Part shown: in pieces, positions 1 to 16,063 of the stretch | Layout of the letters: the number at the start of each line of letters is the position of its first letter | Position numbering within the stretch: the stretch's first letter is position 1 | From: a virus | Taxonomy: Duplodnaviria; Heunggongvirae; Uroviricota; Caudoviricetes | Virus record (IMG/VR): IMGVR_UViG_2609459830_000022 | Reading direction: 5' to 3' (one strand) | Length of the DNA: 16,063 nucleotides | Translations under genes and position numbers: made by a program | The notes under the pieces: generated by a model | What the model saw: only the letters and a program-made list of their open reading frames with translations | The model's database searches: none | Told to the model about the DNA's origin: nothing

Positions 1-1461
1 ATGAAAAAATTACTGCGTCTTTTTTTCCCGCTCTCACTGCGGGTACGTTTTCTGTTGGCAACGGCTGCGGTAGTACTGGTGCTTTCGCTTGCCTACGGAA
101 TGGTCGCGCTGATCGGTTATAGCGTCAGTTTCGATAAAACTACGTTTCGGCTGTTACGTGGCGAGAGCAATCTGTTCTATACCCTTGCGAAGTGGGAAAA
201 CAATAAGTTGCATGTCGAGTTACCCGAAAATATCGACAAGCAAAGCCCCACCATGACGCTAATTTATGATGAGAACGGGCAGCTTTTATGGGCGCAACGT
301 GACGTGCCCTGGCTGATGAAGATGATCCAGCCTGACTGGCTGAAATCGAATGGTTTTCATGAAATTGAAGCGGATGTTAACGATACCAGCCTCTTGCTGA
401 GTGGAGATCATTCGATACAGCAACAGTTGCAGGAAGTGCGGGAAGATGATGACGACGCGGAGATGACCCACTCGGTGGCAGTAAACGTCTACCCGGCAAC
501 ATCGCGGATGCCAAAATTAACCATTGTGGTGGTGGATACCATTCCGGTGGAGCTAAAAAGTTCCTATATGGTCTGGAGCTGGTTTATCTATGTGCTCTCA
601 GCCAATCTGCTGTTAGTGATCCCGCTGCTGTGGGTCGCCGCCTGGTGGAGTTTACGCCCCATCGAAGCCCTGGCAAAAGAAGTCCGCGAACTGGAAGAAC
701 ATAACCGCGAATTGCTCAATCCAGCCACAACGCGAGAACTGACCAGTCTGGTACGAAACCTGAACCGATTGTTAAAAAGTGAACGCGAACGTTACGACAA
801 ATACCGTACGACGCTCACCGACCTGACCCATAGTCTGAAAACGCCACTGGCGGTGCTGCAAAGTACGCTGCGTTCTCTGCGTAGTGAAAAGATGAGCGTC
901 AGTGATGCTGAGCCGGTAATGCTGGAGCAAATCAGCCGCATTTCACAGCAAATTGGCTACTACCTGCATCGTGCCAGTATGCGCGGCGGGACATTGCTCA
1001 GCCGCGAGCTGCATCCGGTCGCCCCACTGCTGGACAATCTCACCTCAGCGCTGAACAAAGTGTATCAACGCAAAGGGGTCAATATCTCTCTCGATATTTC
1101 GCCAGAGATCAGCTTTGTCGGTGAGCAGAACGATTTTGTCGAGGTGATGGGCAACGTGCTGGATAATGCCTGTAAATATTGCCTCGAGTTTGTCGAAATT
1201 TCTGCAAGGCAAACCGACGAGCATCTCTATATTGTGGTCGAGGATGATGGCCCCGGTATTCCATTAAGCAAGCGAGAGGTCATTTTCGACCGTGGTCAAC
1301 GGGTTGATACTTTACGCCCTGGGCAAGGTGTAGGGCTGGCGGTAGCCCGCGAAATCACCGAGCAATATGAGGGTAAAATCGTCGCCGGAGAGAGCATGCT
1401 GGGCGGTGCGCGGATGGAGGTGATTTTTGGTCGCCAGCATTCTGCGCCGAAAGATGAATAA
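1..1461 (+). CDS. phoQ: Sensor histidine kinase PhoQ (complete, 486 aa)
   Basis: Full-length ORF with ATG at 1 and TAA at 1459-1461. Two N-terminal hydrophobic segments flank a periplasmic domain with the acidic patch EDDDDAE, followed by HAMP, the H-box ([10 protein letters not shown]) and a C-terminal ATPase domain (DDGPGIP, GQGVGL). The sequence is recognised as enterobacterial PhoQ. Confidence 0.97.
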
Positions 1462-1583
1462 ATATGTCCTTTTATCACCACAGCAAGGCAACCCATTGAT
1501 TTAATTAAACAATCCACACTGCAAAAAGTGCTAAAAACAGCAGATTGACTACACTATTAACTACACCGTTCGGTGCACTGTAT

Positions 1584-1611
1584 GAAACAACGTGGAACAA
1601 ATAGACACAAG
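1584..1611. repeat. Phased TTGTT/AACAA repeat cluster, site A (3 units at 10-bp spacing, AACAA on plus strand)
   Basis: gaaacaacgtggaacaaatagacacaag. The reverse complement reads TTGTGTCTAT TTGTTCCACG TTGTTTC and is near-identical to site D (14521..14543). Confidence 0.6.
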
Positions 1612-1951
1612 AAATATACAGGCGGGTAATCTTTCCAGGGGGAAGCGCACCAATTCATGAGGGGCGTTAATGTCGATATGGGGATCCCCATAACGGGGCT
1701 ACCGGATTTTTTTTCCGGTTAACTGTTAATCAGGCTGGTGGGTTTTACCTGTTCGGTAGGTGTTATGATTATCGTAATACCTTTCCCCCAGTGGGGTAAA
1801 AGCTCCAACCGTAACGATGTTCGTTGTGGTTGCCTTGATGGTCTGCGTGGTCATTATGACCATTCAGAATATGAAGGGTGACGCTTCCGACTTCCTCAAA
1901 TTGAGGTTTCCGAAAATATCAGCGGGTTAGCGATTAATCTGACCATTAATT

Positions 1952-1974
1952 AAACTACGAAAATTTCGTAGTTT
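1952..1974. repeat. Perfect 11-bp inverted repeat separated by 1 nt (aaactacgaaa a tttcgtagttt)
   Basis: Read directly from the sequence. It lies about 90 nt downstream of the last minus-strand late gene (stop at 2063) and has no flanking T-tract, so it is not a canonical intrinsic terminator. Confidence 0.5.
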
Positions 1975-2062
1975 GTGAATATATTCCGGCCTTCTGGTTA
2001 ACAGTCCTCAGATGTGAGGGATGTAGCCAGCGCAATTTTGCGTTATCGGGAATATCAGCAAG

Positions 2063-2344
2063 TTACCGCCGTAACCGCTCCGGCTTCTTCCAGTGGTACG
2101 TGATTTTCTCCTTCTCCCGATACAGTTCAACGCGGCGATTGTAGGCCAGCATTTCCAGAACGCGGATCCGTATGTCGCGCATATCCGCATCATTAAGCTG
2201 GATACCATCACGGCGCATCACCTCAGCAACAACACGCGCATAATTTTCGGCTGTCACGCTGTCCGGCTGCGTGGTCTGTTCGTCAGCCTGCTGGCTGATT
2301 CCAGAGACGCGGCGGATTAATCGCAGTATTTCGGCTTCTGTCAT
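2063..2344 (-). CDS. Hypothetical protein (93 aa), last gene of the packaging operon
   Basis: ATG at 2344 preceded by GAGGT Shine-Dalgarno at 7 nt spacing, 14 nt downstream of the TerL stop. No recognisable motif. Confidence 0.5.
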   Translation of the reverse strand: MTEAEILRLIRRVSGISQQADEQTTQPDSVTAENYARVVAEVMRRDGIQLNDADMRDIRIRVLEMLAYNRRVELYREKEKITYHWKKPERLRR

Positions 2345-2357
2345 GCTGCTGACCTCA

Positions 2358-4019
2358 TTACACCCCGCTAAATTCTTCCAGTTTCTGGCGGTGGCTGTCG
2401 CTTATATCAAAAGCAAAATCCTCATGCTCTGCCTGGAATGTACCAAACGCCATCAGCGCCGCTACGCTCGGGTCTATCTTGTTCGGTGATTTTTTCTTGT
2501 TCGGCTTGATATTGGCGTTCGCGTCACTCTGCATCACGACGTTACTCATCGACCAGGACAACACCGGATCGCCACGATGCACAATCACCCTGCGGTTAAC
2601 AAAAACTTCGAACGATTTCGCCGCCGGACTGAATCTGAGGTAGGTTTGCGGGAACGGCTCCACCTCAAAACCTGCCCCCTGTAATTGCGTTCTGAGATGC
2701 GTGGCGTTCCACGTATCAAAGCCCACCAGCCTGATATTAAATTTCTCCGCGTCCTGCATGATGTCATCTCTGATCCGGTCGTAATCAATGCAGTCGCCAG
2801 GCGTTGTGCGTATCCAGCCTGCTTTAGCCCACTGACGATAGATGGCGCGGTTTTTATTGGCGGGGTTCTGTAGCTGAAATTCCGGCAGATAGTGACGGGA
2901 AACCAGCATAATGGTTTTACCGACCGGAAAGGCATAGCACACGCTGGAAATATCGCTGGTTGATGATAAGTCCAGCCCCGCGTAACACTCCTGGCCGTGT
3001 AAATCTTCCTCCGTGAACGTTCCGGCACACTCAGCCCATGCGCCGTTACCCATCCACGGGGTAGTCCCCTGACACCAGATATTAAATCGCTTTGTCATCA
3101 TCTCCACCCACTGCGACGGAATACCCCGCGCTTTCTGGATGGTTGAGGCCAGTTTTTCACGATCCACGGAAACATCGATGTTAGGGTTAGCCTTTATCCA
3201 CATCGCCGGATCATCAACCTCGTTTTCGTCGTCCAGCTCGTAAATCAGTACAAAAATTGAATCGTTGACCTCTTCGCCGTCCAGGATCTGGCAGCAATAA
3301 TCATAGTGCTGCTTACAGGCTGAAACGACGTTACTGCCCGATGTAGTAATGGCAAATAACAGCCCTTCGGGACGTGCGCCCATCCCCAGCTCAAGCGCGG
3401 AATAAACGCCGTTATCGGGGTGTAGGTGGTATTCGTCCACGATGGAAAGGCTGGGGTTTGTTCCCTCGATGGTTGCCGCTTTTGCTGCCAGCGGCTTTAA
3501 CAGGCTGTTGCTTTTCGGGTGCATCACCTTGTGGGCCTGAATATTCACCCGCCTGCGTAACGGTCGGGATAAAAGGCACATCTGACGCGCATCATCAAAA
3601 ACGATCCGCGCCTGGTCACGGCTCACCGCTGCGGTGTAAATATCCTGCTGCCCGTTCTCCATAATCAGAAACCAGTTAGCCAGAATCGCGGCGGTCGTGG
3701 ATTTCGCATTTTTGCGCGGCACTTCGATAAAGGCGCTCGTATATTTGCGCCGTCCGGTGGCCTTAACCTTAAAGCCGAGGATGCACGCAAAGGCGAACTG
3801 CTGCCACGGCTCCAGCTCAATGGGGCTACCGCGCATTGCGCCTTTTACGTGCGGGCACACCCTGGAAAAGGCAATAAACCGCTCCACAACCTCACGATCG
3901 AACGTGTAAAGGGGGCTTTCAAGGTCCGAAAAGTACCGTTTAACGGCCTGTTTCAGCCGTTTACAGGCCGGAATTTTGCCCGTTTTTACGTCTTCTGCGT
4001 ACTTATTCCAGGCGGTCAA
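2358..4019 (-). CDS. Terminase large subunit (HK97/Terminase_1 type), 553 aa
   Basis: Length and overall pattern typical of phage TerL with an N-terminal ATPase region and C-terminal nuclease region. The start is TTG at 4019 preceded by a GAGGA Shine-Dalgarno, overlapping the TerS 3-prime end by 17 nt. Confidence 0.88.
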   Translation of the reverse strand: MTAWNKYAEDVKTGKIPACKRLKQAVKRYFSDLESPLYTFDREVVERFIAFSRVCPHVKGAMRGSPIELEPWQQFAFACILGFKVKATGRRKYTSAFIEVPRKNAKSTTAAILANWFLIMENGQQDIYTAAVSRDQARIVFDDARQMCLLSRPLRRRVNIQAHKVMHPKSNSLLKPLAAKAATIEGTNPSLSIVDEYHLHPDNGVYSALELGMGARPEGLLFAITTSGSNVVSACKQHYDYCCQILDGEEVNDSIFVLIYELDDENEVDDPAMWIKANPNIDVSVDREKLASTIQKARGIPSQWVEMMTKRFNIWCQGTTPWMGNGAWAECAGTFTEEDLHGQECYAGLDLSSTSDISSVCYAFPVGKTIMLVSRHYLPEFQLQNPANKNRAIYRQWAKAGWIRTTPGDCIDYDRIRDDIMQDAEKFNIRLVGFDTWNATHLRTQLQGAGFEVEPFPQTYLRFSPAAKSFEVFVNRRVIVHRGDPVLSWSMSNVVMQSDANANIKPNKKKSPNKIDPSVAALMAFGTFQAEHEDFAFDISDSHRQKLEEFSGV

Positions 4020-4359
4020 GCTCGTCCTCTTCTTCTGTTTCCGGTGGATTTTTACGGCGGCTTATCGGGTCAAAACCGAGCAAAGAGGCCATTTTTATCA
4101 TCACTCTTTCAGCGTCGGATTTTGCGCTTAATGCGGGGTTTCTGCTCTCGCCGCCCTGACTGTTAACAATGCTGAACCCGCGCGCCGCAAGGTCTGCAAC
4201 GGCTTTCCGGTAAATGGAGTAATTGACGCAATACAGTTCCAGATTACTCCAGTCGGCGGGAGTCAGGTCACCCCGTTCCGCAAGCTGCCGCGATTTTTCC
4301 CGCCACTGCTTCACGGCGATATCATCCAGGTAGGCGGGGGCTTTCGGTGGTCTTGCCAT
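4003..4359 (-). CDS. Terminase small subunit, P27 family (118 aa)
   Basis: Sequence pattern (DLTPADWSNLELYCVNYSIYRKA ... LLGFDPISRRK) matches the P27-family phage TerS. ATG at 4359, TAA at 4003-4005, positioned directly upstream of TerL. Confidence 0.82.
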   Translation of the reverse strand: MARPPKAPAYLDDIAVKQWREKSRQLAERGDLTPADWSNLELYCVNYSIYRKAVADLAARGFSIVNSQGGESRNPALSAKSDAERVMIKMASLLGFDPISRRKNPPETEEEDELDRLE

Positions 4360-4399
4360 GCTTATTTTTTCGCCAGATTATTTTTCAAAAAATTCCCGT

Positions 4400-4480
4400 G
4401 CATAAAAATTTGAGGAGGCGTTCGGTTCCCGGCGGGGTCGGGTTTGTCCTGAAAACGCCCCCCACCCCGTCATACAGCCT
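4400..4480. other. Candidate cos / packaging-initiation region between HNH and TerS
   Basis: A 289-bp non-coding gap sits between the HNH stop (4649) and the TerS start (4359). It contains a G/C-rich segment (ccggcggggtcgggtttgtcct ... cgccccccaccccg) flanked by A/T-rich sequence. The HNH-cos-TerS-TerL arrangement is the standard layout in HK97-like cos phages. Confidence 0.4.
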
Positions 4481-4648
4481 CATCAGCGATTGCGGAAACA
4501 TTCCATAACCTCGCGGTCACGGTCGTTTAATCGCGTCGCTGTGATGCGTTCTGCGCGTCCTGATGCTTTATCTTTATGCCCTGTTTCCTGTGCCTTCCAT
4601 GCGTCACGCTGCCTTATCAGTCCACGGATAAGGCGGTTTTGTTCCCGC

Positions 4649-5089
4649 TCATTCATCAGCGTCATACATCCAGTTATTGCGGTTAGCGGCCCGTTCTTCC
4701 TCTTCACGAAATCCACCTGCGGCACGCTTGCTTTTTGTTGCCGGATCAAGCCATTTCGTTTTCTGGTTATGACACGCCTGGCACAATGGCTGATGGTTCC
4801 ATTCGGGCCAGAAGAGAACATCATCACCGCCATTAATCGGGATAATGTGATCCACCACCACGGCGGGCGTATATATCCCCTTCTCAAGGCATCGCACGCA
4901 TAACGGGTTTTTACTCAGATACATGGCGCGGTATTTGTCCCACTGTCTGGAGTACCCACGCGCGCGGCGGTGTCCTCGTCTGGCATCCTCTGCACGCCAT
5001 GCCGCCCGCCTGTGCTCCTCACACTTGCCGGACTTCACGCGCCTGTTACAGCCTGGTTCTGTGCATCGTCTTAATGGTTGCCACGGCAT
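4649..5089 (-). CDS. HNH endonuclease (146 aa), packaging-associated
   Basis: Cys pairs (CTEPGC, CVRC, CQAC) plus the D-H ... N ... H motif (VVVDHIIPINGG ... WNHQPLCQACHNQK). ATGA overlap with the upstream connector gene. Confidence 0.85.
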   Translation of the reverse strand: MPWQPLRRCTEPGCNRRVKSGKCEEHRRAAWRAEDARRGHRRARGYSRQWDKYRAMYLSKNPLCVRCLEKGIYTPAVVVDHIIPINGGDDVLFWPEWNHQPLCQACHNQKTKWLDPATKSKRAAGGFREEEERAANRNNWMYDADE

Positions 5090-5385
5090 CAGTACACCCC
5101 CACATCACGGTAAGCCGTCCAGAGTGCGCCTATCGTCATGGGTACGTGTGTTTTTGCGTTATCCGCGACAATCTGGCGATTCTCATACAGGTGAGCGATA
5201 AACATCATGCAGCCAATCTTTATGGCTGGCGTGAACCCCAGCCCGTCATCAAAGCGCCTGCCTATGTGTATCTGGCACGCCTCAAGCGATGCGGCAATGT
5301 ATCCGCTGATTAACTGGTCTTCCTCGTCGCCATCGATGCGGCAATGGAGTTTCACTTCTTCCAGGGTGATAAGTTCTTCTGTCAT
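5089..5385 (-). CDS. Head-tail connector protein (gp6-like), 98 aa
   Basis: N-terminal LITLEEVKLHCRIDGDEEDQLISGYIAAS pattern typical of the Phage_connect_1 family. ATGA overlap with the upstream adaptor gene. Confidence 0.72.
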   Translation of the reverse strand: MTEELITLEEVKLHCRIDGDEEDQLISGYIAASLEACQIHIGRRFDDGLGFTPAIKIGCMMFIAHLYENRQIVADNAKTHVPMTIGALWTAYRDVGVY

Positions 5386-5720
5386 TTTTCCGCGCCCTCA
5401 CGACAAAGAATTTCAAGGCGTGTCCTGGCGGCATCCGGCAGCGGCTGCCCGATGATATTCAGTACACGCCCCGCCAGCGGCCCCGTATTGACCTTTATCC
5501 GGCTGGTGGCGTTGATGTCCTTCCGGTACCGTATCCAGATCCTTACCGTACCAATCGCCAGCTCTGCACCCGATGAAATGGCCTCCTTGCTGCTGACCAT
5601 GTTCACGCTTGCCCAGAGTGTGTGACCGTCCTCCCACGTTTCGAGTATTTCGCCCGTCATGGCTCTGGTCTGTTTCAGGGTCTGAATCGTTACCCTGTCA
5701 CGCAGTCGCCCTATGTTCAT
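5382..5720 (-). CDS. Head-tail adaptor / head closure protein (112 aa from ATG 5720; alternative ATG at 5762)
   Basis: RVTIQ ... ETWEDGHTLWASV ... pattern of phage head-tail joining proteins. The ATG at 5720 overlaps the portal stop (ATGA coupling). Confidence 0.68.
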   Translation of the reverse strand: MNIGRLRDRVTIQTLKQTRAMTGEILETWEDGHTLWASVNMVSSKEAISSGAELAIGTVRIWIRYRKDINATSRIKVNTGPLAGRVLNIIGQPLPDAARTRLEILCREGAEK

Positions 5721-6928
5721 TCCGGTTTTTCTCCCTCGCTGATTTTTACTTCCTGTTTCCATGCCTGGCTGAACTCATCACCACCATCACGCGGAGACAA
5801 CCCTTCTCGTTCGCGGGCTTCGTTCGGGCACATAACACCGGATTTGATGCCTCGCTCATAGGTGGCAAAGCGTTCGCCAGGAGTGGCCCGTAACAGGTCC
5901 GCGCTGTCAAACTCCACCTGATACCGGATACCAGGTACAGGTGAGGCCACCAGCAGGGCGTTTTTTATCTGCTGCTCAAAGTTCGCCAGCCACGGGCGCA
6001 TCGTCATGGTGAGAAATGCGCGGCTTGCCTCGCTGAAATTGCTGTAGGTGCTGTTGCTGTATTCCTGCAAAAAAATCGGCGAGACGTTGAACATTCGGGC
6101 GATGTCTTCAATGGTGAAGCGACGGGAGGCCAGCCATTCAGCATCCTGATTACTCATGCCCAGCTGCTGATAGCTCATACCCCCTTCAAGGATGGGCGTT
6201 TTTCCGGCGTTTCTGGCCCCTTTATAGCGTTCCAGTGCGGCTAATGCCTGTTTGCCTTTCACGCCGTCCAGCCATTCGCCTGACGTGATAACCCCTGCCG
6301 CCATCATGCCATCACGCATCACGCTCGCGCCGTGGCGTTGTTGGGCCAGCCCAAGCCCCAGCGATTCGCGGCAGATGGTTACAGGTGAGCGCCCCATAAA
6401 GCCGTCATCCGTGGAGTAACGAAGGTGAAGTACTTCCCACGGTAAATAGTTGCGGGTGTTTCCGGTGTAGGCGTCAGTGATGCAATAGCGCCAGTTATGC
6501 TCACCTGTCTGCTCCACGTTCACCGACTGCGGCGGGTAAGGATGCAAAGCGATCGGAAAACCATCACGCCCCCACTGAATCACCGCATAAGCATTACCGT
6601 TTAACAGGCAGTGGCGGATCATCATTCGCTTAAACTGGTAGGGGGTCTGCCATGCGTTCGGGCGCTCGTTGAGGATGTGATCGACCGGATGAGAATCAAG
6701 CCACTCGCGGGCCTCCTTCCCCTTCTCATTGCGTACCAGGTACAGGTAACACGGCATGGTAGCCACCGCCTCAGAGATGACCGTGACGGCGTTCATGACG
6801 GCGGGCAGTGATTCCGCTGTCCCCGATGATACGTACTCACCCGCCCCCGTGTTCGATGTGCCAGCCAGCGCCATAAACTCATCAAGCGTCATGCTGCGCT
6901 GCTCTTTTTTTCTTCTGAAAGGCCACAT
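5717..6928 (-). CDS. Portal protein, HK97 family (403 aa)
   Basis: Size and sequence pattern of HK97-type portal. ATG at 6928 preceded by a GGGGGTG Shine-Dalgarno, 1 nt after the protease stop. Confidence 0.9.
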   Translation of the reverse strand: MWPFRRKKEQRSMTLDEFMALAGTSNTGAGEYVSSGTAESLPAVMNAVTVISEAVATMPCYLYLVRNEKGKEAREWLDSHPVDHILNERPNAWQTPYQFKRMMIRHCLLNGNAYAVIQWGRDGFPIALHPYPPQSVNVEQTGEHNWRYCITDAYTGNTRNYLPWEVLHLRYSTDDGFMGRSPVTICRESLGLGLAQQRHGASVMRDGMMAAGVITSGEWLDGVKGKQALAALERYKGARNAGKTPILEGGMSYQQLGMSNQDAEWLASRRFTIEDIARMFNVSPIFLQEYSNSTYSNFSEASRAFLTMTMRPWLANFEQQIKNALLVASPVPGIRYQVEFDSADLLRATPGERFATYERGIKSGVMCPNEAREREGLSPRDGGDEFSQAWKQEVKISEGEKPE

Positions 6929-6929
6929 A

Positions 6930-7502
6930 TCACACCCCCGCTAAATCCACCCACCAGCGGCGATTATCCGCACGCGGCATTTTTTCGGGGTGCTGCTCAT
7001 ACAGGGAACGGCGGGCCAGCTCCACGCCGGAATCGGGGTAAGCCGGTACCGATGTAACGGTAATTTCGTACAGTTCCGCCACCAGCACGGTGCGCACGCA
7101 TGGATCTGTTGTGGTATCCCATACATCCTTACGGGAGCGAAAGCCAAAGCTCATCCCCGAGATGTCCCCACGCTTAACCAGTTCGATAACGTCGCGCCCT
7201 GTACTGGTATCCGGTGGGGTCAGTTCAAAGCGTAACCCTGTTTCGTCCTCTTCCAGTTTCAGCGTGCCGGAACGGGTGCGCCCCAGTAACATGCTGTGGT
7301 CATGCTCATACAGGCCGCGAACGTCATTACCCGCCGCAAGCCACTCAGTAAACGCCCCCCGCTGGAATTTTTCGTAAAACTCCCCCCATAGCAGTTCTGA
7401 AAGCTTATCCCAGCGAACAACGTAGCCCGTCAGCGTACCGGCTCCGCTGGTAGTGATTTCCGATGACCGGATTTCCATACTCTTCATAATTTTTTCACCC
7501 AT
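6930..7502 (-). CDS. Prohead protease, HK97 family (S78); true start may be ATG 7487
   Basis: HDHSMLLGRT and GDISGMSFGF motifs characteristic of HK97 prohead protease. The first ATG (7502) lacks a Shine-Dalgarno; the second ATG (7487) has GGTGA upstream. Confidence 0.88.
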   Translation of the reverse strand: MGEKIMKSMEIRSSEITTSGAGTLTGYVVRWDKLSELLWGEFYEKFQRGAFTEWLAAGNDVRGLYEHDHSMLLGRTRSGTLKLEEDETGLRFELTPPDTSTGRDVIELVKRGDISGMSFGFRSRKDVWDTTTDPCVRTVLVAELYEITVTSVPAYPDSGVELARRSLYEQHPEKMPRADNRRWWVDLAGV

Positions 7503-7532
7503 AAAACACTAAAGGGGCTTTTAAGCCCCTTC
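7503..7532 (-). terminator. Intrinsic terminator-like hairpin between the major capsid and protease genes
   Basis: Minus-strand RNA reads AAGGGGCUU-AA-AAGCCCCUU (9-bp arms) followed by UAGUGUUUU, immediately after the capsid stop (7542-7544). Confidence 0.5.
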
Positions 7533-7541
7533 TGTATGCTG

Positions 7542-8699
7542 TTAATCGTCGTCCTGTGGCAGTTCCAGAATCTTGATCGCGTTCGAATCCACCACGCCAC
7601 CGCCTAAATATTTCTGCGTGAAAATTTTGATAAAGCCCGGCTCTGTCAGGTTGTCCGGTCTGGTGCGCACGCCCGTTTCATGATCAACGATGTAATAACC
7701 GCGTTTGAAGTCACCCAGGGCGATAACGTTATCCGGCATAAATTCCAGATACTCCACCGGAAGCCCCAGCAACGTATCAGGATCACCCGCCTGTAAACGG
7801 TCGCGCCAGATGTAATCGCCGTTCGCGTTCTTCACCTTCTGAAGTTTTGCCGCCGTCGTGGAGTTAACCACCCAGACCGCGTTTTTGCGGTATTTTTTAC
7901 GTAATGCAAATTTCAGGTCGATCAGCGGGTCCGCAGATGTCCACGCCAGAGATTCGGAAGGTTTAATTACCTGCAACGTACCAAAATCACGCTCTTTGTC
8001 GTTCTTCTCTGCACGGGGTACGGATAAAAAACCTTTTGCTTTTTTGTCACCGTCGCCCACAACCAGATCGCTTTCTTCGGTTTCCGTGAAGGTGTCGCCA
8101 ATCTCACCCGTCAGCCATGAAAGGATGTCCACATCGGAAAAATCCACGATTTCCTGTGTGGTGCGCGGGTACGCATAGACCGGATACAGCTTAATGCTCA
8201 CCTCGTTAATCTGCGGGGTGCTGGTCTGTTCGCGTGCCTTACCCTCTTCACCGTGGTTAACGGTCGCACCGCCAGCGGAAACAAGCTGCTTAAACTCGTT
8301 GCTGCTGATTTTCTTCACGGTACAGATGCGGCGCATGGTGGATTCATCCGTCAGCATTCGCATGATTTCGGTGTTCAGTTCAGGGATAACGGTATAACCA
8401 CCATCAGCGGGAACGCCTGTACTTAATGCGCGGGTTTCACCTGTCAGAATGTAGTTGCGGAGTTCTGCGGGGTCAGTGGTCTGACTGCTTTTACCTGGCT
8501 TGCTGCGCTCTTCGTCTGCAATGGCTTCAAGGCGGGAAATGTCTTTATCGAGGGATTCAGCTTTAGCGCGTAATTCGTCAAATTTTGCGCCCTCAGCATC
8601 GTTAAGACTGCGGTTTTCTTTTTCCGCGTTCTCCAGCATGTCGCGCATCTGATTTTTAATGGCGGTTTTCTGCTGGCGTAATTCGATTATTCTCGGCAT
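7542..8699 (-). CDS. Major capsid protein, HK97 fold, with N-terminal coiled-coil scaffold (delta) domain; 385 aa from ATG 8699
   Basis: N-terminal charged helical region (IIELRQQKTAIKNQMRDMLENAEKENRSLNDAEGAKFDELRAKAESLDKDISRLEAIADEE) followed by a typical HK97-like capsid body. The upstream extension to 8747 in the ORF track starts at GTG and runs through a hairpin, so ATG 8699 is preferred. Confidence 0.9.
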   Translation of the reverse strand: MPRIIELRQQKTAIKNQMRDMLENAEKENRSLNDAEGAKFDELRAKAESLDKDISRLEAIADEERSKPGKSSQTTDPAELRNYILTGETRALSTGVPADGGYTVIPELNTEIMRMLTDESTMRRICTVKKISSNEFKQLVSAGGATVNHGEEGKAREQTSTPQINEVSIKLYPVYAYPRTTQEIVDFSDVDILSWLTGEIGDTFTETEESDLVVGDGDKKAKGFLSVPRAEKNDKERDFGTLQVIKPSESLAWTSADPLIDLKFALRKKYRKNAVWVVNSTTAAKLQKVKNANGDYIWRDRLQAGDPDTLLGLPVEYLEFMPDNVIALGDFKRGYYIVDHETGVRTRPDNLTEPGFIKIFTQKYLGGGVVDSNAIKILELPQDDD

Positions 8700-8736
8700 A
8701 AAAAAAGTCCTGGGATTAAGTAAGGAACTCCAGGAC
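8700..8736 (-). promoter_or_regulatory. Stem-loop plus U7 immediately 5-prime of the capsid start codon; the stem contains the only AGGA Shine-Dalgarno-like motif
   Basis: Minus-strand RNA: GUCCUGG (16-nt loop) CCAGGAC UUUUUUU AUG. Stem arms at 8707-8713 and 8730-8736, T7 at 8700-8706. Confidence 0.5.
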
Positions 8737-8913
8737 GCGGCAAACACTCAACCGTTTTTCATAAGGAAATCAGCAATCGCACCGATCGTTTTCCCGCCTG
8801 GTAATGAATATTGGCGAGAACATTAACAGGCGGAAAAGTGGCCCCAGCGTCCTGGCACCACGGGCGAGAATAATCATGATTCAGTTCGGGTAAAATATGC
8901 CGATCCGCTCAGT

Positions 8914-8940
8914 GAACAACGTGGAACAACCACGAACAAA
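8914..8940. repeat. Phased TTGTT/AACAA repeat cluster, site B (3 units, AACAA on plus strand)
   Basis: gaacaacgtg gaacaaccac gaacaaa. The reverse complement TTGTTCGTGG TTGTTCCACG TTGTTC matches site C (14754..14803) at 24 of 25 positions. It lies about 215 bp upstream of the capsid start. Confidence 0.65.
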
Positions 8941-8950
8941 TAATTTACAA

Positions 8951-8980
8951 AACATGACAAAAAGCCGGATTGCTCCGGCT
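8951..8980 (-). terminator. Rho-independent terminator after the PerC-like gene
   Basis: Minus-strand RNA: AGCCGGA-GCAA-UCCGGCU followed by UUUUUGUCAUGUUUUG, beginning 7 nt after the TAA at 8987-8989. Confidence 0.7.
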
Positions 8981-8986
8981 GTGTGA

Positions 8987-9259
8987 TTATCTGTCCTGGT
9001 AATTTCGCCATATTTCATCACCAGCACCATCCATACCCATTTCGGCATAAGTGCGATCGACCGCCTTTTTCAGGTCTCCGTAATTATCCGGCGGCTCCGG
9101 TGGCCTCTGTGCCTTCCTGGAACATTCCAGCCGTCGCATCGTGATATGATGCCGTTCCTTGTCTGTCTCCACCAGTAGCATGACTTCACCCCATCGCGCC
9201 GCCGCCCTCCGGTAAAAGCCTTTCGCCTCGAGTTCTTCCGCTATGCGGTCATGTACCAT
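8987..9259 (-). CDS. Small regulator, PerC-family-like (90 aa)
   Basis: ATG at 9259 preceded by GAGGGGGGGA Shine-Dalgarno. The motif EAKGFYRRAAARWGEVM resembles the PerC/Pch family of small transcriptional activators; the assignment is from memory of the family motif, not a search. Confidence 0.45.
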   Translation of the reverse strand: MVHDRIAEELEAKGFYRRAAARWGEVMLLVETDKERHHITMRRLECSRKAQRPPEPPDNYGDLKKAVDRTYAEMGMDGAGDEIWRNYQDR

Positions 9260-9269
9260 CGTCCCCCCC

Positions 9270-9680
9270 TCAGAACGGAATATCATCACCGTAAGGGTCA
9301 TCGCCTCCCACTGGTGGCTGATTACCCTGTGTGCCAGTGGTCTTGCGTCGGCTCCCACCAGGACGTGCCGCCCGGGCACTGATTACGCTGTCTGCAATAA
9401 CCTGATAACCCTGCCGCGTTTCCCCGTTCTGTCCGGTCCACTGGCTGACCTGCATGTTACCCGCCACGGTCAGGAGTTCACCCTTGCGGTGCCTTGCCAG
9501 TGCTTCGGCCTGTCTGCCAAATGCCAGGTCGGATAACCACATCGTCGCCGTTCCGTCATCTGCCTGGCTGCACGGAAGGGGGACCGCCATACTCGCCATC
9601 GTCATTTGTGTACCCTTGCTGGTGGTCTTTAACTGCGGGTCAGCCACCAGCCGCCCGTAAGCTGCAATTTGTGCTGTCAT
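9270..9680 (-). CDS. ssb: Single-stranded DNA-binding protein (SSB-like), 136 aa
   Basis: OB-fold-like N-terminal region, Gly/Pro-rich linker and the acidic C-terminal tip DDIPF diagnostic of SSB. GAGGTGG Shine-Dalgarno before ATG 9680. Confidence 0.8.
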   Translation of the reverse strand: MTAQIAAYGRLVADPQLKTTSKGTQMTMASMAVPLPCSQADDGTATMWLSDLAFGRQAEALARHRKGELLTVAGNMQVSQWTGQNGETRQGYQVIADSVISARAARPGGSRRKTTGTQGNQPPVGGDDPYGDDIPF

Positions 9681-9689
9681 ATTGCCACC

Positions 9690-9995
9690 TCAGTGAAGCG
9701 ATCCGGCGTTATTCTTTTTCATCTCTTCCATCATTTTTTCAGTGAGCATTACGCACTGAAAACCCATGTTTTTGATGTCTACGGGCTTCATGCCTTTATC
9801 AGTGGATATCACAGGAAGAATATCCTGATACACATCGCGGTCAGGGTAACTAAGCACACAAAGCGCCCATGATGCCACGGGTGAGGATCCTTCGTCTGTT
9901 TCAACCCACCAGCCTGGTGTAGCTGCGCTTATTTGCAGAATCGTGATCAGTCCGTTGTGCTTGTAAAGTTTTTCACCAAATTTTGGTTCGCTCAT
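9690..9995 (-). CDS. Hypothetical protein (101 aa)
   Basis: ATG at 9995 with GAGAGGTGG Shine-Dalgarno and ATGA overlap with the upstream gene. No recognisable motif. Confidence 0.5.
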   Translation of the reverse strand: MSEPKFGEKLYKHNGLITILQISAATPGWWVETDEGSSPVASWALCVLSYPDRDVYQDILPVISTDKGMKPVDIKNMGFQCVMLTEKMMEEMKKNNAGSLH

Positions 9996-10243
9996 GATTC
10001 CACCTCTCCGGTTTTAACGTTGATGGTTGTTACCTGTTCCGCTTCGGCAATCTCCCGTTCTGTCAGCGTGGCAAAGTTTGCCGCCGCCGTGGTCATGAAT
10101 GCGCTTATCAGGTCGGGATGTTCCTTCGCGTATCCTTCCCGCGTGTGGCGGTCTATCGTTCTGATTGCCACCTTTAAGGTGTGCTCAGTCATGTCTAACG
10201 CTTTATATTTTGGCTCTGTTCTGTCTCTGCGTTTTTGGGTCAT
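9992..10243 (-). CDS. Hypothetical protein (83 aa from ATG 10243; ORF track extends to GTG 10273)
   Basis: ORF immediately downstream of the iteron region. Start choice is uncertain: ATG at 10243 and ATG at 10192 are both possible. Confidence 0.4.
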   Translation of the reverse strand: MTQKRRDRTEPKYKALDMTEHTLKVAIRTIDRHTREGYAKEHPDLISAFMTTAAANFATLTEREIAEAEQVTTINVKTGEVES

Positions 10244-10253
10244 TTCTCGCAAC

Positions 10254-10447
10254 CTCTCACTTTTTCGCCTCACTTTTTCAAGCGTCTCACTTCGTCGCAG
10301 CTGGGATTTTCGGTTTTTCTATGTGTGTGTTTCATAAGTATTTTTTTACCCCTCACTTTTGAGGATGTATACAGGTCGAAAAGTGAGGGAGAGCAGGCTA
10401 ATTTTGGCCCTCTTTCTATCCACCTCGCTTTTGCTCCTCACTTTTAT
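10254..10447. repeat. Iteron cluster, putative replication origin (7 copies of CTCACTTTT, one inverted, flanking an A/T-rich core)
   Basis: Copies at about 10256, 10269, 10286 (imperfect), 10352, 10379 (inverted), 10424 (imperfect) and 10437. The A/T-rich stretch is at 10300-10350. The cluster sits immediately 3-prime of the primase-helicase gene (stop 10444-10446). Confidence 0.7.
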
Positions 10448-11844
10448 AGCGGTGCTACATCATCCCCATCGATACGAATAACCCCATCTTTTTCCAGCTT
10501 GTACAGCCAGCGCCGGAAGTTTTTCATTTCATACCCCAGCTTTTTCATGTCATCACGTAACAGCGGGATCGTGCACTTGTCGCCGTTCTGTGTGCGTGAA
10601 CGGATGCACCCCCATAGCGCGGTATGGTTTTCCGTCTTGTTCCCTGCCTCCTCGATGCGCTCCAGTTCAACAGGAGGGCGCGGATCATCCACCACCACCA
10701 GCGACGTGATTAATTCACCGTCAGCGTCGGTAAAAAGCTCCACCACGCGTAAGTCATATGCGGCTTCTTTGAGTTCCTCCGCGTCCTTCATTTTGGTGCA
10801 TGAGATAACCAGCGCTTCGCTTCCTGCGTCCTCCCTGCGTATCCGGTATTCAGCATCCAGCGAAGCACGAAATGCACTGGAACCGCGCGCGCCTTTCGTC
10901 TCATCCTTGCCGGAATGGTGAACCACCAGCACCGTGGCCCCTGTGCGTCGTTTCAGTTCGTCACAACCACGGATAAACGCCCCCATATCACGGGAATCAT
11001 TTTCATCATTCCCACCAAAGCAACGCGCCAGCGTATCCAGAATAATCATGCGTACAGGTTTACCCGTTTCCCGCTCCACCTGACGGGCAGCGATAACCAT
11101 TTCATCAACATCAAGCGGGGCAGCCGGAAAGATGGGGCGGTTTACCAGATACAGATTTTTCACCTGCTCATCGTGCACAACCTCCCAGGCTTTTACACGA
11201 CGCGGAACACCTATACCGCCTTCACCGACCACATAGAGAACCGCACCATGTGCAACCCTGCGGCCTCCCCACTGGCGACCAGTGGCAACATGGCACGCCC
11301 ACGATCCGGCAAGGAATGATTTATAGGACCCGCTAGCCCCGTATATGCTGCATAGCGATACCGCCGGAATAATCCCCTTAACCACGTAATCCAGTTGCGT
11401 GTCGTATCCGGTAGATCCAACGCTCATCGGTAGCGTGGTTTTTCGCTGGTGGTTTTTTTCTTCCGCCGGCTCTTTCCCACGCACCCGTTCCAGGTATTCG
11501 CGCCAGTTCTCCCGCATATGGCTGTGCATCCCTTCGGGGTAATAATTCGCATCAGTTACACCCGCCGCCGCCAGCTTGTGCGCAATGGCATTAATATTTG
11601 ATGGCCTGATGTGGCCTGCCTTGTACAGCCGGACACAATAGCGCCCCTCGTCGATGATTCTCAGGTCTGCCAGTTCATCCAGTTGATCATCAGCCAGCAC
11701 AACGGGAGGCACATTATCGCCAGCCAGTCGCCCGTCCTGTTCCTGCCACTGTTTCGCATGTGCCCAGGCATCACTACCCGCAAAAATAATGACTTCGGTC
11801 ATCTTGTCGTAAGGCTGTTTTTTTAAGTTCGGTGCGCTTTTCAT
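10444..11844 (-). CDS. Replication initiator: Toprim-like N-domain + RecA-like (RepA/AAA_25-type) ATPase + C-terminal winged-helix; PICI pri-rep-like
   Basis: P-loop-like IYGASGSYKSF, RepA-like segment ILDTLARCFGGNDENDSRDMGAFIRGCDELKRRTGATVLVVHHSGKD, N-terminal VIIFAGSDAWAHA Toprim-like segment. Followed by the iterons. Confidence 0.78.
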   Translation of the reverse strand: MKSAPNLKKQPYDKMTEVIIFAGSDAWAHAKQWQEQDGRLAGDNVPPVVLADDQLDELADLRIIDEGRYCVRLYKAGHIRPSNINAIAHKLAAAGVTDANYYPEGMHSHMRENWREYLERVRGKEPAEEKNHQRKTTLPMSVGSTGYDTQLDYVVKGIIPAVSLCSIYGASGSYKSFLAGSWACHVATGRQWGGRRVAHGAVLYVVGEGGIGVPRRVKAWEVVHDEQVKNLYLVNRPIFPAAPLDVDEMVIAARQVERETGKPVRMIILDTLARCFGGNDENDSRDMGAFIRGCDELKRRTGATVLVVHHSGKDETKGARGSSAFRASLDAEYRIRREDAGSEALVISCTKMKDAEELKEAAYDLRVVELFTDADGELITSLVVVDDPRPPVELERIEEAGNKTENHTALWGCIRSRTQNGDKCTIPLLRDDMKKLGYEMKNFRRWLYKLEKDGVIRIDGDDVAPL

Positions 11845-12140
11845 TTCTTGCCCCTGAATCCGTTAACCATGGTTTTCAGCTTCTGGATGTTTGCCCGTGC
11901 CCTGGCGTTGCTGGTGGGCACGTTATGCGGCGCGGTCTGTACCAGAGAAAAATCACGCCGGAACTGATAAACAGGCATCACGCAATCATATTCGTAACCT
12001 TCACGGCGGTAAGTTACGCACCGTCCCGCCACGCCCTTAATCATTACCGTGCCGCCGTACTGGTCGCGGTAAATATCACCGCGCATAAATTTAGGGTGAG
12101 TGTTGCCACTGGCAGTTAAGCCAGAATATTTAAGTTTCAT
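11841..12140 (-). CDS. Hypothetical protein (99 aa), translationally coupled to the primase-helicase
   Basis: ATG at 12140; its stop overlaps the primase start (ATGA). Confidence 0.5.
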   Translation of the reverse strand: MKLKYSGLTASGNTHPKFMRGDIYRDQYGGTVMIKGVAGRCVTYRREGYEYDCVMPVYQFRRDFSLVQTAPHNVPTSNARARANIQKLKTMVNGFRGKK

Positions 12141-12145
12141 TATTT

Positions 12146-12379
12146 TTATTCTCCGGTGTGCTGTTCGTTATATCTGTCGTGCAATGTCTCTATTTCCTGC
12201 AACTCATTTATTACAGGCTCAAGAAGCGTTATTAATGATGTAATAATCCGCGTTTTTTTTGCATTACGTTCATTATCGCCAAAGGATTCAAGGCACATCC
12301 GCAATATTTCGTACATACCTTCAGCGTAAGCAAGGGCACTAAATGCGCGGTCTATTGTTTCAAGATAAATATCACGCAT
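12146..12379 (-). CDS. Small hypothetical protein (77 aa), member of a tandem paralog trio
   Basis: ATG at 12379 with GGGGA Shine-Dalgarno. Shares the MRD start and an EI-R ... I--LI pattern with the next gene. Confidence 0.45.
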   Translation of the reverse strand: MRDIYLETIDRAFSALAYAEGMYEILRMCLESFGDNERNAKKTRIITSLITLLEPVINELQEIETLHDRYNEQHTGE

Positions 12380-12380
12380 A

Positions 12381-12602
12381 TTAATCCCCGTCCGTTGTTT
12401 TTCTTAAAACAGCTTCTGTCACGAAATCAGCATAGTTAGCGGCAATATCAAGAATATTTAGCCCTGTACCTCTGTGCTCATCAGTGCAAAGAAAGAAAAA
12501 AGCCACCCGCATAATTTCAGATATTGACGAAAGCGCATCAGCCGCATCATCAGGAACGCCGGAAAATTCTTGTTTCAGGGAATTAAAACGATCATCACGC
12601 AT
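12381..12602 (-). CDS. Small hypothetical protein (73 aa), paralog of the 77-aa and 80-aa neighbours
   Basis: ATG at 12602 immediately preceded by a G9 homopolymer on the coding strand (C9 at 12605-12613 on plus). Confidence 0.45.
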   Translation of the reverse strand: MRDDRFNSLKQEFSGVPDDAADALSSISEIMRVAFFFLCTDEHRGTGLNILDIAANYADFVTEAVLRKTTDGD

Positions 12603-12817
12603 AACCCCCCCCCATTTTCACAATCAGCAACAAGAATATTTTTAGCGTCATTCAGCGACCGCGTTGCGATGTATCGGATACATTCCAGGGCGAACGTTGT
12701 CCGGTCTTTCTGTTCTTCTCCCTGCGCAAGCTCTGCCGTGCATTCAATATCAATAAGCGCGTGCATCAGCGTAGTGAGCGCGGCGGCGGCTGCGTCCGGT
12801 GTGGTTTTATTGCACAT
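12575..12817 (-). CDS. Small hypothetical protein (80 aa from ATG 12817), third paralog
   Basis: ATG at 12817 preceded by a strong AGGAGG Shine-Dalgarno. Segment TPDAAAAALTTL resembles VPDDAADALSSI of the 73-aa gene. Its C-terminus (GGG) reads through the G9 tract. Confidence 0.4.
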   Translation of the reverse strand: MCNKTTPDAAAAALTTLMHALIDIECTAELAQGEEQKDRTTFALECIRYIATRSLNDAKNILVADCENGGGLCVMIVLIP

Positions 12818-12980
12818 GGCACACCTCCTGACGAATACGGGCGACAAAAATCAGATGTGCGTGCGGCAGCTGTGCACGTGCTTCGCGCTCAGTGGCAGCG
12901 GTAACGGTGAATATTGCAATACTGTCTGTCAGGCACTGCATAAAGCGCCAGACAAAATAAGGGCGTGTGAATACAGCCAT
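12807..12980 (-). CDS. Icd-like small protein (host cell-division-inhibitor-like), copy B, 57 aa
   Basis: ATG at 12980 with TAGGAGCC Shine-Dalgarno. Motif FVWRF ... TAATEREARAQLP ... LIFVARIRQ is shared with copy A. Family assignment is from memory of the conserved motif. Confidence 0.45.
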   Translation of the reverse strand: MAVFTRPYFVWRFMQCLTDSIAIFTVTAATEREARAQLPHAHLIFVARIRQEVCHVQ

Positions 12981-13266
12981 GTGAAAGGCTCCTACAGTAA
13001 TTTTAAGGAGTCTCGCTACTACGCTGTCAAACATGGTGGCGAGACGTAACAGGGTTGACAGACTGGCACTGTAGAGACCAGCGAGCGCAAAGGCTCCCCC
13101 GTTACGCCCCGCCATAATGCGGGTATGGGTAGGTTTACGGACACAAAAAAACCGCATATCGGAATGTAAGCGGCTGTCCGCTACAGTATTCAGGCTGTCA
13201 AACCCGGTCGCCATGTGGGCGACGGGGGAAGCATACAGCCCCGTGATAATTTTTTGCAAGCGGTTT

Positions 13267-13464
13267 TTACGCATGATGTGACCCCTGACGAATACGGGCG
13301 GCAAATACAGCAACACAACCTGACGGGCAACGGCTACGCGCTTCGCGTTCCGTCCAGGCGGTTACGTGGATGATTTGAGATTCTCCGGCACTCAGTGCCA
13401 GAAAACGCCACACAAAGGCCGTTTGTGTGTGTACAAGGTGTGGTATATGATTTACGGCAACCAT
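13267..13464 (-). CDS. Icd-like small protein, copy A, 65 aa
   Basis: ATG at 13464 with TAGGAGCC Shine-Dalgarno. Motif FVWRF ... TAWTEREARSRCP ... AVFAARIRQ. Confidence 0.5.
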   Translation of the reverse strand: MVAVNHIPHLVHTQTAFVWRFLALSAGESQIIHVTAWTEREARSRCPSGCVAVFAARIRQGSHHA

Positions 13465-13537
13465 AACGGCTCCTAGTTTACGTTGTTGGTTAGAAGCCCT
13501 GCGAGTGGTAATGACACTTGCGGGGCTTTGCTTTTTT
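13458..13537 (+). ncRNA. Candidate small cis-antisense RNA overlapping the start and Shine-Dalgarno of Icd-like copy A
   Basis: Plus-strand promoter-like TTGTGT (13423-13428), 17-nt spacer, TATGAT (13446-13451). Plus-strand-specific terminator at 13496-13537. No plus-strand ORF lies in between. Confidence 0.3.
13496..13537 (+). terminator. Rho-independent terminator, plus-strand specific
   Basis: 12-bp stem gccctgcgagtg / cacttgcggggc (two G-U wobbles on the plus RNA, which are C-A and U-C mismatches on the minus RNA), 7-nt loop, then TTTGCTTTTTT. Confidence 0.6.
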
Positions 13538-13553
13538 AAGTGCTCTTGTGTTA

Positions 13554-13600
13554 AGGTGACCACCTAACAATGGAAAGGCTAATTCAATAGGTGACCACTT
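13554..13600. promoter_or_regulatory. Two operator-like palindromes AGGTGACCACCT (13554-13565) and AGGTGACCACTT (13589-13600) in the divergent control region
   Basis: Inverted-repeat arms AGGTG/CACCT with centres 35 bp apart. The second overlaps the Shine-Dalgarno and TTG start of the RHH gene. A TTGACA hexamer on the minus strand (13605-13600) lies between them. Confidence 0.5.
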
Positions 13601-13790
13601 GTCAACAATCAAACGCGATAAAAGCCCTAAAGGGGACGGGCAATCCCCACAATTCAGAATGCGAATTTCTCCAGAGCTAAAAGAGCAATTCGACAAAGAA
13701 GCACAGAGCGACGGCATAAGCCTAGCCAACTGGCTTAAAGAGTTGGGGCGCACTGAACTAAAGCGGCGCGGCATAGAACCCAAAGGATAA
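13599..13790 (+). CDS. Arc/Mnt-like ribbon-helix-helix DNA-binding protein (63 aa, TTG start)
   Basis: SPQFRMRISPELKEQFDKEAQSDGISLANWLKELG matches the beta-strand / helix A / helix B pattern of P22 Arc (PQFNLRWPREVLDLVRKVAEENGRSVNSEIYQRV). Start must be upstream of the PQF strand; TTG at 13599 has AGGTGA 4 nt upstream. Confidence 0.55.
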   Translation: MSTIKRDKSPKGDGQSPQFRMRISPELKEQFDKEAQSDGISLANWLKELGRTELKRRGIEPKG

Positions 13791-13847
13791 AAACTATCAG
13801 CGCCGTGGTGTGAGGTATTACGGCGCATTGCTATGCAGGACAACACA

Positions 13848-14021
13848 ATGACCGATAAAGAATTGACCAAAACATTATCACCGGCACGGAAAAGACGGCG
13901 CAGAAAGATAGAGCATGAATCAGAAAGATTCGCGCCATGTGCTTTTGCCCTTGAGCAATTCCTTAAAGAGTATAGGGAAAAGCGCTCATTGCAGGTATGG
14001 CAACGAACTGAACCAGACTGA
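13848..14021 (+). CDS. Small basic hypothetical protein (57 aa from ATG 13848; ORF track starts at ATG 13833)
   Basis: ORF downstream of the RHH gene in the same plus-strand unit. AGGA 8 nt before ATG 13848. Arg/Lys-rich N-terminal half. No recognised family. Confidence 0.3.
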   Translation: MTDKELTKTLSPARKRRRRKIEHESERFAPCAFALEQFLKEYREKRSLQVWQRTEPD

Positions 14022-14115
14022 TTGCATTGCCCACCAGCCTGATAGCGGCTATCATCCCCGTGCTTATGTTTGGGATCACATACACATAAGGCGCAGCGGG
14101 TTATCTGTTCAGAAA

Positions 14116-14144
14116 GGCGGCTCCATTTCGGGGCCGCTTTTTTT
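14116..14144 (+). terminator. Rho-independent terminator closing the plus-strand RHH unit
   Basis: ggcggctcc-atttc-ggggccgc followed by T7. The stem has one G-U wobble on the plus RNA that is a mismatch on the minus RNA. Confidence 0.7.
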
Positions 14145-14290
14145 ATGCCTGAAAAACCCCAATTTTGTGGTTTTCCAGTCTCACCAGGGCGAACGAATCC
14201 CCGCCCACGTTCTGGCGTATATTCAATCTTCATGGTTATAGCTCTGTGTTCAGATGATTGATGTGTGGCGGCTGCGTGCCGCCAGCGTGA

Positions 14291-14479
14291 TTAATGAACT
14301 GCCTTGCAGCTATCCTTCCAGGCCAGAACCTCGGATAAAGACCAGCCAACGGAACGACCGCCAAGTTTACGACGTGATGGGAATTGTCCGGCCTTTTCCA
14401 GGCGGTAGCGACACGTACGGCTAAGGCCGGTTAGTTTTTCGCATTCTTTTTCACGTATAAACCGATCAGTGCTTAACAC
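14291..14479 (-). CDS. alpA: AlpA-family phage/island regulatory protein (62 aa, GTG start)
   Basis: LTGLSRTCRYRLEKAGQFPSRRKLGGRSVGWSLSEVLAWK matches the AlpA helix-turn-helix family pattern. A G7 tract serves as the Shine-Dalgarno. Located directly after the integrase gene, as in P4-like and PICI elements. Confidence 0.8.
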   Translation of the reverse strand: MLSTDRFIREKECEKLTGLSRTCRYRLEKAGQFPSRRKLGGRSVGWSLSEVLAWKDSCKAVH

Positions 14480-14520
14480 TATTGCCCCCCCTTTCGTTTC
14501 TTAAAGAGTCATCAGGTGTC

Positions 14521-14543
14521 TTATTGTGTCGTATTGTTCCCGC
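14521..14543. repeat. Phased TTGTT repeat cluster, site D (2 units, TTGT on plus strand)
   Basis: ttATTGTGTCgtATTGTTCCcgc, near-identical to the reverse complement of site A. It lies 45-65 bp upstream of the alpA start. Confidence 0.55.
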
Positions 14544-14753
14544 TAGAGTGATGAATGGCAAATATTGAGGATGTATGATTTACAGAAAATGAAACAGTAA
14601 GAATAAAATCTTTTAAATTCATGTTAATACAAAGGCATAAAATATTGTTTCATGCCTTTTTTCTCGCTCTTTAAAGAGTGATTCGCTAGTGTATAAAAAA
14701 CCAGTGACACATTAAAAATCAGCCACTTATAAATCTGTATGCTTTTTCGCCTC

Positions 14754-14803
14754 TTGTTCGTGGTTGTTCCACATTGTTGCTCATTGTTGCACGTTGTATC
14801 TGT
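14754..14803. repeat. Phased TTGTT repeat cluster, site C (5 tandem 10-bp units)
   Basis: TTGTTCGTGG TTGTTCCACA TTGTTGCTCA TTGTTGCACG TTGTATCTGT with exact 10-bp register, in the int-alpA intergenic region. Confidence 0.65.
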
Positions 14804-14812
14804 TCGCATATA

Positions 14813-14828
14813 CAGTATGCGCATACTG
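14813..14828. repeat. Perfect 16-bp palindrome cagtatgcgcatactg
   Basis: Read directly; located 18 nt downstream of the integrase stop and adjacent to repeat site C. Confidence 0.6.
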
Positions 14829-14845
14829 AAAAAACACGAAAAAAA

Positions 14846-16063
14846 TTATTTTCTTCTGGCTACTGGTAGCGTGGTTACGTTTTCATGTGTTCCCGCCAGT
14901 ATCCCTAACCGCTCCGTCCACATATCCAGCGCATTGCGTTTAGCATCCAGATAACGGGAATGATTATAAACTCGCTGCATTCCTGGCATCTGGTGGCCTG
15001 TAAGCTGCTCCACGACATGCGGATCAACGCCTAAATCGTTCAGCATGGTTGTAAAGGTGCGCCGGATGTCATGCAGTGACCAGTGAGGATGATTAAGCCT
15101 CCTGTGCGCTAATCTTCCATACTGCGATACGCTGGCCTCCTGTTTCACTTCCCCCAGCAATAAGCCCGTGTGCCTGTTCTGCTCCACCAGCTGCGTGACG
15201 AACGGCAGGATCGCTTCCGGTATGGGCCGGAATATTGCGACCTTCGTTTTGCTGTGCTCCTTCGGAACGGTCCATAGCATTTCCGTAAAATCCCACTCCC
15301 CGATCTCCGATAACCTCAGTTCTACCGTTCTGGCTCCGAAGACAATCAGGAGGCGGATTAACGCGACGTAGTAAGGGGAGAATATTTTTTTGTCCAGTGC
15401 CTGCAATAATTCGCCAAGTTCTTTGTTACTTAAGACACGTTCGCTTATATCCGGTTTTTTCCCAACGTCCGCCACGTTCAGATCGTCCAGAACGTTGCTG
15501 ATTGCATAGCGCCGCCTACGGCAGAACTTAAGCGCCTGTTTGCACGCCTGTAGCACGAATCCGGCAGTAACAGGCGTTCGCTTTGCCACCTGGTCAAAAC
15601 AGGCCAGCCAGTGCCGTAGCTCGCATTTATCCAGCGGCATAGCACCAATCTGCTGTATTACGTGATTATTAAGTCGCCTTTTCAGGGCGATATAATCCAC
15701 GCGGTTTTCCTTTACGTAATACTCAAGCCAGTAGGTGAGCGCATCGCCAACCGTTACCGGCTTTAACGCTTCCTGTACGGTGTAATTAAGCTCATGACGT
15801 GGATTTTTCCCCTCTGCCAGCCATGCGCGACACTGGGCGGCTTTTTCCCTGGCTGATTTCAGGCTCAGATCAGGATAACTTCCCAGCTTAATGCGTTCGG
15901 GTCGTGTCTCCCTTCCCGTTCCGGCCCTGTATGTGAAATACCAGGTCAATTTCCCTGATGTTAAATATTTCACGCTCAGGTTTCCGCCATCACTATAAAA
16001 CGTGTTTTTCTCCGCTGGCTTACCATGAAGTTTCCTTAGCAAGGTATCGCTCAGTTTGTTCAT
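14846..16063 (-). CDS. int: Tyrosine recombinase / integrase, P4-type with N-terminal arm-DNA-binding domain (405 aa)
   Basis: N-terminal FYSDGGNLSVKY ... WYFTYR arm-binding-type domain. Catalytic region with GARTVELR, HDIRRTF and the HSRY tyrosine. ATG is the last 3 nt of the window (16061-16063). Confidence 0.93.
   Translation of the reverse strand: MNKLSDTLLRKLHGKPAEKNTFYSDGGNLSVKYLTSGKLTWYFTYRAGTGRETRPERIKLGSYPDLSLKSAREKAAQCRAWLAEGKNPRHELNYTVQEALKPVTVGDALTYWLEYYVKENRVDYIALKRRLNNHVIQQIGAMPLDKCELRHWLACFDQVAKRTPVTAGFVLQACKQALKFCRRRRYAISNVLDDLNVADVGKKPDISERVLSNKELGELLQALDKKIFSPYYVALIRLLIVFGARTVELRLSEIGEWDFTEMLWTVPKEHSKTKVAIFRPIPEAILPFVTQLVEQNRHTGLLLGEVKQEASVSQYGRLAHRRLNHPHWSLHDIRRTFTTMLNDLGVDPHVVEQLTGHQMPGMQRVYNHSRYLDAKRNALDMWTERLGILAGTHENVTTLPVARRK

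Follow-up and report, generated by a model that had tools for sequence, protein, structure and literature searches.

The window (the whole stretch of 16,063 nucleotides analysed here) was 100% identical to contig JNMP01000003.1 (GCA_000700405.1), as checked over positions 1-11000 and 3490-16063. It opens with an intact phoQ gene, followed by head and packaging genes, a replication module, regulators and an integrase. Proteins were compared throughout with EcCIEDL933, a functional satellite with small capsids of its own, which takes only tails from its helper phage (10.1101/2022.09.08.507074).

Capsid and DNA packaging

The packaging half of the element comprises the following features, with profile matches and protein identities to EcCIEDL933 in brackets:

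2063-2344, minus strand: conserved 93-aa ORF after terL (phrog_1561, 1.5e-55; 93.5%)
2358-4019, minus strand: large terminase TerL (Pfam TerL_ATPase, 1.3e-25; TerL_nuclease, 9.9e-51; 97.8%)
4003-4359, minus strand: small terminase TerS, P27/Terminase_4 type (Pfam Terminase_4, 1.3e-23; 100%)
4360-4482, no strand: predicted cos region, a 123-nt gap between the 60-aa ORF and terS with a G/C-rich dyad, GGGGTGGGGGGCG...CCCGACCCCGCC
4483-4665, minus strand: 60-aa ORF (phrog_3173, 9.6e-35; 95%)
4649-5089, minus strand: HNH endonuclease, packaging accessory (Pfam HNH, 1.8e-08; 99.3%)
5089-5385, minus strand: gp6-like head-tail connector (Pfam Phage_connect_1, 1.3e-11; 98%)
5382-5720, minus strand: head completion/head-tail adaptor protein, 112 aa (Pfam Phage_HCP, 1e-22; 96.4%)
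5717-6928, minus strand: portal protein (Pfam Phage_portal, 1.7e-90; 99.3%)
6930-7502, minus strand: HK97-type prohead serine protease (Pfam Peptidase_S78, 7e-48; 97.4%)
7542-8699, minus strand: HK97-family major capsid protein, 385 aa, with a cleavable N-terminal domain (Pfam Phage_capsid, 2e-61; 99.7% to gene 1786)

In a search of solved structures the capsid protein was matched over its full length (residues 1-385) to the 'Major head protein' of PDB 9gyi (E 3.2e-256), an entry that is presumably the T=4 capsid published for EcCIEDL933. HK97-family capsids of the Rhodobacter gene transfer agent were also matched (6tb9 and 6tba, E ~1e-46). The SxGxxAD motif is present in the translation as STGVPAD. 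Since the EcCIEDL933 capsid is gene 1786 (10.1101/2025.02.11.637232), counting by gene order would make the 60-aa ORF the counterpart of 'gene 1792', whose mutant transfers poorly (10.1101/2022.09.08.507074).

The cos site probably lies at 4360-4482, upstream of terS. HK97 has the arrangement HNH-cos-terS, which the gap fits, and in the Klebsiella cf-PICI-like 'phage' vB_KppS-Ant both ends of the linear record fall inside the homologous gap.

Replication and regulation

The replication module contains four features:

9270-9680, minus strand: single-strand DNA-binding protein, SSB (Pfam SSB, 4.2e-14)
10256-10445, no strand: replication origin, six CTCACTTTT iterons, five in the same orientation and one inverted, around an AT-rich stretch
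10444-11844, minus strand: replication initiator, RepA-like P-loop helicase (Pfam AAA_25, 2.4e-43; phrog_2850, 5.7e-267)
11841-12140, minus strand: DUF4222 protein (Pfam DUF4222, 1.5e-23)

An iteron origin had been proposed in an earlier note made from the letters of the window, and is real: six of the seven CTCACTTTT matches in the window (at most one mismatch) fall within 10256-10445, directly 3' of the replicase stop codon. The Toprim domain also proposed there is unsupported; residues 1-141 had no Pfam family match even at E<=10, and the P-loop AAA_25 domain is the sole supported one. The replicase is 100% identical to its homologue in strain H19. EcCIEDL933 carries instead a DUF927 primase, like the window's replicase only in the first 122 aa (67% identity), and 11 TAACCCGCA repeats in place of the CTCACTTTT iterons. 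The kind of iteron thus follows the replicase type, CTCACTTTT being present in 5-6 copies in RepA-type relatives and in none in EcCIEDL933.

The regulatory features are:

8987-9259, minus strand: PerC-family regulator, 90 aa from Met41 of a long ORF (Pfam PerC, 2.3e-43)
12807-12980, minus strand: Icd-like ORF 2, 57 aa (NCBIfam phage_ICD_like, 2.8e-13)
13032-13119, minus strand: C4-type antisense RNA (Rfam RF01695, 69.1 bits; gathering score 45)
13181-13236, minus strand: a1/b1 target sites of the C4 RNA, upstream of it (Rfam RF03163, 46.8 bits; gathering score 46.7)
13267-13464, minus strand: Icd-like ORF 1, 65 aa (NCBIfam phage_ICD_like, 1.4e-17)
13599-13790, plus strand: small RHH/Arc-like ORF (PHROG Arc-like repressor, 5.1e-07; Pfam HicB, 4.9e-04, below cut-off)
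14291-14479, minus strand: AlpA regulator (Pfam Phage_AlpA, 5.4e-17; 100% identical to EcCIEDL933 AlpA)

The RHH regulator reported earlier is present, but on the plus strand, and the element is therefore not wholly minus-strand as had been stated. Its stop codon is a module breakpoint, homology to the relative L002 beginning at 13793, and relatives carry RefSeq YlcI/YnfO genes at the same position and strand. A terminator-like hairpin (8980-8963) follows the PerC-family gene. The PerC-family gene, the two Icd-like ORFs and the C4 antisense RNA went unmentioned in the earlier note, which also named a putative cos without coordinates.

The C4 DNA is 79-82% identical to the c4 region of phages P1 and D6, and in an alignment with both phages the C4 b' loop and the b targets covary. 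In the same alignment, target b2 (12997-12992) overlaps the Shine-Dalgarno sequence of Icd-like ORF 2, and the next ORF, of 80 aa, starts at 12817, overlapping the Icd-like ORF 2 stop codon. Icd-like ORF 1 is enclosed in a 98-aa ORF that is 98% identical to EcCIEDL933 and whose EDL933 homologue is annotated as Icd-like.

Attachment sites and flanking genes

The ends of the element are defined by the following features:

1-1461, plus strand: phoQ, intact, 486 aa, context (translation; matching genes in relatives are annotated phoQ)
1460-1469, no strand: phoQ/roxA-type att core AAATATGTCC, the element boundary, overlapping the phoQ stop codon
1470-1600, no strand: arm beside the core, with a tandem (T/A)ACTACAC(T/C) repeat at 1544-1567 (repeat search)
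14846-16063, minus strand: tyrosine integrase, tqsA-site allele type (Pfam Arm-DNA-bind_3, 1.3e-18; Phage_integrase, 3e-16)

The insertion at phoQ stands as first described, but its start at 1584 does not, the att core at 1460-1469 being the boundary. The same 10-mer flanks a related element in L001. A rebuilt empty site, phoQ-core-roxA, was found at 80% coverage or more in 4822 of 5426 complete E. coli genomes, and among the matches listed it was 100% identical and in a single piece. The repeats of the arm are likely integrase arm-type binding sites; the same motif pair occurs just upstream of int in L001, L002 and L012.

The other end lies at the equivalent of position 16259, ~196 bp outside the window. 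The earlier note expected the att direct repeat to recur beyond 16063, but it does not: AAATATGTCC was not found within ~7 kb beyond int on the source contig, and the junction on the int side does not differ from the tqsA-type one of strain H19. The integrase is 98.8% identical to the H19 tqsA-site integrase and 92% identical to that of EDL933, and the exact protein adjoins tqsA/pntAB in all six places among the matches listed.

No match to tail, tape-measure, baseplate, holin or lysin families was obtained among the ORFs scanned with Pfam, PHROGs and NCBIfam, and both flanks of the source contig hold chromosomal genes only, with no tail or lysis gene. The absence of such genes noted earlier is thus borne out, also just beyond the integrase, where they would have pointed to an ordinary prophage: the source contig continues there with 'tqsA, pntB, pntA, ydgH, ydgI and folM. 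In relatives at the phoQ site, int is directly followed by roxA-pepT-potA.

Classification of the element

Component definitions for the cf-PICI and PICI classes of SatelliteFinder were taken from PMC10085698. All 11 cf-PICI core components were present, each above curated Pfam cut-offs in the profile search of ORFs, and the tail and holin components that the class forbids were absent. EcCIEDL933, the cf-PICI prototype, occupies this very phoQ junction in EDL933, and its packaging proteins share 93.5-100% identity with those of the window. The int, alpA, replicase, SSB and head and packaging genes listed in that note were all recovered above curated Pfam cut-offs, and its reading of a tail-less, capsid-encoding island holds because of this characterised relative, the 11 core components and the capsid match to 9gyi. 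The sequence from ~1460 to 16063, with the ~196 bp past the window end, is thus supported as a tail-less capsid-forming PICI (cf-PICI).

At the DNA level EcCIEDL933 and the window are 99% identical over 1-1865, 97.1% over 2051-8985 and 95.8% over 13282-16060. Besides the replicase and its iterons they differ in the P1-type C4 antisense-RNA/icd cassette, which is additional in the window, and in a stretch of ~330 bp, holding a 74-aa ORF, that EcCIEDL933 has 5' of its capsid gene and the window lacks. Judged by these comparisons, the element is a close variant of a published E. coli satellite, and its family is already known, not new.

Origin of the mismatched ends

The gene order of JNMP01000003.1 is icd...phoP-phoQ, element, 'tqsA-pntB-pntA. 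The ends are mismatched because, beyond int, the contig carries a tqsA-type core and 'tqsA-pntBA in place of roxA; the element is bounded by two unlike att cores, AAATATGTCC and TGCTGTTAT. The complete genome ESDR8 holds both reciprocal hybrids, roxA-int...terL-tqsA'-mdtJ and phoQ-terL...int-'tqsA-pntB. Together with the mismatched ends, these therefore indicate that two inverted cf-PICIs recombined, inverting ~480 kb. The phoQ-side end and the adjoining part of the packaging half would derive from an island integrated at roxA/phoQ and the integrase end from one at the tqsA site; homologous recombination between the two inverted islands would have joined both ends and inverted ~480 kb of chromosome. 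By sliding-window identity, the switch of parental type lies somewhere in 2000-8000, the most conserved stretch of the element. Among the 60 complete genomes that match best, only one shows the hybrid pattern.

As a general rule, tyrosine recombinases require the two crossover regions to be identical. Because cores AAATATGTCC and TGCTGTTAT differ, excision of this copy by site-specific recombination is most likely not possible, and the copy is therefore probably a trapped satellite whose gene set is intact. The integrases of the two sites, which are >92% identical, might tolerate the core mismatch.

The linkage phoQ-element-'tqsA could also be an assembly error from two near-identical islands, the element being an intact, mobile cf-PICI at phoQ/roxA. 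The rarity of the hybrid pattern and the draft status of the source assembly fit such an error, as do related drafts that break within the element (one contig ends at window position 11742, and a 6.1 kb contig at 8411 and 14535), which points to another, similar copy in those strains. Even so, both the integrase allele and the arm on the int side belong to the tqsA type, and the window's TerL protein was found on the source contig alone within the collection, so that the TerL part, at least, is not a collapsed repeat. ESDR8, which is independent and assembled to chromosome level, has the same linkage and the reciprocal product; the rearrangement does therefore happen in nature, and we consider a misassembly unlikely.

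Two other explanations concern the nature of the element itself. That the head and packaging genes are of HK97-type phage families, and that the capsid also matches those of the gene transfer agent, would fit a decayed HK97-like prophage with its tail and lysis modules deleted. Such an origin is very improbable: the same ~15 kb unit occurs in many genomes with the same ends at no fewer than two attachment sites (108 complete genomes match at 80% coverage or more), its left half is laid out as int-alpA-rep, like a PICI, coverage by any phage record stays at or below 14%, and the prototype is a functional satellite with a wGRR to phages of at most 0.09 (10.1101/2022.09.08.507074). That left half is common to classical Gram-negative PICIs, an identical integrase is found on the classical PICI L008 with lambda-E-like capsid, gpD-like and Nu1-like genes, and a C4/CI-type immunity RNA is present in P4 likewise. 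A classical capsid-remodelling satellite using helper capsid proteins, of the EcCICFT073 or P4-like type, is even so the least credible reading, given that the element has its own portal, protease, capsid, adaptor, connector, HNH and TerL, on which grounds SatelliteFinder excludes the PICI class (PMC10085698). The family-level scan of the ORFs gave no match to a capsid-size-redirection family.

Predicted cycle and standing of the copy

Induction, capsid formation and helper identity are extrapolated from EcCIEDL933, the window's element being known from its sequence. In EcCIEDL933, AlpA is required for induction, and transfer requires every packaging gene plus helper tail genes (10.1101/2022.09.08.507074); the T=4 capsid measures 47.5 nm, and its protein is cleaved N-terminally (10.1101/2025.02.11.637232). 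By analogy, a helper phage would turn on AlpA, and the integrase with AlpA would excise the island, which the RepA-like helicase would replicate from the iteron origin just 3' of its own gene. The capsid operon (capsid protein with cleavable N-terminus, S78 protease, portal, adaptor and connector) would build small T=4 heads. HNH, TerS and TerL would cut an island-specific cos, filling the heads with island DNA only, and lysis driven by the helper would free the filled, tail-less heads, to which siphovirus tails of the helper would be joined.

Apart from the chromosomal inversion and the mismatched ends, the copy is ordinary for the EcCIEDL933 kind. We conclude with high confidence that it is a ~14.8 kb cf-PICI of the EcCIEDL933 lineage, a recombinant copy with mismatched ends that is probably trapped with its gene set intact.

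Gene content and family membership

The element downstream of phoQ in the window was compared with the published prototype cf-PICI, EcCIEDL933 (from E. coli O157:H7 EDL933). The evidence supports its assignment as a mosaic variant of EcCIEDL933, whose family has already been described and characterised by experiment. Genes were called at curated Pfam thresholds and are listed below, with the identity of the encoded proteins to those of EcCIEDL933 where compared.

Principal features of the window (coordinates; strand; product; profile match; protein identity to EcCIEDL933)
1-1461; plus; phoQ, intact, 486 aa
2358-4019; minus; TerL; Pfam TerL ATPase and nuclease domains; 97.8%
4003-4359; minus; TerS (Terminase_4); Pfam Terminase_4, 1.3e-23; 100%
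4649-5089; minus; HNH protein; Pfam HNH, 1.8e-08; 99.3%
5089-5385; minus; gp6-like connector; Pfam Phage_connect_1, 1.3e-11; 98.0%
5382-5720; minus; head-completion/adaptor protein; Pfam Phage_HCP, 1e-22; 96.4%
5717-6928; minus; portal; Pfam Phage_portal, 1.7e-90; 99.3%
6930-7502; minus; S78 prohead protease; Pfam Peptidase_S78, 7e-48; 97.4%
7542-8699; minus; HK97-family capsid protein; Pfam Phage_capsid, 2e-61; 99.7%
8987-9259; minus; PerC-family regulator; Pfam PerC, 2.3e-43
9270-9680; minus; SSB; Pfam
10444-11844; minus; AAA_25 RepA-like helicase; Pfam
11841-12140; minus; DUF4222 protein; Pfam
14291-14479; minus; AlpA; Pfam Phage_AlpA, 5.4e-17; 100%
14846-16063; minus; tyrosine integrase; Pfam Arm-DNA-bind_3 and Phage_integrase; 92%

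All 11 of the 11 SatelliteFinder core components were present and the forbidden tail and holin components were absent (PMC10085698), in agreement with the capsid-forming island proposed in the earlier note. The gene list of that note was recovered in the profile searches, and a sequence-only reading suffices to recognise the family. The capsid protein was aligned over all 385 residues with PDB 9gyi, 'Major head protein' (E 3e-256). The tail and lysis genes said to be missing were indeed not detected: the ORFs scanned against Pfam, PHROGs and NCBIfam gave no match to tail, tape-measure, baseplate, holin or lysin families, and none was found on either flank of the source contig (JNMP01000003.1, GCA_000700405.1), which is 100% identical to the window as checked over 1-11000 and 3490-16063. 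Two ORFs carried an NCBIfam Icd-like domain, and the other small ORFs belonged to PHROG families of unknown function. No defence gene was detected among ten accessory ORFs submitted to PADLOC, and no tRNA gene was found in the window.

Coding after phoQ is almost all on the minus strand, and the GC and AT skews are negative from about position 2000 on. The element is not, as had been stated, wholly minus-strand, since the RHH/Arc-like ORF (13599-13790; PHROG Arc-like, 5e-07) lies on the plus strand. It overlaps a 247-aa minus-strand ORF (13490-14233); ratios of synonymous to non-synonymous changes were 4:8 and 5:10, respectively, in frames whose third codon positions coincide. The RHH ORF is preferred on two grounds only: its stop codon coincides with a module breakpoint, and small genes annotated YlcI/YnfO by RefSeq occupy the same place and strand in relatives. 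Just upstream of Icd-like ORF 1, at 13493-13529, the plus strand reads as a strong hairpin of 15 bp with a T-run after it.

Several further elements were seen in the non-coding DNA. One terminator-like hairpin separates the capsid gene from the protease gene (7511-7532) and may be an attenuator setting the capsid:protease ratio. Another follows the PerC gene (8980-8963), which immediately precedes the capsid operon; in O157 strains the pch genes, which are PerC homologues, regulate virulence and curli. The alpA-int intergenic region (14480-14845) is AT-rich (GC about 0.38) and contains tandem repeats of TTGTTGCACA (3.4 copies, 14764-14797) and GTGTCGTATT (2.2 copies, 14516-14537), with two promoter-like sites upstream of alpA; the repeats are candidate binding sites for a helper-phage factor switching on alpA.

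Three other origins were considered. An ordinary-phage origin was rejected on a DNA search of the phage database, which returned fragments only, no record covering more than 14% of the element. A classical Gram-negative PICI of the EcCICFT073 type, which depends on the capsid proteins of its helper, was rejected on the presence of a portal, adaptor, connector and TerL, all forbidden in the PICI model. For a complete HK97-like temperate prophage, the head and packaging module of phage HK97 does offer the same protein families, the same HNH-dependent cos logic and the same capsid fold with a cleaved N-terminal domain; the element, unlike HK97, has no tail, tape-measure, lysis or lysogeny-switch genes, nor were tail or lysis modules present on the contig flanks, and the shell published for the prototype is T=4 rather than T=7 (10.1101/2025.02.11.637232). 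Identity to phage homologues is reported to be low in general, mostly below 40% (10.1101/2022.09.08.507074).

Comparison with EcCIEDL933 and other relatives

In EDL933, EcCIEDL933 occupies the interval between roxA and phoQ, with the same phoQ-side junction and att core as in the window (Alqurainy et al. 10.1101/2022.09.08.507074; He et al. 10.1101/2025.02.11.637232). The gene order is shared: int-alpA-icd-...-DUF4222-rep-ori-...-SSB-PerC, followed by capsid-protease-portal-adaptor-connector-HNH-orf60-TerS-TerL-orf93. The comparison with published cf-PICI genomes suggested in the earlier note gave 93.5-100% identity for the packaging proteins of EcCIEDL933, and 95% for the 60-aa ORF. DNA identity was 99% over 1-1865, 97.1% over 2051-8985 and 95.8% over 13282-16060, and no DNA match was obtained over about 10245-11490 (replicase and origin) or 12155-13282. 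The window differs from the prototype by an extra C4-RNA/icd cassette and other small ORFs in 12155-13282, by an integrase of the tqsA-site allele type, and by an outer flank of 'tqsA (the C-terminal tqsA fragment) instead of roxA. It also lacks about 330 bp upstream of the capsid gene (window 8986-9035 against EcCIEDL933 8611-8937), as do some relatives; in EcCIEDL933 and the elements of strains JNE132847 and H19 this DNA accommodates, between the PerC and capsid genes, a hypothetical ORF of 74 aa. In the window, the alignment blocks on either side of the gap share 27 nt (8959-8985).

Measured between the outer ends of its two cores (1460 and window-equivalent 16259), the element is about 14.8 kb long, which agrees with the unit of about 15 kb that suits a T=4 head; the prototype measures 15.4-15.5 kb (10.1101/2022.09.08.507074; 10.1101/2025.02.11.637232). 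Induction of EcCIEDL933 by the helper phages HK106 and HK446 is AlpA-dependent, and its transfer requires every packaging gene and the tail genes, not the capsid genes, of the helper (10.1101/2022.09.08.507074). Its capsid protein undergoes N-terminal cleavage and assembles into a T=4 shell of 47.5 nm (10.1101/2025.02.11.637232). By extrapolation through the 93.5-100% protein identity, helper-dependent induction, small island-made capsids and tail-dependent transfer would be expected of the present element. The family is common: matches of any extent were found in 1832 of 5426 complete E. coli genomes, with at least 80% coverage in 108.

Replication module

The element has its own replication protein and origin, as the SatelliteFinder definition of a cf-PICI asks, with a replicase type unlike that of the prototype: a 466-aa RepA/AAA_25 helicase with CTCACTTTT iterons in the window, a 710-aa DUF927 protein with TAACCCGCA iterons in EcCIEDL933. 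The Toprim domain ascribed to the replicase was not recovered; residues 1-141 gave no Pfam match at E<=10, and the only N-terminal signal was a PHROG primase family match. Seven copies of the 9-mer CTCACTTTT (at most one mismatch) were counted in the whole window, six of them in 10256-10445, starting right behind the stop codon of the helicase gene. These six surround an AT-rich stretch, and one of them is inverted relative to the other five. Where relatives encode this helicase, 5-6 copies stand at the same place; EcCIEDL933 has none, and 11 copies of TAACCCGCA. Since the iteron type changes with the replicase type, the two were taken to be exchanged as one module.

C4/icd immunity cassette

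An Rfam C4 antisense RNA (RF01695) was detected at 13119-13032 (69.1 bits; gathering score 45) and its a1/b1 targets (RF03163) at 13236-13187 (46.8 bits; gathering score 46.7). They belong to a complete P1/D6-type immI cassette on the minus strand of 12807-13236; over about 190 nt, its DNA shows 79-82% identity to the c4 regions of the phages P1 and D6. Alignment with P1 immI gave the order a1, b1, C4, a2 and b2, the last directly before or over the Shine-Dalgarno sequence of a 57-aa icd-like ORF (12980-12807; NCBIfam phage_ICD_like, 2.8e-13). The stop codon of this ORF is overlapped by the start of the following one, as that of icd is by ant1 in P1. Every part of a P1-type immI system was thus found: the fold of the C4 RNA, the icd-like ORF, and the a/b targets, both upstream and at the ribosome-binding site of icd. 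The b/b' recognition sequences are CTGTAG/CTACAG in the window, TTAGTG/CACTAA in P1 and CTTACG/CGTAAG in D6; the sequences of the b' loop and of the two b targets vary between the three yet stay complementary in each, and this covariation of b' with b1 and b2 argues for function and for a private specificity.

The order is that of the c4-icd-ant operons of P1, P7 and D6, whereas the genes downstream in the window are small ORFs of unknown function, DUF4222 and the replicase; no ant homologue was found downstream of the icd-like ORF. Because these genes lead to the replicase, the C4 RNA may, by analogy with the CI RNA of P4, hold the replication operon off. No Rfam C4 RNA was detected in five relatives (EcCIEDL933, the JNE132847 and H19 elements and the two islands of strain ESDR8), so the cassette is not family-wide; DNA similar to it was found in 605 complete E. 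coli genomes. Gram-negative PICIs with Rfam matches to C4/isrK are already on record (PMC10111431).

Putative cos site

The earlier note proposed a cos site but gave it no coordinates. HK97-type systems have cos in the interval that separates the HNH gene from terS. In the window, the 123-nt gap at 4360-4482 holds a G/C-rich dyad. The homologous gap of vB_KppS-Ant, a Klebsiella 'phage' of 16.5 kb with the genes of a cf-PICI, contains both termini of its linear GenBank record. These observations are suggestive of a cos site in 4360-4482. The vB_KppS-Ant record (LR881103.1, 'Escherichia phage vB_KppS-Ant'), deposited as an induced phage, encodes an integrase, primase, capsid, protease, portal, connectors, an HNH-like protein, TerS and TerL, with a 765-aa ORF annotated as a tape-measure protein after terL; it looks like a packaged cf-PICI filed among phages.

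Attachment cores and element boundaries

The phoQ-side core, the 10-mer AAATATGTCC, was located at 1460-1469, overlapping the phoQ stop codon, which moves the start of the element about 120 bp ahead of the position first proposed (1584). The same 10-mer flanks the JNE132847 element (95.6% identical to the window), which lies between phoQ and roxA with int directly followed by roxA-pepT-potA. A 320-bp empty site (phoQ-core-roxA) was rebuilt and searched in 5426 complete E. coli genomes; it was found at 80% coverage or more in 4822, and the matches listed were 100% identical and in one piece. Tandem repeats of ACTACACC (21-23 bp) at 1544-1567 recur upstream of int in relatives. They were rejected as the att repeat because they lie inside the element and islands at different sites have them in common, the core itself having been fixed by the empty-site rebuild; they are probably integrase arm sites rather than the crossover core.

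The window ends at the int start codon, and the other boundary was read from the source contig, which has the order icd-rluE-nudJ-mnmA-hflD-purB-phoP-phoQ, the element, then 'tqsA-pntB-pntA-ydgH-ydgI-folM. The int-side junction is identical to that of the H19 element (NZ_AP027165.1; 95.9% identical to the window), which splits tqsA; its core, TGCTGTTAT, lies at window-equivalent 16251-16259. The att direct repeat predicted to lie past 16063 did not appear, no second AAATATGTCC being present within about 7 kb beyond int in the source contig; the mismatch of AAATATGTCC on the phoQ side with TGCTGTTAT on the int side bears on the mobility of this copy and not on its family origin. Islands at tqsA have tqsA fragments on both sides and TGCTGTTAT at both ends, whereas the other end in the window is a phoQ-type junction.

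The 405-aa integrase has exact matches adjoining tqsA/pntAB in all six of the places shown, and those of other tqsA-site islands are 100% identical to it. The H19 protein is 98.8% identical (its RepA helicase 100%), the two phoQ/roxA-site integrases only 92%, with the differences concentrated in the N-terminal arm-binding domain; against JNE132847, H19 and EcCIEDL933, nearly all fall in residues 1-62. Integrases 92-99% identical thus serve two sites, roxA/phoQ (core AAATATGTCC) and tqsA (core TGCTGTTAT), and the arm repeats differ in step with them (ATTAACTACACC versus GTGACTACACC). An integrase identical to that of the window is carried by a classical PICI that is not capsid-forming (L008), and this protein is found together with three different replicase types.

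Hybrid flanks and a predicted chromosomal inversion

Islands at roxA/phoQ are oriented one way and those at tqsA the other. Homologous recombination between two such inverted islands would invert the intervening segment and leave two hybrids, phoQ-island-int-'tqsA and roxA-int-island-tqsA' (tqsA' being the other tqsA fragment). Both predicted hybrids are held in the chromosome-level assembly of ESDR8 (NZ_CM169472.1): at 415-429 kb, roxA is followed by int (EDL933 allele), the island through terL and tqsA'-ydgV-mdtJ, and at 910-928 kb phoQ is followed by terL, the island through int and 'tqsA-pntB, the linkage of the window. About 481 kb separates the two, and the inverted segment presumably includes the terminus/dif region, by the K-12 map. 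The ESDR8 DNA is 96.9% identical to the window; the phoQ-side copy has IS21 and IS110 insertions. Both ESDR8 hybrids have the same WP accessions for capsid, protease, portal, adaptor, connector and HNH, which would fit an exchange between the copies by recombination or gene conversion.

The hybrid linkage may also, with lower probability, be a misassembly of the draft source; against this, the TerL protein of the window was found in that one source contig only. Among the 60 best-matching complete genomes, the hybrid pattern was seen in ESDR8 only. In sliding-window comparisons, 1500-2000 was closest to EcCIEDL933, 8000-12000 was about 100% identical to one tqsA-site island and 14500-16063 was 100% identical to tqsA-site islands. 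The segment 2500-8000 is a plausible crossover zone, because it is 96-99% identical to everything compared. From the ESDR8-type products and this mixed identity, we infer an inversion by recombination between two cf-PICIs.

Tyrosine recombinases normally need identical crossover sequences in both partner sites (PMC10111431). By this rule precise excision of the present copy, whose ends carry AAATATGTCC and TGCTGTTAT, is unlikely; its gene set is intact. No description of satellite-mediated inversion was found in a limited literature search.

Implications

Novelty is low, since the family is described and the phoQ junction is the prototype's own; the sole new points are the hybrid flanks and the inferred satellite-mediated inversion. 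In annotation the element should be labelled a mosaic EcCIEDL933 variant, not a prophage remnant or a new system. In a unit of about 15 kb, three modules are swapped against a capsid and packaging block that stays nearly invariant: the replicase and the iterons that match it, the immunity cassette (C4/icd), and the arm-binding domain of the integrase together with the att core.

We consider the chances evenly balanced that inverted cf-PICIs at roxA/phoQ and tqsA act as portable homology, flipping about 480 kb and leaving both satellites mismatched and locked until a second recombination reverses the event, a cost of multi-site satellites and possibly an invertible chromosomal switch. Inversions of half a megabase can be driven by near-identical satellites resident at two sites, which become stranded in the process, and such stranding affects estimates of how many detected satellites are mobile.

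Follow-up and report, generated by a model that had tools for sequence, protein, structure and literature searches.

Helically phased TTGT arrays in a capsid-forming PICI and its relatives are probable binding sites of AlpA

The DNA analyzed here (the window, a stretch of 16,063 nucleotides) is a capsid-forming PICI (cf-PICI), a phage satellite integrated at the 3′ terminus of phoQ, and it carries phased arrays of TTGT units that are real, far beyond chance, and island-specific. The position, phase, and orientation of these arrays are conserved among islands. The TTGT(T/G)(T/C)(C/G) arrays are probably binding sites of AlpA, which would be both a recombination directionality factor (RDF) and a transcription regulator. 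If this is true, one 62-residue protein both excises the island and turns on its genes. The arrays and the features around them are the following:

Approximately 1455..1470: att crossover/identity region, GGACATATTT..., overlapping the phoQ stop codon
1544..1567, minus strand: tandem 12-bp pair, GGTGTAGTTAAT / AGTGTAGTCAAT, located 13 nt downstream of array A; putative arm-type sites of the integrase
1581..1610, minus strand: array A, three units, TTGTGTCTAT TTGTTCCACG TTGTTTCATA, in the int-distal att arm, ∼110 to 140 bp from the crossover region
8892..8897, minus strand: possible −10 hexamer TATTTT, 16 nt downstream of the last B unit, TTGTTC (8914-8919)
8910..8939, minus strand: array B, three units, TTGTTCGTGG TTGTTCCACG TTGTTCACTG, co-oriented with the downstream capsid/packaging operon
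8940..8960, minus strand: conserved block TTGTCATGTT TTGTAAATTA T, immediately upstream of B, with two further degenerate units and TTTTGTAAATTAT invariant
8963..8980, minus strand: terminator-like hairpin after perC, directly upstream of B
14291..14479, minus strand: alpA, 62-aa winged-helix protein (Pfam PF05930, E = 5e-17), the proposed array binder
14514..14543, plus strand: array D, AGGTGTCTTA TTGTGTCGTA TTGTTCCCGC, two exact units and one degenerate unit (GGTGTC)
14754..14803, plus strand: array C, five units, TTGTTCGTGG TTGTTCCACA TTGTTGCTCA TTGTTGCACG TTGTATCTGT
14846..16063, minus strand: int, P4-type tyrosine integrase with an Arm-DNA-bind_3 N-terminal domain
Relatives only (L001 18222-18261; L002 31591-30; L003 222-261; L263 17844-83): array E, four units, upstream of int

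A preliminary description of this DNA had reported helically phased repeats of 2 to 5 units at four places. The places, the exact 10-bp spacing, and the unit range all stand (D has two exact units plus the degenerate one), but the count of four loci does not: array E, which falls just past the right end of the window, is a fifth site, and each element carries five or more. The window contains 5 overlapping matches to TTGT-N6-TTGT-N6-TTGT (1587-1610 and 8916-8939 on the minus strand and three registers of 14754-14797 on the plus strand), compared with 0.01 expected from shuffles, none of 200 of which reached 5; TTGTT-N5-TTGTT occurs 6 times versus 0.08 expected. An unbiased scan of the 16-kb window for any 4-mer repeated at least three times at a 10-bp period returned A, B, and C and nothing else. 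In 142 kb of chromosomal flank there was no array of at least three units, versus 5 to 7 arrays per ∼15-kb island. The reported likenesses were reproduced as well: B (8915-8939, minus strand) and C (14754-14778, plus strand) are identical, in inverted orientation, at 24 of 25 bp, and TTGTGTC-N3-TTGTTCC is exact in both A (1594-1610, minus strand) and D (14524-14540, plus strand), which are also oppositely oriented. As a family pattern, however, the two inverted near-identical pairs are not conserved: array C of L002 reads TTGTTCCATT TTGTTCCTTG TTGTTCGTCG..., so that the B/C near-identity is not kept in relatives, and the pairs are therefore incidental rather than an organizing principle.

The regulatory or junction locations assigned earlier are correct. 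Array C lies directly 3′ of the int stop codon, inverted relative to the gene direction, and array D, also inverted, precedes the alpA start by 35 to 65 bp, where a promoter-like TTGCCA-17-AACAAT overlaps it; both are upstream of alpA, B precedes the packaging operon, and A is located in an att arm. Two features had been overlooked: that A is an att-arm site, matched by E on the opposite arm beyond the window, and that a tandem 12-bp pair (GGTGTAGTYA twice) lies beside both. The crossover region was read by eye from the far junction of the window against the int-proximal junction of L002, and its boundaries are approximate. A second 12-bp pair, seen in L001, L002, and L003, lies upstream of the int start, outside the window, and both att arms have the order array, 12-bp tandem pair, co-oriented. 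The GGTGTAGTYA pairs are found at ∼90 and 140 bp, a geometry like that of the doubled motif of HE-PICIs, tgTGTATTGCa twice (PMC10111431), which likewise consists of two co-oriented copies of a tandem 12-bp pair, ∼81 and 132 bp from the attP center. The HE-PICI motif is the counterpart of the GGTGTAGTYA pair, whereas TTGT arrays are absent from that account; its authors reported that other PICIs lack the doubled motif, but a related pair is present here in PICIs of the phoQ, tqsA, abgR, cspD, and fis sites.

The motif search across related islands proposed in the preliminary description found the arrays in ∼120 homologous islands, rather than absent from them. All 17 testable loci with AlpA allele 1 have array E; array A with its adjoining 12-bp pair was found in 19 allele-1 and 7 allele-2 loci among those that reach the far end; array B is retained in 23/26 allele-1 and 8/10 allele-2 cf-PICI loci; and array C, with at least three units, is found in 58 of the 59 allele-1 loci. 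The exact two-unit form of D is present in 33/59 allele-1 loci, with variants of three to four units elsewhere. Where the B, C, and D regions were aligned, the TTGT/ACAA columns are invariant and the bases between units vary. In the arm units, AlpA allele 1 goes with C at position 7 and allele 2 with G. The commonest unit in allele-1 islands is TTGTKYC, not GTTCG. Allele-2 islands have no TTGT array at position C, where AATATC is found three times instead; autoregulation via C is therefore not universal. The arrays accompany the element at any of the integration sites named above and are unchanged over at least three different rep types, and the ORFs between alpA and rep differ among array-bearing islands. 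Among the islands examined, int and alpA are tightly linked and no element combines this AlpA with an unrelated Int, so this co-variation test is only a partial one.

Across 30 unique sequences, array B lies within the best-conserved stretch of the packaging-operon upstream region. The block at 8940..8960 is retained even in the homologous promoter region of the Erwinia psidii cf-PICI element L011, in which the three B units differ: they occupy the same place and phase but read (G/T)TACCC, and the small winged-helix gene of that element belongs to another family, HTH_17. In L011, TACCC units were found only at B, with none near its int or regulator gene. The TATTTT hexamer is conserved in the main cf-PICI class, and TTGTTC (8914-8919) would occupy the −35 position of a B promoter. 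A consensus scan for sigma-70 promoters gave no hit at B, so the promoter placed there is putative.

AlpA has an excisionase-type winged-helix fold, as judged from its AF2 model (pLDDT 86.5), which best matches the GIsul2 excisionase 8c3t (TM 0.83 to 0.90), followed by RdfS, Pukovnik Xis, and TorI. Its residues Y25 and R42 align with Y28 and R45 of TorI, both of which are required for DNA binding. AlpA of the window is 100% identical to that of L001, annotated as WP_000953272.1; the EcCIEDL933-type island L263 is annotated with the same protein and carries all arrays. In EcCIEDL933, induction and transfer are abolished by mutation of alpA, and reproduction for capsid purification was driven by alpA overexpression; alpA itself is induced by a helper-phage factor. 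In PICMIs, AlpA expression left satellite transcription unaltered. The searchable literature yielded no array-binding experiments. RDF sites have been described as typically direct repeats one helical turn apart (PMC7498355).

AlpA is the most likely array binder. It would bind head to tail, one monomer per helical turn, as do Xis, TorI, Cox, and Apl. At A and E, in both att arms and beside the Int arm-type pairs, AlpA would serve as the RDF that lets Int excise the island, and the separate P4-like GGTGTAGTYA motif is available for Int. At C and D, in the alpA control region, it would exert feedback on its own gene; at B, abutting the −35 of a weak promoter, it may switch on the late capsid/packaging operon. 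The sign of regulation at each array, like the promoter assignments, is predicted. Array D overlaps the −10 of the promoter-like site, which suggests repression, versus the reported autoactivation by AlpA. An RDF usually binds a single att arm; in these islands, arrays are found on both.

Similar layouts are known from other elements. In attL of the E. coli K-12 prophage KplE1 (CPS-53), TorI has five sites with GTTCG, GATCG, and GTCCG cores, three of which, spaced at exactly 10 bp, adjoin the −35 of PintS; like the arrays described here, these are short direct repeats in an att arm next to int. TorI, a winged-helix RDF of ∼65 aa, resembles AlpA in also being a transcription regulator (it represses PintS), although the two proteins are only 25% identical and TorI falls under the Pfam AlpA threshold, and its sites have been described in one arm and at no distant operons, as opposed to both arms plus at least three internal regulatory positions here. 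The closest characterized AlpA homolog is P4 Vis (42% identity, PF05930), annotated as an excisionase and transcriptional regulator. P4 is the archetype of this integrase type, and its attP has annotated 12-bp tandem Int arm repeats on either side of the core, the layout also seen in the pairs here, and a 10-bp phased array of four TCCG units, presumably bound by Vis, beside the int-proximal pair; its motifs differ (GGGGGCA pairs, TCCG units), and P4 has no capsid operon. P2 Cox, 186 Apl, and lambda Xis (X1-X1.5-X2) are small RDFs that polymerize on direct repeats one helical turn apart, with Cox and Apl using the same repeats at att and at promoters and with Cox activating the late promoter PLL of the P4 satellite via three 10-bp boxes. 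The sequences of these proteins and their motifs are, however, unrelated to AlpA and the TTGT arrays, Cox is encoded by the helper phage rather than the satellite, and Apl and Cox mainly repress their own promoters. Lambda CII sites, TTGC-N6-TTGC, straddle a weak −35 as tetranucleotide direct repeats with a 10-bp period, as proposed for B; CII belongs to another protein family, however, and its sites have just two repeats each, read TTGC instead of TTGT, and are not known from att arms.

It is doubtful that the TTGT arrays are instead arm-type sites of the integrase N-terminal domain, with the GGTGTAGTYA pairs bound by another protein, e.g., AlpA, and with B, C, and D serving as decoys or in Int-regulated transcription. 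Like arm-type sites, the arrays do occur in the same orientation on both arms around the core, int and arrays always co-occur, and lambda P′1-P′3 are tandem repeats ∼10 bp apart. However, the P4-type core is flanked on each side by arm repeats in the form of 12-bp tandem pairs, which fits GGTGTAGTYA and not the 10-bp arrays. Where Int is only 67% identical, the pair shifts from GTAGTYA to GTGGTCA (the motif becoming TGTGTGGTCAGT twice), while the TTGTTCG arrays are unchanged and AlpA remains 92 to 97% identical; the far arm of L020 keeps the pair but lacks the array. Arrays also occur at promoters 1.3 to 7 kb away from the core, at which no role of Int is known, and their GTTCG core is a proven site of the RDF TorI, whereas IntS arm sites contain TAAA. 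The integrase arm domain, one of the binders suggested earlier and a less likely one for the TTGT units, would be better assigned to the GGTGTAGTYA pair. The authors of the HE-PICI study were undecided between Int and AlpA as the binder of the doubled motif (PMC10111431).

Binding of the arrays by a host response regulator of the ArcA or PhoP type, by a CII-type helper-phage activator (TTGC-N6-TTGC), or by an unannotated island protein appears quite improbable. The helper-phage factor that induces alpA and the several island ORFs with no family assignment leave candidates of this kind, as does the restriction of the L011 TACCC units to B, and the period and sequence of TTGT-N6-TTGT are one base off the lambda CII site. 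Against these candidates, the boxes of ArcA and PhoP repeat every 11 bp and have TGTTA/TGTTTA cores, the arrays follow the element to every integration site, and the alpA-rep ORFs vary among islands that retain the arrays. The att-arm arrays beside Int sites fit an element-encoded RDF, and alpA overexpression was the means of driving EcCIEDL933 reproduction in the capsid preparations.

Hardly any weight is left for DnaA boxes, Rep iterons of an origin, or PerC targets, despite the 7 of 9 positions at which two units (TGTTCCACA/G) had been seen to fit the DnaA box and the location of B beside perC, between the replication and packaging modules. DnaA boxes were rejected on the unit itself, in which TTGT (positions 1 to 4) and C/G (position 7) are conserved and the CACA end varies freely, and on the location of the origin-like iterons elsewhere in the island. 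PerC, also proposed earlier, was rejected on the retention of arrays A, C, and E in the perC-less relatives L004 and L006. Of the binders suggested earlier, AlpA is the best supported. Rep iterons were rejected on the constancy of the arrays over the different rep types and on a separate AAAGTGAGG set that flanks an A-rich stretch directly after rep, which is the published layout of a PICI origin.

The window carries a capsid-forming PICI (cf-PICI) of the EcCIEDL933 kind, inserted at the 3' end of phoQ, with the minus strand serving as the coding strand of every island gene:

16063-14846, minus strand, int, encoding a P4-type integrase with an Arm-DNA-bind_3 domain
14479-14291, minus strand, alpA, encoding a PF05930 protein of 62 aa
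13316-12807, minus strand, Icd-like ORF
12140-11841, minus strand, DUF4222 protein gene
11844-10444, minus strand, RepA-like helicase gene
9680-9270, minus strand, SSB gene
9379-8987, minus strand, PerC gene
8747-2358, minus strand, HK97-type packaging module (capsid, protease, portal, head completion, connector, HNH, TerS, and TerL)
1-1461, plus strand, phoQ

The AlpA protein of the window is 100% identical to that of the related locus L001, and the AlpA of L001 shares its accession number, WP_000953272.1, with the AlpA of the O157:H7 island located between phoQ and roxA, which matches the published 15.4-kb EcCIEDL933. The int-alpA module (window positions 14250-16063) is also 100% identical to positions 1841545-1843358 of NC_017626.1, where it belongs to a different PICI, one with lambda-type capsid genes that resides in tqsA of Escherichia coli 042; the window island sits at phoQ, and its right junction is outside the window. 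The possibility that the window comes from E. coli 042, its junctions being phoQ/tqsA hybrids, was rejected because strain 042 has only the int-alpA module in common with it. No complete E. coli genome contained the whole window, the best matches being at 96-97%. Directly 3' of the RepA-like helicase gene, at positions 10260-10445, an A-rich stretch is surrounded by six copies of AAAGTGAG(G/A), of which one is inverted. This is the published layout of PICI origins, with iterons flanking an A-rich stretch directly after rep, and the region is very probably the replication origin of the island. Near the int-distal end, a conserved block GGGGATCCCCATA(T/A)CG (window, 1660-1700; related loci L006, 7725-7760, and L137, 11262-11290) is found in capsid-forming and ordinary PICIs alike.

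The TTGT-N6 units of this island form arrays A (1581-1610) and B (8910-8939) on the minus strand and C (14754-14803) and D (14514-14543) on the plus strand. The phasing reported in the preliminary description is borne out by counts: there are five occurrences (overlaps included) of three consecutive TTGT units with a 10-bp period, at A, B, and C, compared to 0.01 expected from shuffled sequences, and a scan of the 16 kb for any 4-mer recurring at least three times at 10 bp returned A, B, and C only. The inverted near-identity of B and C (24 of 25 bp in common) and the TTGTGTC-N3-TTGTTCC core common to A and D, both pointed out earlier, were recovered as well; array D consists of two exact units and a degenerate third one. 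With a spacing of exactly 10 bp and 2 to 6 units per array, the repeats are about one helical turn apart, as is characteristic of the arrays recognized by recombination directionality factors (RDFs).

A fifth array, E, located just past the right end of the window, came from relatives whose sequences continue past int (L001, L002, L003, and the EcCIEDL933-type island L263). It has four units, TTGTTCCAGC TTGTTTCACG TTGTAGCCCT TTGTGCAACG, and occupies the interval from the att junction to the int start. A tandem pair of the 12-bp motif GGTGTAGTYANN follows A and E alike at a distance of 3 to 13 nt (window, 1544-1567; L001, 18196-18219; L002, 31566-31589). The att arms are the only places where these pairs occur, at distances of about 90 and 140 bp from the crossover, and the segment of identity between the island and the chromosome, GGACATATTT, overlaps the phoQ stop codon. 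The position of this segment and the presence of the pairs on both arms make A an att-arm site, about 110 to 140 bp from the crossover; its earlier placement at the phoQ-proximal junction was too simple. Arrays A and E therefore have the att-arm position beside putative integrase arm-type sites that is typical of RDF arrays. The doubled GGTGTAGTYANN motif on both arms shows the same layout as the arm repeats of phage P4 and the doubled motif of helper-embedded PICIs. The latter was reported in 2023 in the attP sites of these PICIs, with its binder left open, and was stated to be absent from other PICIs (PMC10111431); the site map described here extends it to other PICI groups. A search of viral contigs with a loose version of the 12-bp-pair pattern mostly matched an unrelated coding repeat.

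A motif search in related islands found the repeats to be conserved. Among 69 viral-contig loci with 87-98% identical AlpA, E was detected in all 17 of the loci that could be tested for it, C in 58 of 59, and B in 23 of 26, and A was seen together with its 12-bp pair in 19. In the alignments, the TTGT/ACAA columns are invariant, while the spacers and flanks vary. Among 30 unique sequences, the best-conserved stretch before the capsid gene comprises B and an invariant TTTTGTAAATTAT just upstream of it, including capsid lineages that are only 61-73% identical and have unrelated flanking sequences. Each island carries five to seven arrays. By comparison, the chromosomal flanks, 142 kb in all, contain one array of two units and none of three or more. 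The arrays accompany the element at its phoQ, tqsA, abgR, cspD, and fis integration sites. Two other searches yielded smaller samples: a scan of genome contigs with the capsid protein gave only 5 usable cf-PICIs, and a protein word-index search for AlpA gave only 19 matches. Of the divergent cf-PICI loci, those from Rosenbergiella (L009) and Citrobacter (L010) yielded no informative arrays, and that from Gilliamella (L012) has repeats resembling the iterons of an origin. In islands with the second AlpA sequence group (allele 2), array C is replaced by three copies of AATATC or ATATCG at a 10-bp period just past the int stop codon, the position of C in the window (L095 to L130, around 1285-1317, e.g., L096, 1292-1317; L006, 15830-15860). 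In EcCIEDL933-type islands, an ORF of 74 aa lies between perC and the capsid gene and is preceded, 15 to 35 bp upstream, by an extra inverted two-unit array, TTGTGTCTGT TTGTTTCAGA (L263, 10531-10550; L002, 24433-24452); the window has neither.

Several units had been noted to resemble DnaA boxes, and AlpA, the PerC-like protein, and the integrase arm-binding domain had been named as candidate binders. According to the unit position frequencies, positions 1 to 4 (TTGT) are invariant and position 7 is conserved, whereas positions 8 to 10 vary; since the DnaA consensus 9-mer TTATNCACA keeps its CACA end and the units do not, DnaA boxes are excluded. So is PerC, because the arrays persist in islands devoid of perC: A and E remain in the arms of both L004 and L006, and L004 has C as well. 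The units do not represent Rep iterons, which read AAAGTGAGG and form a separate set after rep, while the TTGT arrays stay the same across different rep types. The PhoP and ArcA regulators, considered because of the phoQ neighborhood, were rejected, as the arrays move with the island to other sites and have a period of 10 bp, not 11 bp. The Pseudomonas aeruginosa antiterminator AlpA, whose ABE site is GGGACG, shares only its name with the PICI protein: it extends past residue 142, has a 21Q-like fold, and uses a single site.

The integrase is the other candidate to be weighed against AlpA. Arrays B, C, and D, as well as F in relatives, are 1.3 to 7 kb from the core, so that the TTGT units lack the confinement to the att arms expected of Int sites; nor do they behave as P4-style 12-bp tandem pairs that co-vary with Int, having a 10-bp period and persisting when Int diverges. 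It is the GGTGTAGTYA pairs that fit this description: phage P4 serves as the archetype for integrases of this class, and its attP is annotated with arm repeats that flank the core on either side as tandem pairs of 12 bp. P4 also has a 10-bp-phased TCCG x4 array beside its int-proximal pair, the only array of that sort in its genome apart from the Cox boxes at PLL. In islands with a third type of Int (67% identical), the pair changes to TGTGTGGTCAGT x2 while the TTGTTCG arrays stay and AlpA is 92-97% identical to allele 2, and one fis-site island has a pair, with no array, on its far arm. Position 7 of the arm units is C in islands with AlpA allele 1 and G in those with allele 2, a correlation that is confounded because Int also differs between the allele groups. 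No natural swap combining the same AlpA with an unrelated Int was found among 69 plus 50 viral-contig loci; int and alpA are always linked, so the co-variation test, provided by the 67%-identical Int type 3, is only partial. RDFs usually occupy one att arm, not both, and the presence of PICI arrays on both arms departs from this pattern. On balance, the sequence comparisons favor, with less than certainty, AlpA as the reader of the TTGT arrays and Int as the reader of the GGTGTAGTYA pairs.

The assignment of the arrays to AlpA is consistent with what the protein looks like. AlpA (PF05930) is the small winged-helix RDF-type protein encoded by the element. Its predicted structural model (pLDDT, 86.5) best matches the GIsul2 excisionase (TM score, 0.83-0.90), followed by RdfS, Pukovnik Xis, and TorI; the fold search was needed because sequence searches of the PDB did not reach TorI. 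P4 Vis, annotated as an excisionase and transcriptional regulator, is 42% identical to AlpA. The invariant Tyr25 and Arg42 of AlpA align with Tyr28 and Arg45 of TorI, which are needed for DNA binding. The experimentally mapped TorI sites in the KplE1 attL have GTTCG, GATCG, and GTCCG cores, three of them at a 10-bp period abutting the -35 element of PintS; reading of the K-12 sequence confirmed them as CAGTTCGTCA TGGTTCGCTT CAGATCGTTGACA, nearly equal to the allele-2 PICI unit.

Gram-negative PICIs, among them the capsid-forming type that moves from one species to another, have AlpA as their master switch. The alpA gene is required for induction and excision of EcCICFT073 and EcCIEDL933, loss of AlpA abolishes EcCIEDL933 induction and transfer, and in published work this island is made to reproduce for capsid purification by overexpressing alpA. 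In PICMIs, AlpA behaves as an excisionase, and publications are divided between activator and excisionase as its role. With arrays placed at the packaging operon and alpA as well as in the att arms, each of these results would be accounted for. Searches of the available literature found no mapping of AlpA DNA targets and no paper describing AlpA sites or footprints in PICIs; the closest precedent is the doubled 12-bp motif of helper-embedded PICIs (PMC10111431). Phased direct repeats at att sites and promoters are well known for dual RDF/regulators such as Apl, Cox, Vis, TorI, and RdfS; the site map is useful to the PICI field but unsurprising in principle.

The individual sites differ in their promoter context. 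Array B comes after the putative perC terminator, and its last unit, TTGTTC, is 16 nt from a conserved TATTTT recognized by eye; a consensus promoter scan returned nothing at B and only weak matches near D. This arrangement suggests that B may be part of an activator-dependent promoter with the -35 element replaced by the array. The array at the packaging operon combines units of the G, C, and A types and has been retained with different AlpA alleles and in different capsid lineages. In the Erwinia psidii element (L011, 9806-9851), the counterpart of B keeps TTTTGTAAATTAT and has, at the same place and phase, three units, CCGTACCCAT GTTTACCCGC GCTTACCCCT, that read (G/T)TACCC, not TTGTTC, and its small winged-helix gene belongs to the HTH_17 family. 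The combination of TACCC units with an HTH_17 gene fits a swappable specificity module, although no second TACCC array was found in this element. The leader between B and the capsid start contains a conserved CCGCCTG...CAGGCGG hairpin (8794-8833) with a counterpart in divergent cf-PICI classes.

Array D overlaps a conserved promoter-like sequence, TTGCCA-17-(A/C)ACAAT, with C about 210 bp further upstream, and both run opposite to A, B, and E. Array E immediately precedes the int start, in the region expected to contain the int promoter, and, by analogy with KplE1, may allow int expression to be damped by AlpA and Int. In the broadest scheme, a single repeat code at both att arms, the alpA control region, and the late operon would be read by one 62-residue protein, such that one polymerizing factor could trigger excision, autoregulation, and capsid production; the packaging-operon array would be a portable AlpA-responsive cassette, and the inverted arrays C, D, and F might loop with the forward arrays or fire antisense to int. 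This scheme, taken with all its parts, appears rather unlikely. Should its portable-cassette reading be true, whole packaging modules could be swapped between islands.

The conserved map, with two arrays in the att arms next to P4-style Int sites, two more at alpA, and a single one at the putative packaging promoter, offers a testable model of AlpA as both activator and excisionase and points to positions where mutations could separate excision from gene activation. The array signature can also be used to search genomes for islands of this kind and to locate their att arms. Two further elements are seen upstream of alpA: a plus-strand hairpin followed by a T-run (14632-14663), which would be a terminator for transcription towards int, and two CTCTTTAAAGAG-like palindromes (14667-14678 and 14499-14510) that are conserved among relatives.

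Follow-up and report, generated by a model that had tools for sequence, protein, structure and literature searches.

The window analysed, the 16,063 nt of IMG/VR record IMGVR_UViG_2609459830_000022, contains a packaging and morphogenesis operon that belongs, with a probability of roughly 0.93, to a capsid-forming phage-inducible chromosomal island (cf-PICI), a close variant of EcCIEDL933 inserted at the same roxA-phoQ integration site, and no evidence was found that contradicts this identification. The operon is read in the order capsid-protease-portal-Hc1-Ad1-HNH-cos-TerS-TerL, an organisation fixed throughout the lineage of proteobacterial cf-PICIs. As documented for these elements, of which EcCIEDL933 from E. 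coli O157:H7 EDL933 is the prototype, capsid, protease, portal and head connector genes are followed by hnh, terS and terL in a conserved order unlike that of the helper phage HK106 (Alqurainy et al., 10.1101/2022.09.08.507074; He et al., 10.1101/2025.02.11.637232), and SatelliteFinder describes the cf-PICI organisation as 'very conserved'. As the order is stated in those papers, its recognition from raw sequence alone in a first-pass annotation was correct but rediscovered the already published defining organisation.

The island, of ~15 kb, has int, alpA, a RepA-type helicase gene, ssb and perC, followed by the packaging module. It extends from ~1470 to beyond 16063, and so is at least 14.6 kb long with its integrase-side end outside the window, consistent with the ~10-18 kb of cf-PICIs. 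The island/chromosome junction, an att core region at 1460-1469 with no strand assigned, lies just past the phoQ stop codon, and the empty roxA-phoQ site of K-12 is homologous to the window as far as 1469; insertion between roxA and phoQ is as in EcCIEDL933, so that the attB is one shared with known cf-PICI members. At least 80% of the window is matched in 170 complete E. coli genomes and, among the matches listed, phoQ lies under the match. The satellite backbone (9270-16063, minus strand) has genes for ssb (9270-9680), the RepA/AAA_25 helicase (10444-11844), a DUF4222 protein (11841-12140), a C4 antisense RNA (13032-13119), alpA (14291-14479) and a tyrosine integrase (14846-16063). A PerC-family activator gene (8987-9259, minus strand; PF06069, E=7.6e-44), with a terminator-like hairpin 3′ to it at 8958-8980, is directly upstream of the packaging module, and the last gene of the island encodes a 93-aa protein (orf93; 2063-2344, minus strand; phrog_1561, E=1.5e-55). 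From alpA through orf93 the whole island is co-directional. All eleven components of the SatelliteFinder cf-PICI core set (integrase, AlpA regulator, primase/replicase, capsid, protease, portal, head-tail adaptor, head-tail connector, HNH, TerS and TerL) were identified by Pfam and PHROGs searches, the RepA/AAA_25 helicase being the replicase. Tail and holin/lysis genes, 'forbidden' in a cf-PICI, had no PHROG match in any island ORF tested.

Positions 8699 to 2358 on the minus strand run exactly from the capsid ATG to the TerL stop codon. The first gene (7542-8699) encodes a 385-aa major capsid protein with the HK97 fold (PF05065, E=2e-61, profile positions 1-279 of 280), followed by genes for an S78 prohead serine protease (6930-7502; PF04586, E=7e-48), the portal (5717-6928; PF04860, E=1.7e-90, profile positions 1-321 of 321), the head closure protein Hc1 of the Phage_HCP family (5382-5720, with the start at 5720 taken from the RefSeq annotation; PF05521, E=1e-22; phrog_25) and the gp6-like head-tail adaptor Ad1 of the Phage_connect_1 family (5089-5385; PF05135, E=1.3e-11; phrog_40). 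Nomenclature differs here, as Hc1 is the 'head-tail adaptor' and Ad1 the 'head-tail connector' of the cf-PICI papers, and the adaptor and connector, respectively, of the first-pass annotation. Downstream are an HNH endonuclease gene (4649-5089; PF01844; phrog_144, E=8e-45), a packaging accessory of HK97-type cos systems, then a 60-aa ORF, orf60 (4483-4665; phrog_3173, E=1e-34), a cos-like gap, terS (4003-4359; P27/Terminase_4, PF05119, E=1.3e-23) and terL (2358-4019), which has a TTG start and encodes an ATPase plus nuclease (PF03354 and PF20441). All are on the minus strand. Pfam and PHROGs matches with near full-length profile coverage confirm the gene calls, including those of capsid, protease and portal on which the claimed order depended; all nine ORFs are intact and, with full-length family matches, no frameshifts were found in the module. 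The gene list initially proposed was sound but overlooked orf60, which lies 3′ to HNH and ahead of the cos-like gap.

The genes had also been described as tightly joined by ATGA overlaps, and this is the case at portal/Hc1 and Hc1/Ad1, but the other junctions differ. Ad1 and HNH share a single base (TGATG), one base lies between protease and portal, and there are 17-nt overlaps at TerS/TerL and likewise at HNH/orf60. There are two gaps, one of 39 nt 3′ to the capsid gene that contains a hairpin, and one of 123 nt that precedes terS and contains a probable cos (4401-4468, minus strand). This has two boxes, GGGGTGGGGGGCGTTTTCAGGAC (box 1, 4446-4468) and CGCCTCCTCAAATTTTTATG (box 2, 4401-4420), that are conserved across the clade and separated by a centre that varies (4421-4445). 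The layout resembles the right and left ends of HK97, and the linear virion-derived record LR881103 terminates at the end of box 1.

EcCIEDL933 has the same gene series in the same order at roxA-phoQ, from perC through the final 93-aa ORF. Its packaging proteins are 93.5-100% identical to those of the window over full-length alignments, except for TerS for which 90% of the query is covered. For the proteins encoded from capsid to terL the range is 95-100%. Identities are 97.4% for the protease, 99.3% for the portal, 95% for the orf60 product, 100% over the aligned 106 aa of TerS, 97.6% for TerL and 93.5% for the orf93 product; 384 of 385 capsid residues match the solved EcCIEDL933 capsid (PDB 9GYI), and AlpA and the integrase are 98% and 92% identical, respectively. 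The replication proteins, in contrast, a 466-aa RepA/AAA_25 helicase in the window and a DUF927 primase-helicase in EcCIEDL933, are similar only in their N-terminal 125 aa; the window island is a mosaic variant rather than the same element. The perC-capsid spacer is also shorter in the window, where the 225-nt ORF annotated in EDL933 is missing, and the non-coding stretch between orf93 and att has fewer repeat units. EcCIEDL933 is 15.4 kb, requires alpA for induction and transfer, is induced in a helper-phage-dependent manner, assembles its capsid protein into T=4 rather than T=7 shells and takes only tails from its helper; mutation of each of its packaging genes abolished or severely reduced transfer, and a mutant of hypothetical gene 1792, to which orf60 presumably corresponds, based only on its position, was severely reduced in transfer (10.1101/2022.09.08.507074, 10.1101/2025.02.11.637232).

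Given the 93.5-100% protein identities, the window island most likely also has helper-dependent induction, small T=4 capsids and helper tails only. On induction, with the helper phage acting through AlpA as in EcCIEDL933, the co-directional island genes would be expressed, and capsid, protease and portal would form small T=4 procapsids of the HK97 fold. HNH, TerS and TerL would then cleave the cos that the island itself carries between orf60 and terS, and load one ~15 kb genome per head, with Ad1 and Hc1 closing the portal and forming a docking surface for helper-phage tails. The gene order would approximate falling copy number per particle, from about 235 capsid subunits through protease, 12 portal and about 12 each of Hc1 and Ad1 to the catalytic terminase proteins, and so may exploit operon polarity.

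Evidence that the order is not a chance arrangement comes from relatives. It is identical in 80 of 80 IMG/VR loci sampled, with capsid identities of 64-100%, and in loci from Shigella, Citrobacter, Erwinia, Gilliamella, Klebsiella and Pasteurella, and at least 80% of the packaging module is present in 404 of 5,426 complete E. coli genomes. Some relatives are decayed; a Shigella copy lacks the start of terS as well as cos box 2, and a Rosenbergiella copy has a portal-TerL deletion. The arrangement is non-canonical, as had been noted, HK97 itself having TerS-TerL-portal-protease-capsid-Ad1-Hc1, and in synteny the module differs from HK97-like phages and matches proteobacterial cf-PICIs. Capsid, protease and portal are reversed in order and placed upstream of HNH-cos-TerS-TerL, on the same strand as those genes. 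The further proposal of a conserved operon design, not a scrambled remnant, is borne out by the intact ORFs, the retention of the order in Pasteurella and Gilliamella as well as in E. coli, and the impaired EcCIEDL933 mutants.

Conserved structures flank the capsid gene. The 39-nt capsid-protease gap has a GC-rich hairpin, GAAGGGGCTT-AAAA-GCCCCTTT (7511-7532, minus strand), with a T-rich tail (7501-7510). The hairpin had been reported from the sequence, and is conserved in 43 of 49 distinct relatives, among which several stem sequences occur; in most relatives only 3-5 T residues are 3′ to the stem, and these hairpins are therefore weak terminators. A terminator-like hairpin also immediately follows the capsid gene in HK97 and phage VW-6S, which have the canonical order, and so it travels with the capsid gene rather than being a consequence of reordering. 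Here it may terminate transcription in part or stabilise the mRNA, and the suggestion that placing the capsid gene first, followed by a hairpin, favours high capsid expression is no more than plausible. Upstream of the gene, an inverted repeat, GTCCTGG-N16-CCAGGAC (8707-8736, minus strand), with a Shine-Dalgarno-like AGGA in its 3′ arm, is followed by seven T residues (8700-8706) and the capsid ATG. Comparable repeats with 7-bp arms, ending 1-8 nt before the capsid start, are present in 74% of 73 distinct relatives versus 7% of shuffles, and the arms are of at least five different sequences. A sigma-70-like promoter was not detected ahead of the capsid gene, and the words 'promoter' and 'terminator' do not occur in the two main cf-PICI papers (10.1101/2022.09.08.507074, 10.1101/2025.02.11.637232). 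We suggest, very tentatively and as an unlikely rather than a favoured possibility, that the repeat over the ribosome-binding bases, the GC-rich hairpin after the stop codon and the copy-number-descending order constitute a dedicated expression-control cassette of proteobacterial cf-PICIs. Such a cassette could function as a translational operator, through processing and stabilisation of the capsid mRNA, or as antitermination-gated insulators.

Alternatively, at a little under even odds, the order is a frozen accident of an HK97-like head module acquired and shuffled in an ancestral satellite, with no expression advantage, and has been kept only because further rearrangement of such tight, translationally coupled junctions would be costly. 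The wide gap to true phages (capsid ≤40%, TerL ≤36% identity) is consistent with a single ancient event, terminase-first phages attain the same stoichiometries, and Firmicute cf-PICIs function with other orders (10.1101/2022.09.08.507074). Counting against this are an order that does not vary between hosts as far apart as E. coli, Pasteurella and Gilliamella, even with capsids that diverge by 35-40%, and conserved structures flanking the capsid gene that suggest tuned expression, both of which are still compatible with neutrality.

A more doubtful proposal is that the hairpins 3′ to perC, ahead of the capsid ATG and 3′ to the capsid gene serve as insulating terminators that silence the uninduced module, read through after induction by an AlpA-type processive antitermination complex, with no capsid-high gradient. 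The co-directionality of alpA through orf93, the terminator-like sites at 8958-8980 and 7511-7532, the hairpin plus T7 at 8700-8736 and the failure to detect a sigma-70 promoter before the capsid gene would all fit, as would the alpA requirement of EcCIEDL933, and P. aeruginosa AlpA is reported to act as an antiterminator (PMC7969949, PMC9371919). There is, however, no evidence for antiterminator activity of a PICI AlpA, HK97 has its post-capsid hairpin without AlpA, and the pre-capsid repeat, with a 16-25 nt spacer and, in most clades, no T-run, is not a typical intrinsic terminator. A decayed HK97-like prophage, its genes scrambled during decay, would explain head genes without adjoining tail or lysis genes and the visible decay of the Shigella and Rosenbergiella copies, but is refuted in practice by the experimentally documented function of the near-identical EcCIEDL933, and is extremely improbable given nine intact ORFs with full-length profile matches, the same architecture in hundreds of genomes and all 80 sampled relatives, and an integrase, alpA and replication backbone of its own.

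The gene order is diagnostic in practice, telling cf-PICIs apart from prophage remnants. These satellites are widespread, with SatelliteFinder placing them in about 13% of Enterobacteriaceae genomes and, as they build capsids themselves and depend on phages for tails alone, they can cross species boundaries. What is added here to the known order is small, namely the conserved inverted repeat before the capsid start codon and the conserved cos boxes; the conserved elements flanking the capsid gene provide a concrete handle on the regulation of the operon and on the reason for its fixed order.

The packaging module descends from the HK97 type, but its layout is not that of HK97. HK97 (NC_002167; gp1-gp7 plus gp74 HNH) has the same families of HK97-fold capsid, S78 protease, portal, gp6-like Ad1 and Hc1, an HNH-dependent cos terminase, with HNH at the right end adjoining cos and HNH-cos-TerS-TerL adjacent across cos, a terminator-like hairpin directly 3′ to the capsid gene and a G-run upstream of the cos end. 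The window therefore has the protein families of an HK97-like head module but neither its synteny nor the tail genes that ensue; its head block comes first, portal-protease-capsid and Ad1-Hc1 are each reversed on the same strand and, unlike in HK97, there are no phage tail, lysis or lysogeny modules in the window. The nearest true phages, whose capsid and TerL are at most 40% and 36% identical, respectively, retain HNH-TerS-TerL-portal-protease-capsid-Ad1-Hc1, and the canonical order is present in HK97, VW-6S, D14E and four distant loci. The next-best match of the capsid to a solved structure is to that of RcGTA from Rhodobacter capsulatus (6TB9/6TBA, E about 1e-46). RcGTA has a small, HK97-fold head and encodes its own tail, but the DNA that it packages is taken at random from the host, and it is not known to have an integrase, a replication module or a cos system. 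Classical Gram-negative PICIs (EcCICFT073, EcCIED1a) and P4-like satellites have, as in the window, an int-alpA-replication backbone and helper-dependent induction. Classical PICIs and P4 have no capsid, portal, connector or TerL genes, and instead the capsids of the helper phage are remodelled or redirected. EcCIEDL933 and classical PICIs have identical backbone genes (10.1101/2022.09.08.507074, 10.1101/2025.02.11.637232). Two groups of Firmicute cf-PICIs have the minimal gene content and tail-only theft of the window clade, in an order that begins with portal-protease-capsid in one group and with HNH-TerS-TerL in the other; the capsid-protease-portal reversal is present in neither, and Alqurainy et al. 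inferred that the Firmicute cf-PICIs originated independently (10.1101/2022.09.08.507074).

The genes for capsid formation and DNA packaging at 2358-8699 are part of an island adjacent to phoQ. phoQ occupies 1-1461 of the window, sequence homologous to the empty roxA-phoQ site of K-12 extends to 1469, and the island takes up the rest of the window (at least 14.6 kb). All long ORFs of 2063-16063 are on the minus strand. Ahead of the packaging module come the genes for a tyrosine integrase, AlpA, a RepA/AAA_25 helicase, DUF4222, SSB and a PerC-family activator, and a 93-aa ORF closes the island. None of the island ORFs has a match to a tail or lysis family. The capsid is identical at 384 of 385 residues to PDB 9GYI, the capsid model (He et al., bioRxiv 10.1101/2025.02.11.637232) of EcCIEDL933, the prototype capsid-forming phage-inducible chromosomal island (cf-PICI). 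In strain EDL933, this island is also located between roxA and phoQ with a gene series that exactly matches that of the window, and the two have identities of 93.5-100% for the packaging proteins, 98% for AlpA and 92% for the integrase. As only the replication protein differs, with a DUF927 protein in EDL933 and a RepA-type helicase in the window, the island is, judged by its sequence, a mosaic sibling of EcCIEDL933, and its module is a nearly identical copy of one already dissected experimentally. Every feature of cf-PICI membership that is testable is present in the window.

In transcription order, the minus-strand module encodes the capsid (7542-8699), prohead protease (6930-7502), portal (5717-6928), a Phage_HCP protein designated head closure Hc1 (5382-5720), a gp6-like protein designated adaptor Ad1 (5089-5385), an HNH endonuclease (4649-5089), a 60-aa ORF (4483-4665), TerS (4003-4359) and TerL (2358-4019). 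All but the 60-aa ORF have strong Pfam and PHROGs matches with essentially full profile coverage. The 60-aa ORF belongs to phrog_3173, overlaps the end of the HNH gene and was overlooked in the first-pass annotation. None of the other calls made there is reassigned by the Pfam and PHROGs searches, the capsid, protease and portal included, and the boundaries proposed for the module are exact, with the TerL stop at one end and, at the other, the capsid ATG that RefSeq uses in near-identical genomes. The adaptor and connector of that annotation, names used in the cf-PICI papers, are Hc1 and Ad1, respectively, in PHROGs. There are no frameshifts in the genes of 2358-8699, and the gene junctions are tight, as had been noted: portal overlaps Hc1, and Hc1 overlaps Ad1, by ATGA, Ad1 and HNH share a single base, one base separates protease from portal, and TerS and TerL overlap by 17 nt. 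Real gaps exist only 3′ of the capsid gene (39 nt, with a GC hairpin at 7511-7532 and a T-rich tail) and 5′ of terS (123 nt). In EcCIEDL933, mutation of each module gene abolished transfer, with the exception of hypothetical gene 1792, for which transfer was severely reduced (Alqurainy et al., bioRxiv 10.1101/2022.09.08.507074). By position, gene 1792 is the counterpart of the 60-aa ORF.

The gene order is maintained across the relatives. Sequences matching the 7-kb module are present in 1,441 of 5,426 complete E. coli genomes, with at least 80% of the module covered in 404, and 170 genomes match the entire window, phoQ and island together, over at least 80% of its length. Among species-representative genomes, the order is kept in Shigella, Citrobacter, Erwinia and Gilliamella, and the Rosenbergiella copy has a deletion. 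It is also the order in Klebsiella vB_KppS-Ant (16.5 kb) and Pasteurella Pmp8 (15.3 kb), both of satellite size and filed as phages. All 80 IMG/VR loci with a capsid alignment (64-100% identity), mostly on contigs of about 15-17 kb, have the order of the window, and differ only by contig truncation or by an undetected Hc1, which evolves fast, or 60-aa ORF. The main original interpretation is right, in that the module is a conserved, functional design rather than a scrambled remnant. An identical eight-gene order is used to identify cf-PICIs by He et al. (bioRxiv 10.1101/2025.02.11.637232), who also demonstrate T=4 capsids and show that the adaptor/connector pair decides which phage tails can be used. 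SatelliteFinder, with 11 core components and with tail and holin genes forbidden, describes the organization as 'very conserved' and places cf-PICIs in 13% of Enterobacteriaceae genomes.

Some relatives carry additional sequences. In three IMG/VR loci (L079, 8623-9162; also L055 and L080), an insertion of ~540 nt separates the post-capsid hairpin from the protease gene; in L079 it has a 179-aa ORF with an HNH_3 match and a weak AP2 match, and so resembles a homing endonuclease gene. Directly after terL, vB_KppS-Ant (LR881103.1, 2036-4333) has a 765-aa ORF annotated as a tape measure protein, for which there is no Pfam match. In the 106.5 kb record PQ569648.1 ('Klebsiella phage P12620-1'), a cf-PICI-like TerL and capsid are ~10 kb apart near one end, and this record may be a co-assembly of a phage with a satellite.

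Two boxes conserved across the clade, box 1, GGGGTGGGGGGCGTTTTCAGGAC (4446-4468, minus strand), and box 2, CGCCTCCTCAAATTTTTATG (4401-4420, minus strand), lie between the 60-aa ORF and terS, where a cos site had been placed, and are separated by a variable centre. This layout resembles the HK97 termini, where a run of G lies about 50 nt short of the right end and the left end is AT-rich. The linear vB_KppS-Ant record terminates right at the end of box 1 and has no box 2 at all; one IMG/VR contig terminates within the variable centre. As such record ends are suggestive only, we assign a probable cos region, in agreement with the original placement, rather than a cleavage site. In the Shigella flexneri island (CP182556.1), a deletion at ~14234-14300 has taken out box 2 together with some 10 codons at the start of terS, and this copy is probably no longer packageable.

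Structured elements are conserved on both sides of the capsid gene. In almost all relatives, a GC-rich stem-loop starts 1-17 nt past the capsid stop codon, and of the 49 distinct 45-nt stretches downstream of the gene, 43 reach a folding energy of ≤ -10 kcal/mol, versus 37% of shuffled controls. The stems have several unrelated sequences, including GGGGC/GCCCC, GGAGGC/GCCTCC and the long GCGTTCCTG/CAGGAGCGC, which argues for selection on the structure. In HK97, a putative terminator is annotated immediately downstream of gp5, and Pseudomonas phage VW-6S has a hairpin in the same position, so the hairpin is inherited with the capsid gene. With only 3-5 Ts after the stem in most copies, most of these hairpins would be weak terminators at best. 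That the hairpin raises capsid output over that of the downstream genes, as originally suggested, is a reasonable but unproven candidate role.

Immediately 5′ of the capsid ATG (8700-8736, minus strand) is the inverted repeat GTCCTGG-N16-CCAGGAC followed by T7, with the AGGA of the likely ribosome-binding site within its 3′ arm. Of 73 distinct upstream sequences, 74% have a repeat of this type, with arms of ~7 bp and a 16-25 nt spacer, that ends 1-8 nt ahead of the ATG, versus 7% of shuffles, and there are at least five different arm sequences, including TGGTTTC/GAAACCA, CTGCATG/CATGCAG and GTGTCTT/AAGACAC. That the spacer varies in length would fit an RNA structure better than a protein operator. 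No Rfam family was found at either capsid-flanking hairpin in a search of the whole window. One rival reading is that these hairpins, together with a terminator-like hairpin 3′ of perC (8958-8980), are insulators that are bypassed after induction. This is possible given that P. aeruginosa AlpA is reported to be a processive antiterminator (PMC7969949, PMC9371919). A sigma-70 scan ahead of the capsid gene gave no promoter candidate on the coding strand. Neither 'promoter' nor 'terminator' appears as a word in the cf-PICI texts of Alqurainy et al. and He et al.

Elsewhere in the island, Rfam identifies a C4 antisense RNA (13032-13119, minus strand; 69 bits, gathering score 45) and its a1/b1 target (13187-13236, minus strand; 46.8 bits, gathering score 46.7); the only two other Rfam matches in the window are both below their gathering scores. 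ORFs of PHROG repressor families adjoin these elements (12807-13563), and an Icd-like annotation exists in the related PCN033 and EDL933 islands. The region looks like a P1/P7-type c4-icd immunity cassette within a cf-PICI. The att junction is separated from the last island gene by about 590 nt of non-coding DNA (1470-2062), which includes units with short palindromes (e.g. CCTCAAATTGAGG) and, after them, ...GAAAATATCAGCGGGTTA. In the EDL933 island this stretch is about 250 nt longer and holds extra copies of the unit. Integrase/excisionase arm sites, or an origin, are possible functions.

The non-canonical gene order was therefore correctly recognized, and is already described as the hallmark of proteobacterial cf-PICIs. 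Only the cause of the fixed order and the elements flanking the capsid gene go beyond the literature searched, and they are modest leads on operon regulation. The HK97 order is TerS, TerL, portal, protease, capsid, Ad1 and Hc1, with HNH at the right end beside cos, and this order is shared by Pseudomonas phages VW-6S (37%) and D14E (40%), the nearest true phages by capsid similarity, and by four distant loci in the genome collection. In HK97-type phages the head block is downstream of TerL, whereas in the window it is upstream of HNH-cos-TerS-TerL, with both sub-blocks, the Ad1-Hc1 pair included, reversed in order on an unchanged strand. Its placement could result if the remainder of the element were simply inserted at another point of a circular phage map. 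A simple circular permutation accounts for head genes first and terminase last, but leaves the reversals within the head block unaccounted for; that block mirrors a rotated canonical block while staying on the same strand, which no single inversion would produce. Readings of the region as a prophage remnant, mini-phage, GTA or assembly artefact were considered and rejected. Among the phage-collection capsid matches with annotations opened, no true phage has the order of the window. Matches above 58% capsid identity are the satellite-like vB_KppS-Ant and Pmp8 (15-16.5 kb), an unannotated 3.8 kb fragment and PQ569648.1; the tailed phages with opened annotations have capsid identities of ≤40% and all are canonical. 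A wide gap separates the clade of the window from true phages (capsid ≤40%, TerL ≤36%). Two Bartonella MAG contigs (L015, 7651-18327, and L017) carry a distant relative (30% capsid identity) with integrase and primase genes upstream and tail genes interleaved with head genes, in the order portal, tail-chaperone-like, protease-capsid fusion, HNH, Ad1, tail terminator, Hc1, TerS, TerL, tape measure, distal tail; non-canonical head-gene orders therefore also exist outside cf-PICIs. Within cf-PICIs, head genes first and terminase last is also the arrangement in one Firmicute group (Alqurainy et al., bioRxiv 10.1101/2022.09.08.507074).

Follow-up and report, generated by a model that had tools for sequence, protein, structure and literature searches.

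A candidate cos site of the HK97 type between the HNH and TerS genes of a capsid-forming PICI of Escherichia coli

Introduction

What DNA signal does a capsid-forming PICI (cf-PICI) present to its own terminase? These satellites spread between species borrowing only phage tails, and their exclusive self-packaging has been demonstrated genetically; the DNA signal for it is undescribed in searchable papers. The question is addressed here for the interval between the HNH and TerS genes of one such element, carried on a 16,063-nt stretch of viral DNA (IMG/VR record IMGVR_UViG_2609459830_000022) that is referred to throughout as the window. Transfer of the family prototype, EcCIEDL933, needs its own HNH, TerS and TerL, the helper terminase being dispensable, and its published helpers are HK106 and HK446 (bioRxiv 10.1101/2022.09.08.507074). 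Experiments on EcCIEDL933 have also shown that a helper phage induces it and that its DNA enters small capsids of its own, the helper supplying only tails. HNH-assisted, cos-type self-packaging of cf-PICIs is already published, and the site described below fits this known picture and comes as no surprise. A search of freely searchable texts returned no report in which the cos sequence or cut positions of a cf-PICI had been mapped.

Results

Gene content of the element

The element in the window is an E. coli cf-PICI. The published layout of these islands runs from int through capsid, protease, portal, connectors and HNH to a gap followed by TerS and TerL, without tail genes (bioRxiv 10.1101/2022.09.08.507074), and the criteria for the group include an island size of ~10-18 kb (bioRxiv 10.1101/2025.02.11.637232). 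The assignment follows from a gene order that fits this layout and lacks tail genes: the element has an integrase, a replication module, capsid, protease, portal, connectors, HNH, TerS and TerL, and tail and lysis genes are absent from its gene set in the ORF map and Pfam/annotation of the window (Table 1).

Copies of the HNH-TerS region at 95-99% identity occur in 356 complete E. coli genomes, including O157:H7. The window element adjoins phoQ and the O157:H7 copy (locus L001) sits in tqsA; in the regions compared (10444-14800 of the window, 17000-23000 of L001) the replication gene is 466 aa in the window versus a 605-aa primase-family gene in the O157:H7 copy, and the cos regions of the two elements are 98.5% identical. 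Different replication and integration modules thus surround a near-identical cos region, which points to a packaging module common to such islands. Directly after terL, also on the minus strand, a 93-aa ORF (2063-2344) matches phrog_1561 (E 1.5e-55) and would stand third, counting from the left end, among the packaged genes. A search of solved structures gave no relative of the TerS sequence.

Table 1. Positions of genes and of cos-region features in the window.
Feature	Position	Strand	Description	Evidence
Host phoQ	1-1461	plus
TerL	2358-4019	minus	HK97 type	Pfam TerL_ATPase + TerL_nuclease
TerS	4003-4359	minus	P27 family	Pfam Terminase_4 E 1.3e-23; TIGR01558
Leader and terS start	ATG at 4359	minus	short leader, then terS ATG, 56 nt after the predicted left end
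Block B	4414-4378	minus	A/T-rich, CTCAAATTTTTATGCACGGGAATTTTTTGAAAAATAA; predicted first 37 nt of the packaged genome (+1..+37)
C-rich segment	4424-4415	minus	10 nt, CGAACGCCTC; predicted 3' cohesive end	family consensus CNNCCSCCYC
Spacer	4445-4425	minus	21 nt, fixed length, variable sequence, AAACCCGACCCCGCCGGGAAC
Block A	4468-4446	minus	conserved G-run element, GGGGTGGGGGGCGTTTTCAGGAC	viral-contig matches; TerS-selected loci
Non-coding interval	4360-4482		123 bp, holding the whole cos region	ORF map, annotation, layout kept in relatives
Small basic protein gene	4483-4665	minus	60 aa	RefSeq CDS WP_000174068; phrog_3173 E 9.6e-35
HNH endonuclease	4649-5089	minus		Pfam HNH E 1.8e-8; phrog_144 E 8e-45; 39% identity to HK97 gp74, E 2e-19
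Head-closure and connector proteins	5089-5762	minus		Pfam/annotation
Portal	5717-6928	minus		Pfam/annotation
Prohead protease	6930-7502	minus		Pfam/annotation
Major capsid protein (MCP)	7542-8747	minus		Pfam/annotation
Replication gene	10444-11844	minus	466 aa	assigned by position in the ORF map only
Integrase	14846-16063	minus		Pfam/annotation

A small gene upstream of the interval

The original prediction took the 289 bp between HNH and TerS to be non-coding. The distance is correct, but a 60-aa gene lies inside the gap, so that the true non-coding DNA is only the 123 bp of 4360-4482. The ORF overlaps the HNH stop codon, is annotated by RefSeq in a locus of 98.5% identity, and ends with a stop codon 68 nt before the predicted top-strand cut. 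Its product is very basic and keeps the basic C-terminal motif RDRE(L/V)xECFRNR across genera of Enterobacterales despite codon changes (e.g., CGC to AGA), and NCBIfam holds no family for it. In relatives from Xenorhabdus, Gilliamella and the Pasteurellaceae the phrog_3173 gene is absent or replaced, and the cos layout is retained there.

Layout and conservation of the non-coding interval

The G/C-rich sequence to which the original prediction drew attention is present on the plus strand at 4431-4469 (ggcggggtcgggtttgtcctgaaaacgccccccaccccg). Its bare composition is unremarkable, the GC fraction of 0.65 over 40 nt being exceeded elsewhere in the window, and GGGGTGGGGG with no more than one mismatch occurs once in the window against 1.08 occurrences expected by chance. 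GC content and the G-run were dropped as evidence, since neither is exceptional in the window and it is conservation that exceeds chance.

The 123-bp interval is conserved in ~250 viral contigs. A scan of viral contigs gave exact matches to block A in at least 120 of them, and among the matches whose sequence reaches that far, block B follows at a fixed distance. The reverse scan, begun with block B, retrieved block A likewise (at least 120 viral contigs), together with more distant relatives. As a control against circularity, 80 genome loci were fetched by the TerS protein alone, and the layout was present in 76 of them, spread over many genera of the Enterobacterales, Pasteurellales and Orbales, including Klebsiella, Citrobacter, Serratia, Erwinia, Pantoea, Yersinia, Proteus, Providencia, Xenorhabdus, Photorhabdus, Gilliamella, Frischella, Pasteurella, Haemophilus and Rodentibacter. 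The four exceptions comprise three loci without upstream sequence or with an unrelated upstream region and one with a deletion. Block A was found in 68 of the 71 unique TerS-selected loci.

Conservation was measured as the mean majority-base fraction over these 71 unique loci. Block B, at 0.895, is the most conserved part of the gap, to be compared with 0.92, 0.96 and 0.688 for TerS codon positions 1, 2 and 3, and the spacer, at 0.577, falls below codon position 3. Non-coding block B is therefore conserved like the first two codon positions of TerS, and there is selection on non-coding DNA. The spacer keeps its length and not its sequence, so about half of what had been proposed as a G/C-rich core is neutral spacer. 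By analogy with the HK97 TerS site, which lies at +15..+29 and includes an A/T tract, block B is a putative TerS binding site; block A may have a role in packaging termination or in nuclease positioning.

Several variations within the family deserve mention. The spacer (4425-4445) often contains a short dyad, with arms CCCG/CGGG in the window and CCTC/GAGG, GTCC/GGAC or GGTGCC/GGCACC in other lineages, and its hairpin potential (minimum free energy, MFE, of -2 kcal/mol or lower) is found in 63% of sequences versus 36% of shuffles, the sequences being interrelated; an all-against-all pair search found no single register that covaries. In a Shigella flexneri locus (L236; CP182556.1, ~1440-1510) a deletion, apparently the result of recombination between two short CCCCGCC repeats, joins the spacer GACCCCGCC to terS codon 8 CCCCGCCTACCTG and takes out the overhang and block B together with the start of terS; this element is probably unable to package. 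Upstream of terS in Xenorhabdus hominickii (L279) the G-run consists of five tandem GGGGTA units (GGGGTAGGGGTAGGGGTAGGGGTAGGGGTATC), the remaining layout being kept. Many copies of the TerS/cos module occur in Xenorhabdus (L246-L315), with at least six loci in each of X. innexi and X. kozodoii, several of them at contig breaks, which suggests unusually high copy numbers of cf-PICI-like elements in this genus.

Physical ends of related elements

The position of the cut can be approached through a linear metagenome contig of a relative, IMGVR_UViG_3300022664_000095 (loci L195 and L088; 15,518 bp). Its genes lie on one strand in the order TerS-TerL-...-int-...-MCP-portal-HNH-small ORF, with int internal, as expected of the excised, cos-cut mature form of a related element. 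The right end reads ...CAGGACAAAACCCAAGCCGCAAGGCAC (also given as ...GGGGTGGGGGAGGTTTTCAGGACAAAACCCAAGCCGCAAGGCAC), the last bases being ...GGCAC, and the left end reads CTCAAATTTTTACGCACGG... (also given as CTCAAATTTTTACGCACGGTGATTTTTTT...), starting at CTCAAATTTTT. There is no terminal overlap: the right end lies 21 nt past block A and the sequence restarts 10 nt further on. What is missing between the two ends is exactly the 10-nt C-rich segment, present in all integrated copies and reading CACCCGCCCC in close relatives, from which, and not from the same element, the identity of the ten bases was taken. These bases are lost between the ends, not duplicated, which argues for 3' overhang polarity, since end-repair during library preparation removes 3' overhangs.

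Transferred to the window, the coding strand across the predicted cuts would read ...GGGAAC-CGAACGCCTC-CTCAAATTT, with the G-run of block A ending 43 nt before the top-strand cut. We infer that the cohesive end is a 10-nt 3' overhang, CGAACGCCTC, at 4415-4424 on the minus strand. That cos lies within 4378-4468 is very likely. Exact nicks at 4414|4415 and 4424|4425 are reasonably likely, the nucleotide-level placement coming from one metagenome contig of a relative whose TerS is 83% identical and whose cos block differs from that of the window at several positions.

A second record, LR881103.1, derives from induced particles and has the same permutation, without 69 nt spanning the same spot; these 69 nt are present in contig L202, whose flanks are 100% identical where aligned. 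The ends of LR881103.1 lie 21 nt and ~38 nt from the predicted cuts, and the record supports the interval only, not the exact cut position. It was deposited (L002) as 'Escherichia phage vB_KppS-Ant' and matches a cf-PICI in size and in gene content; directly after terL lies a 2.3-kb gene whose annotation is 'tail length tape measure protein' (2036-4333). On gels, cf-PICI particle DNA runs at unit size and forms concatemers that have been attributed to cohesive ends (bioRxiv 10.1101/2025.02.11.637232).

Other apparent ends were set aside. L065, an isolate-genome viral contig that ends 22 nt after block A, was considered as a second physical end and rejected because its other end is exactly the integrase ATG, which marks it as a provirus excerpt cut at gene boundaries; in L024, L112, L126 and L129, what looked like ends are boundaries between storage chunks within longer contigs. 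Scans of viral contigs by leader type and by TerL word, and one scan of metagenome contigs, returned many integrated copies and no further exact ends.

Comparison with the cos site of HK97

HK97 has 10-nt 3' overhangs, its TerS binds +15..+29, including an A/T tract, and its HNH protein gp74 stimulates cleavage (PMC11331095, PMC9410871; for the TerS site, PMC11331095). Cos sites of this type are known also in HK022, HK106, HK75 and the mEp phages and require TerS gp1, TerL gp2 and HNH gp74; in the HK75 record the last 10 nt are annotated as the cos site. HK97 reads ...GGGCAGGGGGGGGGATCAAATCTTCAAAACCTTTGCCCCAAATGACCGCCGCCAAA | GTTTGAATTTAACGCTAACCCGATTTTTTTAG..., with the terS ATG at +50. In an ungapped alignment the HK97 left end coincides exactly with the left end derived from the contig, and the overhangs fall on the same 10 positions. 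The alignment score exceeds those of all 500 composition-matched shuffles (z 4-4.7), the shuffles being mononucleotide ones that do not preserve the G- and T-runs. A literature search for the HK97 overhang string produced nothing relevant.

The two sites share a position between HNH and terS, a terS ATG 50-60 nt after the left end, a C-rich 10-nt segment on the coding strand that is the 3' overhang of HK97 (CGCCGCCAAA) and the predicted one of the window (CGAACGCCTC), 11 nt between the cut and ACGC (+12..15; ATGC in the window), a T7 tract at +23..29, and a G-run at a nearly constant distance from the cut, 42 nt in HK97 (GGGCAGGGGGGGGG) and 43 nt in the window. TerL is homologous to HK97 gp2 (E 1e-46 at 27% identity across 506 aa, with Pfam TerL_ATPase and TerL_nuclease in both), as is the HNH protein to gp74 (Table 1). 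They differ in the TerS family, which is P27/Terminase_4 instead of gp1: BLASTP gave no similarity between the two proteins (E 2.4), and gp1 is without a Pfam match. They differ also in base identity, only 3/10 positions of the overhang, 6/15 of the TerS site and 16/37 of the left end being the same, and in the phrog_3173 gene between HNH and cos, where HK75 has a small CDS of unrelated appearance. Judged from the sequences compared, the site would work like HK97 cos with a different recognition subunit.

The expectation that cos would lie between HNH and TerS, as in HK97-like phages, is thus borne out by three observations, the contig ends of the relative 10 nt apart, the break in LR881103.1 and the ungapped alignment with HK97. 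The same cannot be said of the cohesive end that had been proposed. The G/C-rich core is made up of the conserved G-run element, which lies 43 nt before the cut, and of non-conserved spacer, and the resemblance seen to the G-rich cohesive ends of enterobacterial phages does not hold, the predicted end being a C-rich 3' overhang of the coding strand that is HK97-like and unlike the G-rich 5' ends of the lambda type.

Difference from the helper

The cos core of HK106 is essentially identical to that of HK97, with one extra G in the G-run, and the right-end region of HK446 is 95% identical to that of HK97. Between the window and HK106, 3/10 positions are identical in the overhang (-10..-1), 6/15 at the HK97 TerS-binding site (+15..+29) and 16/37 over +1..+37. 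The suggestion that the cos of the element differs from that of its helpers therefore agrees with what was found for HK97 and HK106 alike, 7/10 overhang and 9/15 TerS-site positions being different and the TerS proteins being without similarity. With a TerS unrelated to that of the helper and a differing TerS-site region and overhang, each terminase would be expected to cut and package only its own DNA, which offers a simple account of the published packaging independence of cf-PICIs and HK106.

Discussion

It is highly probable that the segment 4378-4468 (minus strand) is the cos site of the cf-PICI and works like HK97 cos. After excision and replication, the P27-family TerS of the element would bind A/T-rich block B (4414-4378) and position the HK97-type TerL and the gp74-like HNH nuclease. 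The strands would then be nicked 10 nt apart, the coding strand at 4415|4414 and its complement at 4425|4424, leaving the 10-nt 3' overhang CGAACGCCTC; these nick positions follow from the linear contig ends of the relative and from the alignment to HK97. Packaging would start at the left end, take in terS and terL, the att junction, int and then the replication and capsid genes, reach HNH, and halt at the next cos of the concatemer. The G-run block (4468-4446), which would lie 35-57 nt inside the right end, may aid termination or the positioning of the nuclease.

Other interpretations of the conserved interval have to be weighed against this one. Cos could lie in the gap with the G-rich core itself (4446-4473) as cohesive end in place of the C-rich 4415-4424. 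The particle-derived LR881103.1 has one end exactly behind block A (...GTTTTCAGGAC), no conserved motif catches the eye more than the G-run, and lambda-type phages have G-rich cohesive ends, all of which would suit such an end; yet the other end of LR881103.1 is 69 nt away, too far for an overhang, the clean linear contig stops 21 nt past block A and resumes 10 nt later, and HK97, HK106 and HK75, all with known ends, have the equivalent G-run in an internal position 42 nt away from the cut. This placement of the cohesive end is improbable. Headful packaging, with the conserved region as a pac site and permuted ends, is scarcely credible: a recognition site adjacent to TerS is typical of pac phages too, but the combination of HNH partner and HK97-type TerL is associated with cos packaging (Kala et al. 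2014, as cited in PMC11331095), the linear contig, of unit length, ends at unique positions without terminal redundancy, and the gels in bioRxiv 10.1101/2025.02.11.637232 show DNA of unit size besides concatemers that were ascribed to cohesive ends.

The blocks might instead belong to the transcriptional or translational control of terS and terL, as a promoter, a terminator/antiterminator or an mRNA structure, and not to a packaging site. Transcription passes through the region, which lies within or between genes of the operon immediately upstream of terS, pairing of the G-run with the C-runs is conceivable, and the weak excess of spacer hairpins (63% vs 36% of shuffles at MFE <=-2 kcal/mol) points the same way. 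Against this, the coding strand has no promoter- or terminator-like site and matches on the other strand are at chance level, Rfam gave nothing at E up to 1, folding of 4360-4490 as RNA did not surpass that of shuffles (z -1.1), and no consistent covarying helix was found. A purely regulatory role would also leave the contig ends and the base-for-base register with HK97 cos unexplained, and it is very unlikely, though a control role alongside cos could exist.

With 4378-4468 taken as an HK97-like cos, its relation to other systems can be considered. The cos of lambda (cosQ-cosN-cosB) offers a tripartite logic that is plausible here as well, with an upstream termination element, a nicking site and a downstream TerS-binding site beside terS; lambda differs in its 12-nt, G-rich 5' overhangs and in needing no HNH protein. 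EcCIEDL933 has the same gene order and belongs to the same family (Alqurainy et al., bioRxiv 10.1101/2022.09.08.507074; He et al., bioRxiv 10.1101/2025.02.11.637232). Classical E. coli PICIs, with a lambda-like cos, employ the helper terminase and Rpp, whereas the window element has its own terminase (bioRxiv 10.1101/2022.09.08.507074). Staphylococcal phi12/phiSLT and SaPIbov5 are alike in a cos packaging that depends on HNH, TerS and TerL and in that a satellite is packaged; as summarised in bioRxiv 10.1101/2022.09.08.507074, SaPIbov5 relies on the cos and terminase of its helper, whereas both belong to the element itself in the window. The Acinetobacter phage AbIPP1 (PQ201581.1, L468) has the order HNH, small CDS, a 123-nt gap (33260-33382) and terS, with a P27-family TerS, and its gap reads GGGGGAGGGTGGGTTTTGAC ... 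ATGACCGCCCCCTAAAGTACATTTTTACGAGCG, the G-run, ACCGCCCCC and TTTTTACG being laid out as in the window. It differs in being a full-size 33-kb phage with a TerS only ~38% identical, and its record has been re-set to start at terS. Since AbIPP1 has this layout, the cos design is not restricted to satellites or to the Enterobacterales.

These likenesses invite a joint reading, which is tentative and rather doubtful: that the layout is an old, portable cos module, that its specificity resides in few positions, and that the phrog_3173 protein is a cos accessory factor. The module may consist of a G-run, ~32 nt, a 10-nt C-rich 3' overhang and an A/T tract with ACG and a T-run, tied to the HK97-type pair of TerL and HNH, and it may have persisted with TerS proteins of no fewer than two unrelated families, HK97 gp1 on the one hand and the P27 proteins of cf-PICIs and of phages such as AbIPP1 on the other. 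The phrog_3173 protein, whose gene lies 68 nt before the cut, could assist cos as an accessory factor so far unrecognised. If the portable module is real, a few positions in +1..+37 and the overhang would account for the packaging specificity that separates satellite from helper.

The current picture of how cf-PICIs work is unchanged by this proposal. What a cos proposed at base level would bring is a specificity that can be tested, by cos swaps with HK106, minimal-cos plasmids and TerS footprinting, and it would also allow the design of cos-based transducing vectors. For the family as a whole, the arrangement of block A, 31 nt and block B would make a simple DNA marker by which cf-PICIs can be found and their mature genomes oriented.

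Follow-up and report, generated by a model that had tools for sequence, protein, structure and literature searches.

A conserved structured leader at the capsid gene of a cf-PICI and a possible two-state gate over its ribosome site

How is capsid expression set in a satellite whose capsid gene is preceded, with no gap, by a hairpin and a run of seven U? The whole stretch of DNA analysed here (the window, 16,063 nucleotides) carries on its minus strand the sequence 5'-GCG GUCCUGG AGUUCCUUACUUAAUC CCAGGAC UUUUUUU AUG CCG-3', in which the AUG opens the major capsid gene. The initial annotation of this locus, made from the sequence alone, had described a 7-bp stem with a 16-nt loop followed by U7 and the AUG, a geometry that we found to be exact on the minus strand, coordinates included. 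It had read the arrangement as an attenuator or translational gate that keeps capsid production off until a factor acts, for example a late factor of a helper phage. Here, we place the hairpin in the 5' end of its operon, compare it with its counterparts in related islands, and weigh the mechanisms through which it may act.

The island and the 5' end of its packaging operon

Judged by its gene content, the window is a capsid-forming PICI (cf-PICI) of the EcCIEDL933 type. It encodes int, alpA, a replication gene and a full HK97-type capsid/packaging module, and no tail or lysis genes were found among its ORFs; this combination (int, alpA, a primase-type replication gene, capsid-protease-portal-connector and hnh-terS-terL, without tail genes) is the published definition of the EcCIEDL933 family of cf-PICIs. 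The island adjoins phoQ, and its genes are all encoded on the minus strand (Table 1). Its proteins matched the Pfam families Phage_AlpA, AAA_25, Phage_capsid, Peptidase_S78, Phage_portal, Phage_HCP, Phage_connect_1, HNH, Terminase_4 and TerL. Downstream of the capsid gene, the HK97-type module continues with genes for the prohead protease, portal, head completion and connector proteins, HNH, TerS and TerL. DNA 95–99% identical to positions 8600..9100 is carried by 757 of 5426 complete E. coli genomes. The ATG at 8699 is supported as the true capsid start by sequence comparison: the RefSeq start is identical in a 99%-identical genome, and the N-terminus M-[KP]-[KR]-[LI]-[LI]-E-L-R-Q-Q-K is common to all relatives at 68–74% identity. 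The terminator-like hairpin that separates the capsid and protease genes may act as a second attenuation point within the packaging operon.

Table 1. Coordinates of the island features discussed in the text (positions in the window)
Feature	Coordinates	Strand	Basis or remark
phoQ, adjoining the island	1..1461	+	
Terminator-like hairpin between capsid and protease genes, 9-bp stem, weak U tail	7511..7532	-	Terminator scan
Major capsid protein (HK97 fold), packaging operon gene 1	7542..8699	-	Pfam Phage_capsid, E 1.8e-61
Capsid AUG	8699..8697	-	
U7 tract between SL3 and AUG	8700..8706	-	Directly 3' of stem
SL3 hairpin (final leader stem-loop), including the preceding GC at 8738..8737	8707..8738	-	Sequence, folding, conservation
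SL3 3' arm CCAGGAC	8713..8707	-	
AGGA within the SL3 3' arm	8711..8708	-	
SL3 loop, 16 nt	8729..8714	-	
SL3 5' arm GUCCUGG	8736..8730	-	
UCCU within the SL3 5' arm	8735..8732	-	Pairs with AGGA
GCGUCCUGG, complement of the anti-SL3 element	8738..8730	-	
SL2, long variable hairpin, UUUUCCGCCUG ... CAGGCGGGAAA	8790..8837	-	Covariation of basal stem
SL1, predicted 5'-terminal mRNA hairpin, GUGG-ug-CCAG-GACG-CUGG-gg-CCAC	8838..8861	-	RNAalifold, pair counts
Anti-SL3 element CCAGGACGC inside SL1	8847..8855	-	Copy of the SL3 3' arm + 2 nt
Predicted -10 TATTCT, 16 nt after -35	8867..8872	-	Conservation in 103 leaders
Predicted -35 TTTACC	8889..8894	-	Conservation in 103 leaders
Four direct repeats TTGT(A/T)(A/C)	starts 8950, 8939, 8929, 8919	-	Spacing 10–11 bp
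Upstream motif TTTTGTAAATTATTTGT	8952..8936	-	Single occurrence in window
Intrinsic terminator after perC-family cargo gene, AGCCGGAGCAATCCGGCT + TTTTTG	8963..8980	-	Terminator scan
PerC-family protein (cargo)	8987..9259 (annotated 9259..8987)	-	
SSB	9680..9270	-	
AAA_25 primase-type replication protein	11844..10444	-	Pfam
Phage_AlpA protein, 62 aa	14479..14291	-	Pfam
Integrase	16063..14846	-	Identified from reading of the ORF only

We gathered capsid-upstream DNA from 212 related loci in genomes, viral contigs and metagenomes, some of them present in duplicate. Different cargo genes meet the conserved packaging module at the strong intrinsic terminator that follows the perC-family gene: in E. 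coli genomes without perC, the query match begins only at window position 8982, and the terminator is kept in relatives despite the other sequence that lies upstream of it. This terminator would insulate the capsid leader from transcription coming from upstream. On its downstream side lie a motif and four direct repeats that together occupy 8914..8952, about -89 to -58 from the predicted transcript start. The motif stands at a fixed distance of 100–102 nt from SL1, the first stem-loop of the leader, in the two lineages termed A and B below, and the intervening DNA differs between them; we regard the array as a candidate activator site.

The promoter was called from position-specific conservation in 103 distinct leaders, with the opening base of SL1 as the common alignment point. 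In the -35 region, the three T at -33..-31 hardly vary, if at all, and 89 of the 103 leaders have C at -29; in the -10 region, T(-11), A(-10) and T(-6) occur in every leader and T(-9) in 99. The spacing of the two conserved blocks is exactly 16 nt. TAnnnT is the signature of a sigma-70 -10 element, and the promoter ends 5 nt before SL1, so that the -10 position predicts a transcript start at ~8861, the first base of SL1. A consensus promoter scan of 7500-10500 found nothing, and TATTTT at 8897..8892, once considered as a -10, was dropped because this stretch aligns with the conserved -35. We infer that the island's own conserved sigma-70-type promoter drives the capsid operon. Together, this promoter and the upstream terminator would place the hairpin ~125 nt inside the 5' UTR of the operon, a location in which we have fairly high confidence. 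The initial annotation had made its reading depend on a transcript that starts upstream of the hairpin, which is where the predicted start lies. The published descriptions of EcCIEDL933-family cf-PICIs consulted here, 10.1101/2025.02.11.637232 among them, never mention a promoter or terminator of the packaging operon, and the capsid leader itself appears to be undescribed so far.

The hairpin at the capsid start and its counterparts in related islands

Comparison of more than 200 relatives delineated a leader of ~162 nt with three stem-loops (SL1, SL2 and SL3), of which SL3 is the hairpin at the capsid start. Its 3' arm contains AGGA, 8 nt before the AUG and paired with UCCU of the 5' arm; this is the only Shine-Dalgarno-like (SD-like) motif in the last 20 nt before the capsid AUG, and the initial annotation too had called it the only one. 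RNAfold predicted the 7-bp stem together with a weak 3-bp inner GUU/AAU stem at -12.4 kcal/mol (centroid). The folding energy of SL3 alone is ordinary (z = -1.3; equalled or bettered by 19 of 200 shuffles). What stands out is the stem and T run in combination: a search of both strands for a perfect stem of 7 bp or more, with a loop of up to 20 and a run of 7 or more T beginning within 1 nt of it, gave a single occurrence in the window, compared with 0.017 per dinucleotide shuffle. The consensus terminator scan missed SL3 only because its loop limit is 8. As in an intrinsic terminator, the stem consists of a perfect 7 bp with 5 G-C pairs on the transcribed strand, and U7 begins right after it; the loop measures 16 nt vs 3–8 nt in typical terminators, and comes down to 8 nt only if the weak inner stem is counted, the 3' side of which is AAU in the window and AAC in most relatives. 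As in an SD-sequestering stem, AGGA is paired in the predicted fold of the full leader, where P(SL3) is 0.99.

Within lineage A, to which the window belongs, we surveyed 72 locus records, some contigs being present twice. The 5' arm GUCCUGG is invariant in all 72, and the 3' arm reads CCAGGAC in 62, UCAGGAC (which retains a G-U pair) in 7, and is damaged in 3. The T run has a length of 7 in 58 records and 8 in 14, and is never shorter. L059, a diverged member of this lineage with 69% capsid identity, has a 9-bp stem, GUCCUGGUG/CAUCAGGAC, followed by U8, with loop and flanks unrelated to those of the window. Taken together, we have high confidence that the structure of SL3 followed by U7 is real and conserved.

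Beyond lineage A, lineages B and C also have a hairpin just ahead of the capsid start that takes in the ribosome-site GGA, with stem sequences unrelated among the three. In lineage A (the window and L059), the stem is GUCCUGG ... CCAGGAC, followed by U7-U8 before the start codon; in lineage B, the most numerous, it is UGGUUUC-a-CGU ... ACG-GAAACCA, followed by 2-5 mixed bases; and in lineage C, it is CUGCAUG ... CAUGCAG(GAG), followed by about 7-9 mixed bases. The GGA lies at about -12..-9, inside the SL3 3' arm, in both A and B. A U run before the capsid start is absent in lineages B and C, and U7-U8 is confined to the EcCIEDL933-type lineage and L059. As most relatives thus have the hairpin without the U run, termination appears to be a lineage-specific addition rather than the core function; the feature common to A, B and C is the stem over the ribosome site, to which lineage A has added the terminator shape. 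Of the two roles first proposed for the hairpin, that of a gate gains from the GGA hairpin in three lineages and from the alternative pairing described below, and that of an attenuator would hold for one lineage only.

The pattern of substitution bears on the strand under selection. In lineage B, 7 of the 10 SL3 pairs are altered on one side only, and nearly all such changes produce G-U pairs; one-sided changes of this G-U-compatible kind point to selection on the RNA strand and are not expected for a DNA palindrome. No two-sided (compensatory) changes were found within the 7-bp stem of lineage A or within SL3 of lineage B, and the MAFFT alignment places lineage A out of register with lineage B at SL3. 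A stem that may lock in the start codon is also predicted for lineages D and E, which are AT-rich, but its partner TTTTTCAT may be promoter DNA and not RNA, and these lineages were therefore not counted as support. On the strength of the comparisons and folding models, we consider with fairly high confidence that SL3 would occlude the capsid ribosome site in vivo, and with moderate confidence that SL3 with U7 would terminate transcription measurably.

The upstream stem-loops and a predicted alternative pairing of SL1 with SL3

The covariation within SL1 and SL2 indicates that both are genuine RNA structures. SL1, with the loop GACG, comprises 9 pairs, of which 5 show compensatory changes, with 99% of cells paired; it is near-invariant across lineage B, whose capsid proteins are only 64-75% identical to that of the window. 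Among 33 representatives, the basal stem of SL2 retains 10 pairs with 90% of cells paired, and compensatory changes are seen in 9 of the 10; outside this stem their SL2 sequences are unrelated, and SL2 varies widely in sequence, length and branching. The covariation score of SL1, SL2 and SL3 together was reached by none of 500 shuffles, and sliding the pairing partners by 1-3 columns lowered the paired cells from 94% to ~40%.

Searches against known RNAs and phages returned no counterpart of the leader. It was left unmatched by the Rfam 15 covariance models at gathering and permissive thresholds, the best scores in 8600..9100 being 11.6-17.2 bits, well short of the gathering scores, and a blastn search in distant mode found no match to it in 50,697 INPHARED phage records. 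The sole Rfam matches in the window were C4 and c4-a1b1 at 13032..13236. Three candidate control elements were set aside. A leader peptide of the trp type was rejected because the 35-codon ORF from the ATG at 8877 loses its frame or its ATG in two relatives (L047 and L053), and because this ATG lies between the predicted -35 and -10. The island's own C4 antisense RNA, considered as a regulator of the leader, formed a duplex with it only ~2.3 sd better than mononucleotide shuffles, by a method unsuited to long partners. CsrA-type GGA-loop sites were rejected by inspection, since SL1 of lineage B lacks GGA. Comparison of neighbouring genes yielded no candidate for an RNA-binding partner, the upstream genes being variable cargo or encoding proteins without assigned function.

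Within SL1, the anti-SL3 element CCAGGACGC is a perfect 9-nt complement of GCGUCCUGG, a segment that takes in the SL3 5' arm together with the GC just 5' of it. In lineage A, this 9-nt SL1:SL3 complement was equalled by none of 1000 shuffles of the upstream leader. Lineage B has a counterpart pair, AGACGUGA / UCACGUCU, likewise centred on the GACG loop, and in one of its sub-lineages three positions have changed jointly: A to C in the SL1 5' strand, U to G in the SL1 3' strand and A to C on the 5' side of SL3. The three positions read A/U/A in 114 distinct leaders and C/G/C in 14, with no mixed combination; this concordance (128/128) is the pattern expected for one strand with two alternative partners. 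The number of independent events behind the covariation of the alternative helix is small, about three lineages. When the first 30 nt of the leader were paired with its last 45 nt, the duplex was more stable than in shuffled controls in 8 of 9 lineage representatives, three lineage-C leaders included, with 1-38 of 500 shuffles as good; L192 is not significant, and single-lineage tests in B give p of only about 0.03-0.08.

Predicted folds of the nascent transcript assign the two pairings to successive stages of synthesis. For the window, the probability of the alternative helix is 0.79-0.97 when the SL3 5' arm has been made and the 3' arm is pending; once the 3' arm is made it is about 0, and that of SL1 with SL3 is about 0.99. 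The same flip is predicted in two further leaders (L002 and L134), and in L059 the open form, with SL1 paired to SL3, is still favoured at full length. At equilibrium, the closed form of the window leader is favoured by 9 kcal/mol (-60.9 for closed vs -51.8 kcal/mol for open) and that of L002 by 4 kcal/mol; a difference of 9 kcal/mol implies that opening would need kinetics or a factor. In our judgement, the arguments for and against a functional alternative helix are about evenly balanced.

A possible two-state gate and the alternatives to it

Our working model, to which we accord an even chance of being correct, is that the leader has two states, one of which closes the capsid ribosome site and, in lineage A, also attenuates transcription. 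The island's own sigma-70-type promoter would start the RNA, with SL1 forming its 5' end. In the closed state, SL1, SL2 and SL3 would all form, and the anti-SD UCCU would pair with AGGA and shut the ribosome site. In lineage A, the SL3 stem with U7-U8 would in addition stop a fraction of polymerases just before the AUG, given that partial termination is expected in the EcCIEDL933 lineage from the U7-U8 after SL3; SL3 would thereby serve as a dual gate, both attenuator and SD sequestor. In the open state, the SL1 element CCAGGACGC would hold the SL3 5' arm such that the terminator stem cannot form, and AGGAC-U7-AUG would be single-stranded and provide a good ribosome site. Which of the two folds forms would probably be settled while the RNA is being transcribed, or else by a factor that acts on the strongly conserved SL1 through binding or destabilisation; such a factor would be encoded by the island or the host and would not come from a helper phage. 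This functional account of the leader draws throughout on sequence, comparison and energy models, and a strong capsid gate seems at odds with the spontaneous capsid production that has been reported.

The mechanism envisaged, an attenuator and sequestor with alternative pairing, is of a well-known kind. As in trp- and pyrBI-type attenuators and riboswitch platforms, there would be two exclusive folds, with an upstream copy of the 3' arm competing in the capsid leader; and as in riboswitch classes, related capsid leaders appear to use either a terminator (A) or SD sequestration alone (B and C). Unlike those systems, the capsid leader has neither a conserved leader peptide nor an Rfam match, and its anti-terminator strand lies inside a stable 5'-terminal hairpin. 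The PR'-6S RNA-tR' region of lambda, which is read through under the action of Q, likewise places a promoter, a short leader (194 nt in lambda, ~162 nt here) and an intrinsic terminator before the morphogenesis genes. The capsid leader departs from it in having no -10-like early pause element and no detected Q homologue, and in a terminator that abuts the start codon and contains the SD; most relatives have no terminator. A start region locked in a stem, as in the capsid leader, is also known from Mu mom/Com, lambda cIII and the MS2 maturation gene, which are expressed via an alternative fold, a stem-opening protein or a time window before equilibrium; unlike in Mu mom, the island proteins scanned include no Com-like zinc finger, and none of these systems is related to the leader in sequence. 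With HK022 put, the leader shares an operon RNA that opens with two neighbouring stem-loops and has terminators downstream, a resemblance that is topological only: in contrast to putL/putR, it shows no similarity to the PL-proximal region, its SL2 is hypervariable, and it is kept in relatives without terminators.

A simpler explanation would dispense with the switch. Here, a constitutively leaky terminator and a weakly inhibitory hairpin would form a passive attenuator or insulator that damps basal expression of the packaging operon; after promoter activation, polymerases that read through and ribosomes assisted by S1 on the U tract would suffice, and SL1 would be a 5' stabiliser only, its complementarity to SL3 incidental. 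The far greater stability of the closed form at equilibrium (-60.9 vs -51.8 kcal/mol) suits this explanation, as do the absence of compensatory changes within the SL3 stem in A or B, the fact that no trigger was found, the second leaky terminator, located past the capsid gene and suggestive of an attenuation that is graded along the operon, and the reported spontaneous production of capsids (10.1101/2025.02.11.637232). We nevertheless consider it rather unlikely, because SL1:SL3 complementarity recurs in unrelated sequences and covaries (all 128 distinct leaders being concordant) and because nascent-transcript folds favour the alternative helix. In addition, the capsid protein is the most abundant structural protein, and an SD-sequestering stem of -12 kcal/mol, which lowers translation by orders of magnitude, would cut its synthesis. 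Processive antitermination would retain an active response but shift it to the polymerase, which a Q-/N-like protein, or SL1-SL2 RNA in the manner of HK022 put, would make resistant to the terminator at U7 as well as to the one that follows the capsid gene. This is improbable in our view: most relatives keep the leader without any terminator, there is no TAnnnT pause element in +1..+30 of the window transcript, SL2 varies in sequence, length and branching, unlike a polymerase-binding RNA, the HK022 putL region has no visible sequence resemblance to the leader, and no Q-/N-like domain was found in the island proteins scanned, a set that takes in some but not all of the small ORFs. What recalls such systems is the order of promoter, ~162-nt leader and terminator ahead of late-type genes, the pair of adjacent 5'-terminal stem-loops as in putL, and the further terminator inside the operon. 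The island's AlpA was separately considered as a Q-like antiterminator and rejected as a coincidence of names: it is a protein of only 62 aa in the Phage_AlpA family, vs the larger, Q-like AlpA of P. aeruginosa, whose residues are numbered to at least 142.

Two further explanations would place the function of the sequence outside the capsid mRNA leader. If GTCCTGG-N16-CCAGGAC and the third heptamer copy, in SL1, were operators for a dimeric DNA-binding regulator, the RNA hairpin would be irrelevant; the heptamer CCAGGAC/GTCCTGG does occur 7 times in the window vs 1.4 expected, with 4 copies within 8700-9000, and L059 keeps the half-sites while the spacer differs. We regard this as very improbable, as one of the four local copies sits in variable cargo, arm changes on one side only (UCAGGAC in A and several in B) still allow G-U pairs in the transcribed strand, the U tract is conserved, and the hairpins of other lineages at the same position have unrelated arms, always over the ribosome site. 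It is just as hard to uphold a trans-acting small RNA of ~160 nt (SL1-SL2-SL3-U7), with capsid made from read-through or from another start: lineages B and C have the leader but no terminator, and no conserved single-stranded seed was noticed besides the leader-internal pairing element, even though the promoter is conserved and Hfq-binding small RNAs usually end in a terminator hairpin with 7 or more U. The proposal made at the outset, that a late factor of a helper phage opens the gate, thereby limiting capsid synthesis to times when tails are present, has a precedent in another satellite family, the SaPIs, whose packaging genes respond to helper late activators, and the repeat array 8914..8952 could bind a foreign activator. 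It is, however, largely refuted and retains hardly any probability. Known cf-PICI biology contradicts its rationale: cf-PICIs, EcCIEDL933 included, are reported to form tail-less, DNA-filled capsids at a high level even when no helper phage has been induced, helper-free capsid production by the related island KpCIDSM30104 was tested directly in a non-lysogenic strain, and the reproduction of EcCIEDL933 was driven by alpA overexpression (10.1101/2025.02.11.637232). As capsid synthesis goes ahead with no helper phage induced, it does not require a helper late factor; the lack of any match to the leader in the phage records searched likewise speaks against it.

Returning to the two-state leader, a broader and more tentative possibility, which we think somewhat doubtful, is that it is a cis-regulatory RNA switch of a new class, restricted to capsid-forming satellites, with the invariant SL1 and its GACG loop as the sensor. 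If this were true, SL1 would sense a trans-acting protein, an RNA or a small molecule, and the signal would set the capsid number of the island; the lineages would have wired the same SL1 sensor either to a terminator or to ribosome-site occlusion alone, and the 'spontaneous' appearance of tail-less capsids could be controlled at this leader.

cf-PICIs are recently recognised and widespread satellites whose cross-species spread relies on DNA-filled tail-less capsids, and the switch-on of the packaging operon is not addressed in the published descriptions of the EcCIEDL933 family consulted here. The present analysis contributes a predicted promoter at base coordinates, a candidate activator repeat array, a structured leader of ~162 nt and a putative two-state gate at the capsid start. 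Were the leader merely a passive attenuator, the result would be an ordinary one, yet the 5' end of the operon would still be defined. If the gate is real, it would explain how the basal capsid level is set, and it would offer a handle to tune or silence capsid output, useful for engineered PICI-based delivery particles.

Elements in and around the leader in lineage B and the window

Around the leader, lineage B, which comprises the most numerous relatives and lacks the U run that follows SL3 in the window, shows two further features. Approximately 40-60 nt upstream of SL1, the 5'-terminal stem-loop of the capsid mRNA leader, a terminator-like hairpin (e.g. CCCCTGTCTCTGACGGGGG) was found in L002, L003, L004 and L055 as well as in many lineage-B loci; its stem varies among the relatives while pairing is retained, and its T tail (TTTTCTTT) overlies the predicted -35 element of the capsid promoter. 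The short linker between SL2 and SL3 (e.g. CCTCCCCTCCAAGCG in L002) is pyrimidine-rich, G-poor and conserved in lineage B, and is absent from the window's lineage. This linker could be a Rho loading site in place of an intrinsic terminator, or an anti-SD-like tract.

In the fold of the window's full-length leader, UAUGAAAAA (8761..8752, minus strand) pairs with the U tract and start codon (8706..8697), lengthening SL3, the stem-loop abutting the capsid AUG. We gave this pairing no weight because comparison with L059, a diverged member of the window's lineage, showed that the A tract is not retained there.

Accessory features elsewhere in the island

The remaining features are collected in the table. 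The Rfam matches place a P1/P7-type immunity RNA system inside this cf-PICI, in the interval that separates alpA from the replication genes. Most of the interval from alpA to the C4 RNA may carry no coding sequence; the long ORF listed there has an implausible composition, and nothing points to a gene. In HK97-type phages, cos is located between HNH and terS; one published cf-PICI description does not state its position.

Additional features of the window
Feature	Position	Strand	Basis or context
Long ORF	13490..14233	-	ORF listing
Terminator-like hairpin, 15 bp	13493..13529	+	Terminator scan
C4 a1/b1 target sites	13187..13236	-	Rfam match 46.8 bits, gathering 46.7
C4 antisense RNA	13032..13119	-	Rfam match 69.1 bits, gathering 45
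PerC-family transcriptional activator gene, carried as cargo	8963..9259	-	Directly upstream of capsid leader
Four direct repeats TTGT(A/T)(A/C), spacing 10-11 bp, plus motif TTTTGTAAATTATTTGT	8914..8952	-
Hairpin, GC-rich 9-bp stem, weak U tail	7511..7532	-	Between capsid stop and protease start; terminator scan
Terminator-like hairpin	4608..4637	+	Terminator scan
Non-coding gap, ~290 nt	4360..4648		Between HNH and terS

Cargo junction, promoter-proximal repeats and the capsid-protease hairpin

In O157 and other genomes, similarity to the window ends at the terminator (8980), and different cargo is therefore inserted at one and the same junction. Between this terminator and the capsid promoter, TTTTGTAAATTATTTGT and the associated repeats lie at a fixed distance from the promoter. 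Because TTACC-type repeats occupy the position of the TTGT(A/T)(A/C) array in other relatives, the comparison suggests that these arrays are activator sites of differing specificities. Within the packaging operon itself, the hairpin separating the capsid and protease genes is likely a second attenuation point, which would set how much capsid is made relative to the proteins encoded downstream.

Follow-up and report, generated by a model that had tools for sequence, protein, structure and literature searches.

A single-stranded DNA-binding protein gene and a pchE ortholog encoded together upstream of the capsid operon of an Escherichia coli cf-PICI

The window analyzed here, the whole 16,063-nucleotide stretch of IMG/VR virus record IMGVR_UViG_2609459830_000022, opens with the E. 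coli sensor kinase gene phoQ. From approximately 1.5 kb to its end the window is a single island in which every gene on the list of open reading frames lies on the minus strand (Table 1). Within this island a gene for a single-stranded DNA-binding protein (ssb) and a gene for a small PerC-family regulator (pchE) stand side by side, and they are followed by an intrinsic terminator and by the packaging operon. Tail and lysis genes were found neither among the open reading frames of the island nor in the annotation of near-identical loci. In the best-matching complete E. coli genomes, 91-94% of the window aligns at 94-97% identity, and the same gene set lies between phoQ and roxA in those genomes. 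FORC_042 and Sakai have annotated capsid genes that share 99% identity with that of the window, and AlpA does not differ from its Sakai counterpart (100% identity) and matches that of CFT073 at 94%.

Table 1. Genes and sequence features of the window
Feature	Position	Strand	Basis
phoQ, E. coli sensor kinase gene	1-1461	+	
Site A, TTGTTC-type array near the phoQ-proximal island end	1575-1610	-	
Small ORF	2063-2344	-	
TerL, TerS, HNH endonuclease	after the 2063-2344 ORF in window order	-	
Head-tail connector, head closure protein, portal, HK97 protease	between HNH and capsid gene	-	
HK97-type major capsid gene, gene 1 of the packaging operon	7542-8699	-	ORF list
Site B, TTGTTC-N4-TTGTTC-N4-TTGTTC, between pchE terminator and capsid gene	8914-8939	-	zero mismatches
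Intrinsic terminator after pchE	8953-8980	-	stem 8963-8980, T run 8953-8962; terminator scan
pchE ortholog, 90-aa PerC-family regulator	8987-9259	-	Pfam PF06069; identity to Sakai PchE
ssb, 136 aa	9270-9680	-	Pfam SSB; PHROG 44; SSB structure matches; Sakai ECs_1587
orf101, function unassigned	9690-9995	-	ORF list; PHROG 27268, E=2e-68
orf83, ECs_1586 homolog	9992-10243	-	PHROG 1231; residues 11-93 of a longer GTG-started ORF
Intergenic region 3' of repA, AAAGTGAGG-type repeats	10256-10445		repeat families D6/D17 and sequence
RepA-type helicase, DUF4222 protein, further small ORFs	between the small ORFs 5' of ssb and alpA	-	
alpA, 62 aa	14291-14479	-	Pfam Phage_AlpA, 61.8 bits
Site C, at least 5 TTGTTC-type repeats with 10-bp period, between int stop and alpA	14744-14799	+	
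Tyrosine integrase	14846-16063	-	

[quoted passage not shown] The genes by which such an element is recognized are all present in the island: int, alpA and rep, and a packaging set of its own that comprises HK97-type capsid, protease, portal, head-tail adaptor or connector, HNH endonuclease, TerS and TerL. Judged by this gene content, what follows E. coli phoQ in the window is a cf-PICI of the EcCIEDL933/OI-51/CP-933C/Sp7 type that has integrated between phoQ and roxA. EcCIEDL933 also goes by the names O-island 51, CP-933C and Sakai prophage Sp7. Helper-phage-dependent induction and transfer via phage tails only were demonstrated experimentally for EcCIEDL933 alone. It has also been reported that cf-PICIs produce tail-less capsids spontaneously without a helper phage (10.1101/2025.02.11.637232), and the regions flanking the packaging module have been described as variable accessory regions.

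The product of ssb matches the Pfam SSB family (PF00436) over residues 5-99 with 52.9 bits against a cutoff of 26. It also matches PHROG 44, 'single strand DNA binding protein' (E=3.6e-36), and 23 solved SSB structures (best E 1.6e-12); its score against TIGR00621 (53.4) falls marginally under the cutoff of 53.95. The protein consists of an OB fold, a short linker of approximately 30 residues and a GDDIPF tip, and its C-terminus, ...DDPYGDDIPF, thereby carries the acidic protein-interaction tip of SSB proteins. It shares the OB-fold single-stranded DNA-binding domain with E. coli Ssb, and its DDIPF tip is identical to that of the host SSB. In a by-eye reading of the sequences, W54, F60 and W88 of E. 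coli SSB align with W48, F54 and W81. The island protein differs from bacterial SSBs in being merely 136 amino acids long, with its linker of only about 30 residues. It is 81% identical to ECs_1587 of Sakai, the tip of which reads GDGIPF. We infer that the island SSB would coat single-stranded DNA arising in island replication, and that its tip may engage host proteins that normally dock on the host SSB.

The mechanically generated list of open reading frames starts the neighboring gene at GTG 9379. We place the start of pchE at ATG 9259 because the GAGGGGGG ribosome-binding site, the RefSeq annotation of relatives and a Pfam alignment beginning at residue 1 all agree on it. This leaves 10 nt, with the ribosome-binding site, between the ssb stop and the pchE start. 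The protein matched the PerC family (PF06069) with 148.3 bits against a cutoff of 22.6 (E=7.6e-44), its residues 1-89 aligning with profile positions 1-89 of 90. It contains the family core A-E-x-L-E-x-K-G-x-Y-R-R-A-A-x-R-W in a protein of approximately 90 residues, a core that is also found in distant representatives. FYRRAAARW occupies residues 15-23, and in an alignment of 23 relatives the columns G14, Y16, R17, R18, A19, A21, R22 and W23 are invariant. The protein is 98% identical to that of FORC_042 and 90% identical to PchE (ECs_1588) of O157:H7 Sakai. This identity, the gene order ssb-pchE-terminator-capsid and the flanking phoQ place it in the PchE orthologous group (group 3 Pch). EPEC PerC, encoded on the pEAF plasmid, and EHEC PchA, PchB and PchC (group 1) share with it both PF06069 and the N-terminal core LE-KG-YRRAA-RW, and all are small horizontally transferred regulators. 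The family as a whole is small: out of 1.84 billion, 98 cluster representatives matched at E<=1e-3. Complete phage genomes seldom carry it (5 of 50,697 records), and it is commoner on plasmids (203 records). The plasmid-borne members, among them EPEC PerC, are only approximately 44% identical to the window protein.

The AlphaFold model of the PerC-family protein is all-helical (pLDDT 82). Its N-terminal module is predicted with pLDDT >90 as three TPR-like helices, a match that is generic for a small helical protein. No DNA-binding fold or motif was recognizable in this model, and a sequence search of solved structures with PerC returned just chance-level matches, to the PACSIN F-BAR domain. 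The ANR family profile (NCBIfam NF033650) aligned with residues 7-52 at 20.2 bits against a cutoff of 32 (E=3.9e-4), a resemblance and not membership. Taken together, these results favor PchE acting through protein or nucleoprotein complexes over sequence-specific activation.

Directly upstream of ssb lies orf101, the stop of which falls 9 nt before the ssb start. This gene is present in FORC_042 and absent from Sakai Sp7. The next gene upstream, orf83, is 90% identical to its Sakai homolog ECs_1586. In O157:H7 the pchE mRNA was mapped by Andreozzi and Uhlich, using 5' RACE and RNA-seq, as a polycistronic ECs1586-ECs1587 (ssb)-pchE transcript that starts 10 nt upstream of ECs1586, just downstream of rep (PMC7369912). 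In the window the neighboring genes of this stretch either overlap or stand 9-10 nt apart, so that the corresponding unit would run orf83-orf101-ssb-pchE-terminator. The repeat-containing region 3' of repA is likely to be the Rep-specific origin and the promoter region of the pchE transcript as well. The equivalent regions differ with the type of Rep, with TAACCCGCA repeats in Sakai and GTCTACC repeats in CFT073. A consensus scan of positions 8500-10500 found no sigma-70-like site. A manually chosen promoter candidate 3' of site B (TTGTTC, 16 nt, TATTTT) is not conserved in a related cf-PICI inserted in yifB (L013), and no promoter is claimed.

The terminator reads AGCCGGA-GCAA-TCCGGCT at 8980-8963, a 7-bp G+C-rich stem with a GCAA loop, followed by TTTTTGTCATGTTTT. 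Its predicted fold of -14.2 kcal/mol is well below that of shuffled sequences (z=-2.95). It is kept in both FORC_042 and Sakai, and in Sakai it is duplicated around an inserted gene, ECs_1589. The capsid ATG at 8699 lies approximately 290 nt downstream of the PerC stop. Because the terminator stands between pchE and the capsid operon, the operon needs its own promoter or antitermination. An earlier note on this DNA, made from the letters alone, had called the SSB from its DDIPF tip, had likened the YRRAAARW motif of its neighbor to PerC activators, and had placed the pair just upstream of the capsid operon with a clean terminator at its end. The 52.9-bit Pfam match and the tip bear out the SSB call. 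YRRAAARW proves to be part of the invariant family core, and the note's guess, against which it would have counted the lack of a PerC family hit, is matched by a profile score of 148 bits. The location holds as well, on the minus strand and about 290 nt from the capsid ATG, and the terminator is real, with its stem at 8963-8980, its T run and a z of -2.95.

The closest named counterpart of the locus is that of Sp7. Its PchE is equal in length to the window protein and 90% identical over 89 of 90 residues, the nine substitutions falling mostly in the C-terminal third, and it has the same neighbors, with ssb upstream, a terminator and the capsid operon downstream, and the roxA-phoQ insertion site. 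The two islands differ in that Sakai encodes a 710-aa primase whereas the window encodes a RepA-type helicase, in the extra 101-aa open reading frame upstream of ssb in the window, and in ECs_1589, which is inserted between pchE and the capsid gene in Sakai and missing from the window. The same pair is also carried by EcCICFT073, a classical PICI whose PerC is approximately 85% identical.

The literature and existing annotation already cover the ssb-pchE pair, the families of its products, the transcription unit and the host-directed phenotypes. A description of the two genes appeared in 2012, the prior work being credited to Flockhart et al., and RefSeq labels the products 'single-stranded DNA-binding protein' and 'PerC family transcriptional regulator'. 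The basal expression of pchE is constitutive and steady, and SOS or prophage-inducing treatment lowers it more than 6-fold (PMC6265319). Over-expressed PchE acts as a repressor of csgD, curli, biofilm formation, eae and lpfA1 and as a strong activator of flhDC, fliC and motility (PMC6265319, PMC7369912). Most of these host phenotypes come from plasmid over-expression, and deletion of pchE led to a slight change in Congo-red binding. PchE was not required for ler or espA expression. As far as the citing statements in PMC11773190 and PMC6265319 go, the PerC-like proteins of EcCIEDL933 (OI-51-type) and EcCICFT073 do not activate LEE1. Group 1 Pch proteins, in contrast, activate LEE1/ler by relieving H-NS silencing (PMC4764244), and the two groups have opposite effects on adhesion. 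Silencing by StpA and Hha, along with that by H-NS, is relieved by group 1 Pch without a recognizable DNA-binding domain, and PchA and its group 1 relatives associate with AT-rich DNA in ChIP. Another small PICI-borne member of the family, EcCIMP1_025 of PICI EcCIMP1, is approximately 40% identical to the window protein according to PMC11773190. It represses LEE1, and its authors proposed an ANR-like action. Like the window protein, it gives an ANR match below the threshold. Through PchE-type regulators, the carriage of a phage satellite by pathogenic E. coli is connected with curli, biofilm, motility and adhesion. The finding of the ssb-pchE pair in itself adds little and mainly provides context; the TTGTTC arrays described below are the more useful lead and offer, at the capsid promoter, a concrete candidate for an operator of AlpA (or Int).

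Of 5426 complete E. coli genomes, 1643 gave matches to a 1.5-kb probe spanning the pair, and in 82 of these the match extends over most of its length. A taxonomic survey of species-representative genomes, which is a sample, returned at least eight further PerC loci, and those among the matches listed are in E. albertii, E. ruysiae, Pantoea (two), Chimaeribacter, Lonsdalea, Erwinia and Buttiauxella. In all eight of these listed loci perC lies 7-9 kb downstream of a co-oriented integrase gene, and in six an AlpA homolog is detectable. The gene directly before perC is a primase or rep gene, ssb or one other open reading frame; ssb adjoins perC in two of the eight listed loci and is therefore an optional neighbor. 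The 3' side of perC is occupied in the listed loci by lipoprotein-like cargo and an unrelated late zone, and a capsid module of the window type was found in none of the eight. Across these gene orders, PerC is a near-core gene that appears to end the replication zone of Gram-negative PICI-like satellites, whatever late genes come next. One could go further and suppose that the ancestral job of the family lay inside the satellites, as a constitutive co-activator or anti-silencer that licenses a basal, helper-independent late (capsid) operon, with PerC and PchABC as later exaptations. We consider this improbable; its basis is the position of perC in elements of Escherichia, Pantoea, Erwinia, Lonsdalea, Chimaeribacter and Buttiauxella. 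If PchE did also control the capsid operon, this would explain both the helper-free tail-less capsids of cf-PICIs and the presence of a 'virulence regulator' family as a near-core satellite gene in non-pathogens.

The leader of the capsid operon holds site B, one of a set of TTGTTC arrays that share a 10-bp period. With up to three mismatches allowed, the window contains five overlapping matches to the pattern, against 0.01 expected by chance, and these fall at sites A, B and C. Sakai and FORC_042 have a fourth array, site D, which falls just beyond the edge of the window, in the stretch from the int start to the far end of the island. Judged by position, attP in the excised circle would have site A on one side and site D on the other, a recombination-type layout. 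Site B is kept in Sakai, FORC_042 and two further cf-PICIs. One of these is L013, the element in yifB, whose Int, AlpA, PerC and capsid are 88%, 90%, 61% and 62% identical to those of the window and which keeps sites A, B, C and D. The rest of the L013 leader, from site B to the capsid ATG, can no longer be recognized as related, and the persistence of site B therefore points to selection. EcCICFT073 (Int 91% and AlpA 94% identical) has sites A, C and D and no array between perC and the packaging genes. TTGTTC arrays were found in none of the eight listed distant PerC satellites, in which Int is 25-29%, AlpA (where detected) 31-40% and PerC 41-58% identical to the window proteins.

The second of these cf-PICIs, L012, is helper-embedded inside the terL of a prophage, and its Int is 41% identical to that of the window. 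It has a doubled motif, GTGTATTGC, at both ends, a type of end motif that matches the description for its integrase clade, and of the TTGTTC arrays it retains site B alone. Hardly anything distinguishes its late region from that of L013, and by this comparison the locus looks like a recent module swap or recombinant. Reading L012 as a natural swap experiment was for this reason given up: with a late region so close to that of L013, its retention of site B says little about selection.

Two other functions for the arrays were considered and set aside. They resemble the P4 iteron, TGTTCACC, and could thus have been P4-like origin iterons (ori/crr). However, three islands with three different Reps each have their own repeats 3' of rep while the arrays are unchanged, and the E. 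ruysiae element (L005) shares the Rep N-terminal domain yet has no TTGTTC arrays. A cos function for site B was set aside on position, since cos in HK97-type modules usually lies in the HNH-TerS gap (4360-4648). The distribution indicates that the motif tracks the int-alpA module and not the type of PerC or Rep, as far as sequence comparison can tell. AlpA is the published master activator of Gram-negative PICIs, it activates its own promoter, and its over-expression alone induces the PICI cycle (PMC6092414). Relatives of AlpA also act as recombination directionality factors. The promoter region of alpA holds site C. Most simply, all four arrays would be bound by AlpA or, with lower likelihood, by the arm-binding domain of Int, and site B would then be a candidate AlpA switch for the capsid operon. 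The map of the arrays is a reusable product in its own right, a candidate AlpA/Int operator set with one member at the capsid promoter.

On balance, we think it rather probable that ssb and the pchE ortholog end the replication zone of a cf-PICI, that PchE is directed at the host, and that the capsid operon is controlled via site B, for which AlpA is the best candidate. PchE would probably influence host regulons in trans, through an effect on nucleoid-protein or regulator complexes, and is probably not a sequence-specific activator of the island's capsid operon. Precedents for such an action have been shown for PchA with H-NS and for ANR proteins. The capsid operon is more likely to be switched on via site B by a protein that recognizes the same arrays around int and att, most plausibly AlpA. 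The earlier note had left two roles open for the PerC-like protein, as a cross-regulator of host genes and as the late activator of the capsid operon at site B. The first gains support from the published over-expression of its 90%-identical ortholog PchE, with csgD and curli down and flhDC and fliC up. The second is disfavored, as the motif follows the Int/AlpA type and EcCICFT073 has a PerC without a site B.

A different purpose for PchE, which we regard as unlikely, is that of an ANR-type anti-activator that inhibits a host or helper-phage regulator, or H-NS, purely by protein-protein contact and serves the satellite and not host virulence. The weak ANR profile match over residues 7-52, the confidently predicted (pLDDT >90) TPR-like three-helix N-terminal module, LEE1 repression by the EcCIMP1 PerC-like protein with its proposed ANR-like action, and the conserved position of PerC across many satellites of non-pathogenic Enterobacterales are all consistent with it. 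However, the 20.2-bit score lies under the curated cutoff of 32, and this proposal overlaps with host-directed action in trans instead of excluding it. A possible benefit to the satellite would be the tuning of helper or host gene expression for superinfection or maintenance.

That PchE should be a late activator or anti-silencer of the cf-PICI capsid operon, acting at or near site B just downstream of its own terminator, is decidedly improbable. Its gene does lie immediately upstream of that operon, site B is strongly conserved despite divergence in the remaining leader, and PerC is accompanied by site B in each of the five cf-PICIs examined, including L012, which keeps the two without the type-1 int/alpA module. 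Moreover, constitutive pchE would fit helper-free production of tail-less capsids, and group 1 Pch proteins activate promoters and associate with DNA. However, the same TTGTTC motif flanks int and both att ends in a recombination-type layout, and EcCICFT073, with its approximately 85% identical PerC and its sites A, C and D, lacks site B. The eight listed PerC-bearing satellites with other integrases have no TTGTTC arrays, and in L012 the att-arm motif changed with Int (41%) whereas PerC stayed. Furthermore, pchE expression falls under prophage-inducing conditions, AlpA alone induces the PICI cycle, and the PchE model is without a DNA-binding fold. Finally, it is scarcely credible that the pair is without host regulatory significance, with ssb as a replication accessory and pchE as drifting hot-spot cargo whose effects arise only on artificial over-expression: although the regions before and after the packaging module are variable and accessory, an extra gene was inserted here in Sakai and most phenotypes were seen with plasmid-borne expression, the 23 relatives share an invariant family core, the position of the gene is kept across genera, pchE is steadily transcribed and its deletion slightly alters Congo-red binding.

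The repeat family lying immediately 3' of the rep gene differs from island to island among the window, Sakai and CFT073, and it switches with the type of Rep protein, which is a RepA helicase in one case and two different primases in the others. Each such region probably serves as the origin specific to its own Rep; the promoter that has been mapped for pchE falls within the region concerned. Over about its first 125 residues, the RepA-type helicase was 54-67% identical to the N-termini of primase-type Reps that differ from it elsewhere, namely those of Sakai, CFT073, E. albertii and E. ruysiae. The identity suggests that the N-terminal part is a shared, swappable domain.

Mosaicism was also seen within the pchE transcription unit. 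A 101-aa ORF, for which Pfam gave no match, lies between the ECs1586 homolog and ssb in the window; FORC_042, a near-identical E. coli relative, has it, but Sakai and CFT073 lack it, and its presence or absence marks another mosaic indel inside the unit. In Sakai Sp7 an extra gene of 74 aa, ECs_1589, separates pchE from the capsid operon, with one copy of the same terminator hairpin on each side of it; both the window and FORC_042 lack this gene. ECs_1589 is a moron-like insertion. Further along the window's island, the DUF4222 protein is a homolog (79% identity) of RgdR (ECs1581), the OI-51 protein published as regulating LEE/T3S and motility. This island thus encodes two small host-directed regulators, one RgdR-like and one PchE-like.

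Between alpA and the replication genes, a C4 antisense RNA and its a1/b1 target element were detected, together constituting an RNA immunity module of the P1/P4 type. Several long mechanical ORFs overlap this module and may not be real genes.

Four TTGTTC repeat arrays with a 10-bp period were identified: two flank the att ends, one occupies the int-alpA gap in inverted orientation, and one is upstream of the capsid gene. The arrays are conserved together with the type-1 Int/AlpA module, and satellites with other integrases were without them. They are a candidate operator set for AlpA or for the Int arm. Adjoining the array next to int (site C), just 3' of the int stop codon, is a perfect 16-bp palindrome, CAGTATGCGCATACTG, which may serve as an operator or else as a weak terminator. 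The cf-PICI of E. coli 181.1 interrupts the gene for the large terminase in a resident prophage and is thus helper-embedded. It encodes SSB and PerC, its HK97 capsid module is divergent, its integrase is a different one (41% identical), and it has two AlpA-like genes. At both ends of this element a doubled GTGTATTGC motif stands in place of the TTGTTC arrays.

In PerC-bearing satellites of Pantoea, Erwinia, Lonsdalea and Chimaeribacter, three copies of GTTCAGTT form an array of 9-bp period in the gap that separates the primase stop codon from the start of perC; three of the five loci also have an inverted copy of the array at the element's far end. The array may act as an origin or an operator, or may correspond to a crr-like element.

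Coordinates of the features in the window and related elements
Feature	Element	Position (strand)	Remark
C4 antisense RNA	window	13032-13119(-)	Rfam, 69.1 bits
a1/b1 target element	window	13187-13236(-)	Rfam, 46.8 bits
Overlapping ORFs	window	12575-14233	
TTGTTC arrays	window	1575-1610(-), 8914-8939(-), 14744-14799(+)	
TTGTTC arrays	Sakai Sp7 (L002)	1293-1338, 2678-2723, 8946-8971, 16531-16566	
Repeats 3' of rep	window	10256-10445	AAAGTGAGG-type
Repeats 3' of rep	Sakai (L002)	~7240-7600	TAACCCGCA
Repeats 3' of rep	CFT073 (L003)	~7500-7800	GTCTACC/GGTAGA
RepA-type helicase	window	10444-11844(-)	N-terminal part, residues 1-125
DUF4222 protein	window	11841-12140(-)	
101-aa ORF	window	9690-9995(-)	PHROG 27268
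ECs_1589 region	Sakai Sp7 (L002)	8537-8940	versus window 8962-8990
Palindrome	window	14813-14828	
GTTCAGTT array	L006-L010	9855-9878	
Inverted GTTCAGTT array	L006	18897-18922	
Inverted GTTCAGTT array	L007	18706-18728	
Inverted GTTCAGTT array	L008	15822-15846	
Helper-embedded cf-PICI	E. coli 181.1 (L012)	NZ_CP059907.1 3743289-3763337

What the first reader, a model, noticed from the sequence alone, without database searches (positions are those of the whole stretch)
10254..10447. Iteron-type replication origin immediately 3-prime of the primase-helicase gene
Seven copies of CTCACTTTT (five exact, two one-mismatch; one in inverted orientation) surround an A/T-rich stretch at 10300-10350; the last copy overlaps the helicase stop codon. 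Satellite islands of the SaPI/PICI type place their origin as iterons just downstream of the rep gene, and the initiator here has a C-terminal winged-helix-like segment that could bind them.
Basis: partly seen in the sequence, partly recalled or inferred. Interest (0 to 1): 0.6.

Follow-up and report, generated by a model that had tools for sequence, protein, structure and literature searches.

The report
Satellite island replication origin with iterons
The 200-bp gap after the helicase gene is very probably the replication origin of an E. coli phage-satellite island, built from short repeats that the helicase's own DNA-binding tail recognises; this layout is already known for such islands, so the finding is sound but ordinary.

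Summary
The repeats are real and non-random. All lie in the 200-bp gap between the helicase stop and the next gene, flanking an A/T-rich stretch.

The window is a capsid-forming PICI between phoQ and roxA. In 148 non-redundant related loci from many Enterobacterales the array layout is conserved while the repeat sequence changes. The repeat's fourth core base (GTG-N-G) tracks one residue, N442, at the start of the recognition helix of a predicted C-terminal winged helix: N→A, H→G, K→G, S/G→C, 144/148 concordant.

Compared with Sakai Sp7 (the EcCIEDL933-type island at this site), homology breaks exactly over ori + helicase core + winged helix. Sp7 has a DUF927 helicase and TAACCCGCA repeats there instead.

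So this is an initiator-cognate iteron origin of the published PICI type. The same cassette (99% identical) sits in EcCI042. The "primase" label is not supported: only a RepA-type (AAA_25) helicase core is detectable. Nothing was tested experimentally here.

Novelty: new member of a known kind. Interest is low to moderate.

The parts
10244..10446 (.). Proposed origin: the whole intergenic gap from the start codon of the downstream 83-aa gene to the helicase stop codon
   Evidence: All repeat copies and the A/T-rich core lie here, and the same slot and layout recur in 148 related loci.
10437..10445 (+). Iteron, exact CTCACTTTT (AAAAGTGAG on the gene-sense strand); overlaps the helicase stop codon by 2 nt
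   Evidence: In 100/148 relatives a core lies within -12..+8 of the stop.
10424..10432 (+). Iteron with one mismatch (CTCGCTTTT), 13 bp from the previous copy
   Evidence: An exact copy at this position in relatives.
10379..10387 (-). Iteron, exact; the only copy in inverted orientation
   Evidence: An inverted core at +35..+80 from the stop in 137/148 loci.
10366..10373 (.). Conserved TGTATACA element centred between the inverted iteron pair
   Evidence: A GTATA/TATATA-type element at this position in 138/148 loci.
10352..10360 (+). Iteron, exact; partner of the inverted copy (11-nt perfect inverted repeat CCCTCACTTTT / AAAAGTGAGGG, 18-nt spacer)
10300..10349 (.). A/T-rich, T-tract-rich core; candidate DNA-unwinding element
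   Evidence: GC 0.33. (99.6th percentile of duplex instability in the window). (AT 0.62 at the equivalent position in 148 loci against 0.47 in the gene).
10286..10294 (+). Degenerate iteron CTCACTTCG (two mismatches; 7-nt core intact)
10269..10277 (+). Iteron, exact
10256..10264 (+). Iteron, exact; its GAGAGG on the sense strand lies about 10 nt upstream of the next gene's ATG (10243), so it may double as the ribosome-binding site
   Evidence: The RBS overlap is read from the sequence only.
10444..11844 (-). Cognate initiator: 466-aa RepA-family (AAA_25, RecA-fold) helicase
   Evidence: AAA_25, E = 2e-43, residues 148-315. (RSF1010 RepA structure 1g8y, E = 5e-5). (annotated as 'helicase RepA family protein').
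10447..10647 (-). C-terminal winged-helix domain (residues about 400-466); recognition helix 443-452
   Evidence: pLDDT about 85-90; H-H-H-beta-beta topology. (Foldseek hits are all winged-helix domains: DtxR/IdeR, MarR, Fur, cullin WHB, MCM4).
10519..10521 (-). Codon of Asn442, the N-cap of the recognition helix; the proposed specificity residue for the A in GTG-A-G
   Evidence: N->A 38/39, H->G 41/42, K->G 36/38, S/G->C 29/29 loci. L098 and L099 differ only at 442 and 452 in the last 62 aa, yet all their iterons switch.
10246..11489 (.). Replicon cassette (origin + helicase core + winged helix): the one block without homology to Sakai Sp7 inside the stretch 8959-12155 that is otherwise alignable

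Best explanation
Window 10244-10446 is most likely the vegetative replication origin of a capsid-forming phage-inducible chromosomal island (cf-PICI) integrated between phoQ and roxA.

Layout, read on the gene-sense strand: two iterons (AAAAGTGAGG) start at the helicase stop codon; then an inverted-plus-direct iteron pair brackets a conserved TGTATACA; then a ~50-bp A/T-rich stretch; then three more direct iterons, ending just before the next gene.

Proposed mechanism: when the island is induced, the upstream 466-aa RepA-family (SF4-like, RecA-fold) helicase is made. Its C-terminal winged helix binds the iterons, with Asn442 at the start of the recognition helix reading the A of GTG-A-G. The bound protein melts the A/T-rich core and loads itself as a ring helicase. 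Priming probably comes from host DnaG, because no primase domain is detectable. The island's own SSB gene lies nearby.

Shown here: the repeats; their conservation and architecture; the winged-helix model; the residue-base covariation; and the co-inheritance of origin and helicase as one cassette.

Inferred: binding, melting, self-loading and the source of primers.
For: - Clustering far beyond chance, and conservation of iteron columns.
- The same architecture in 148 non-redundant loci from E. coli, Xenorhabdus, Pectobacterium, Serratia, Morganella, Yersinia, Pantoea and others, even though the iteron sequence differs. Median 6 direct + 1 inverted cores against 0.31 per equal length of adjacent coding DNA; 137/148 have the inverted copy; 138/148 have the TATA-type element; the middle is A/T-rich.
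- Of the window's neighbouring proteins tested, only the helicase core + C-terminal domain is present at all 164 loci; the 83-aa downstream gene is in 43, and DUF4222 in 55.
- The C-terminal domain is modelled as a winged helix with pLDDT about 85-90, and its structural neighbours are winged helices.
- Residue 442 and iteron base 4 agree in 144/148 loci. On a tree there are at least 14 residue changes and at least 13 base changes, with 134/136 tips concordant. One near-isogenic pair differs only at positions 442 and 452.
- Against Sakai Sp7, homology breaks exactly at 10246-11489. Sp7 carries a DUF927 + HTH_56 helicase there, followed by 11 exact TAACCCGCA repeats.
- The same syntenic slot in EcCICFT073 was shown experimentally to act as a rep-dependent origin. 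[quoted passage not shown]
- A cf-PICI with this helicase type is deposited as a 17-kb circular molecule.
- No promoter-like or minus-strand terminator-like site and no Rfam family is found in the gap.
Against: - There is no experimental test of this cassette. The island that carries an almost identical one (EcCI042) gave no transfer in the one published test; that test does not address replication.
- Six of seven copies point the same way. SaPI origins are described as having iterons pointing in opposite directions on each side of the A/T region.
- The A/T-rich core is only the fifth least stable stretch of the window.
- Foldseek E-values for the small domain are weak (0.04-0.2).
- The covariation is partly phylogenetic linkage. 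Mosaic recombination can inflate the count of independent changes.
- No primase is identified, so a step of the mechanism is missing.
Confidence: 0.85

Rival explanations
1. The repeats are an operator array. The helicase's winged helix, or another island regulator, binds them to control transcription running from the replication genes into the downstream 83-aa gene, SSB, PerC and the capsid operon. They would not be there to start replication.
For: The gap lies inside a co-directional gene string. The distal iteron overlaps the likely ribosome-binding site of the next gene. Winged helices are typical of transcription factors.
Against: No sigma-70-like promoter or minus-strand terminator is found in the gap. 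The binder is fused to a ring helicase. The array keeps an A/T-rich centre and an inverted pair around a TATA-like element in 148 loci, including loci where the downstream genes are unrelated. The equivalent slot in EcCICFT073 supports rep-dependent plasmid maintenance. A regulatory side-effect of binding is not excluded.
Confidence: 0.06
2. It is an origin, but the iterons are read by a different protein, such as the 83-aa downstream product, the DUF4222/RgdR protein or a host factor like DnaA. The helicase would be recruited secondarily, as RSF1010 RepA is recruited by RepC.
For: In the best-studied RepA helicase system (RSF1010), a separate initiator binds the iterons (my knowledge of the IncQ literature). 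DUF4222 and the 83-aa gene are adjacent. A DnaA-box-like TATCCAC sits at 10417-10423.
Against: The 83-aa gene is present at only 43/164 loci and DUF4222 at 55/164, yet the array and its match to helicase residue 442 persist in the rest. The TATCCAC is not conserved; relatives have a third iteron at that position. The Sp7 comparison keeps DUF4222 and the 83-aa gene but replaces the repeats together with the helicase C-terminus.
Confidence: 0.05
3. The repeats are a packaging signal (cos/pac) for the island's own terminase.
For: The island encodes its own small and large terminase and an HNH protein, and terminase small subunits often bind repeated sites.
Against: The array is about 5.8 kb from the terminase small-subunit gene. 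It travels with the helicase in elements that have quite different packaging modules, or none nearby. It co-varies with the helicase. Sp7 has 97%-identical packaging genes but entirely different repeats.
Confidence: 0.02
4. The repeats are a chance or decaying low-complexity feature without function.
For: Short T-rich 9-mers are common. One copy is degenerate and one has a mismatch.
Against: Six hits fall in 194 bp against 0.04 expected. Position-specific conservation extends across genera, with concerted change of every copy.
Confidence: 0.01

Closest known systems
EcCI042 (E. coli 042 PICI; 'Pri-Rep' CBG34588 in Fillol-Salom et al. 2018, PMC6092414)
   Same: The helicase is 465/466 aa identical and the 200-bp gap is 99% identical, with every iteron conserved. 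The gene order DUF4222 - helicase - gap - 83-aa gene - SSB - PerC is the same.
   Different: EcCI042 sits at tqsA and is a classical PICI with a different, smaller packaging region. The window is a capsid-forming island at phoQ/roxA. I could not see the paper's Fig. 2a, so I cannot say whether this exact origin was drawn there. It was not tested experimentally in the text held.
EcCICFT073 pri-rep-ori (experimentally tested Gram-negative PICI replicon)
   Same: Same chromosomal attachment site and the same slot (rep - gap - 83-aa gene homologue - SSB - PerC). The paper describes two iteron sets flanking an A/T-rich region 3' of rep, with rep- and ori-dependent plasmid maintenance.
   Different: Its rep is a 584-aa 'DNA primase family protein', not a RepA/AAA_25 helicase, and its gap is 288 bp. 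Only the N-terminal ~130 aa and DUF4222 are related to the window.
Sakai Sp7 / CP-933C / EcCIEDL933-type cf-PICI
   Same: Same site. Integrase region about 96% and packaging module about 97% identical. DUF4222/RgdR, the 83-aa gene, SSB and PerC are homologous. An iteron array follows the rep gene.
   Different: Its replicon cassette is a 710-aa protein with DUF927 + HTH_56 and 11 exact TAACCCGCA repeats in a 370-bp gap. No homology to window 10246-11489.
SaPI Rep / ori (S. aureus pathogenicity islands)
   Same: A self-loading helicase-initiator with a C-terminal winged helix that reads 5-6-nt iterons placed immediately after the rep ORF, around a central A/T-rich region (PMC9371898).
   Different: SaPI Reps are AAA+ helicases (PMC9371898). 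The window protein has a RecA-fold RepA/AAA_25 core. The SaPI description has iterons in opposite orientation on the two sides; here six of seven copies are co-oriented.
RSF1010 (IncQ) RepA helicase and oriV
   Same: The ATPase core is homologous (PDB 1g8y, E = 5e-5 over residues 154-319; Pfam AAA_25). The origin combines iterons with an A/T-rich region.
   Different: From my knowledge of the IncQ literature, RSF1010 RepA has no DNA-recognition domain and depends on a separate initiator (RepC) and a dedicated primase (RepB'). Here the helicase carries its own winged helix.
Satellite phage P4 alpha protein with ori/crr
   Same: A multidomain replication protein of an E. coli satellite whose C-terminal domain binds short repeated sites (comparison made in PMC6092414; otherwise my knowledge).
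   Different: P4 alpha has a primase domain and an SF3 helicase and needs two separated repeat clusters (ori and crr). The window protein has neither domain, and the window holds a single cluster.

Membership tests
PICI/SaPI-type iteron origin | Lies immediately 3' of the replication initiator/helicase gene of a phage-inducible chromosomal island | tested here: met
   The array starts at the helicase stop codon. The element has an integrase, an HTH regulator, a replication module and a cf-PICI packaging module about 97% identical to Sakai Sp7.
PICI/SaPI-type iteron origin | Two sets of short iterons flanking an A/T-rich region | tested here: met
   Three copies lie distal (10256, 10269, 10286) and four proximal (10352, 10379, 10424, 10437) to the A/T-rich 10300-10349. 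The same holds in 148 loci.
PICI/SaPI-type iteron origin | Iterons on the two sides of the A/T region point in opposite directions (as stated for SaPIs in PMC9371898) | tested here: not met
   Six of seven copies are co-oriented. The single inverted copy (10379) lies on the helicase-proximal side and pairs with 10352. This is the rule in relatives too: median 6 direct, 1 inverted.
PICI/SaPI-type iteron origin | The initiator carries a C-terminal winged helix that specifically recognises the iterons | tested here: inconclusive
   The winged helix is modelled with pLDDT about 85-90 and has only winged-helix structural neighbours. Specific recognition is supported by residue-442/base covariation, 144/148.
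PICI/SaPI-type iteron origin | The cloned rep + ori drive autonomous replication; deleting ori or rep abolishes it | not testable with these tools
   Done only for EcCICFT073 in the literature held. Indirect hint: a cf-PICI with this helicase type is deposited as a 17-kb circular record with no plasmid replicon typed.
SaPI Rep / Cch-type (DUF927, AAA+) self-loading helicases | AAA+ DUF927-type ATPase domain | tested here: not met
   The window protein matches only AAA_25 and RSF1010 RepA. The Sp7 counterpart does match DUF927 + HTH_56.
RSF1010/IncQ-type RepA helicase | RecA-fold RepA ATPase core (AAA_25) with Walker motifs | tested here: met
   AAA_25, E = 2e-43, 148.5 bits against a cutoff of 27. 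PDB 1g8y, E = 5e-5. GxxGxxKS and the hhhhD motif are invariant in alignments.
RSF1010/IncQ-type replicon | A separate iteron-binding initiator (RepC) and a dedicated primase (RepB') with ssi sites | tested here: not met
   No such families were found among the neighbouring ORFs scanned. The DNA-binding domain is fused to the helicase instead.
   The N-terminal 140 aa give no Pfam hit even at E <= 1 and show no BLASTP similarity to the primase part of the Xenorhabdus relative. The 680-690-aa relatives L007 and L054 do have Zn_Ribbon_Prim + Toprim_3. There is only a PHROG 'DNA primase' family hit to an undefined N-terminal segment.
P4 alpha ori/crr system | Two separated clusters of the same repeat, both required | tested here: not met
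   There is only one cluster in 16 kb. The sole other hit (775, one mismatch) lies inside phoQ.

The most novel reading that the evidence does not exclude
A RepA-type (SF4-like, RecA-fold) ring helicase acts as its own origin-recognition protein through a fused winged helix. One residue at the N-cap of the recognition helix (Asn, His, Lys or Ser/Gly) sets which base (A, G, G or C) is accepted at position 4 of a GTGNG iteron. Single-residue switches with concerted change of all 6-8 repeats would then create mutually orthogonal replicons among satellites that share hosts. The DUF4222/RgdR protein plus the shared N-terminal module would be a common adaptor used by three unrelated helicase types.
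Probability: 0.5. Interest if true: 0.5.

Novelty: new member of a known kind. Interest (0 to 1): 0.3.

Why it matters
It assigns a function to a 200-bp gap present in at least 468 of 5,426 complete E. coli genomes, including O157:H7, O26 and O111 strains.

It shows that PICI replicons are exchangeable cassettes (helicase motor + DNA-reading domain + cognate repeats) that can be swapped inside otherwise near-identical islands.

The natural N442/H442 pairs offer a ready-made experiment on how an initiator and its repeated sites change specificity together. That question bears on replicon incompatibility between co-resident satellites.

None of this overturns current views; it extends a published rule to a helicase class that has not been studied biochemically.

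Tried and rejected
- The Foldseek search with the full-length model was uninformative, because the helicase core was poorly modelled (pLDDT 66). I re-modelled the C-terminal 83 aa alone instead.
- A protein search with the C-terminal domain alone returned only E. coli fragments.
- The promoter/terminator scan found no promoter and no minus-strand terminator in 9900-10700. This does not support a regulatory or terminator reading.
- Rfam gave nothing in the gap at the gathering threshold, and only a chance-level SprD hit (15.8 bits against a cutoff of 100) with relaxed settings.
- The DnaA-box-like TATCCAC at 10417-10423 was rejected: it is not conserved, and relatives have a third iteron there.
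- I tested whether the N-terminal domain is a degenerate Toprim. There is no Pfam hit and no BLASTP similarity to the Toprim region of L007, so this stays open.
- The single-strand hairpin formed by the inverted iteron pair (z about -4) follows from the inverted repeat itself, so I did not count it as independent evidence.
- One literature search returned only irrelevant papers.
- The two cf-PICI papers do not mention an origin, iterons or the helicase.

Full report
**Observation**

The gap between the stop codon of the 466-aa ORF (10444-11844, minus strand) and the ATG of the next minus-strand gene (10243) holds the repeats. CTCACTTTT is exact at 10256, 10269, 10352 and 10437 on the plus strand and at 10379 on the minus strand. 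There is a one-mismatch copy at 10424.

Only one other hit with up to one mismatch exists in the 16-kb window, inside phoQ. Shuffles give 3.3 hits per window, so six in 194 bp is about 150-fold above expectation.

The copy at 10437-10445 overlaps the TAA stop (10446..10444). The stretch 10300-10349 is A/T-rich (GC 0.33). It lies in one of the five least stable 30-mer clusters of the window.

**What the element is**

The window runs from phoQ (1-1461) through a terminase, HNH, connector, portal, protease and capsid block. It continues through PerC, SSB, two small ORFs, the gap, the helicase, a DUF4222 gene and small ORFs, and ends with a tyrosine integrase. It is 99.4% identical over the replication region to an island between phoQ and roxA in E. 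coli FORC_042.

The Sakai "prophage Sp7" (CP-933C, the EcCIEDL933-type capsid-forming PICI) occupies the same site. It is 96-99% identical over the integrase and packaging regions. So the window is a cf-PICI.

**The protein next to the repeats**

Pfam finds only AAA_25 (residues 148-315, E = 2e-43). The closest solved structure by sequence is the RSF1010 RepA helicase.

The N-terminal 130-140 residues give no Pfam hit even at E <= 1. They show no similarity to the zinc-ribbon/Toprim part of longer relatives. Those relatives, 680-690 aa in Xenorhabdus and Pectobacterium, do carry Zn_Ribbon_Prim + Toprim_3 in front of the same helicase core. "Primase-helicase" is therefore right for some relatives but unsupported for this protein.

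AlphaFold models place a three-helix, two-strand winged helix at residues about 400-466 with pLDDT 85-90. The helices are 405-419, 426-435 and 443-452; the wing is 456-465. Foldseek neighbours of that domain are all winged helices (DtxR/IdeR, Fur, MarR, IclR, cullin WHB, MCM4, Rpa2), at weak E-values but with rmsd of about 2.4 Å over about 62 residues.

**Comparative evidence**

Five E. coli relatives at 77-92% identity keep every repeat position. In two of them every copy, including the inverted one, reads CCCACTTTT instead of CTCACTTTT.

I then collected 160 loci encoding relatives of the helicase from species genomes and viral contigs. I analysed the 245-260 nt after each stop codon.

The layout is conserved across genera. 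Cores lie at about +2, +15 and +24; an inverted core at about +56; a GTATA/TATATA element; a direct core at about +86; an A/T-rich stretch; and cores at about +150, +170 and +182. The numbers over 148 loci:

| Feature | Value |
|---|---|
| Median direct cores | 6 |
| Median inverted cores | 1 |
| Cores per equal length of adjacent coding DNA | 0.31 |
| Loci with the inverted core | 137/148 |
| Loci with the TATA-type element | 138/148 |
| AT fraction, middle stretch vs gene | 0.62 vs 0.47 |

The repeat sequence itself differs between lineages. It tracks the residue just before the conserved F-x-R-W, which is N442 in the window and the N-cap of the predicted recognition helix:

| Residue at 442 | Iteron core | Concordant loci |
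|---|---|---|
| Asn | GTGAG | 38/39 |
| His | GTGGG | 41/42 |
| Lys | GTGGGGG | 36/38 |
| Ser/Gly | GTGCG | 29/29 |

On a tree built with that position masked, the residue changes at least 14 times and the base at least 13 times, with 134/136 tips concordant. L098 and L099 differ only at positions 442 and 452 in the last 62 residues, yet all their repeats switch between G and A.

The helicase core and C-terminal domain are present at all 164 loci searched. The downstream 83-aa gene is at 43 and DUF4222 at 55. So, of the window's neighbouring proteins, the helicase is the only constant partner of the array.

**Cassette swap**

Against Sakai Sp7, the window aligns on both sides of the replication module: up to 10245 (through the 83-aa gene) and again from 11490 (the helicase N-terminal domain and DUF4222). 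The two short unaligned stretches elsewhere (9692-9991 and 12156-13281) lie outside this module. Nothing aligns for 10246-11489, which is the gap plus the helicase core plus the winged helix.

In that place Sp7 has a 710-aa protein with DUF927 and a Cch-type HTH. It is followed by a 370-bp gap with 11 exact TAACCCGCA copies. EcCICFT073, at the same site, has a third type: a 584-aa "DNA primase family protein" followed by a 288-bp gap. Repeats and the DNA-reading end of the helicase are therefore exchanged as one unit.

**Comparison with what is known**

Fillol-Salom et al. [quoted passage not shown] They showed rep- and ori-dependent plasmid maintenance for EcCICFT073 (PMC6092414).

One of their representative islands, EcCI042, carries a cassette almost identical to the window's: helicase 465/466 identical and gap 99% identical. 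I could not see their Fig. 2a, so I cannot say whether this origin is drawn there. The text held reports no test of it. The two cf-PICI papers do not discuss an origin.

SaPI Reps work on the same logic, with a winged helix reading iterons after the rep ORF. They use an AAA+ motor, and their iterons are described as opposed across the A/T region (PMC9371898). Here the motor is RepA-like and six of seven copies are co-oriented.

**Rivals**

- An operator role is not excluded as a side effect. However, no promoter or minus-strand terminator is predicted, and the array persists where the downstream genes differ.
- A different binder is unlikely, for the reasons given under the comparative evidence and the cassette swap.
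- A packaging site is unlikely. Sp7 has near-identical packaging genes but different repeats.
- Chance is excluded.

**Verdict**

The feature is a member of a published kind of origin, attached to a helicase class that has not been characterised as an initiator. The residue-base relation and the cassette boundaries are the new details. All functional steps (binding, melting, loading, priming) remain inferred.

Noticed in passing
window 13032-13119 (-) and 13187-13236 (-): Rfam finds a C4 antisense RNA (69 bits against a gathering score of 45) and its a1/b1 target element (46.8 against 46.7). They sit next to ORFs annotated in relatives as 'host cell division inhibitor Icd-like'. This points to a P1/P7/P4-style c4-icd immunity module inside the island. 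The long ORFs listed over this stretch (12807-13316, 13490-14233) are probably not all real.
   Followed up: no
window 11841-12140 (-): The DUF4222 gene, whose stop overlaps the helicase start, is a homologue of RgdR/ECs1581: 99 aa with RGD at residues 20-22. RgdR is published only as a regulator of type III secretion (PMC3378721). DUF4222 co-occurs with the helicase N-terminal domain in 52 of 53 loci. It is also kept next to three unrelated helicase types. This hints that its primary role is in island replication.
   Followed up: partly
window 11455-11844 (-), residues 1-130 of the helicase: This N-terminal module has no Pfam family and is modelled as a four-stranded alpha/beta domain (pLDDT about 85). 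It is shared at 45-77% identity with otherwise unrelated PICI replication proteins annotated as DNA primase, DUF927 or DUF5906. Other relatives of the helicase carry a Zn-ribbon/Toprim primase, a different ~110-aa domain, or nothing at this position.
   Followed up: partly
L007 (Xenorhabdus beddingii), about 245-320 nt after the helicase stop: After the cognate GTGAGG array, a second array of GTGGGG-type repeats begins, with its own inverted copy and TGTATAT element. This looks like a second origin of different specificity in tandem.
   Followed up: no
L166 = CP018459.1 (K. pneumoniae pKp_Goe_795-4, 16,971 bp, circular): This record, deposited as a plasmid, is a cf-PICI with integrase, this helicase type, capsid and terminase. 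It also carries a 3.4-kb gene annotated as tail tape measure protein. No plasmid replicon is typed.
   Followed up: no
window 8987-9379 (-): A PerC-family gene (Pfam E = 2e-43) corresponds to pchE of Sakai Sp7. This region is only 86% identical to Sp7, against 97% for the flanking packaging genes.
   Followed up: no
window 10256-10264 and 10243: The last iteron reads GTGAGAGG on the sense strand, about 10 nt upstream of the ATG of the 83-aa gene. Origin binding could therefore occlude that gene's ribosome-binding site or its DNA template.
   Followed up: no
window 9690-9995 (-): This 101-aa ORF between the 83-aa gene and SSB is found in only 8 of 164 related loci. It is absent from the O157:H7 copies of the cassette, where SSB directly follows the 83-aa gene.
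   Followed up: no

What the first reader, a model, noticed from the sequence alone, without database searches (positions are those of the whole stretch)
12146..12817. Array of three divergent paralogous small genes with a G9 homopolymer at an ORF junction
Three adjacent ORFs (80, 73 and 77 aa) share local patterns (MRD starts; PDAAAAALTTL versus PDDAADALSSI; EI-R ... I--LI), indicating serial duplication and divergence, which is typical of fast-evolving accessory or anti-defence loci. A G9 tract at 12605-12613 lies inside the 3-prime end of the 80-aa ORF and directly before the ATG of the 73-aa ORF. A single extra G, or a -1 ribosomal or transcriptional slip, would fuse the two reading frames (ENGGG-V-MRDDRF ...). 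Similar G7 tracts serve as Shine-Dalgarno sequences for alpA and the PerC-like gene, so the tract may simply be a ribosome-binding site, but the frame relationship is notable.
Basis: partly seen in the sequence, partly recalled or inferred. Interest (0 to 1): 0.5.

Follow-up and report, generated by a model that had tools for sequence, protein, structure and literature searches.

The report
Slippery G-run splits a satellite gene
Of three small genes of unknown function in an E. coli phage satellite, the first two are joined or separated by a run of G bases whose length changes between strains and which probably also serves as the ribosome-binding site for the second; the three genes show no detectable relationship to one another.

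Summary
The three minus-strand ORFs (80, 73, 77 aa) and the G9 run (12605-12613) are real. One extra G does fuse ORF1 and ORF2.

- **Context.** The locus lies in the early/replication operon of a capsid-forming PICI satellite: C4 RNA, Icd-like, ORF1-3, DUF4222, RepA-like helicase.
- **The fusion exists.** The exact 145-aa fusion product is found in E. coli, and fused 144-154-aa forms are common.
- **The run varies.** Complete E. coli genomes with at least one exact copy: G7 in about 361, G8 about 182, G9 about 170, G10 in 23. Interrupted forms also occur. Length differs on near-identical backgrounds.
- **Ancestral state.** Distant relatives have separate, translationally coupled genes without a G-run. 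Each of ORF1 and ORF2 also occurs without the other.
- **Ribosome-binding role.** The run always lies just upstream of the ORF2 ATG, even behind a different upstream gene. Its predicted anti-SD pairing (-11.1 kcal/mol) is strong.
- **Paralogy.** Not supported by BLASTP or profile comparison. The shared "MRD" starts come from a reused ATGCGTGA stop/start overlap.

Best reading: a mutational hotspot in a G-run Shine-Dalgarno at a coupled gene junction. The window's G9 state makes two separate proteins. Protein function is unknown. True phase variation or programmed frameshifting is not excluded.

The parts
12575..12817 (-). ORF1, 80 aa (MCNKTTPDAAAAAL...ADCENGGG + out-of-frame tail LCVMIVLIP). 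It corresponds to the N-terminal half of the fused 145-aa protein found in relatives. A canonical AGGAGG Shine-Dalgarno lies upstream.
   Evidence: phrog_5146; phrog_2512 positions 1-77; identical 80-aa protein on 70 contigs
12605..12613 (-). G9 homopolymer. It encodes the Gly-Gly-Gly end of ORF1 and is the predicted Shine-Dalgarno for ORF2. It is a slippage hotspot whose length sets the ORF1/ORF2 frame relation. Runs of 7 or 10 bases give the fusion. Runs of 8 or 11 bases stop ORF1 in ATGCGTGA. Runs of 9 or 12 bases give the window type.
12381..12602 (-). ORF2, 73 aa (MRDDRFNSLKQEFSGVPDDAADAL...). It corresponds to the C-terminal half of the fused protein. Its own ATG is kept in the E. coli loci read and in the two other Escherichia/Shigella representatives.
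   Evidence: phrog_24341; phrog_2512 positions 78-146; identical protein on 367 contigs
12146..12379 (-). ORF3, 77 aa. Predicted with high confidence as a two-helix hairpin. It is an independent small gene, 1 nt after the ORF2 stop.
   Evidence: phrog_2196; pLDDT 92.6
12528..12628 (-). Conserved junction block, from the last ~5 codons of ORF1 to about codon 25 of ORF2. It is almost invariant at the nucleotide level, while both flanks are mosaic. It is the likely recombination linker between ORF1 N-modules and ORF2 C-modules.
12594..12602 (-). ATGCGTGAT start cassette of ORF2. In relatives with an 8-base tract, the ORF1 stop is the TGA inside it.
12371..12379 (-). ATGCGTGAT start cassette of ORF3. 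In relatives with a 77-aa ORF2, the ORF2 stop is the TGA inside it.
11841..12140 (-). DUF4222 gene, next in the same operon (context).
10444..11844 (-). RepA-like helicase (AAA_25), the satellite replication gene (context).
12807..12980 (-). Icd-like ORF immediately upstream. It overlaps the ORF1 start by 11 nt (context).
13032..13119 (-). C4-type antisense RNA (P1 immI / P4 CI-like immunity) upstream of the operon (context).

Best explanation
ORF1, ORF2 and ORF3 are three different small helical-protein genes. They sit in the variable accessory stretch of the early/replication operon of a capsid-forming PICI satellite of E. coli, in the order C4 RNA, Icd-like, ORF1, ORF2, ORF3, DUF4222, RepA-like helicase.

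The genes are chained by overlapping or abutting stops and starts, which indicates translational coupling (inferred).

The G-run does two jobs. It codes the glycine-rich end of ORF1. It is also the Shine-Dalgarno sequence for ORF2 (inferred from predicted pairing energy and conserved position).

Because it is a long homopolymer, it gains and loses G's by replication slippage far more often than the flanks acquire substitutions. That the length changes is shown; that the cause is replication slippage is inferred.

Its length sets the product:
- 7 or 10 bases gives one fused ORF1-ORF2 polypeptide with a Gly linker.
- 8 or 11 bases gives two proteins, with ORF1 stopping in the ATGCGTGA overlap. 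This reading-frame relation is the one seen in distant relatives.
- 9 or 12 bases gives two proteins, with ORF1 carrying a 9-residue out-of-frame tail. This is the window's state.

ORF2 keeps its own ATG and a strong Shine-Dalgarno in every state. Both halves should therefore be made whatever the length, and all three frames would be tolerated (inferred). The frequent natural fusion suggests that the two proteins act together, probably as a complex (inferred, Rosetta-stone logic). Their biochemical function is unknown.
For: - **Fused form exists.** phrog_2512 (154 positions) matches ORF1 at 1-77 and ORF2 at 78-146. The exact conceptual fusion is P0001. Many fused 144-151-aa proteins sit on hundreds of contigs. 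Their junctions read ENGGGVMRDD or ENGGVMRDD.
- **Run lengths, IMG/VR.** In 67 loci (65 IMG/VR, two RefSeq relatives and the window): G7 x16, G8 x24, G9 x14, G10 x3, G11 x1, G5TG2 x4, G4TG3 x2, G4AG7 x3.
- **Run lengths, complete genomes.** About 361 genomes carry G7, 182 G8, 170 G9 and 23 G10.
- **Change on the same background.** O26 strains EH2252 (G8) and E2865 (G9) show 0 differences in 2200 nt of flank. O111:H8 strains with G10 and G9 show 2 differences. Groups with at least 99% identical flanks hold G7, G8 and G9.
- **Heritable, not random error.** Locus pairs with identical 800-nt flanks never differ in the run (0 of 10). Pairs with 1-2 flank differences differ in 7 of 8.
- **Ancestral separation.** Distant ORF1-like proteins end ...GHA or ...HHA, and distant ORF2-like proteins start exactly at the Met.
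  - L093 has ORF1-like followed directly by ORF3-like through an ATGCATAA overlap.
  - L094 has ORF2-like behind another gene, with a canonical AGGAGG and an ATGA overlap.
- **Shine-Dalgarno role.**
  - Predicted anti-SD duplex is -11.1 to -11.3 kcal/mol for G7-G12. ORF1's AGGAGG gives -11.6, and five of the other six ATG starts tested give -5.7 to -7.8.
  - A G6, G7 or G9 run also precedes the ORF2 ATG where a different 128-aa gene lies upstream.
  - Another G7 run in the window lies just upstream of the next gene's apparent start, downstream of SSB (9263-9269). One more, at 14485-14491, was not resolved.
Against: - Nothing shows directly that both proteins are made or that they interact.
- The AlphaFold model of the fusion is poor (pLDDT 55.7), so no interface could be examined.
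- PGAP calls one G9 allele a 'frameshifted' pseudogene.
- Two assemblies of strain 97-3250 differ only by G10 versus G9. Some of the reported length variation may therefore be sequencing error, or switching may be faster than the comparative data suggest.
- A pure G-run is kept although GGAGG or synonymous Gly codons would serve as well. This could mean selection for mutability rather than a neutral hotspot.
Confidence: 0.72

Rival explanations
1. True contingency (phase-variable) locus. The G-run is maintained by selection for mutability. Switching between the fused and split forms (or the tailed ORF1) changes the activity of the module, for example helper-phage specificity or an interference function. 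This would give satellite populations a bet-hedging switch.
For: - All three frames are common on the same backgrounds.
- The run stays uninterrupted in most lineages, although Gly codons could break it.
- One strain sequenced twice gives G10 and G9.
- The locus is in a mosaic accessory region.
Against: - ORF2 keeps its own start and Shine-Dalgarno, so no state is obviously OFF.
- Locus pairs with identical flanks have identical runs (0 of 10 differ).
- 27 closely related, mostly O26, genomes gave identical full-length matches consistent with G9. Switching therefore looks slow compared with classical contingency loci.
- The whole junction block lacks substitutions. Persistence of a pure run may therefore only reflect recent common ancestry.
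- Interrupted, 'frozen' alleles exist.
Confidence: 0.15
2. Programmed recoding. In the G9 allele, a fraction of ribosomes (-1 slip on G GGG GGG) or of RNA polymerases (insertion of one G) produces the fused protein alongside the separate ones, at a set ratio.
For: - Perfect tRNA re-pairing is possible on the run, and the -1 frame gives exactly the natural fusion sequence.
- The run is itself SD-like. From general knowledge, SD-like sequences can stimulate frameshifting in E. coli, as in dnaX.
Against: - Programmed sites keep a fixed slippery sequence and frame relation across homologues. Here the length varies through all three frames.
- No significant downstream structure: z = -1.12.
- ORF2 has its own initiation signals.
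- Distant relatives have no run at all.
- The E. coli RNA polymerase slippage documented in the papers read concerns A/T runs (PMC6260861; PMC1088944 abstract).
Confidence: 0.07
3. Artefact or decay. The window's G9 is either a homopolymer sequencing error for G10 or a recent inactivating frameshift in a single 145-aa gene (pseudogene), with no biological role for the split state.
For: - PGAP marks a G9 allele as 'frameshifted'.
- The two assemblies of strain 97-3250 disagree.
- The exact G10 version of this allele exists (P0001).
Against: - The window's 80-aa ORF1 is found identically on 70 contigs, against 5 for its G10 fusion.
- 27 closely related genomes, including the reference O26:H11 11368 (NC_013361.1), gave identical full-length matches consistent with G9. 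The run was read directly in only one of them, E2865.
- Split states are at least as frequent as fused ones outside O157.
- Interrupted split alleles (G5TG2, G4TG3) cannot be homopolymer miscalls.
- Separate genes are the state in distant relatives.
Confidence: 0.08
4. One reading: three paralogues produced by serial tandem duplication and rapid divergence.
For: - Similar sizes (about 70-77 aa) and an all-helical prediction. ORF1 (H9-31, H37-67) and ORF3 (H2-33, H37-75) are both two-helix hairpins.
- A short PD-A--A[LI] motif is conserved in both the ORF1 and ORF2 families (E 0.03).
- Identical ATGCGTGAT starts.
Against: - No BLASTP hit.
- hhalign probabilities are at most 1.7%.
- A two-helix hairpin is the simplest fold and matches unrelated hairpins equally well.
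- The shared start is explained by the stop/start overlap cassette.
- The modules occur independently in relatives.
Confidence: 0.1

Closest known systems
Homopolymeric-tract (simple-sequence-repeat) phase-variable genes. Examples: poly-G loci of Neisseria meningitidis (PMC5084427), Bordetella pertussis tracts (PMC1891110) and the Bifidobacterium breve pilus G-tract switch (PMC9187656).
   Same: An uninterrupted G-run in coding sequence. Its length differs among close relatives and shifts the downstream reading frame. Replication slippage is the presumed cause.
   Different: - No state is a clear OFF, because the downstream half has its own ATG and the run itself is its Shine-Dalgarno. The outcome is fused versus split, not on versus off.
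- Comparative data suggest slower switching than in classical contingency loci.
- The host is E. coli and the element is a phage satellite.
Translationally coupled overlapping genes (ATGA or ATGnnTGA stop/start overlaps with the Shine-Dalgarno inside the upstream gene)
   Same: - Relatives with an 8-base tract, and distant relatives, have ORF1 stopping inside the ATGCGTGA, ATGCATAA or ATGA of the next gene.
- The Shine-Dalgarno lies in the upstream coding sequence.
   Different: The Shine-Dalgarno is a 7-11-base homopolymer rather than GGAGG. This makes the junction mutationally unstable and able to fuse the two genes.
Programmed -1 frameshift and transcriptional slippage sites, such as dnaX, IS elements and phage tail chaperones (reviewed in PMC5009743)
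   Same: A slippery homopolymer at the boundary of two frames. The shifted frame yields a longer fusion product.
   Different: - Length and frame relation are not conserved.
- There is no stimulatory structure.
- The downstream frame initiates independently.
- The fusion is mostly achieved at the DNA level.
Gene fusion/fission pairs ('Rosetta stone' proteins)
   Same: Two polypeptides that are separate in some genomes are one chain in others. This implies a functional link.
   Different: Here fusion and fission recur many times within one species by single-base indels, rather than being rare ancient events.
PICI / capsid-forming PICI satellites, prototype EcCIEDL933 (bioRxiv 10.1101/2022.09.08.507074)
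   Same: The window carries int, a RepA-like replication helicase, TerS/TerL, portal, protease and major capsid genes but no tail genes. The same small-gene block lies between Icd-like and rep in O157:H7 and CFT073.
   Different: The published work read here does not describe or test these small ORFs or the G-run.

Membership tests
Simple-sequence-repeat contingency (phase-variable) locus | Uninterrupted mononucleotide run of about 7 or more bases in or next to coding sequence | tested here: met
   G9 at 12605-12613. Relatives carry G7 to G11.
Simple-sequence-repeat contingency (phase-variable) locus | Run length polymorphic among closely related strains | tested here: met
   G8 versus G9 with 0 of 2200 flank differences, and G10 versus G9 with 2 of 2200. 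Haplotype groups hold G7, G8 and G9.
Simple-sequence-repeat contingency (phase-variable) locus | A length change switches expression of a gene product on and off | tested here: not met
   ORF2 keeps its own ATG and a strong Shine-Dalgarno at every length. The change is fused versus split, not on versus off (sequence inference; expression was not measured).
Simple-sequence-repeat contingency (phase-variable) locus | High-frequency reversible switching within a clonal population | tested here: inconclusive
   Locus pairs with identical flanks share the same run (0 of 10 differ). 27 closely related, mostly O26, genomes gave identical matches consistent with one length. However, two assemblies of strain 97-3250 differ. 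Deep sequencing is needed.
Programmed ribosomal frameshift / transcriptional slippage site | Slippery sequence and frame relation conserved across homologues | tested here: not met
   All three frames are common. Distant relatives have no run.
Programmed ribosomal frameshift / transcriptional slippage site | Stimulatory RNA structure downstream | tested here: not met
   The fold of 161 nt around the site gives z = -1.12, and 29 of 200 shuffles fold as well.
Programmed ribosomal frameshift / transcriptional slippage site | Both the unshifted and the shifted products are detected from one allele | not testable with these tools
   Needs mass spectrometry or Western blot, plus RNA sequencing.
Tandem paralogous gene array | Significant pairwise sequence or profile similarity | tested here: not met
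   BLASTP finds none. hhalign E values are 0.03, 0.19 and 0.58, with probability at most 1.7%.
Tandem paralogous gene array | The same fold | tested here: inconclusive
   ORF3 is a confident two-helix hairpin. The ORF1 half is a hairpin at pLDDT of about 70 and the ORF2 half is below 50. The hairpin fold is generic.
Translationally coupled overlapping genes | Stop of the upstream gene overlaps or abuts the start of the downstream gene | tested here: met
   In the window: Icd-like/ORF1 overlap 11 nt, ORF1/ORF2 overlap 28 nt, ORF2/ORF3 have a 1-nt gap, DUF4222/RepA overlap 4 nt. Relatives have the 8-nt ATGCGTGA overlap.
Translationally coupled overlapping genes | Shine-Dalgarno complementarity upstream of the downstream start | tested here: met
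   Predicted anti-SD duplex of -11.1 kcal/mol. This is a prediction only.
Capsid-forming PICI satellite | Integrase, AlpA-type regulator and replication module, plus its own capsid and packaging genes without tail genes | tested here: met
   int, RepA-like helicase, TerL, TerS, portal, protease and capsid by Pfam, with no tail genes in the window. alpA was not checked with a profile in the window. A helix-turn-helix regulator is annotated at the equivalent place in relatives.

The most novel reading that the evidence does not exclude
The G-run would be a genuine contingency switch in an E. coli phage satellite, maintained for its mutability. It would toggle a two-part protein between fused, split and tailed forms with different activities, for example towards different helper phages or host defences. 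Transcriptional or ribosomal slippage might blur the states further. This would be a simple-repeat phase-variation system in E. coli, a species generally thought to rely on other switching mechanisms (general knowledge). It would also be of a 'fuse/split' rather than 'on/off' type.
Probability: 0.15. Interest if true: 0.7.

Novelty: new variant of a known kind. Interest (0 to 1): 0.45.

Why it matters
- **Prevalence.** The locus is present in about 16% of complete E. coli genomes (889 of 5426). These include O157:H7, O26, O111, CFT073 and Nissle 1917.
- **Annotation.** It is annotated inconsistently, as one gene, two genes or a 'frameshifted' pseudogene. Recognising the run as a natural length polymorphism at a coupled junction corrects this.
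- **Assembly quality.** Homopolymer-length differences between assemblies at this site should not be taken at face value.
- **Function.** The recurrent natural fusion is a strong hint that the two unknown satellite proteins work together. That narrows the experiments needed to find what they do in PICI biology.
- **If switching is selected.** This would be an unusual fuse/split form of phase variation in a phage satellite.

Tried and rejected
- **Family and structure searches.** Pfam, NCBIfam and PADLOC gave nothing for the three ORFs, and PHROGs gave only families of unknown function. The PDB sequence search with a profile found no hit. A tblastn of the fusion against GenBank phages found no match.
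- **AlphaFold and Foldseek.** The fusion model had pLDDT 55.7, too poor to examine a domain interface, and its Foldseek matches were meaningless. The ORF3 model was confident, but Foldseek against PDB and BFVD gave only generic helical hairpins at E > 0.2. These included a non-significant match to T4 Vs.4, which I did not take as evidence.
- **RNA structure and signals.** Folding around the run gave z = -1.12. The promoter/terminator scan showed nothing relevant near the junction.
- **hhalign.** Run in global and local modes, with shallow and then deeper profiles. No homology was found among the three ORFs.
- **Same-strain pair for E. coli '042'.** The two records turned out to be different strains, so the pair was discarded.
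- **The search for related loci.** The 7-sequence alignment failed for lack of a conserved stretch. A 3-sequence alignment found only Shigella flexneri and Escherichia ruysiae among species representatives.
- **Literature.** Searches found no description of this run or of these ORFs.
Full report
**1. What is in the sequence**

The three ORFs are on the minus strand:
- ORF1 is 12575..12817, 80 aa from the ATG at 12817. All homologues start MCNK there, and a canonical AGGAGG lies upstream.
- ORF2 is 12381..12602, 73 aa.
- ORF3 is 12146..12379, 77 aa.

The + strand has C9 at 12605-12613, which is G9 on the coding strand. It sits inside the last codons of ORF1 and 2 nt before the ORF2 ATG. ORF1 runs 28 nt into ORF2 and ends ...ENGGGLCVMIVLIP.

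A lone G9 in 16 kb is not remarkable: 22 of 200 shuffles contain one.

**2. Context**

The window is a capsid-forming PICI-type satellite beside phoQ. Pfam finds TerL, TerS, portal, prohead protease, major capsid, SSB and integrase.

The finding lies in the operon downstream of a C4-type antisense RNA (13032-13119) and its a1/b1 targets (13187-13236). On the minus strand the gene order is Icd-like, ORF1, ORF2, ORF3, DUF4222, RepA-like helicase.

The same block is annotated in many E. coli chromosomes as 'hypothetical proteins' between 'Icd-like' and 'DUF4222' / 'helicase RepA' or 'primase'. The cf-PICI and PICI papers I read do not describe these ORFs.

**3. The fusion is real**

- PHROGs family phrog_2512 (154 positions) matches ORF1 at positions 1-77 and ORF2 at 78-146.
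- A search with the conceptual +1G fusion returned the identical 145-aa protein (P0001). It also returned many fused 144-151-aa proteins, some seen on 130-260 contigs each.
- Their junctions read ENGGGVMRDD or ENGGVMRDD.
- Split forms are equally abundant. The window's 80-aa ORF1 is on 70 contigs, a 73-aa ORF1 form on 330, and the 73-aa ORF2 on 367.

**4. The run length varies**

In 67 loci (65 IMG/VR, two RefSeq relatives and the window), the sequence between ...GATTGTGAAAAT and TTATGCGTGATGA was as follows:

| Tract | Loci |
|---|---|
| G7 | 16 |
| G8 | 24 |
| G9 | 14 |
| G10 | 3 |
| G11 | 1 |
| G5TG2 | 4 |
| G4TG3 | 2 |
| G4AG7 | 3 |

All three frames are therefore common: 19 loci are fused, in 31 ORF1 stops in ATGCGTGA, and 17 are the window type.

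In 5426 complete E. coli genomes, 889 carry the junction. Exact-length queries gave about 361 genomes with G7, 182 with G8, 170 with G9 and 23 with G10. I corrected these counts for about 236 partial matches. Some genomes hold two or three copies in different states.
- O157:H7 and O145 have G7 (fused, 154 aa).
- CFT073 and Nissle 1917 have 8 bases.
- O26 genomes have G9.

**5. The changes are recurrent and heritable**

- O26 strains EH2252 (G8) and E2865 (G9) have no difference in 2200 nt of flank. O111:H8 strains 8234 (G10) and 7-16 37A (G9) differ at 2 of 2200 positions.
- In those two O111:H8 strains, PGAP annotates the G10 allele as one intact gene and the G9 allele as a 'frameshifted' pseudogene.
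- Groups of IMG/VR loci with at least 99% identical flanks contain G7, G8 and G9 together.
- Among unselected locus pairs, identical 800-nt flanks always go with identical runs (0 of 10 differ). With only 1-2 flank differences, 7 of 8 pairs differ in the run.

The run therefore changes at roughly the rate at which about 800 flanking bases together acquire a substitution. It is not randomly miscalled.

One caveat applies. Two assemblies of strain 97-3250 differ only by G10 versus G9 over 2360 nt. This is either a sequencing error or change between laboratory stocks.

**6. Which state is ancestral**

A profile search of 1.84 billion representative proteins found only 51 clusters. The family appears confined to Escherichia and Shigella among species representatives.

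The divergent members are separate proteins:
- ORF1-like proteins end ...GHA, ...HHA or ...DHA and have no G-run.
- ORF2-like proteins begin exactly at the Met.

Reading the DNA confirms this:
- L093 has ORF1-like joined by an ATGCATAA overlap directly to an ORF3-like gene. ORF2 is absent.
- L094 has ORF2-like behind an unrelated 91-aa gene, with a canonical AGGAGG and an ATGA overlap.
- L088 and 13 IMG/VR loci have a 128-aa gene in front of ORF2.

ORF1, ORF2 and ORF3 are thus independent modules. The fusion and the window's G9 form are both derived from a coupled two-gene junction.

**7. What the run does**

Where the 128-aa gene precedes ORF2, a G6, G7 or G9 run again lies 5 nt before the ORF2 ATG. 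The run therefore belongs with the ORF2 start, not with ORF1.

Predicted pairing with the 16S anti-SD is -11.1 to -11.3 kcal/mol for G7-G12. That equals ORF1's AGGAGG (-11.6) and is stronger than five of the other six ATG starts tested (-5.7 to -7.8; the G7 run downstream of SSB gave -11.7). Another G7 run in the window lies just upstream of the next gene's apparent start, downstream of SSB (9263-9269). One more, at 14485-14491, was not resolved.

I conclude that the run is the ORF2 Shine-Dalgarno, embedded in the end of the upstream gene. Because ORF2 keeps its ATG and this Shine-Dalgarno at every length, both halves should be made in every state. This is inferred, not shown.

**8. Paralogy**

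- BLASTP finds no similarity between any pair.
- hhalign with family profiles gives only an 11-column motif between ORF1 and ORF2 (E 0.03, probability 1.7%). It gives nothing for ORF3.
- ORF3 folds confidently as a two-helix hairpin (pLDDT 92.6). The ORF1 half is a hairpin at moderate confidence and the ORF2 half is unreliable. Fold searches return only generic hairpins.
- The 'MRD' starts are explained by the nucleotide cassette ATGCGTGA(T). It is the stop/start overlap at ORF1/ORF2 in relatives with an 8-base tract, and at ORF2/ORF3 in relatives with a 77-aa ORF2.

**9. Mosaicism**

The roughly 100 nt from the last codons of ORF1 to about codon 25 of ORF2 are almost invariant, even at synonymous sites. 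Both flanks fall into several types that occur in many combinations, and every common combination shows several run lengths.

The junction block therefore behaves as a recombination linker between exchangeable modules. Its lack of substitutions can also explain why the pure G-run has not yet been interrupted in most lineages.

**10. Programmed recoding and phase variation**

Programmed frameshifting is unlikely for four reasons:
- The length and the frame relation are not conserved.
- There is no significant downstream structure.
- ORF2 initiates independently.
- Distant relatives lack the run.

Classical on/off phase variation does not fit, because no state removes ORF2. A selected fuse/split switch cannot be excluded, and I rate it at about 0.15.

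**11. Verdict**

The 'three paralogues' reading is not supported.

The feature is a slippage-prone G-run Shine-Dalgarno at a coupled gene junction. It repeatedly fuses and splits two co-functioning satellite genes of unknown function. The searched literature does not describe it. It is a variant of known homopolymer-slippage behaviour rather than a new kind of system.

Noticed in passing
window 13032-13119 (-) and 13187-13236 (-); Icd-like ORFs 12807-12980 and 13267-13563 (-): Rfam C4 antisense RNA (69 bits) with its a1/b1 target element, flanked by two Icd-like ORFs. This is a P1 immI / P4 CI-type RNA immunity cassette inside a capsid-forming PICI.
   Followed up: partly
window 12371-12379, 12594-12602, 6311-6319 (-): ATGCGTGAT occurs three times against 0.17 expected, with 0 of 200 shuffles reaching 3. 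Two copies are the ORF2 and ORF3 starts. The third lies inside the portal gene and is unexplained.
   Followed up: partly
window 9263-9269 and 14485-14491 (-): G7 runs lie directly upstream of apparent gene starts. The one at 9263 gives a predicted anti-SD duplex of -11.7 kcal/mol. I did not check whether these runs also vary in length among strains.
   Followed up: no
L088 2122-2508 and 2409-2420; proteins P0182, P0178: - The 128-aa gene that replaces ORF1 in some relatives contains an internal CTGCGTGATGAT copy.
- Database proteins exist that join this gene to ORF2 at exactly that point (P0182).
- Others join the ORF2 N-half to the ORF3 C-half (P0178).
- This suggests recombination at short shared cassettes.
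   Followed up: partly
L091 (CP074773.1) versus L092 (CP027599.1): Two complete assemblies of E. coli strain 97-3250 are identical over 2360 nt around the locus, except for G10 versus G9. This changes the annotation from one gene to two.
   Followed up: yes
proteins P0055, P0078, P0088 (217-221 aa); L086 791-1003: Some relatives carry a further ~70-aa small ORF (MSQEITLQQAAERAH...) upstream of ORF1. In some gene calls it is fused in frame to ORF1-ORF2, giving a three-module protein. I did not examine that junction.
   Followed up: no
window 13599-13790 (+): A 63-aa ORF on the opposite strand has a weak HicB-family match (E 4.9e-4, below the Pfam cut-off).
   Followed up: no
window 1-1461 (+): A complete phoQ sensor-kinase gene abuts the packaging end of the satellite. 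The element's attachment site and exact ends were not determined.
   Followed up: no

Follow-up and report, generated by a model that had tools for sequence, protein, structure and literature searches.

The locus analysed here carries two genes for Icd-like proteins on the same strand, and it raises the question of whether they form a simple tandem duplicate or whether the DNA between them determines how they are expressed. In the following, the window denotes the whole stretch of 16,063 nucleotides. The original prediction described a tandem duplication of an Icd-like unit, in which the second copy is preceded by a spacer that might contain a c4-like RNA or a decayed duplicate. As described below, the spacer very probably constitutes a complete P1-type c4 antisense-RNA control cassette, which places a known kind of RNA switch behind the resident icd gene rather than a simple tandem gene duplication. 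The features of the locus are listed in Table 1.

Table 1. Features of the icd region; positions are those of the window.
Feature	Position	Strand	Basis or remark
Candidate operon promoter, −35 TTGACA at 13605..13600	13555..13605	−	Inference
Intrinsic terminator, 15-bp stem followed by GCTTTTTT	13493-13539	+	Directly upstream of icdA SD; z = −4.45
icdA, 65-aa Icd-like protein, first gene of the leftward operon	13267..13464	−	NF033153, 64.7 bits
Repeat copy A	13284..13305	−	icdA codons F-A-A-R-I-R-Q into SD-like AGGGG for the overlapping ATG at 13274
Leader ORF, 97 codons	12981..13274	−	In phase with icdB; 155-aa product if translated
Candidate internal promoter, TTGCAA (13259..13254), 18 nt, TATGCT (13235..13230)	13230..13259	−	Comparison with P1 record
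c4-a1b1 element, upstream decoy/target	13187..13236	−	Rfam RF03163, 46.8 bits; gathering score 46.7
Terminator-like hairpin and U7 (CAGCCGC...GCGGTTTTTTT)	13145..13176	−	Homologous hairpin in P1
c4 antisense RNA gene	13032..13119	−	Rfam RF01695, 69.1 bits, full length 1-87; gathering score 45
Downstream c4 targets a2/b2	12987..13033	−	Position-for-position homologous to P1 a2/b2
icdB, 57-aa Icd-like protein, c4-controlled copy	12807..12980	−	NF033153, 53.6 bits; position of P1 icd
Repeat copy B	12827..12848	−	icdB codons F-V-A-R-I-R-Q into AGGAGG (12829..12824), the SD of the overlapping ATG (12817)
First downstream cistron, 80 aa	12575..12817	−	phrog_5146/2512 (PHROGs with no assigned function); position of P1 ant1

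The two open reading frames lie exactly where they had been predicted, and both score above the curated cutoff of 25 bits for the NCBIfam family NF033153 (phage_ICD_like; host cell division inhibitor Icd-like); the profile search that had been named as a possible refutation places both in the Icd-like family. The two proteins align with 46% identity (E 2e-12) and have the expected FVWRF, TEREAR and ARIRQ core in common. The same octamer TAGGAGCC is found 5' of both start codons, at 13475..13468 for icdA, where the Shine-Dalgarno (SD) sequence TAGGAG occupies 13475..13470, and at 12994..12987 for icdB, in agreement with the predicted common ribosome-binding site. The nucleotide identity of the two genes outside a short repeat is 51%; to judge from these identities, icdA and icdB are old, diverged paralogues in the Icd-like family. 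A tblastn search of the phage collection with the two proteins, which are too short as queries, gave no match for icdB and one for icdA, and a profile search of genome contigs with a three-sequence Icd alignment confirmed one locus. The Icd protein of P1, which is 39% identical to icdA over the alignment, inhibits host cell division. Inhibition of cell division by the icdA and icdB products is putative, with indirect support from the ECOR61 growth-arrest system, which needs its Icd-like gene; according to the ECOR61 study, a module of this kind is able to stop growth once a phage protein has triggered it.

The suggestion that the spacer could hold a c4-like RNA was borne out by the Rfam matches to C4 and to c4-a1b1, the latter barely over its threshold but recurring in relatives. 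The c4-a1b1 family comprises two hairpins, the second of which has the a1 site in its loop; in the window, a1 (TTGACAG) is located at 13201..13195 and b1 (ACTGTAG) at 13187..13181, at the 3' edge of the element. The alternative suggestion of a decayed duplicate does not agree with the base-for-base alignment of the spacer with the P1 immI leader, which reveals a structured, conserved RNA cassette with approximately 80% column identity over 298 columns and identical a sites. The order and spacing of a1, b1, terminator-like hairpin, c4, a2, b2 and icd correspond to those of P1/P7 immI. The a1b1 element together with the terminator hairpin would constitute an IsrK-like short RNA, although the match to isrK (Rfam RF01394; 13223..13145) reaches 34.1 bits, which is below the gathering score of 50, compared with 62–79 bits in unit 1 of relatives (described below) and in Gifsy-1.

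The c4 RNA has a minimum free energy of −45.7 kcal/mol, and the consensus fold obtained with RNAalifold from 14 homologues consists of 25 pairs, nine of which have double-sided compensatory changes, forming a long closing stem and two internal hairpins. The b' loop TCTCTACAGTG is located at 13077..13067 and the a' segment CTGTCAACCC at 13061..13052, and a 3' GCCACCA tail is readable in the sequence. In P1, a single promoter serves both c4 and its target, and RNase P processes the precursor to yield c4; processing of c4 is presumed in the window as well. Downstream of c4, a2 (TTGACAG) lies at 13030..13024 and b2 (ACTGTAG) at 12998..12992, where b2 overlaps the icdB SD sequence TAGGAG (12994..12989) to give ACTGTAGGAGCC at 12998..12987, followed by the ATG at 12980. 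This overlap is of the P1 type, as b2 covers the icd SD in P1 immI too, and in both systems the end of icd overlaps the next cistron.

The pairing partners agree with this arrangement. Both a sites (TTGACAG) are complementary to a' (CTGTCAA) and both b sites (ACTGTAG) to b' (CTACAGT), all at annotated P1 site positions; b1 and b2 are exact complements of the c4 b' loop, and b2 has a conserved offset. The a sites are the same as in P1 (TTGACAG/CTGTCAACCC), whereas b' and b1/b2 are jointly shifted from CACTAAC/GTTAGTG in P1 to CTACAGT/ACTGTAG here. Loci of relatives were found by scanning viral contigs for the DNA pattern of the c4 3' motif. Among about 70 c4 copies in the fetched loci, the b' loop takes about 24 different forms, and nearly all of them have an exact 7–10-nt complement at both the b1 and b2 positions, with b2 48–54 nt and a2 20–23 nt downstream of the c4 AACCC motif; the relatives are closely related in this region, and locus counts represent non-independent events. 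In loop-only duplex calculations, the true a and b sites are among the high-ranking ones, but shuffled sequence gives energies at least as good, and a scan of the whole c4 RNA against the mRNA merely unfolds the stems of c4 itself. Energy alone cannot establish c4 targets, and the assignment therefore relies on position and covariation.

Control of icdA by the resident c4 was also considered and was rejected. The translation initiation region of icdA, AAACTAGGAGCC, is a b2-like remnant lacking 2 nt; by eye it forms only about four contiguous pairs with b', no a2 site accompanies it, and it has no counterpart among the fetched c4 loops. A c4 RNA supplied in trans from another element may act on icdA.

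The relatives show how such loci are assembled. In 49 loci, c4 is followed by icd; a further icd upstream is present in eight loci as well as in the window; icd follows the c4 motif at +83 to +95 nt in nearly all of about 57 loci. Two c4 genes are present in L016, L023, L036 and L042, and one in the window, L032, L040, L046 and L001–L004. Comparison of copy number across related islands gives arrays of 1–3 icd and 0–2 c4 genes. The predicted tandem repetition of a whole unit holds for the four loci with two c4 genes, which contain two complete leader-c4-icd units; in the window, only the second copy has a c4 leader. The two units of these loci belong to different c4 lineages, unit 1 being of the isrK/lambdoid type (319 phage records match this isrK-c4 type) and unit 2 of the P1 type. 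The N-terminal part of icdA is identical to the truncated 'U2' fragment in L023 and L036, and the window has lost the first c4.

A further comparator is provided by the island of O157:H7 86-24 (L066), which has icdA as its single icd gene. Its promoter region, upstream hairpin and icdA are identical to those of the window up to the 17-mer CCTGACGAATACGGGCG, after which a B-like tail follows, and the c4 cassette is absent. The 17-mer occurs exactly twice in the window, at 12827-12843 and 13284-13300 (no match expected in 200 shuffles), and the similarity extends to 21/22 nt. The predicted repeat of about 20 bp is thus real and lies at both predicted places; it is not a leader segment, however, but the 3' coding end of each gene together with the SD of the next overlapping cistron. 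Copy A marks the left and copy B the right boundary of a 457-bp cassette missing in L066, which contains the icdA tail, the leader, c4 and the icdB core. The synonymous sites of the 17-mer vary in relatives (GCT, ATC, CGC); as they are not invariant, the view that the 17-mer acts at the nucleic-acid level, as an RNA target or another element, was rejected, and the segment appears better explained as conserved codons, a downstream SD and a recombination joint. The presence or absence of the 457-bp cassette and the second, lambdoid isrK-c4-icd unit in other relatives indicate that the arrays would arise by recombination at shared joints.

From these comparisons, the two icd genes are probably not a recent tandem duplicate. 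A plain recent duplication, in which the spacer is a decayed copy or junk, would account for the common motifs, the same SD octamer, the identical stretch of 17–22 nt and the two or three icd copies in relatives. We consider it highly improbable, however, given the low nucleotide identity outside the repeat, the conserved structured cassette homologous to P1 immI, the different lineages of the units in the two-c4 relatives, and the single-icd island that differs precisely by the cassette.

The description of the spacer as 286 bp with no convincing ORF did not hold, as 12981..13274 is one open frame of 97 codons, and the 155-aa form is annotated by PGAP in relatives as an 'Icd-like protein' carrying a 'long N-terminal extension'. 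The ATG of this leader ORF (13274..13272) overlaps the icdA stop codon as ATGCGTAA, and the frame passes through a1/b1, the terminator, c4 and a2/b2 before it enters icdB in phase. Despite the open frame, the region is primarily an RNA cassette. In 21 of the 21 unique satellite-type leaders, among them the diverged ones of unit 1 (isrK type), the icdB frame is open over 330 nt upstream of icd, whereas the other two frames contain 1–11 stops each, and in P1-type leaders the icd frame is closed 11–14 codons upstream. A random b specificity would introduce an in-frame stop 38% of the time, but the frame is open in all of the at least 12 specificities observed. It also remains open in the lineage of L002, L018 and L036, which has gained 1 nt in the b' loop, L036 having additionally lost 1 nt in the terminator loop, and in L023, L036 and L031 truncated upstream icd fragments are joined in frame to the KNRL leader.

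The frame of the satellite leaders over c4 is the frame of Gifsy-1 orf45, which starts at the AUGG of c4. In the isrK-orf45-anrP locus of Gifsy-1 from Salmonella, orf45 is translated and needed for translation of the downstream anrP, as determined by tagging and start-codon mutants (PMC4825925). The orf37 of SfV (278 aa) extends across isrK and C4 and overlaps the genes on either side. In Gifsy-1, SfV and Stx phages, as in the window, an a1b1 element with a terminator (the IsrK sRNA) precedes a C4 homologue; an ORF coupled to the next gene lies over this homologue, in the same frame relative to c4. The ORF in the window differs in that it is fused in frame to the Icd domain and would itself be coupled to an upstream icd, whereas an Icd domain is missing from orf45, and the payload of Gifsy-1 is an antirepressor. 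P1 c4, IsrK/orf45 of Gifsy-1 and the ORFs of the lambdoid 'immunity region' appear to represent a single system; neither 'phage P1' nor 'Icd' occurs in the text of PMC4825925, 'c4' being too short a term for text search.

Two readings of this frame have to be weighed. In one, which extends the c4 switch rather than excluding it, the 97-codon frame is translated: ribosomes ending icdA would re-initiate at the AUG at 13274 and read a1/b1, the terminator and c4 into icdB, or would start at the conserved AUG at the c4 5' end (13115), as for Gifsy-1 orf45. With the operon promoter derepressed, its transcripts would overcome both the terminator and the block by c4, whereas RNAs started at the internal promoter do not contain the AUG at 13274 and would stay repressed. 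The open frames across the b specificities and indels, the start/stop overlap, the in-frame icd-leader fusions, and the examples of Gifsy-1 orf45 and SfV orf37 argue for such translation. On the other hand, the leaders share ancestry, and the open frame may partly be inherited, and the 120 listed clusters of the long protein (described below) are biased toward open frames by construction; moreover, the P1-type module works without such an ORF. We regard this reading as a serious but minority possibility. In the other reading, which is the view of PGAP and of the ECOR61 study, the 155-aa product is a genuine Icd-like protein with a functional N-terminal domain of 98 residues, and the Rfam matches are incidental. 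Database matches to the 155-aa form number 409, and the best 120 clusters listed are almost all 150–155 aa. The long form scores 49.9 bits to NF033153 through its C-terminal 43 residues only, the N-terminal extension has no Pfam or NCBIfam match, and the homologous region of P1 is annotated as non-coding, with the frame closed. The variation of the extension is confined to residues 30–31, 67–69 and 92–95, which coincide exactly with b1, b' and b2; the dipeptides at b1 and b2 change in concert, as expected from RNA complementarity, and the b2 dipeptide has at least 13 variants in the long ORFs. The extensions of unit 1 and unit 2 are alike only in the conserved parts of the RNA. In its amino-acid sequence, the extension follows RNA logic instead of protein conservation, indicating that only the act of translation could be selected, a point that also weighs against the first reading. 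In the ECOR61 study the N-terminal extension is treated as protein, whereas here it corresponds to the c4 RNA gene, the two systems being likened by description and not by sequence. A functional protein domain is accordingly a very unlikely explanation.

Expression of the operon would depend on the two candidate promoters in Table 1, both of which are weak consensus matches unreported by the promoter scan. The internal candidate agrees with the consensus at eight of 12 positions, and its −10 is at the site of the −10 (TATAGT) of P1c4 (P51b), directly 5' of a1b1. The candidate operon promoter segment contains two GTGGTCACC repeats (13598..13590 and 13563..13555), which probably serve the divergent Arc/RHH-like gene (13599..13790, +) as operators. 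Relatives have the promoter segment replaced wholesale by other sets of TTGAC and repeats with other divergent regulators, while the hairpin and icdA are constant. The antisense promoter predicted opposite icdA could not be substantiated beyond a weak sigma-70 match by eye (TTGTGT-17-TATGAT, 8/12), which is likewise unreported by the scan.

From the hairpin at 13493-13539, an intrinsic terminator on the plus strand, a transcript antisense to the start of icdA translation can be deduced; if it started near 13458, this transcript would be about 80 nt long and carry the anti-SD in a hairpin loop. The hairpin could instead be a stabilising or regulatory stem-loop in the 5' UTR of the icdA mRNA, as its position in the predicted 5' UTR would allow, and with a second sense hairpin, the SD would lie in a loop, whereas the AUG would be part of a stem. 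This explanation is considered unlikely. The sense fold is weak (z = −1.3) compared with the strong plus-strand fold, and in all five variants found in relatives, which show compensatory changes, the energies are −22 to −28 kcal/mol on the plus strand and −16 to −20 kcal/mol on the minus strand. The G-U pairs of the plus strand become A-C mismatches on the minus strand in all five variants, and a U-rich tract follows the hairpin on the plus strand only.

The window encodes an integrase, AlpA, primase, major head protein, protease, portal, and small and large terminase. With this set, the host element would be a capsid-encoding integrase/AlpA/primase phage satellite that is cf-PICI-like, a class assigned from gene content alone. 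Elements of the cf-PICI class (prototype EcCIEDL933; about 15 kb) have int, alpA, a primase or rep gene and their own major capsid, protease, portal and terminase genes (bioRxiv 10.1101/2022.09.08.507074), all of which have counterparts in the window. The class is further defined by the absence of tail genes and by induction by a helper phage through AlpA. The published description covers AlpA-dependent induction only, and neither icd nor antisense occurs in the text of that paper. The O157:H7 86-24 island shares the promoter, hairpin and icdA with the window. A 486-aa ORF at 1..1461 and further ORFs at 8.7–10.4 kb are also found in the window. The 80-aa cistron, whose start overlaps the end of icdB by 11 nt, heads a series of small ORFs, a DUF4222 gene and the primase; the ORFs downstream of icdB gave no Ant, Pfam or NCBIfam match, only PHROGs of unassigned function, before the DUF4222 gene and the primase. 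In P1, the corresponding payload is the Ant antirepressor, and the host element is a plasmid prophage rather than a satellite. P1 also has a C1 operator and the P2c4 promoter upstream of a1/b1, where the window has the extra icd gene. A 247-aa ORF on the minus strand (13490..14233), which the annotation of some relatives lists as 'hypothetical' or 'Icd-like, incomplete', was dismissed as spurious because it lies opposite two plausible plus-strand genes, one Arc/RHH-like and one matching phrog_21027.

Taken together, there is a high probability that a P1-type immI module (a1/b1 decoy, c4, a2/b2 and icd) lies directly behind the resident icdA, which heads the leftward early operon of the satellite. 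By homology with P1, c4 would pair with a2 and b2 through the single-stranded a' segment and the hairpin loop of b', and since b2 overlaps the icdB SD, this pairing would block translation of icdB. Translational coupling and polarity would extend the block to the overlapping downstream small ORFs and the primase module, and the a1/b1 element with its terminator could act as an IsrK-like decoy able to titrate c4. Having no a2/b2 sites, icdA would escape c4; its control would reside at the operon promoter, where the divergent gene of the RHH type would have its operator repeats, with a probable contribution from the cis-antisense transcript ending at the plus-strand terminator.

More tentatively, and with some doubt, satellites of the E. 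coli group may carry the c4 gene inside a translated frame linking icd genes, with hypervariable b triplets and 457-bp cassettes swapped at ARIRQ joints. If this is true, the translated frame would let induced operon-promoter transcripts past an antisense lock that the same DNA encodes, the hypervariable triplet would yield many mutually orthogonal immunity types, and the database entries for an Icd-like protein whose N-terminal extension is long would represent an RNA gene read as protein. For annotation, at least 120 clusters of 'Icd-like protein' (150–155 aa) have an N-terminal part made of a1b1 and c4 RNA sequence. The matched b'/b1/b2 triplets provide a natural library of orthogonal RNA-RNA specificities, and linking P1 c4, Gifsy-1 and the lambdoid ORFs makes it testable whether translation through an antisense-RNA gene belongs to the switch. 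In the window, the well-understood c4 RNA immunity switch of P1 would lead the operon for replication and packaging in a capsid-forming satellite, which suggests a second, post-transcriptional lock beside AlpA induction and possibly immunity between satellites.

The 286-bp spacer between the two Icd-like genes of the window, icdA and icdB, is, judged from alignment and covariation, a complete c4 cassette, i.e., a P1-type antisense RNA (c4) with its targets, as the original prediction had suspected in allowing for a c4-like RNA there. As shown in the table, the C4 and a1/b1 (upstream target) matches were evaluated at Rfam curated thresholds and the isrK-like match was obtained in a relaxed search only; the features of this finding all lie on the minus strand. 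The spacer aligns column for column with the annotated P1 immI region (a1, b1, hairpin and U tract, c4, a2, b2, and the Shine-Dalgarno (SD) sequence of icd) at about 80% column identity, and relative to P1 the b' loop has changed jointly with its two b targets. When viral contigs were scanned for the conserved c4 3' motif, 58 loci were obtained; these and the E. coli relatives contain about 24 different b' loops, nearly all with an exact 7–10-nt complement upstream (b1) and at a fixed downstream offset (b2), with a2 at +20 to +23. The proposed structure and covariance check also gave compensatory changes at nine pairs of the c4 fold (14 homologues). The short-duplex energies at the a and b sites were not better than those of shuffles; therefore, it is the position and covariation of the c4 targets that support the predicted pairing, and they do so strongly.

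Features of the c4/icd locus and its upstream neighbors
Feature	Position	Strand	Remarks
icdA	13464..13267	minus	65 aa; NF033153, 64.7 bits
icdB	12980..12807	minus	57 aa; NF033153, 53.6 bits
C4 antisense RNA	13119..13032	minus	RF01695, 69.1 bits (threshold 45)
a1/b1 target element	13236..13187	minus	RF03163, 46.8 bits (threshold 46.7)
isrK-like match, 3' half (hairpin + U7)	13176..13145	minus	relaxed Rfam search, 34 bits, below threshold
a sites TTGACAG	13201..13195; 13030..13024	minus	unchanged from P1
a' CTGTCAACCC	13061..13052	minus	counterpart of a sites
b' loop CTACAGT	13074..13068	minus	P1: CACTAAC
b targets ACTGTAG	13187..13181; 12998..12992	minus	P1: GTTAGTG twice
icdB SD TAGGAG	12994..12989	minus	overlapped by b2
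Candidate weak promoter TTGCAA-18-TATGCT	13259..13230	minus	-10 at position of P1c4 -10
Intrinsic terminator, 15-bp hairpin, then GCTTTTTT	13493-13529	+	terminator search
Arc/RHH-like gene	13599-13790	+	opposite 247-aa ORF
phrog_21027 match	13833-14021	+	opposite 247-aa ORF

From the observed identities, positions and covariation, the transcription, processing and output of the locus can be inferred by homology with P1, using the annotated P1 record, the supplement of PMC2864571, which summarizes the P1 c4 control chain, and general background on P1. By this analogy, c4, which could be made constitutively from the candidate weak promoter, would pair with a2/b2 and occlude the icdB SD, and the loss of icdB translation would silence the overlapping downstream genes (small ORFs of unknown function, a DUF4222 gene and primase) through coupling and polarity. 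The a1/b1 element with its terminator would act as an IsrK-like RNA able to compete for c4. The resident c4 is not expected to act on icdA, which lacks an a2 site and has, as its SD region, a b2-like remnant that is 2 nt short.

The two Icd-like ORFs were found exactly where predicted, both above the curated cutoff of 25 bits for NCBIfam NF033153 ('host cell division inhibitor Icd-like protein'), and no Pfam model matches either. As had been described, they share the FVWRF, TEREAR and ARIRQ core (46% amino acid identity, E = 2e-12) and TAGGAGCC ahead of the start codon; P1 Icd aligns with both and is 39% identical to icdA. The sole phage-collection match to icdA (59% identity) is at 9379-9549 of LR881103, 'Escherichia phage vB_KppS-Ant', an induced prophage whose size of 16.5 kb suggests a capsid-forming satellite deposited as a phage. 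The repeated segment of roughly 20 bp was also borne out: its exact 17-mer occurs only twice in the window, with no chance match in 200 shuffles, and extends to 21/22 nt. It is not a leader segment, as had been supposed, and reads on the coding strand TTT GYC GCC CGT ATT CGT CAG G, the 3' end of each icd gene (F-(A/V)-A-R-I-R-Q) running into the SD-like sequence of the next start. The icdB copy leads to AGGAGG, 6 nt and the ATG of the next cistron (12817), overlapping the icdB stop by 11 nt, and the icdA copy to AGGGG, 7 nt and an ATG (13274) that overlaps the icdA stop as ATGCGTAA. An invariant nucleic-acid element was ruled out, because the synonymous sites of ARIRQ vary among relatives (GCT, ATC, CGC).

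The original prediction explained the gene pair by tandem duplication, and repeated leader-c4-icd units do occur in relatives. Two c4 genes are present in four fetched loci (L016, L023, L036 and L042), in the order isrK/a1b1 - c4#1 - icdA' - a1b1 - c4#2 - icdB, i.e., as two full units differing in a and b specificities; unit 1 is of the isrK/lambdoid type, with 319 matching phage records (mostly Stx phages and SfV), and unit 2 is of the P1 type. The window has the unit-2 RNA only and, like L001–L004, L032, L040 and L046, one c4. Outside the repeat, icdA and icdB are 51% identical in nucleotides, with the same codon at 12/20 shared residues, versus 20/21 nt and 6/6 residues inside it. In the O157:H7 island L066, the promoter region, hairpin and icdA are the same as in the window as far as the 17-mer, after which a B-like tail (GGTGTGCCATG) runs directly into the downstream genes with no c4 cassette; thus, the 457-bp segment between the repeat copies behaves like a cassette that is present or absent as a whole, with the repeat at its borders. 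The low identity outside the repeat and the lack of just the cassette in L066 argue against recent duplication, and on these comparisons the two genes are old paralogues joined by modular recombination at conserved joints.

In the architecture census, 49 loci, mostly on large contigs, had the P1 arrangement, in which the only icd comes after c4. Eight loci and the window have a further icd, located 202-397 nt ahead of the c4 motif, and most of these are on contigs of 7-17 kb. A truncated icd fragment is also retained in L023 and L036; it agrees fully with the window's icdA over the first 28 codons, the SD and the hairpin upstream. Some part of 12807-13540 is matched by 925/5426 complete E. coli genomes, 52 of which match at least 80% of it; many match the 5' part of icdA and the hairpin only. 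L046 also carries a hok/sok-type sok antitoxin RNA (7044-7218, minus strand; RF01794, 114 bits).

For the antisense promoter said to lie opposite icdA and to be lost at icdB, the sole candidate, TTGTGT-17-TATGAT, is weak, was read by eye and was not reported by the promoter scan; icdB, as had been remarked, has nothing comparable. The terminator hairpin folds with z = -4.45 as plus-strand RNA versus z = -1.3 on the sense strand, and for five sequence variants among relatives, which show compensatory stem changes and a U-rich tract 3' on the plus strand only, the plus strand was more stable in 5/5, by 3-12 kcal/mol. Any transcript ending there must be antisense to the icdA start, and an antisense transcript against icdA is likely; from a start near 13458 its length would be about 80 nt, with the anti-SD displayed in a hairpin loop. 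Its confinement to icdA fits differing control of the two copies.

Upstream, icdA is preceded by a TTGACA -35 flanked by two GTGGTCACC repeats, beside the divergent Arc/RHH-like gene. This promoter-operator-regulator segment (13540-13800, with equivalents in L001-L003, L006, L023, L032, L036 and L046) is swapped wholesale as a block in relatives, with at least six different repeat sequences among islands (e.g., GTGGTCACC, GGTAATTACC, GTGTTTCAT/ATGAAACAC and GTGGCTGAC), and the hairpin, SD and icdA are nearly invariant, a pattern expected of a mosaic immunity region. Facing two plausible plus-strand genes is a minus-strand ORF of 247 aa (13490-14233) with many S, R and C residues. Relatives carry it as 'hypothetical protein' or 'Icd-like, incomplete'; it has the appearance of a spurious shadow ORF whose mis-annotation has propagated.

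The claim that the spacer holds no convincing ORF did not stand, because 12981..13274 is open on the minus strand in phase with icdB, and the resulting 155-aa 'Icd-like protein' is annotated by PGAP in relatives. This form is matched by 409 database proteins, the best 120 of which are almost all 150-155 aa. The reading of the 'extension' as a protein domain is disfavored: it has no match in protein-family searches, is homologous to non-coding P1 sequence, and among the long-ORF proteins P0001-P0120 varies only at residues 30-31, 67-69 and 92-95, which correspond to b1, b' and b2, with covariation between the b1 dipeptide and that of b2 (NI/NI, TT/TT, TV/TV, QI/QI, SK/SK and so on). Some of these proteins have a b1 dipeptide mismatched to b' and b2 (e.g., TL with TV, QI with SK); in these putative recombinants the upstream decoy would have lost its fit to their own c4 and might serve as a decoy for the c4 of another element.

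The icd frame itself seems to be kept open through the cassette. All 21 unique satellite-type leaders, diverged unit-1 leaders included, have no stop over 330 nt in the icd frame and 1-11 stops in each other frame, whereas in P1-type leaders the icd frame is closed 11-14 codons upstream of icd; a random b specificity gives an in-frame stop 38% of the time. In one lineage (L002, L018 and L036), the b' loop of c4#2 has 12 nt (TTTCCCAATTTG, +1 nt), and in L036 the a1b1 terminator loop is also 1 nt shorter; the icd frame still reads through, with about 33 codons in shifted register, and PGAP flags the L002 gene 'frameshifted'. In L023, L036 and L031, the KNRL leader is joined in frame to truncated icd fragments that precede it. 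The L031 array with these junctions belongs to a 723-codon open frame (5-2176) that passes two c4 genes and two truncated icd fragments before reaching a full icd; the first approximately 1 kb of this frame lies opposite real-looking genes and is probably a shadow ORF. Shared ancestry of the leaders, however, and a protein sample skewed in favor of open frames limit this evidence. Induced transcripts might pass the terminator and c4 block if the cassette is translated, either by coupling to icdA or from the AUG of c4, although we consider this less likely than not.

In Gifsy-1, orf45 (34210..34073) starts at the AUGG of c4 in the same frame over c4 as in the window, and it is translated and required for downstream antirepressor translation (PMC4825925). 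The Rfam C4 match there (34214..34131; 69 bits, full, within 34073-34329, minus, of NC_010392) directly follows isrK, and orf45 lies almost wholly inside c4; therefore, the processed RNA of about 80 nt reported as 'orf45''/STnc1160 (PMC4825925) is probably a c4 homologue. The terms 'phage P1' and 'Icd' are absent from the text of that paper, in which 'c4' itself is outside what could be searched. In phage SfV (U82619), orf37 ('immunity region', 278 aa; 1141-1977) spans isrK (1501-1577) and C4 (1602-1689), overlaps the stop of a YmfL-family gene and the orf38 start, and has no Icd domain.

The window encodes an integrase, AlpA, primase, major head protein, protease, portal, and small and large terminase subunits, a cf-PICI-like set as in bioRxiv 10.1101/2022.09.08.507074, the likeness being one of gene content; icd and antisense are nowhere mentioned in that text. 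A 486-aa ORF (1-1461, plus), encoded on the other strand from the remainder of the element, has a full-length match to phrog_857 (unknown function) and weak kinase-like similarity; it may represent cargo or lie outside the element. The Icd-like locus of the ECOR61 growth-arrest study is, by description, of the same kind as that of the window, and its 'long N-terminal extension' would be the c4 cassette.

The original observation was largely right and its interpretation half right. As recognized by Rfam and NCBIfam, the locus is a known P1-type c4/icd system; what is new in the window is the arrangement, in which the system follows an icd gene resident in a satellite, differs in specificity, forms a swappable cassette and has a seemingly conserved frame through the RNA gene.
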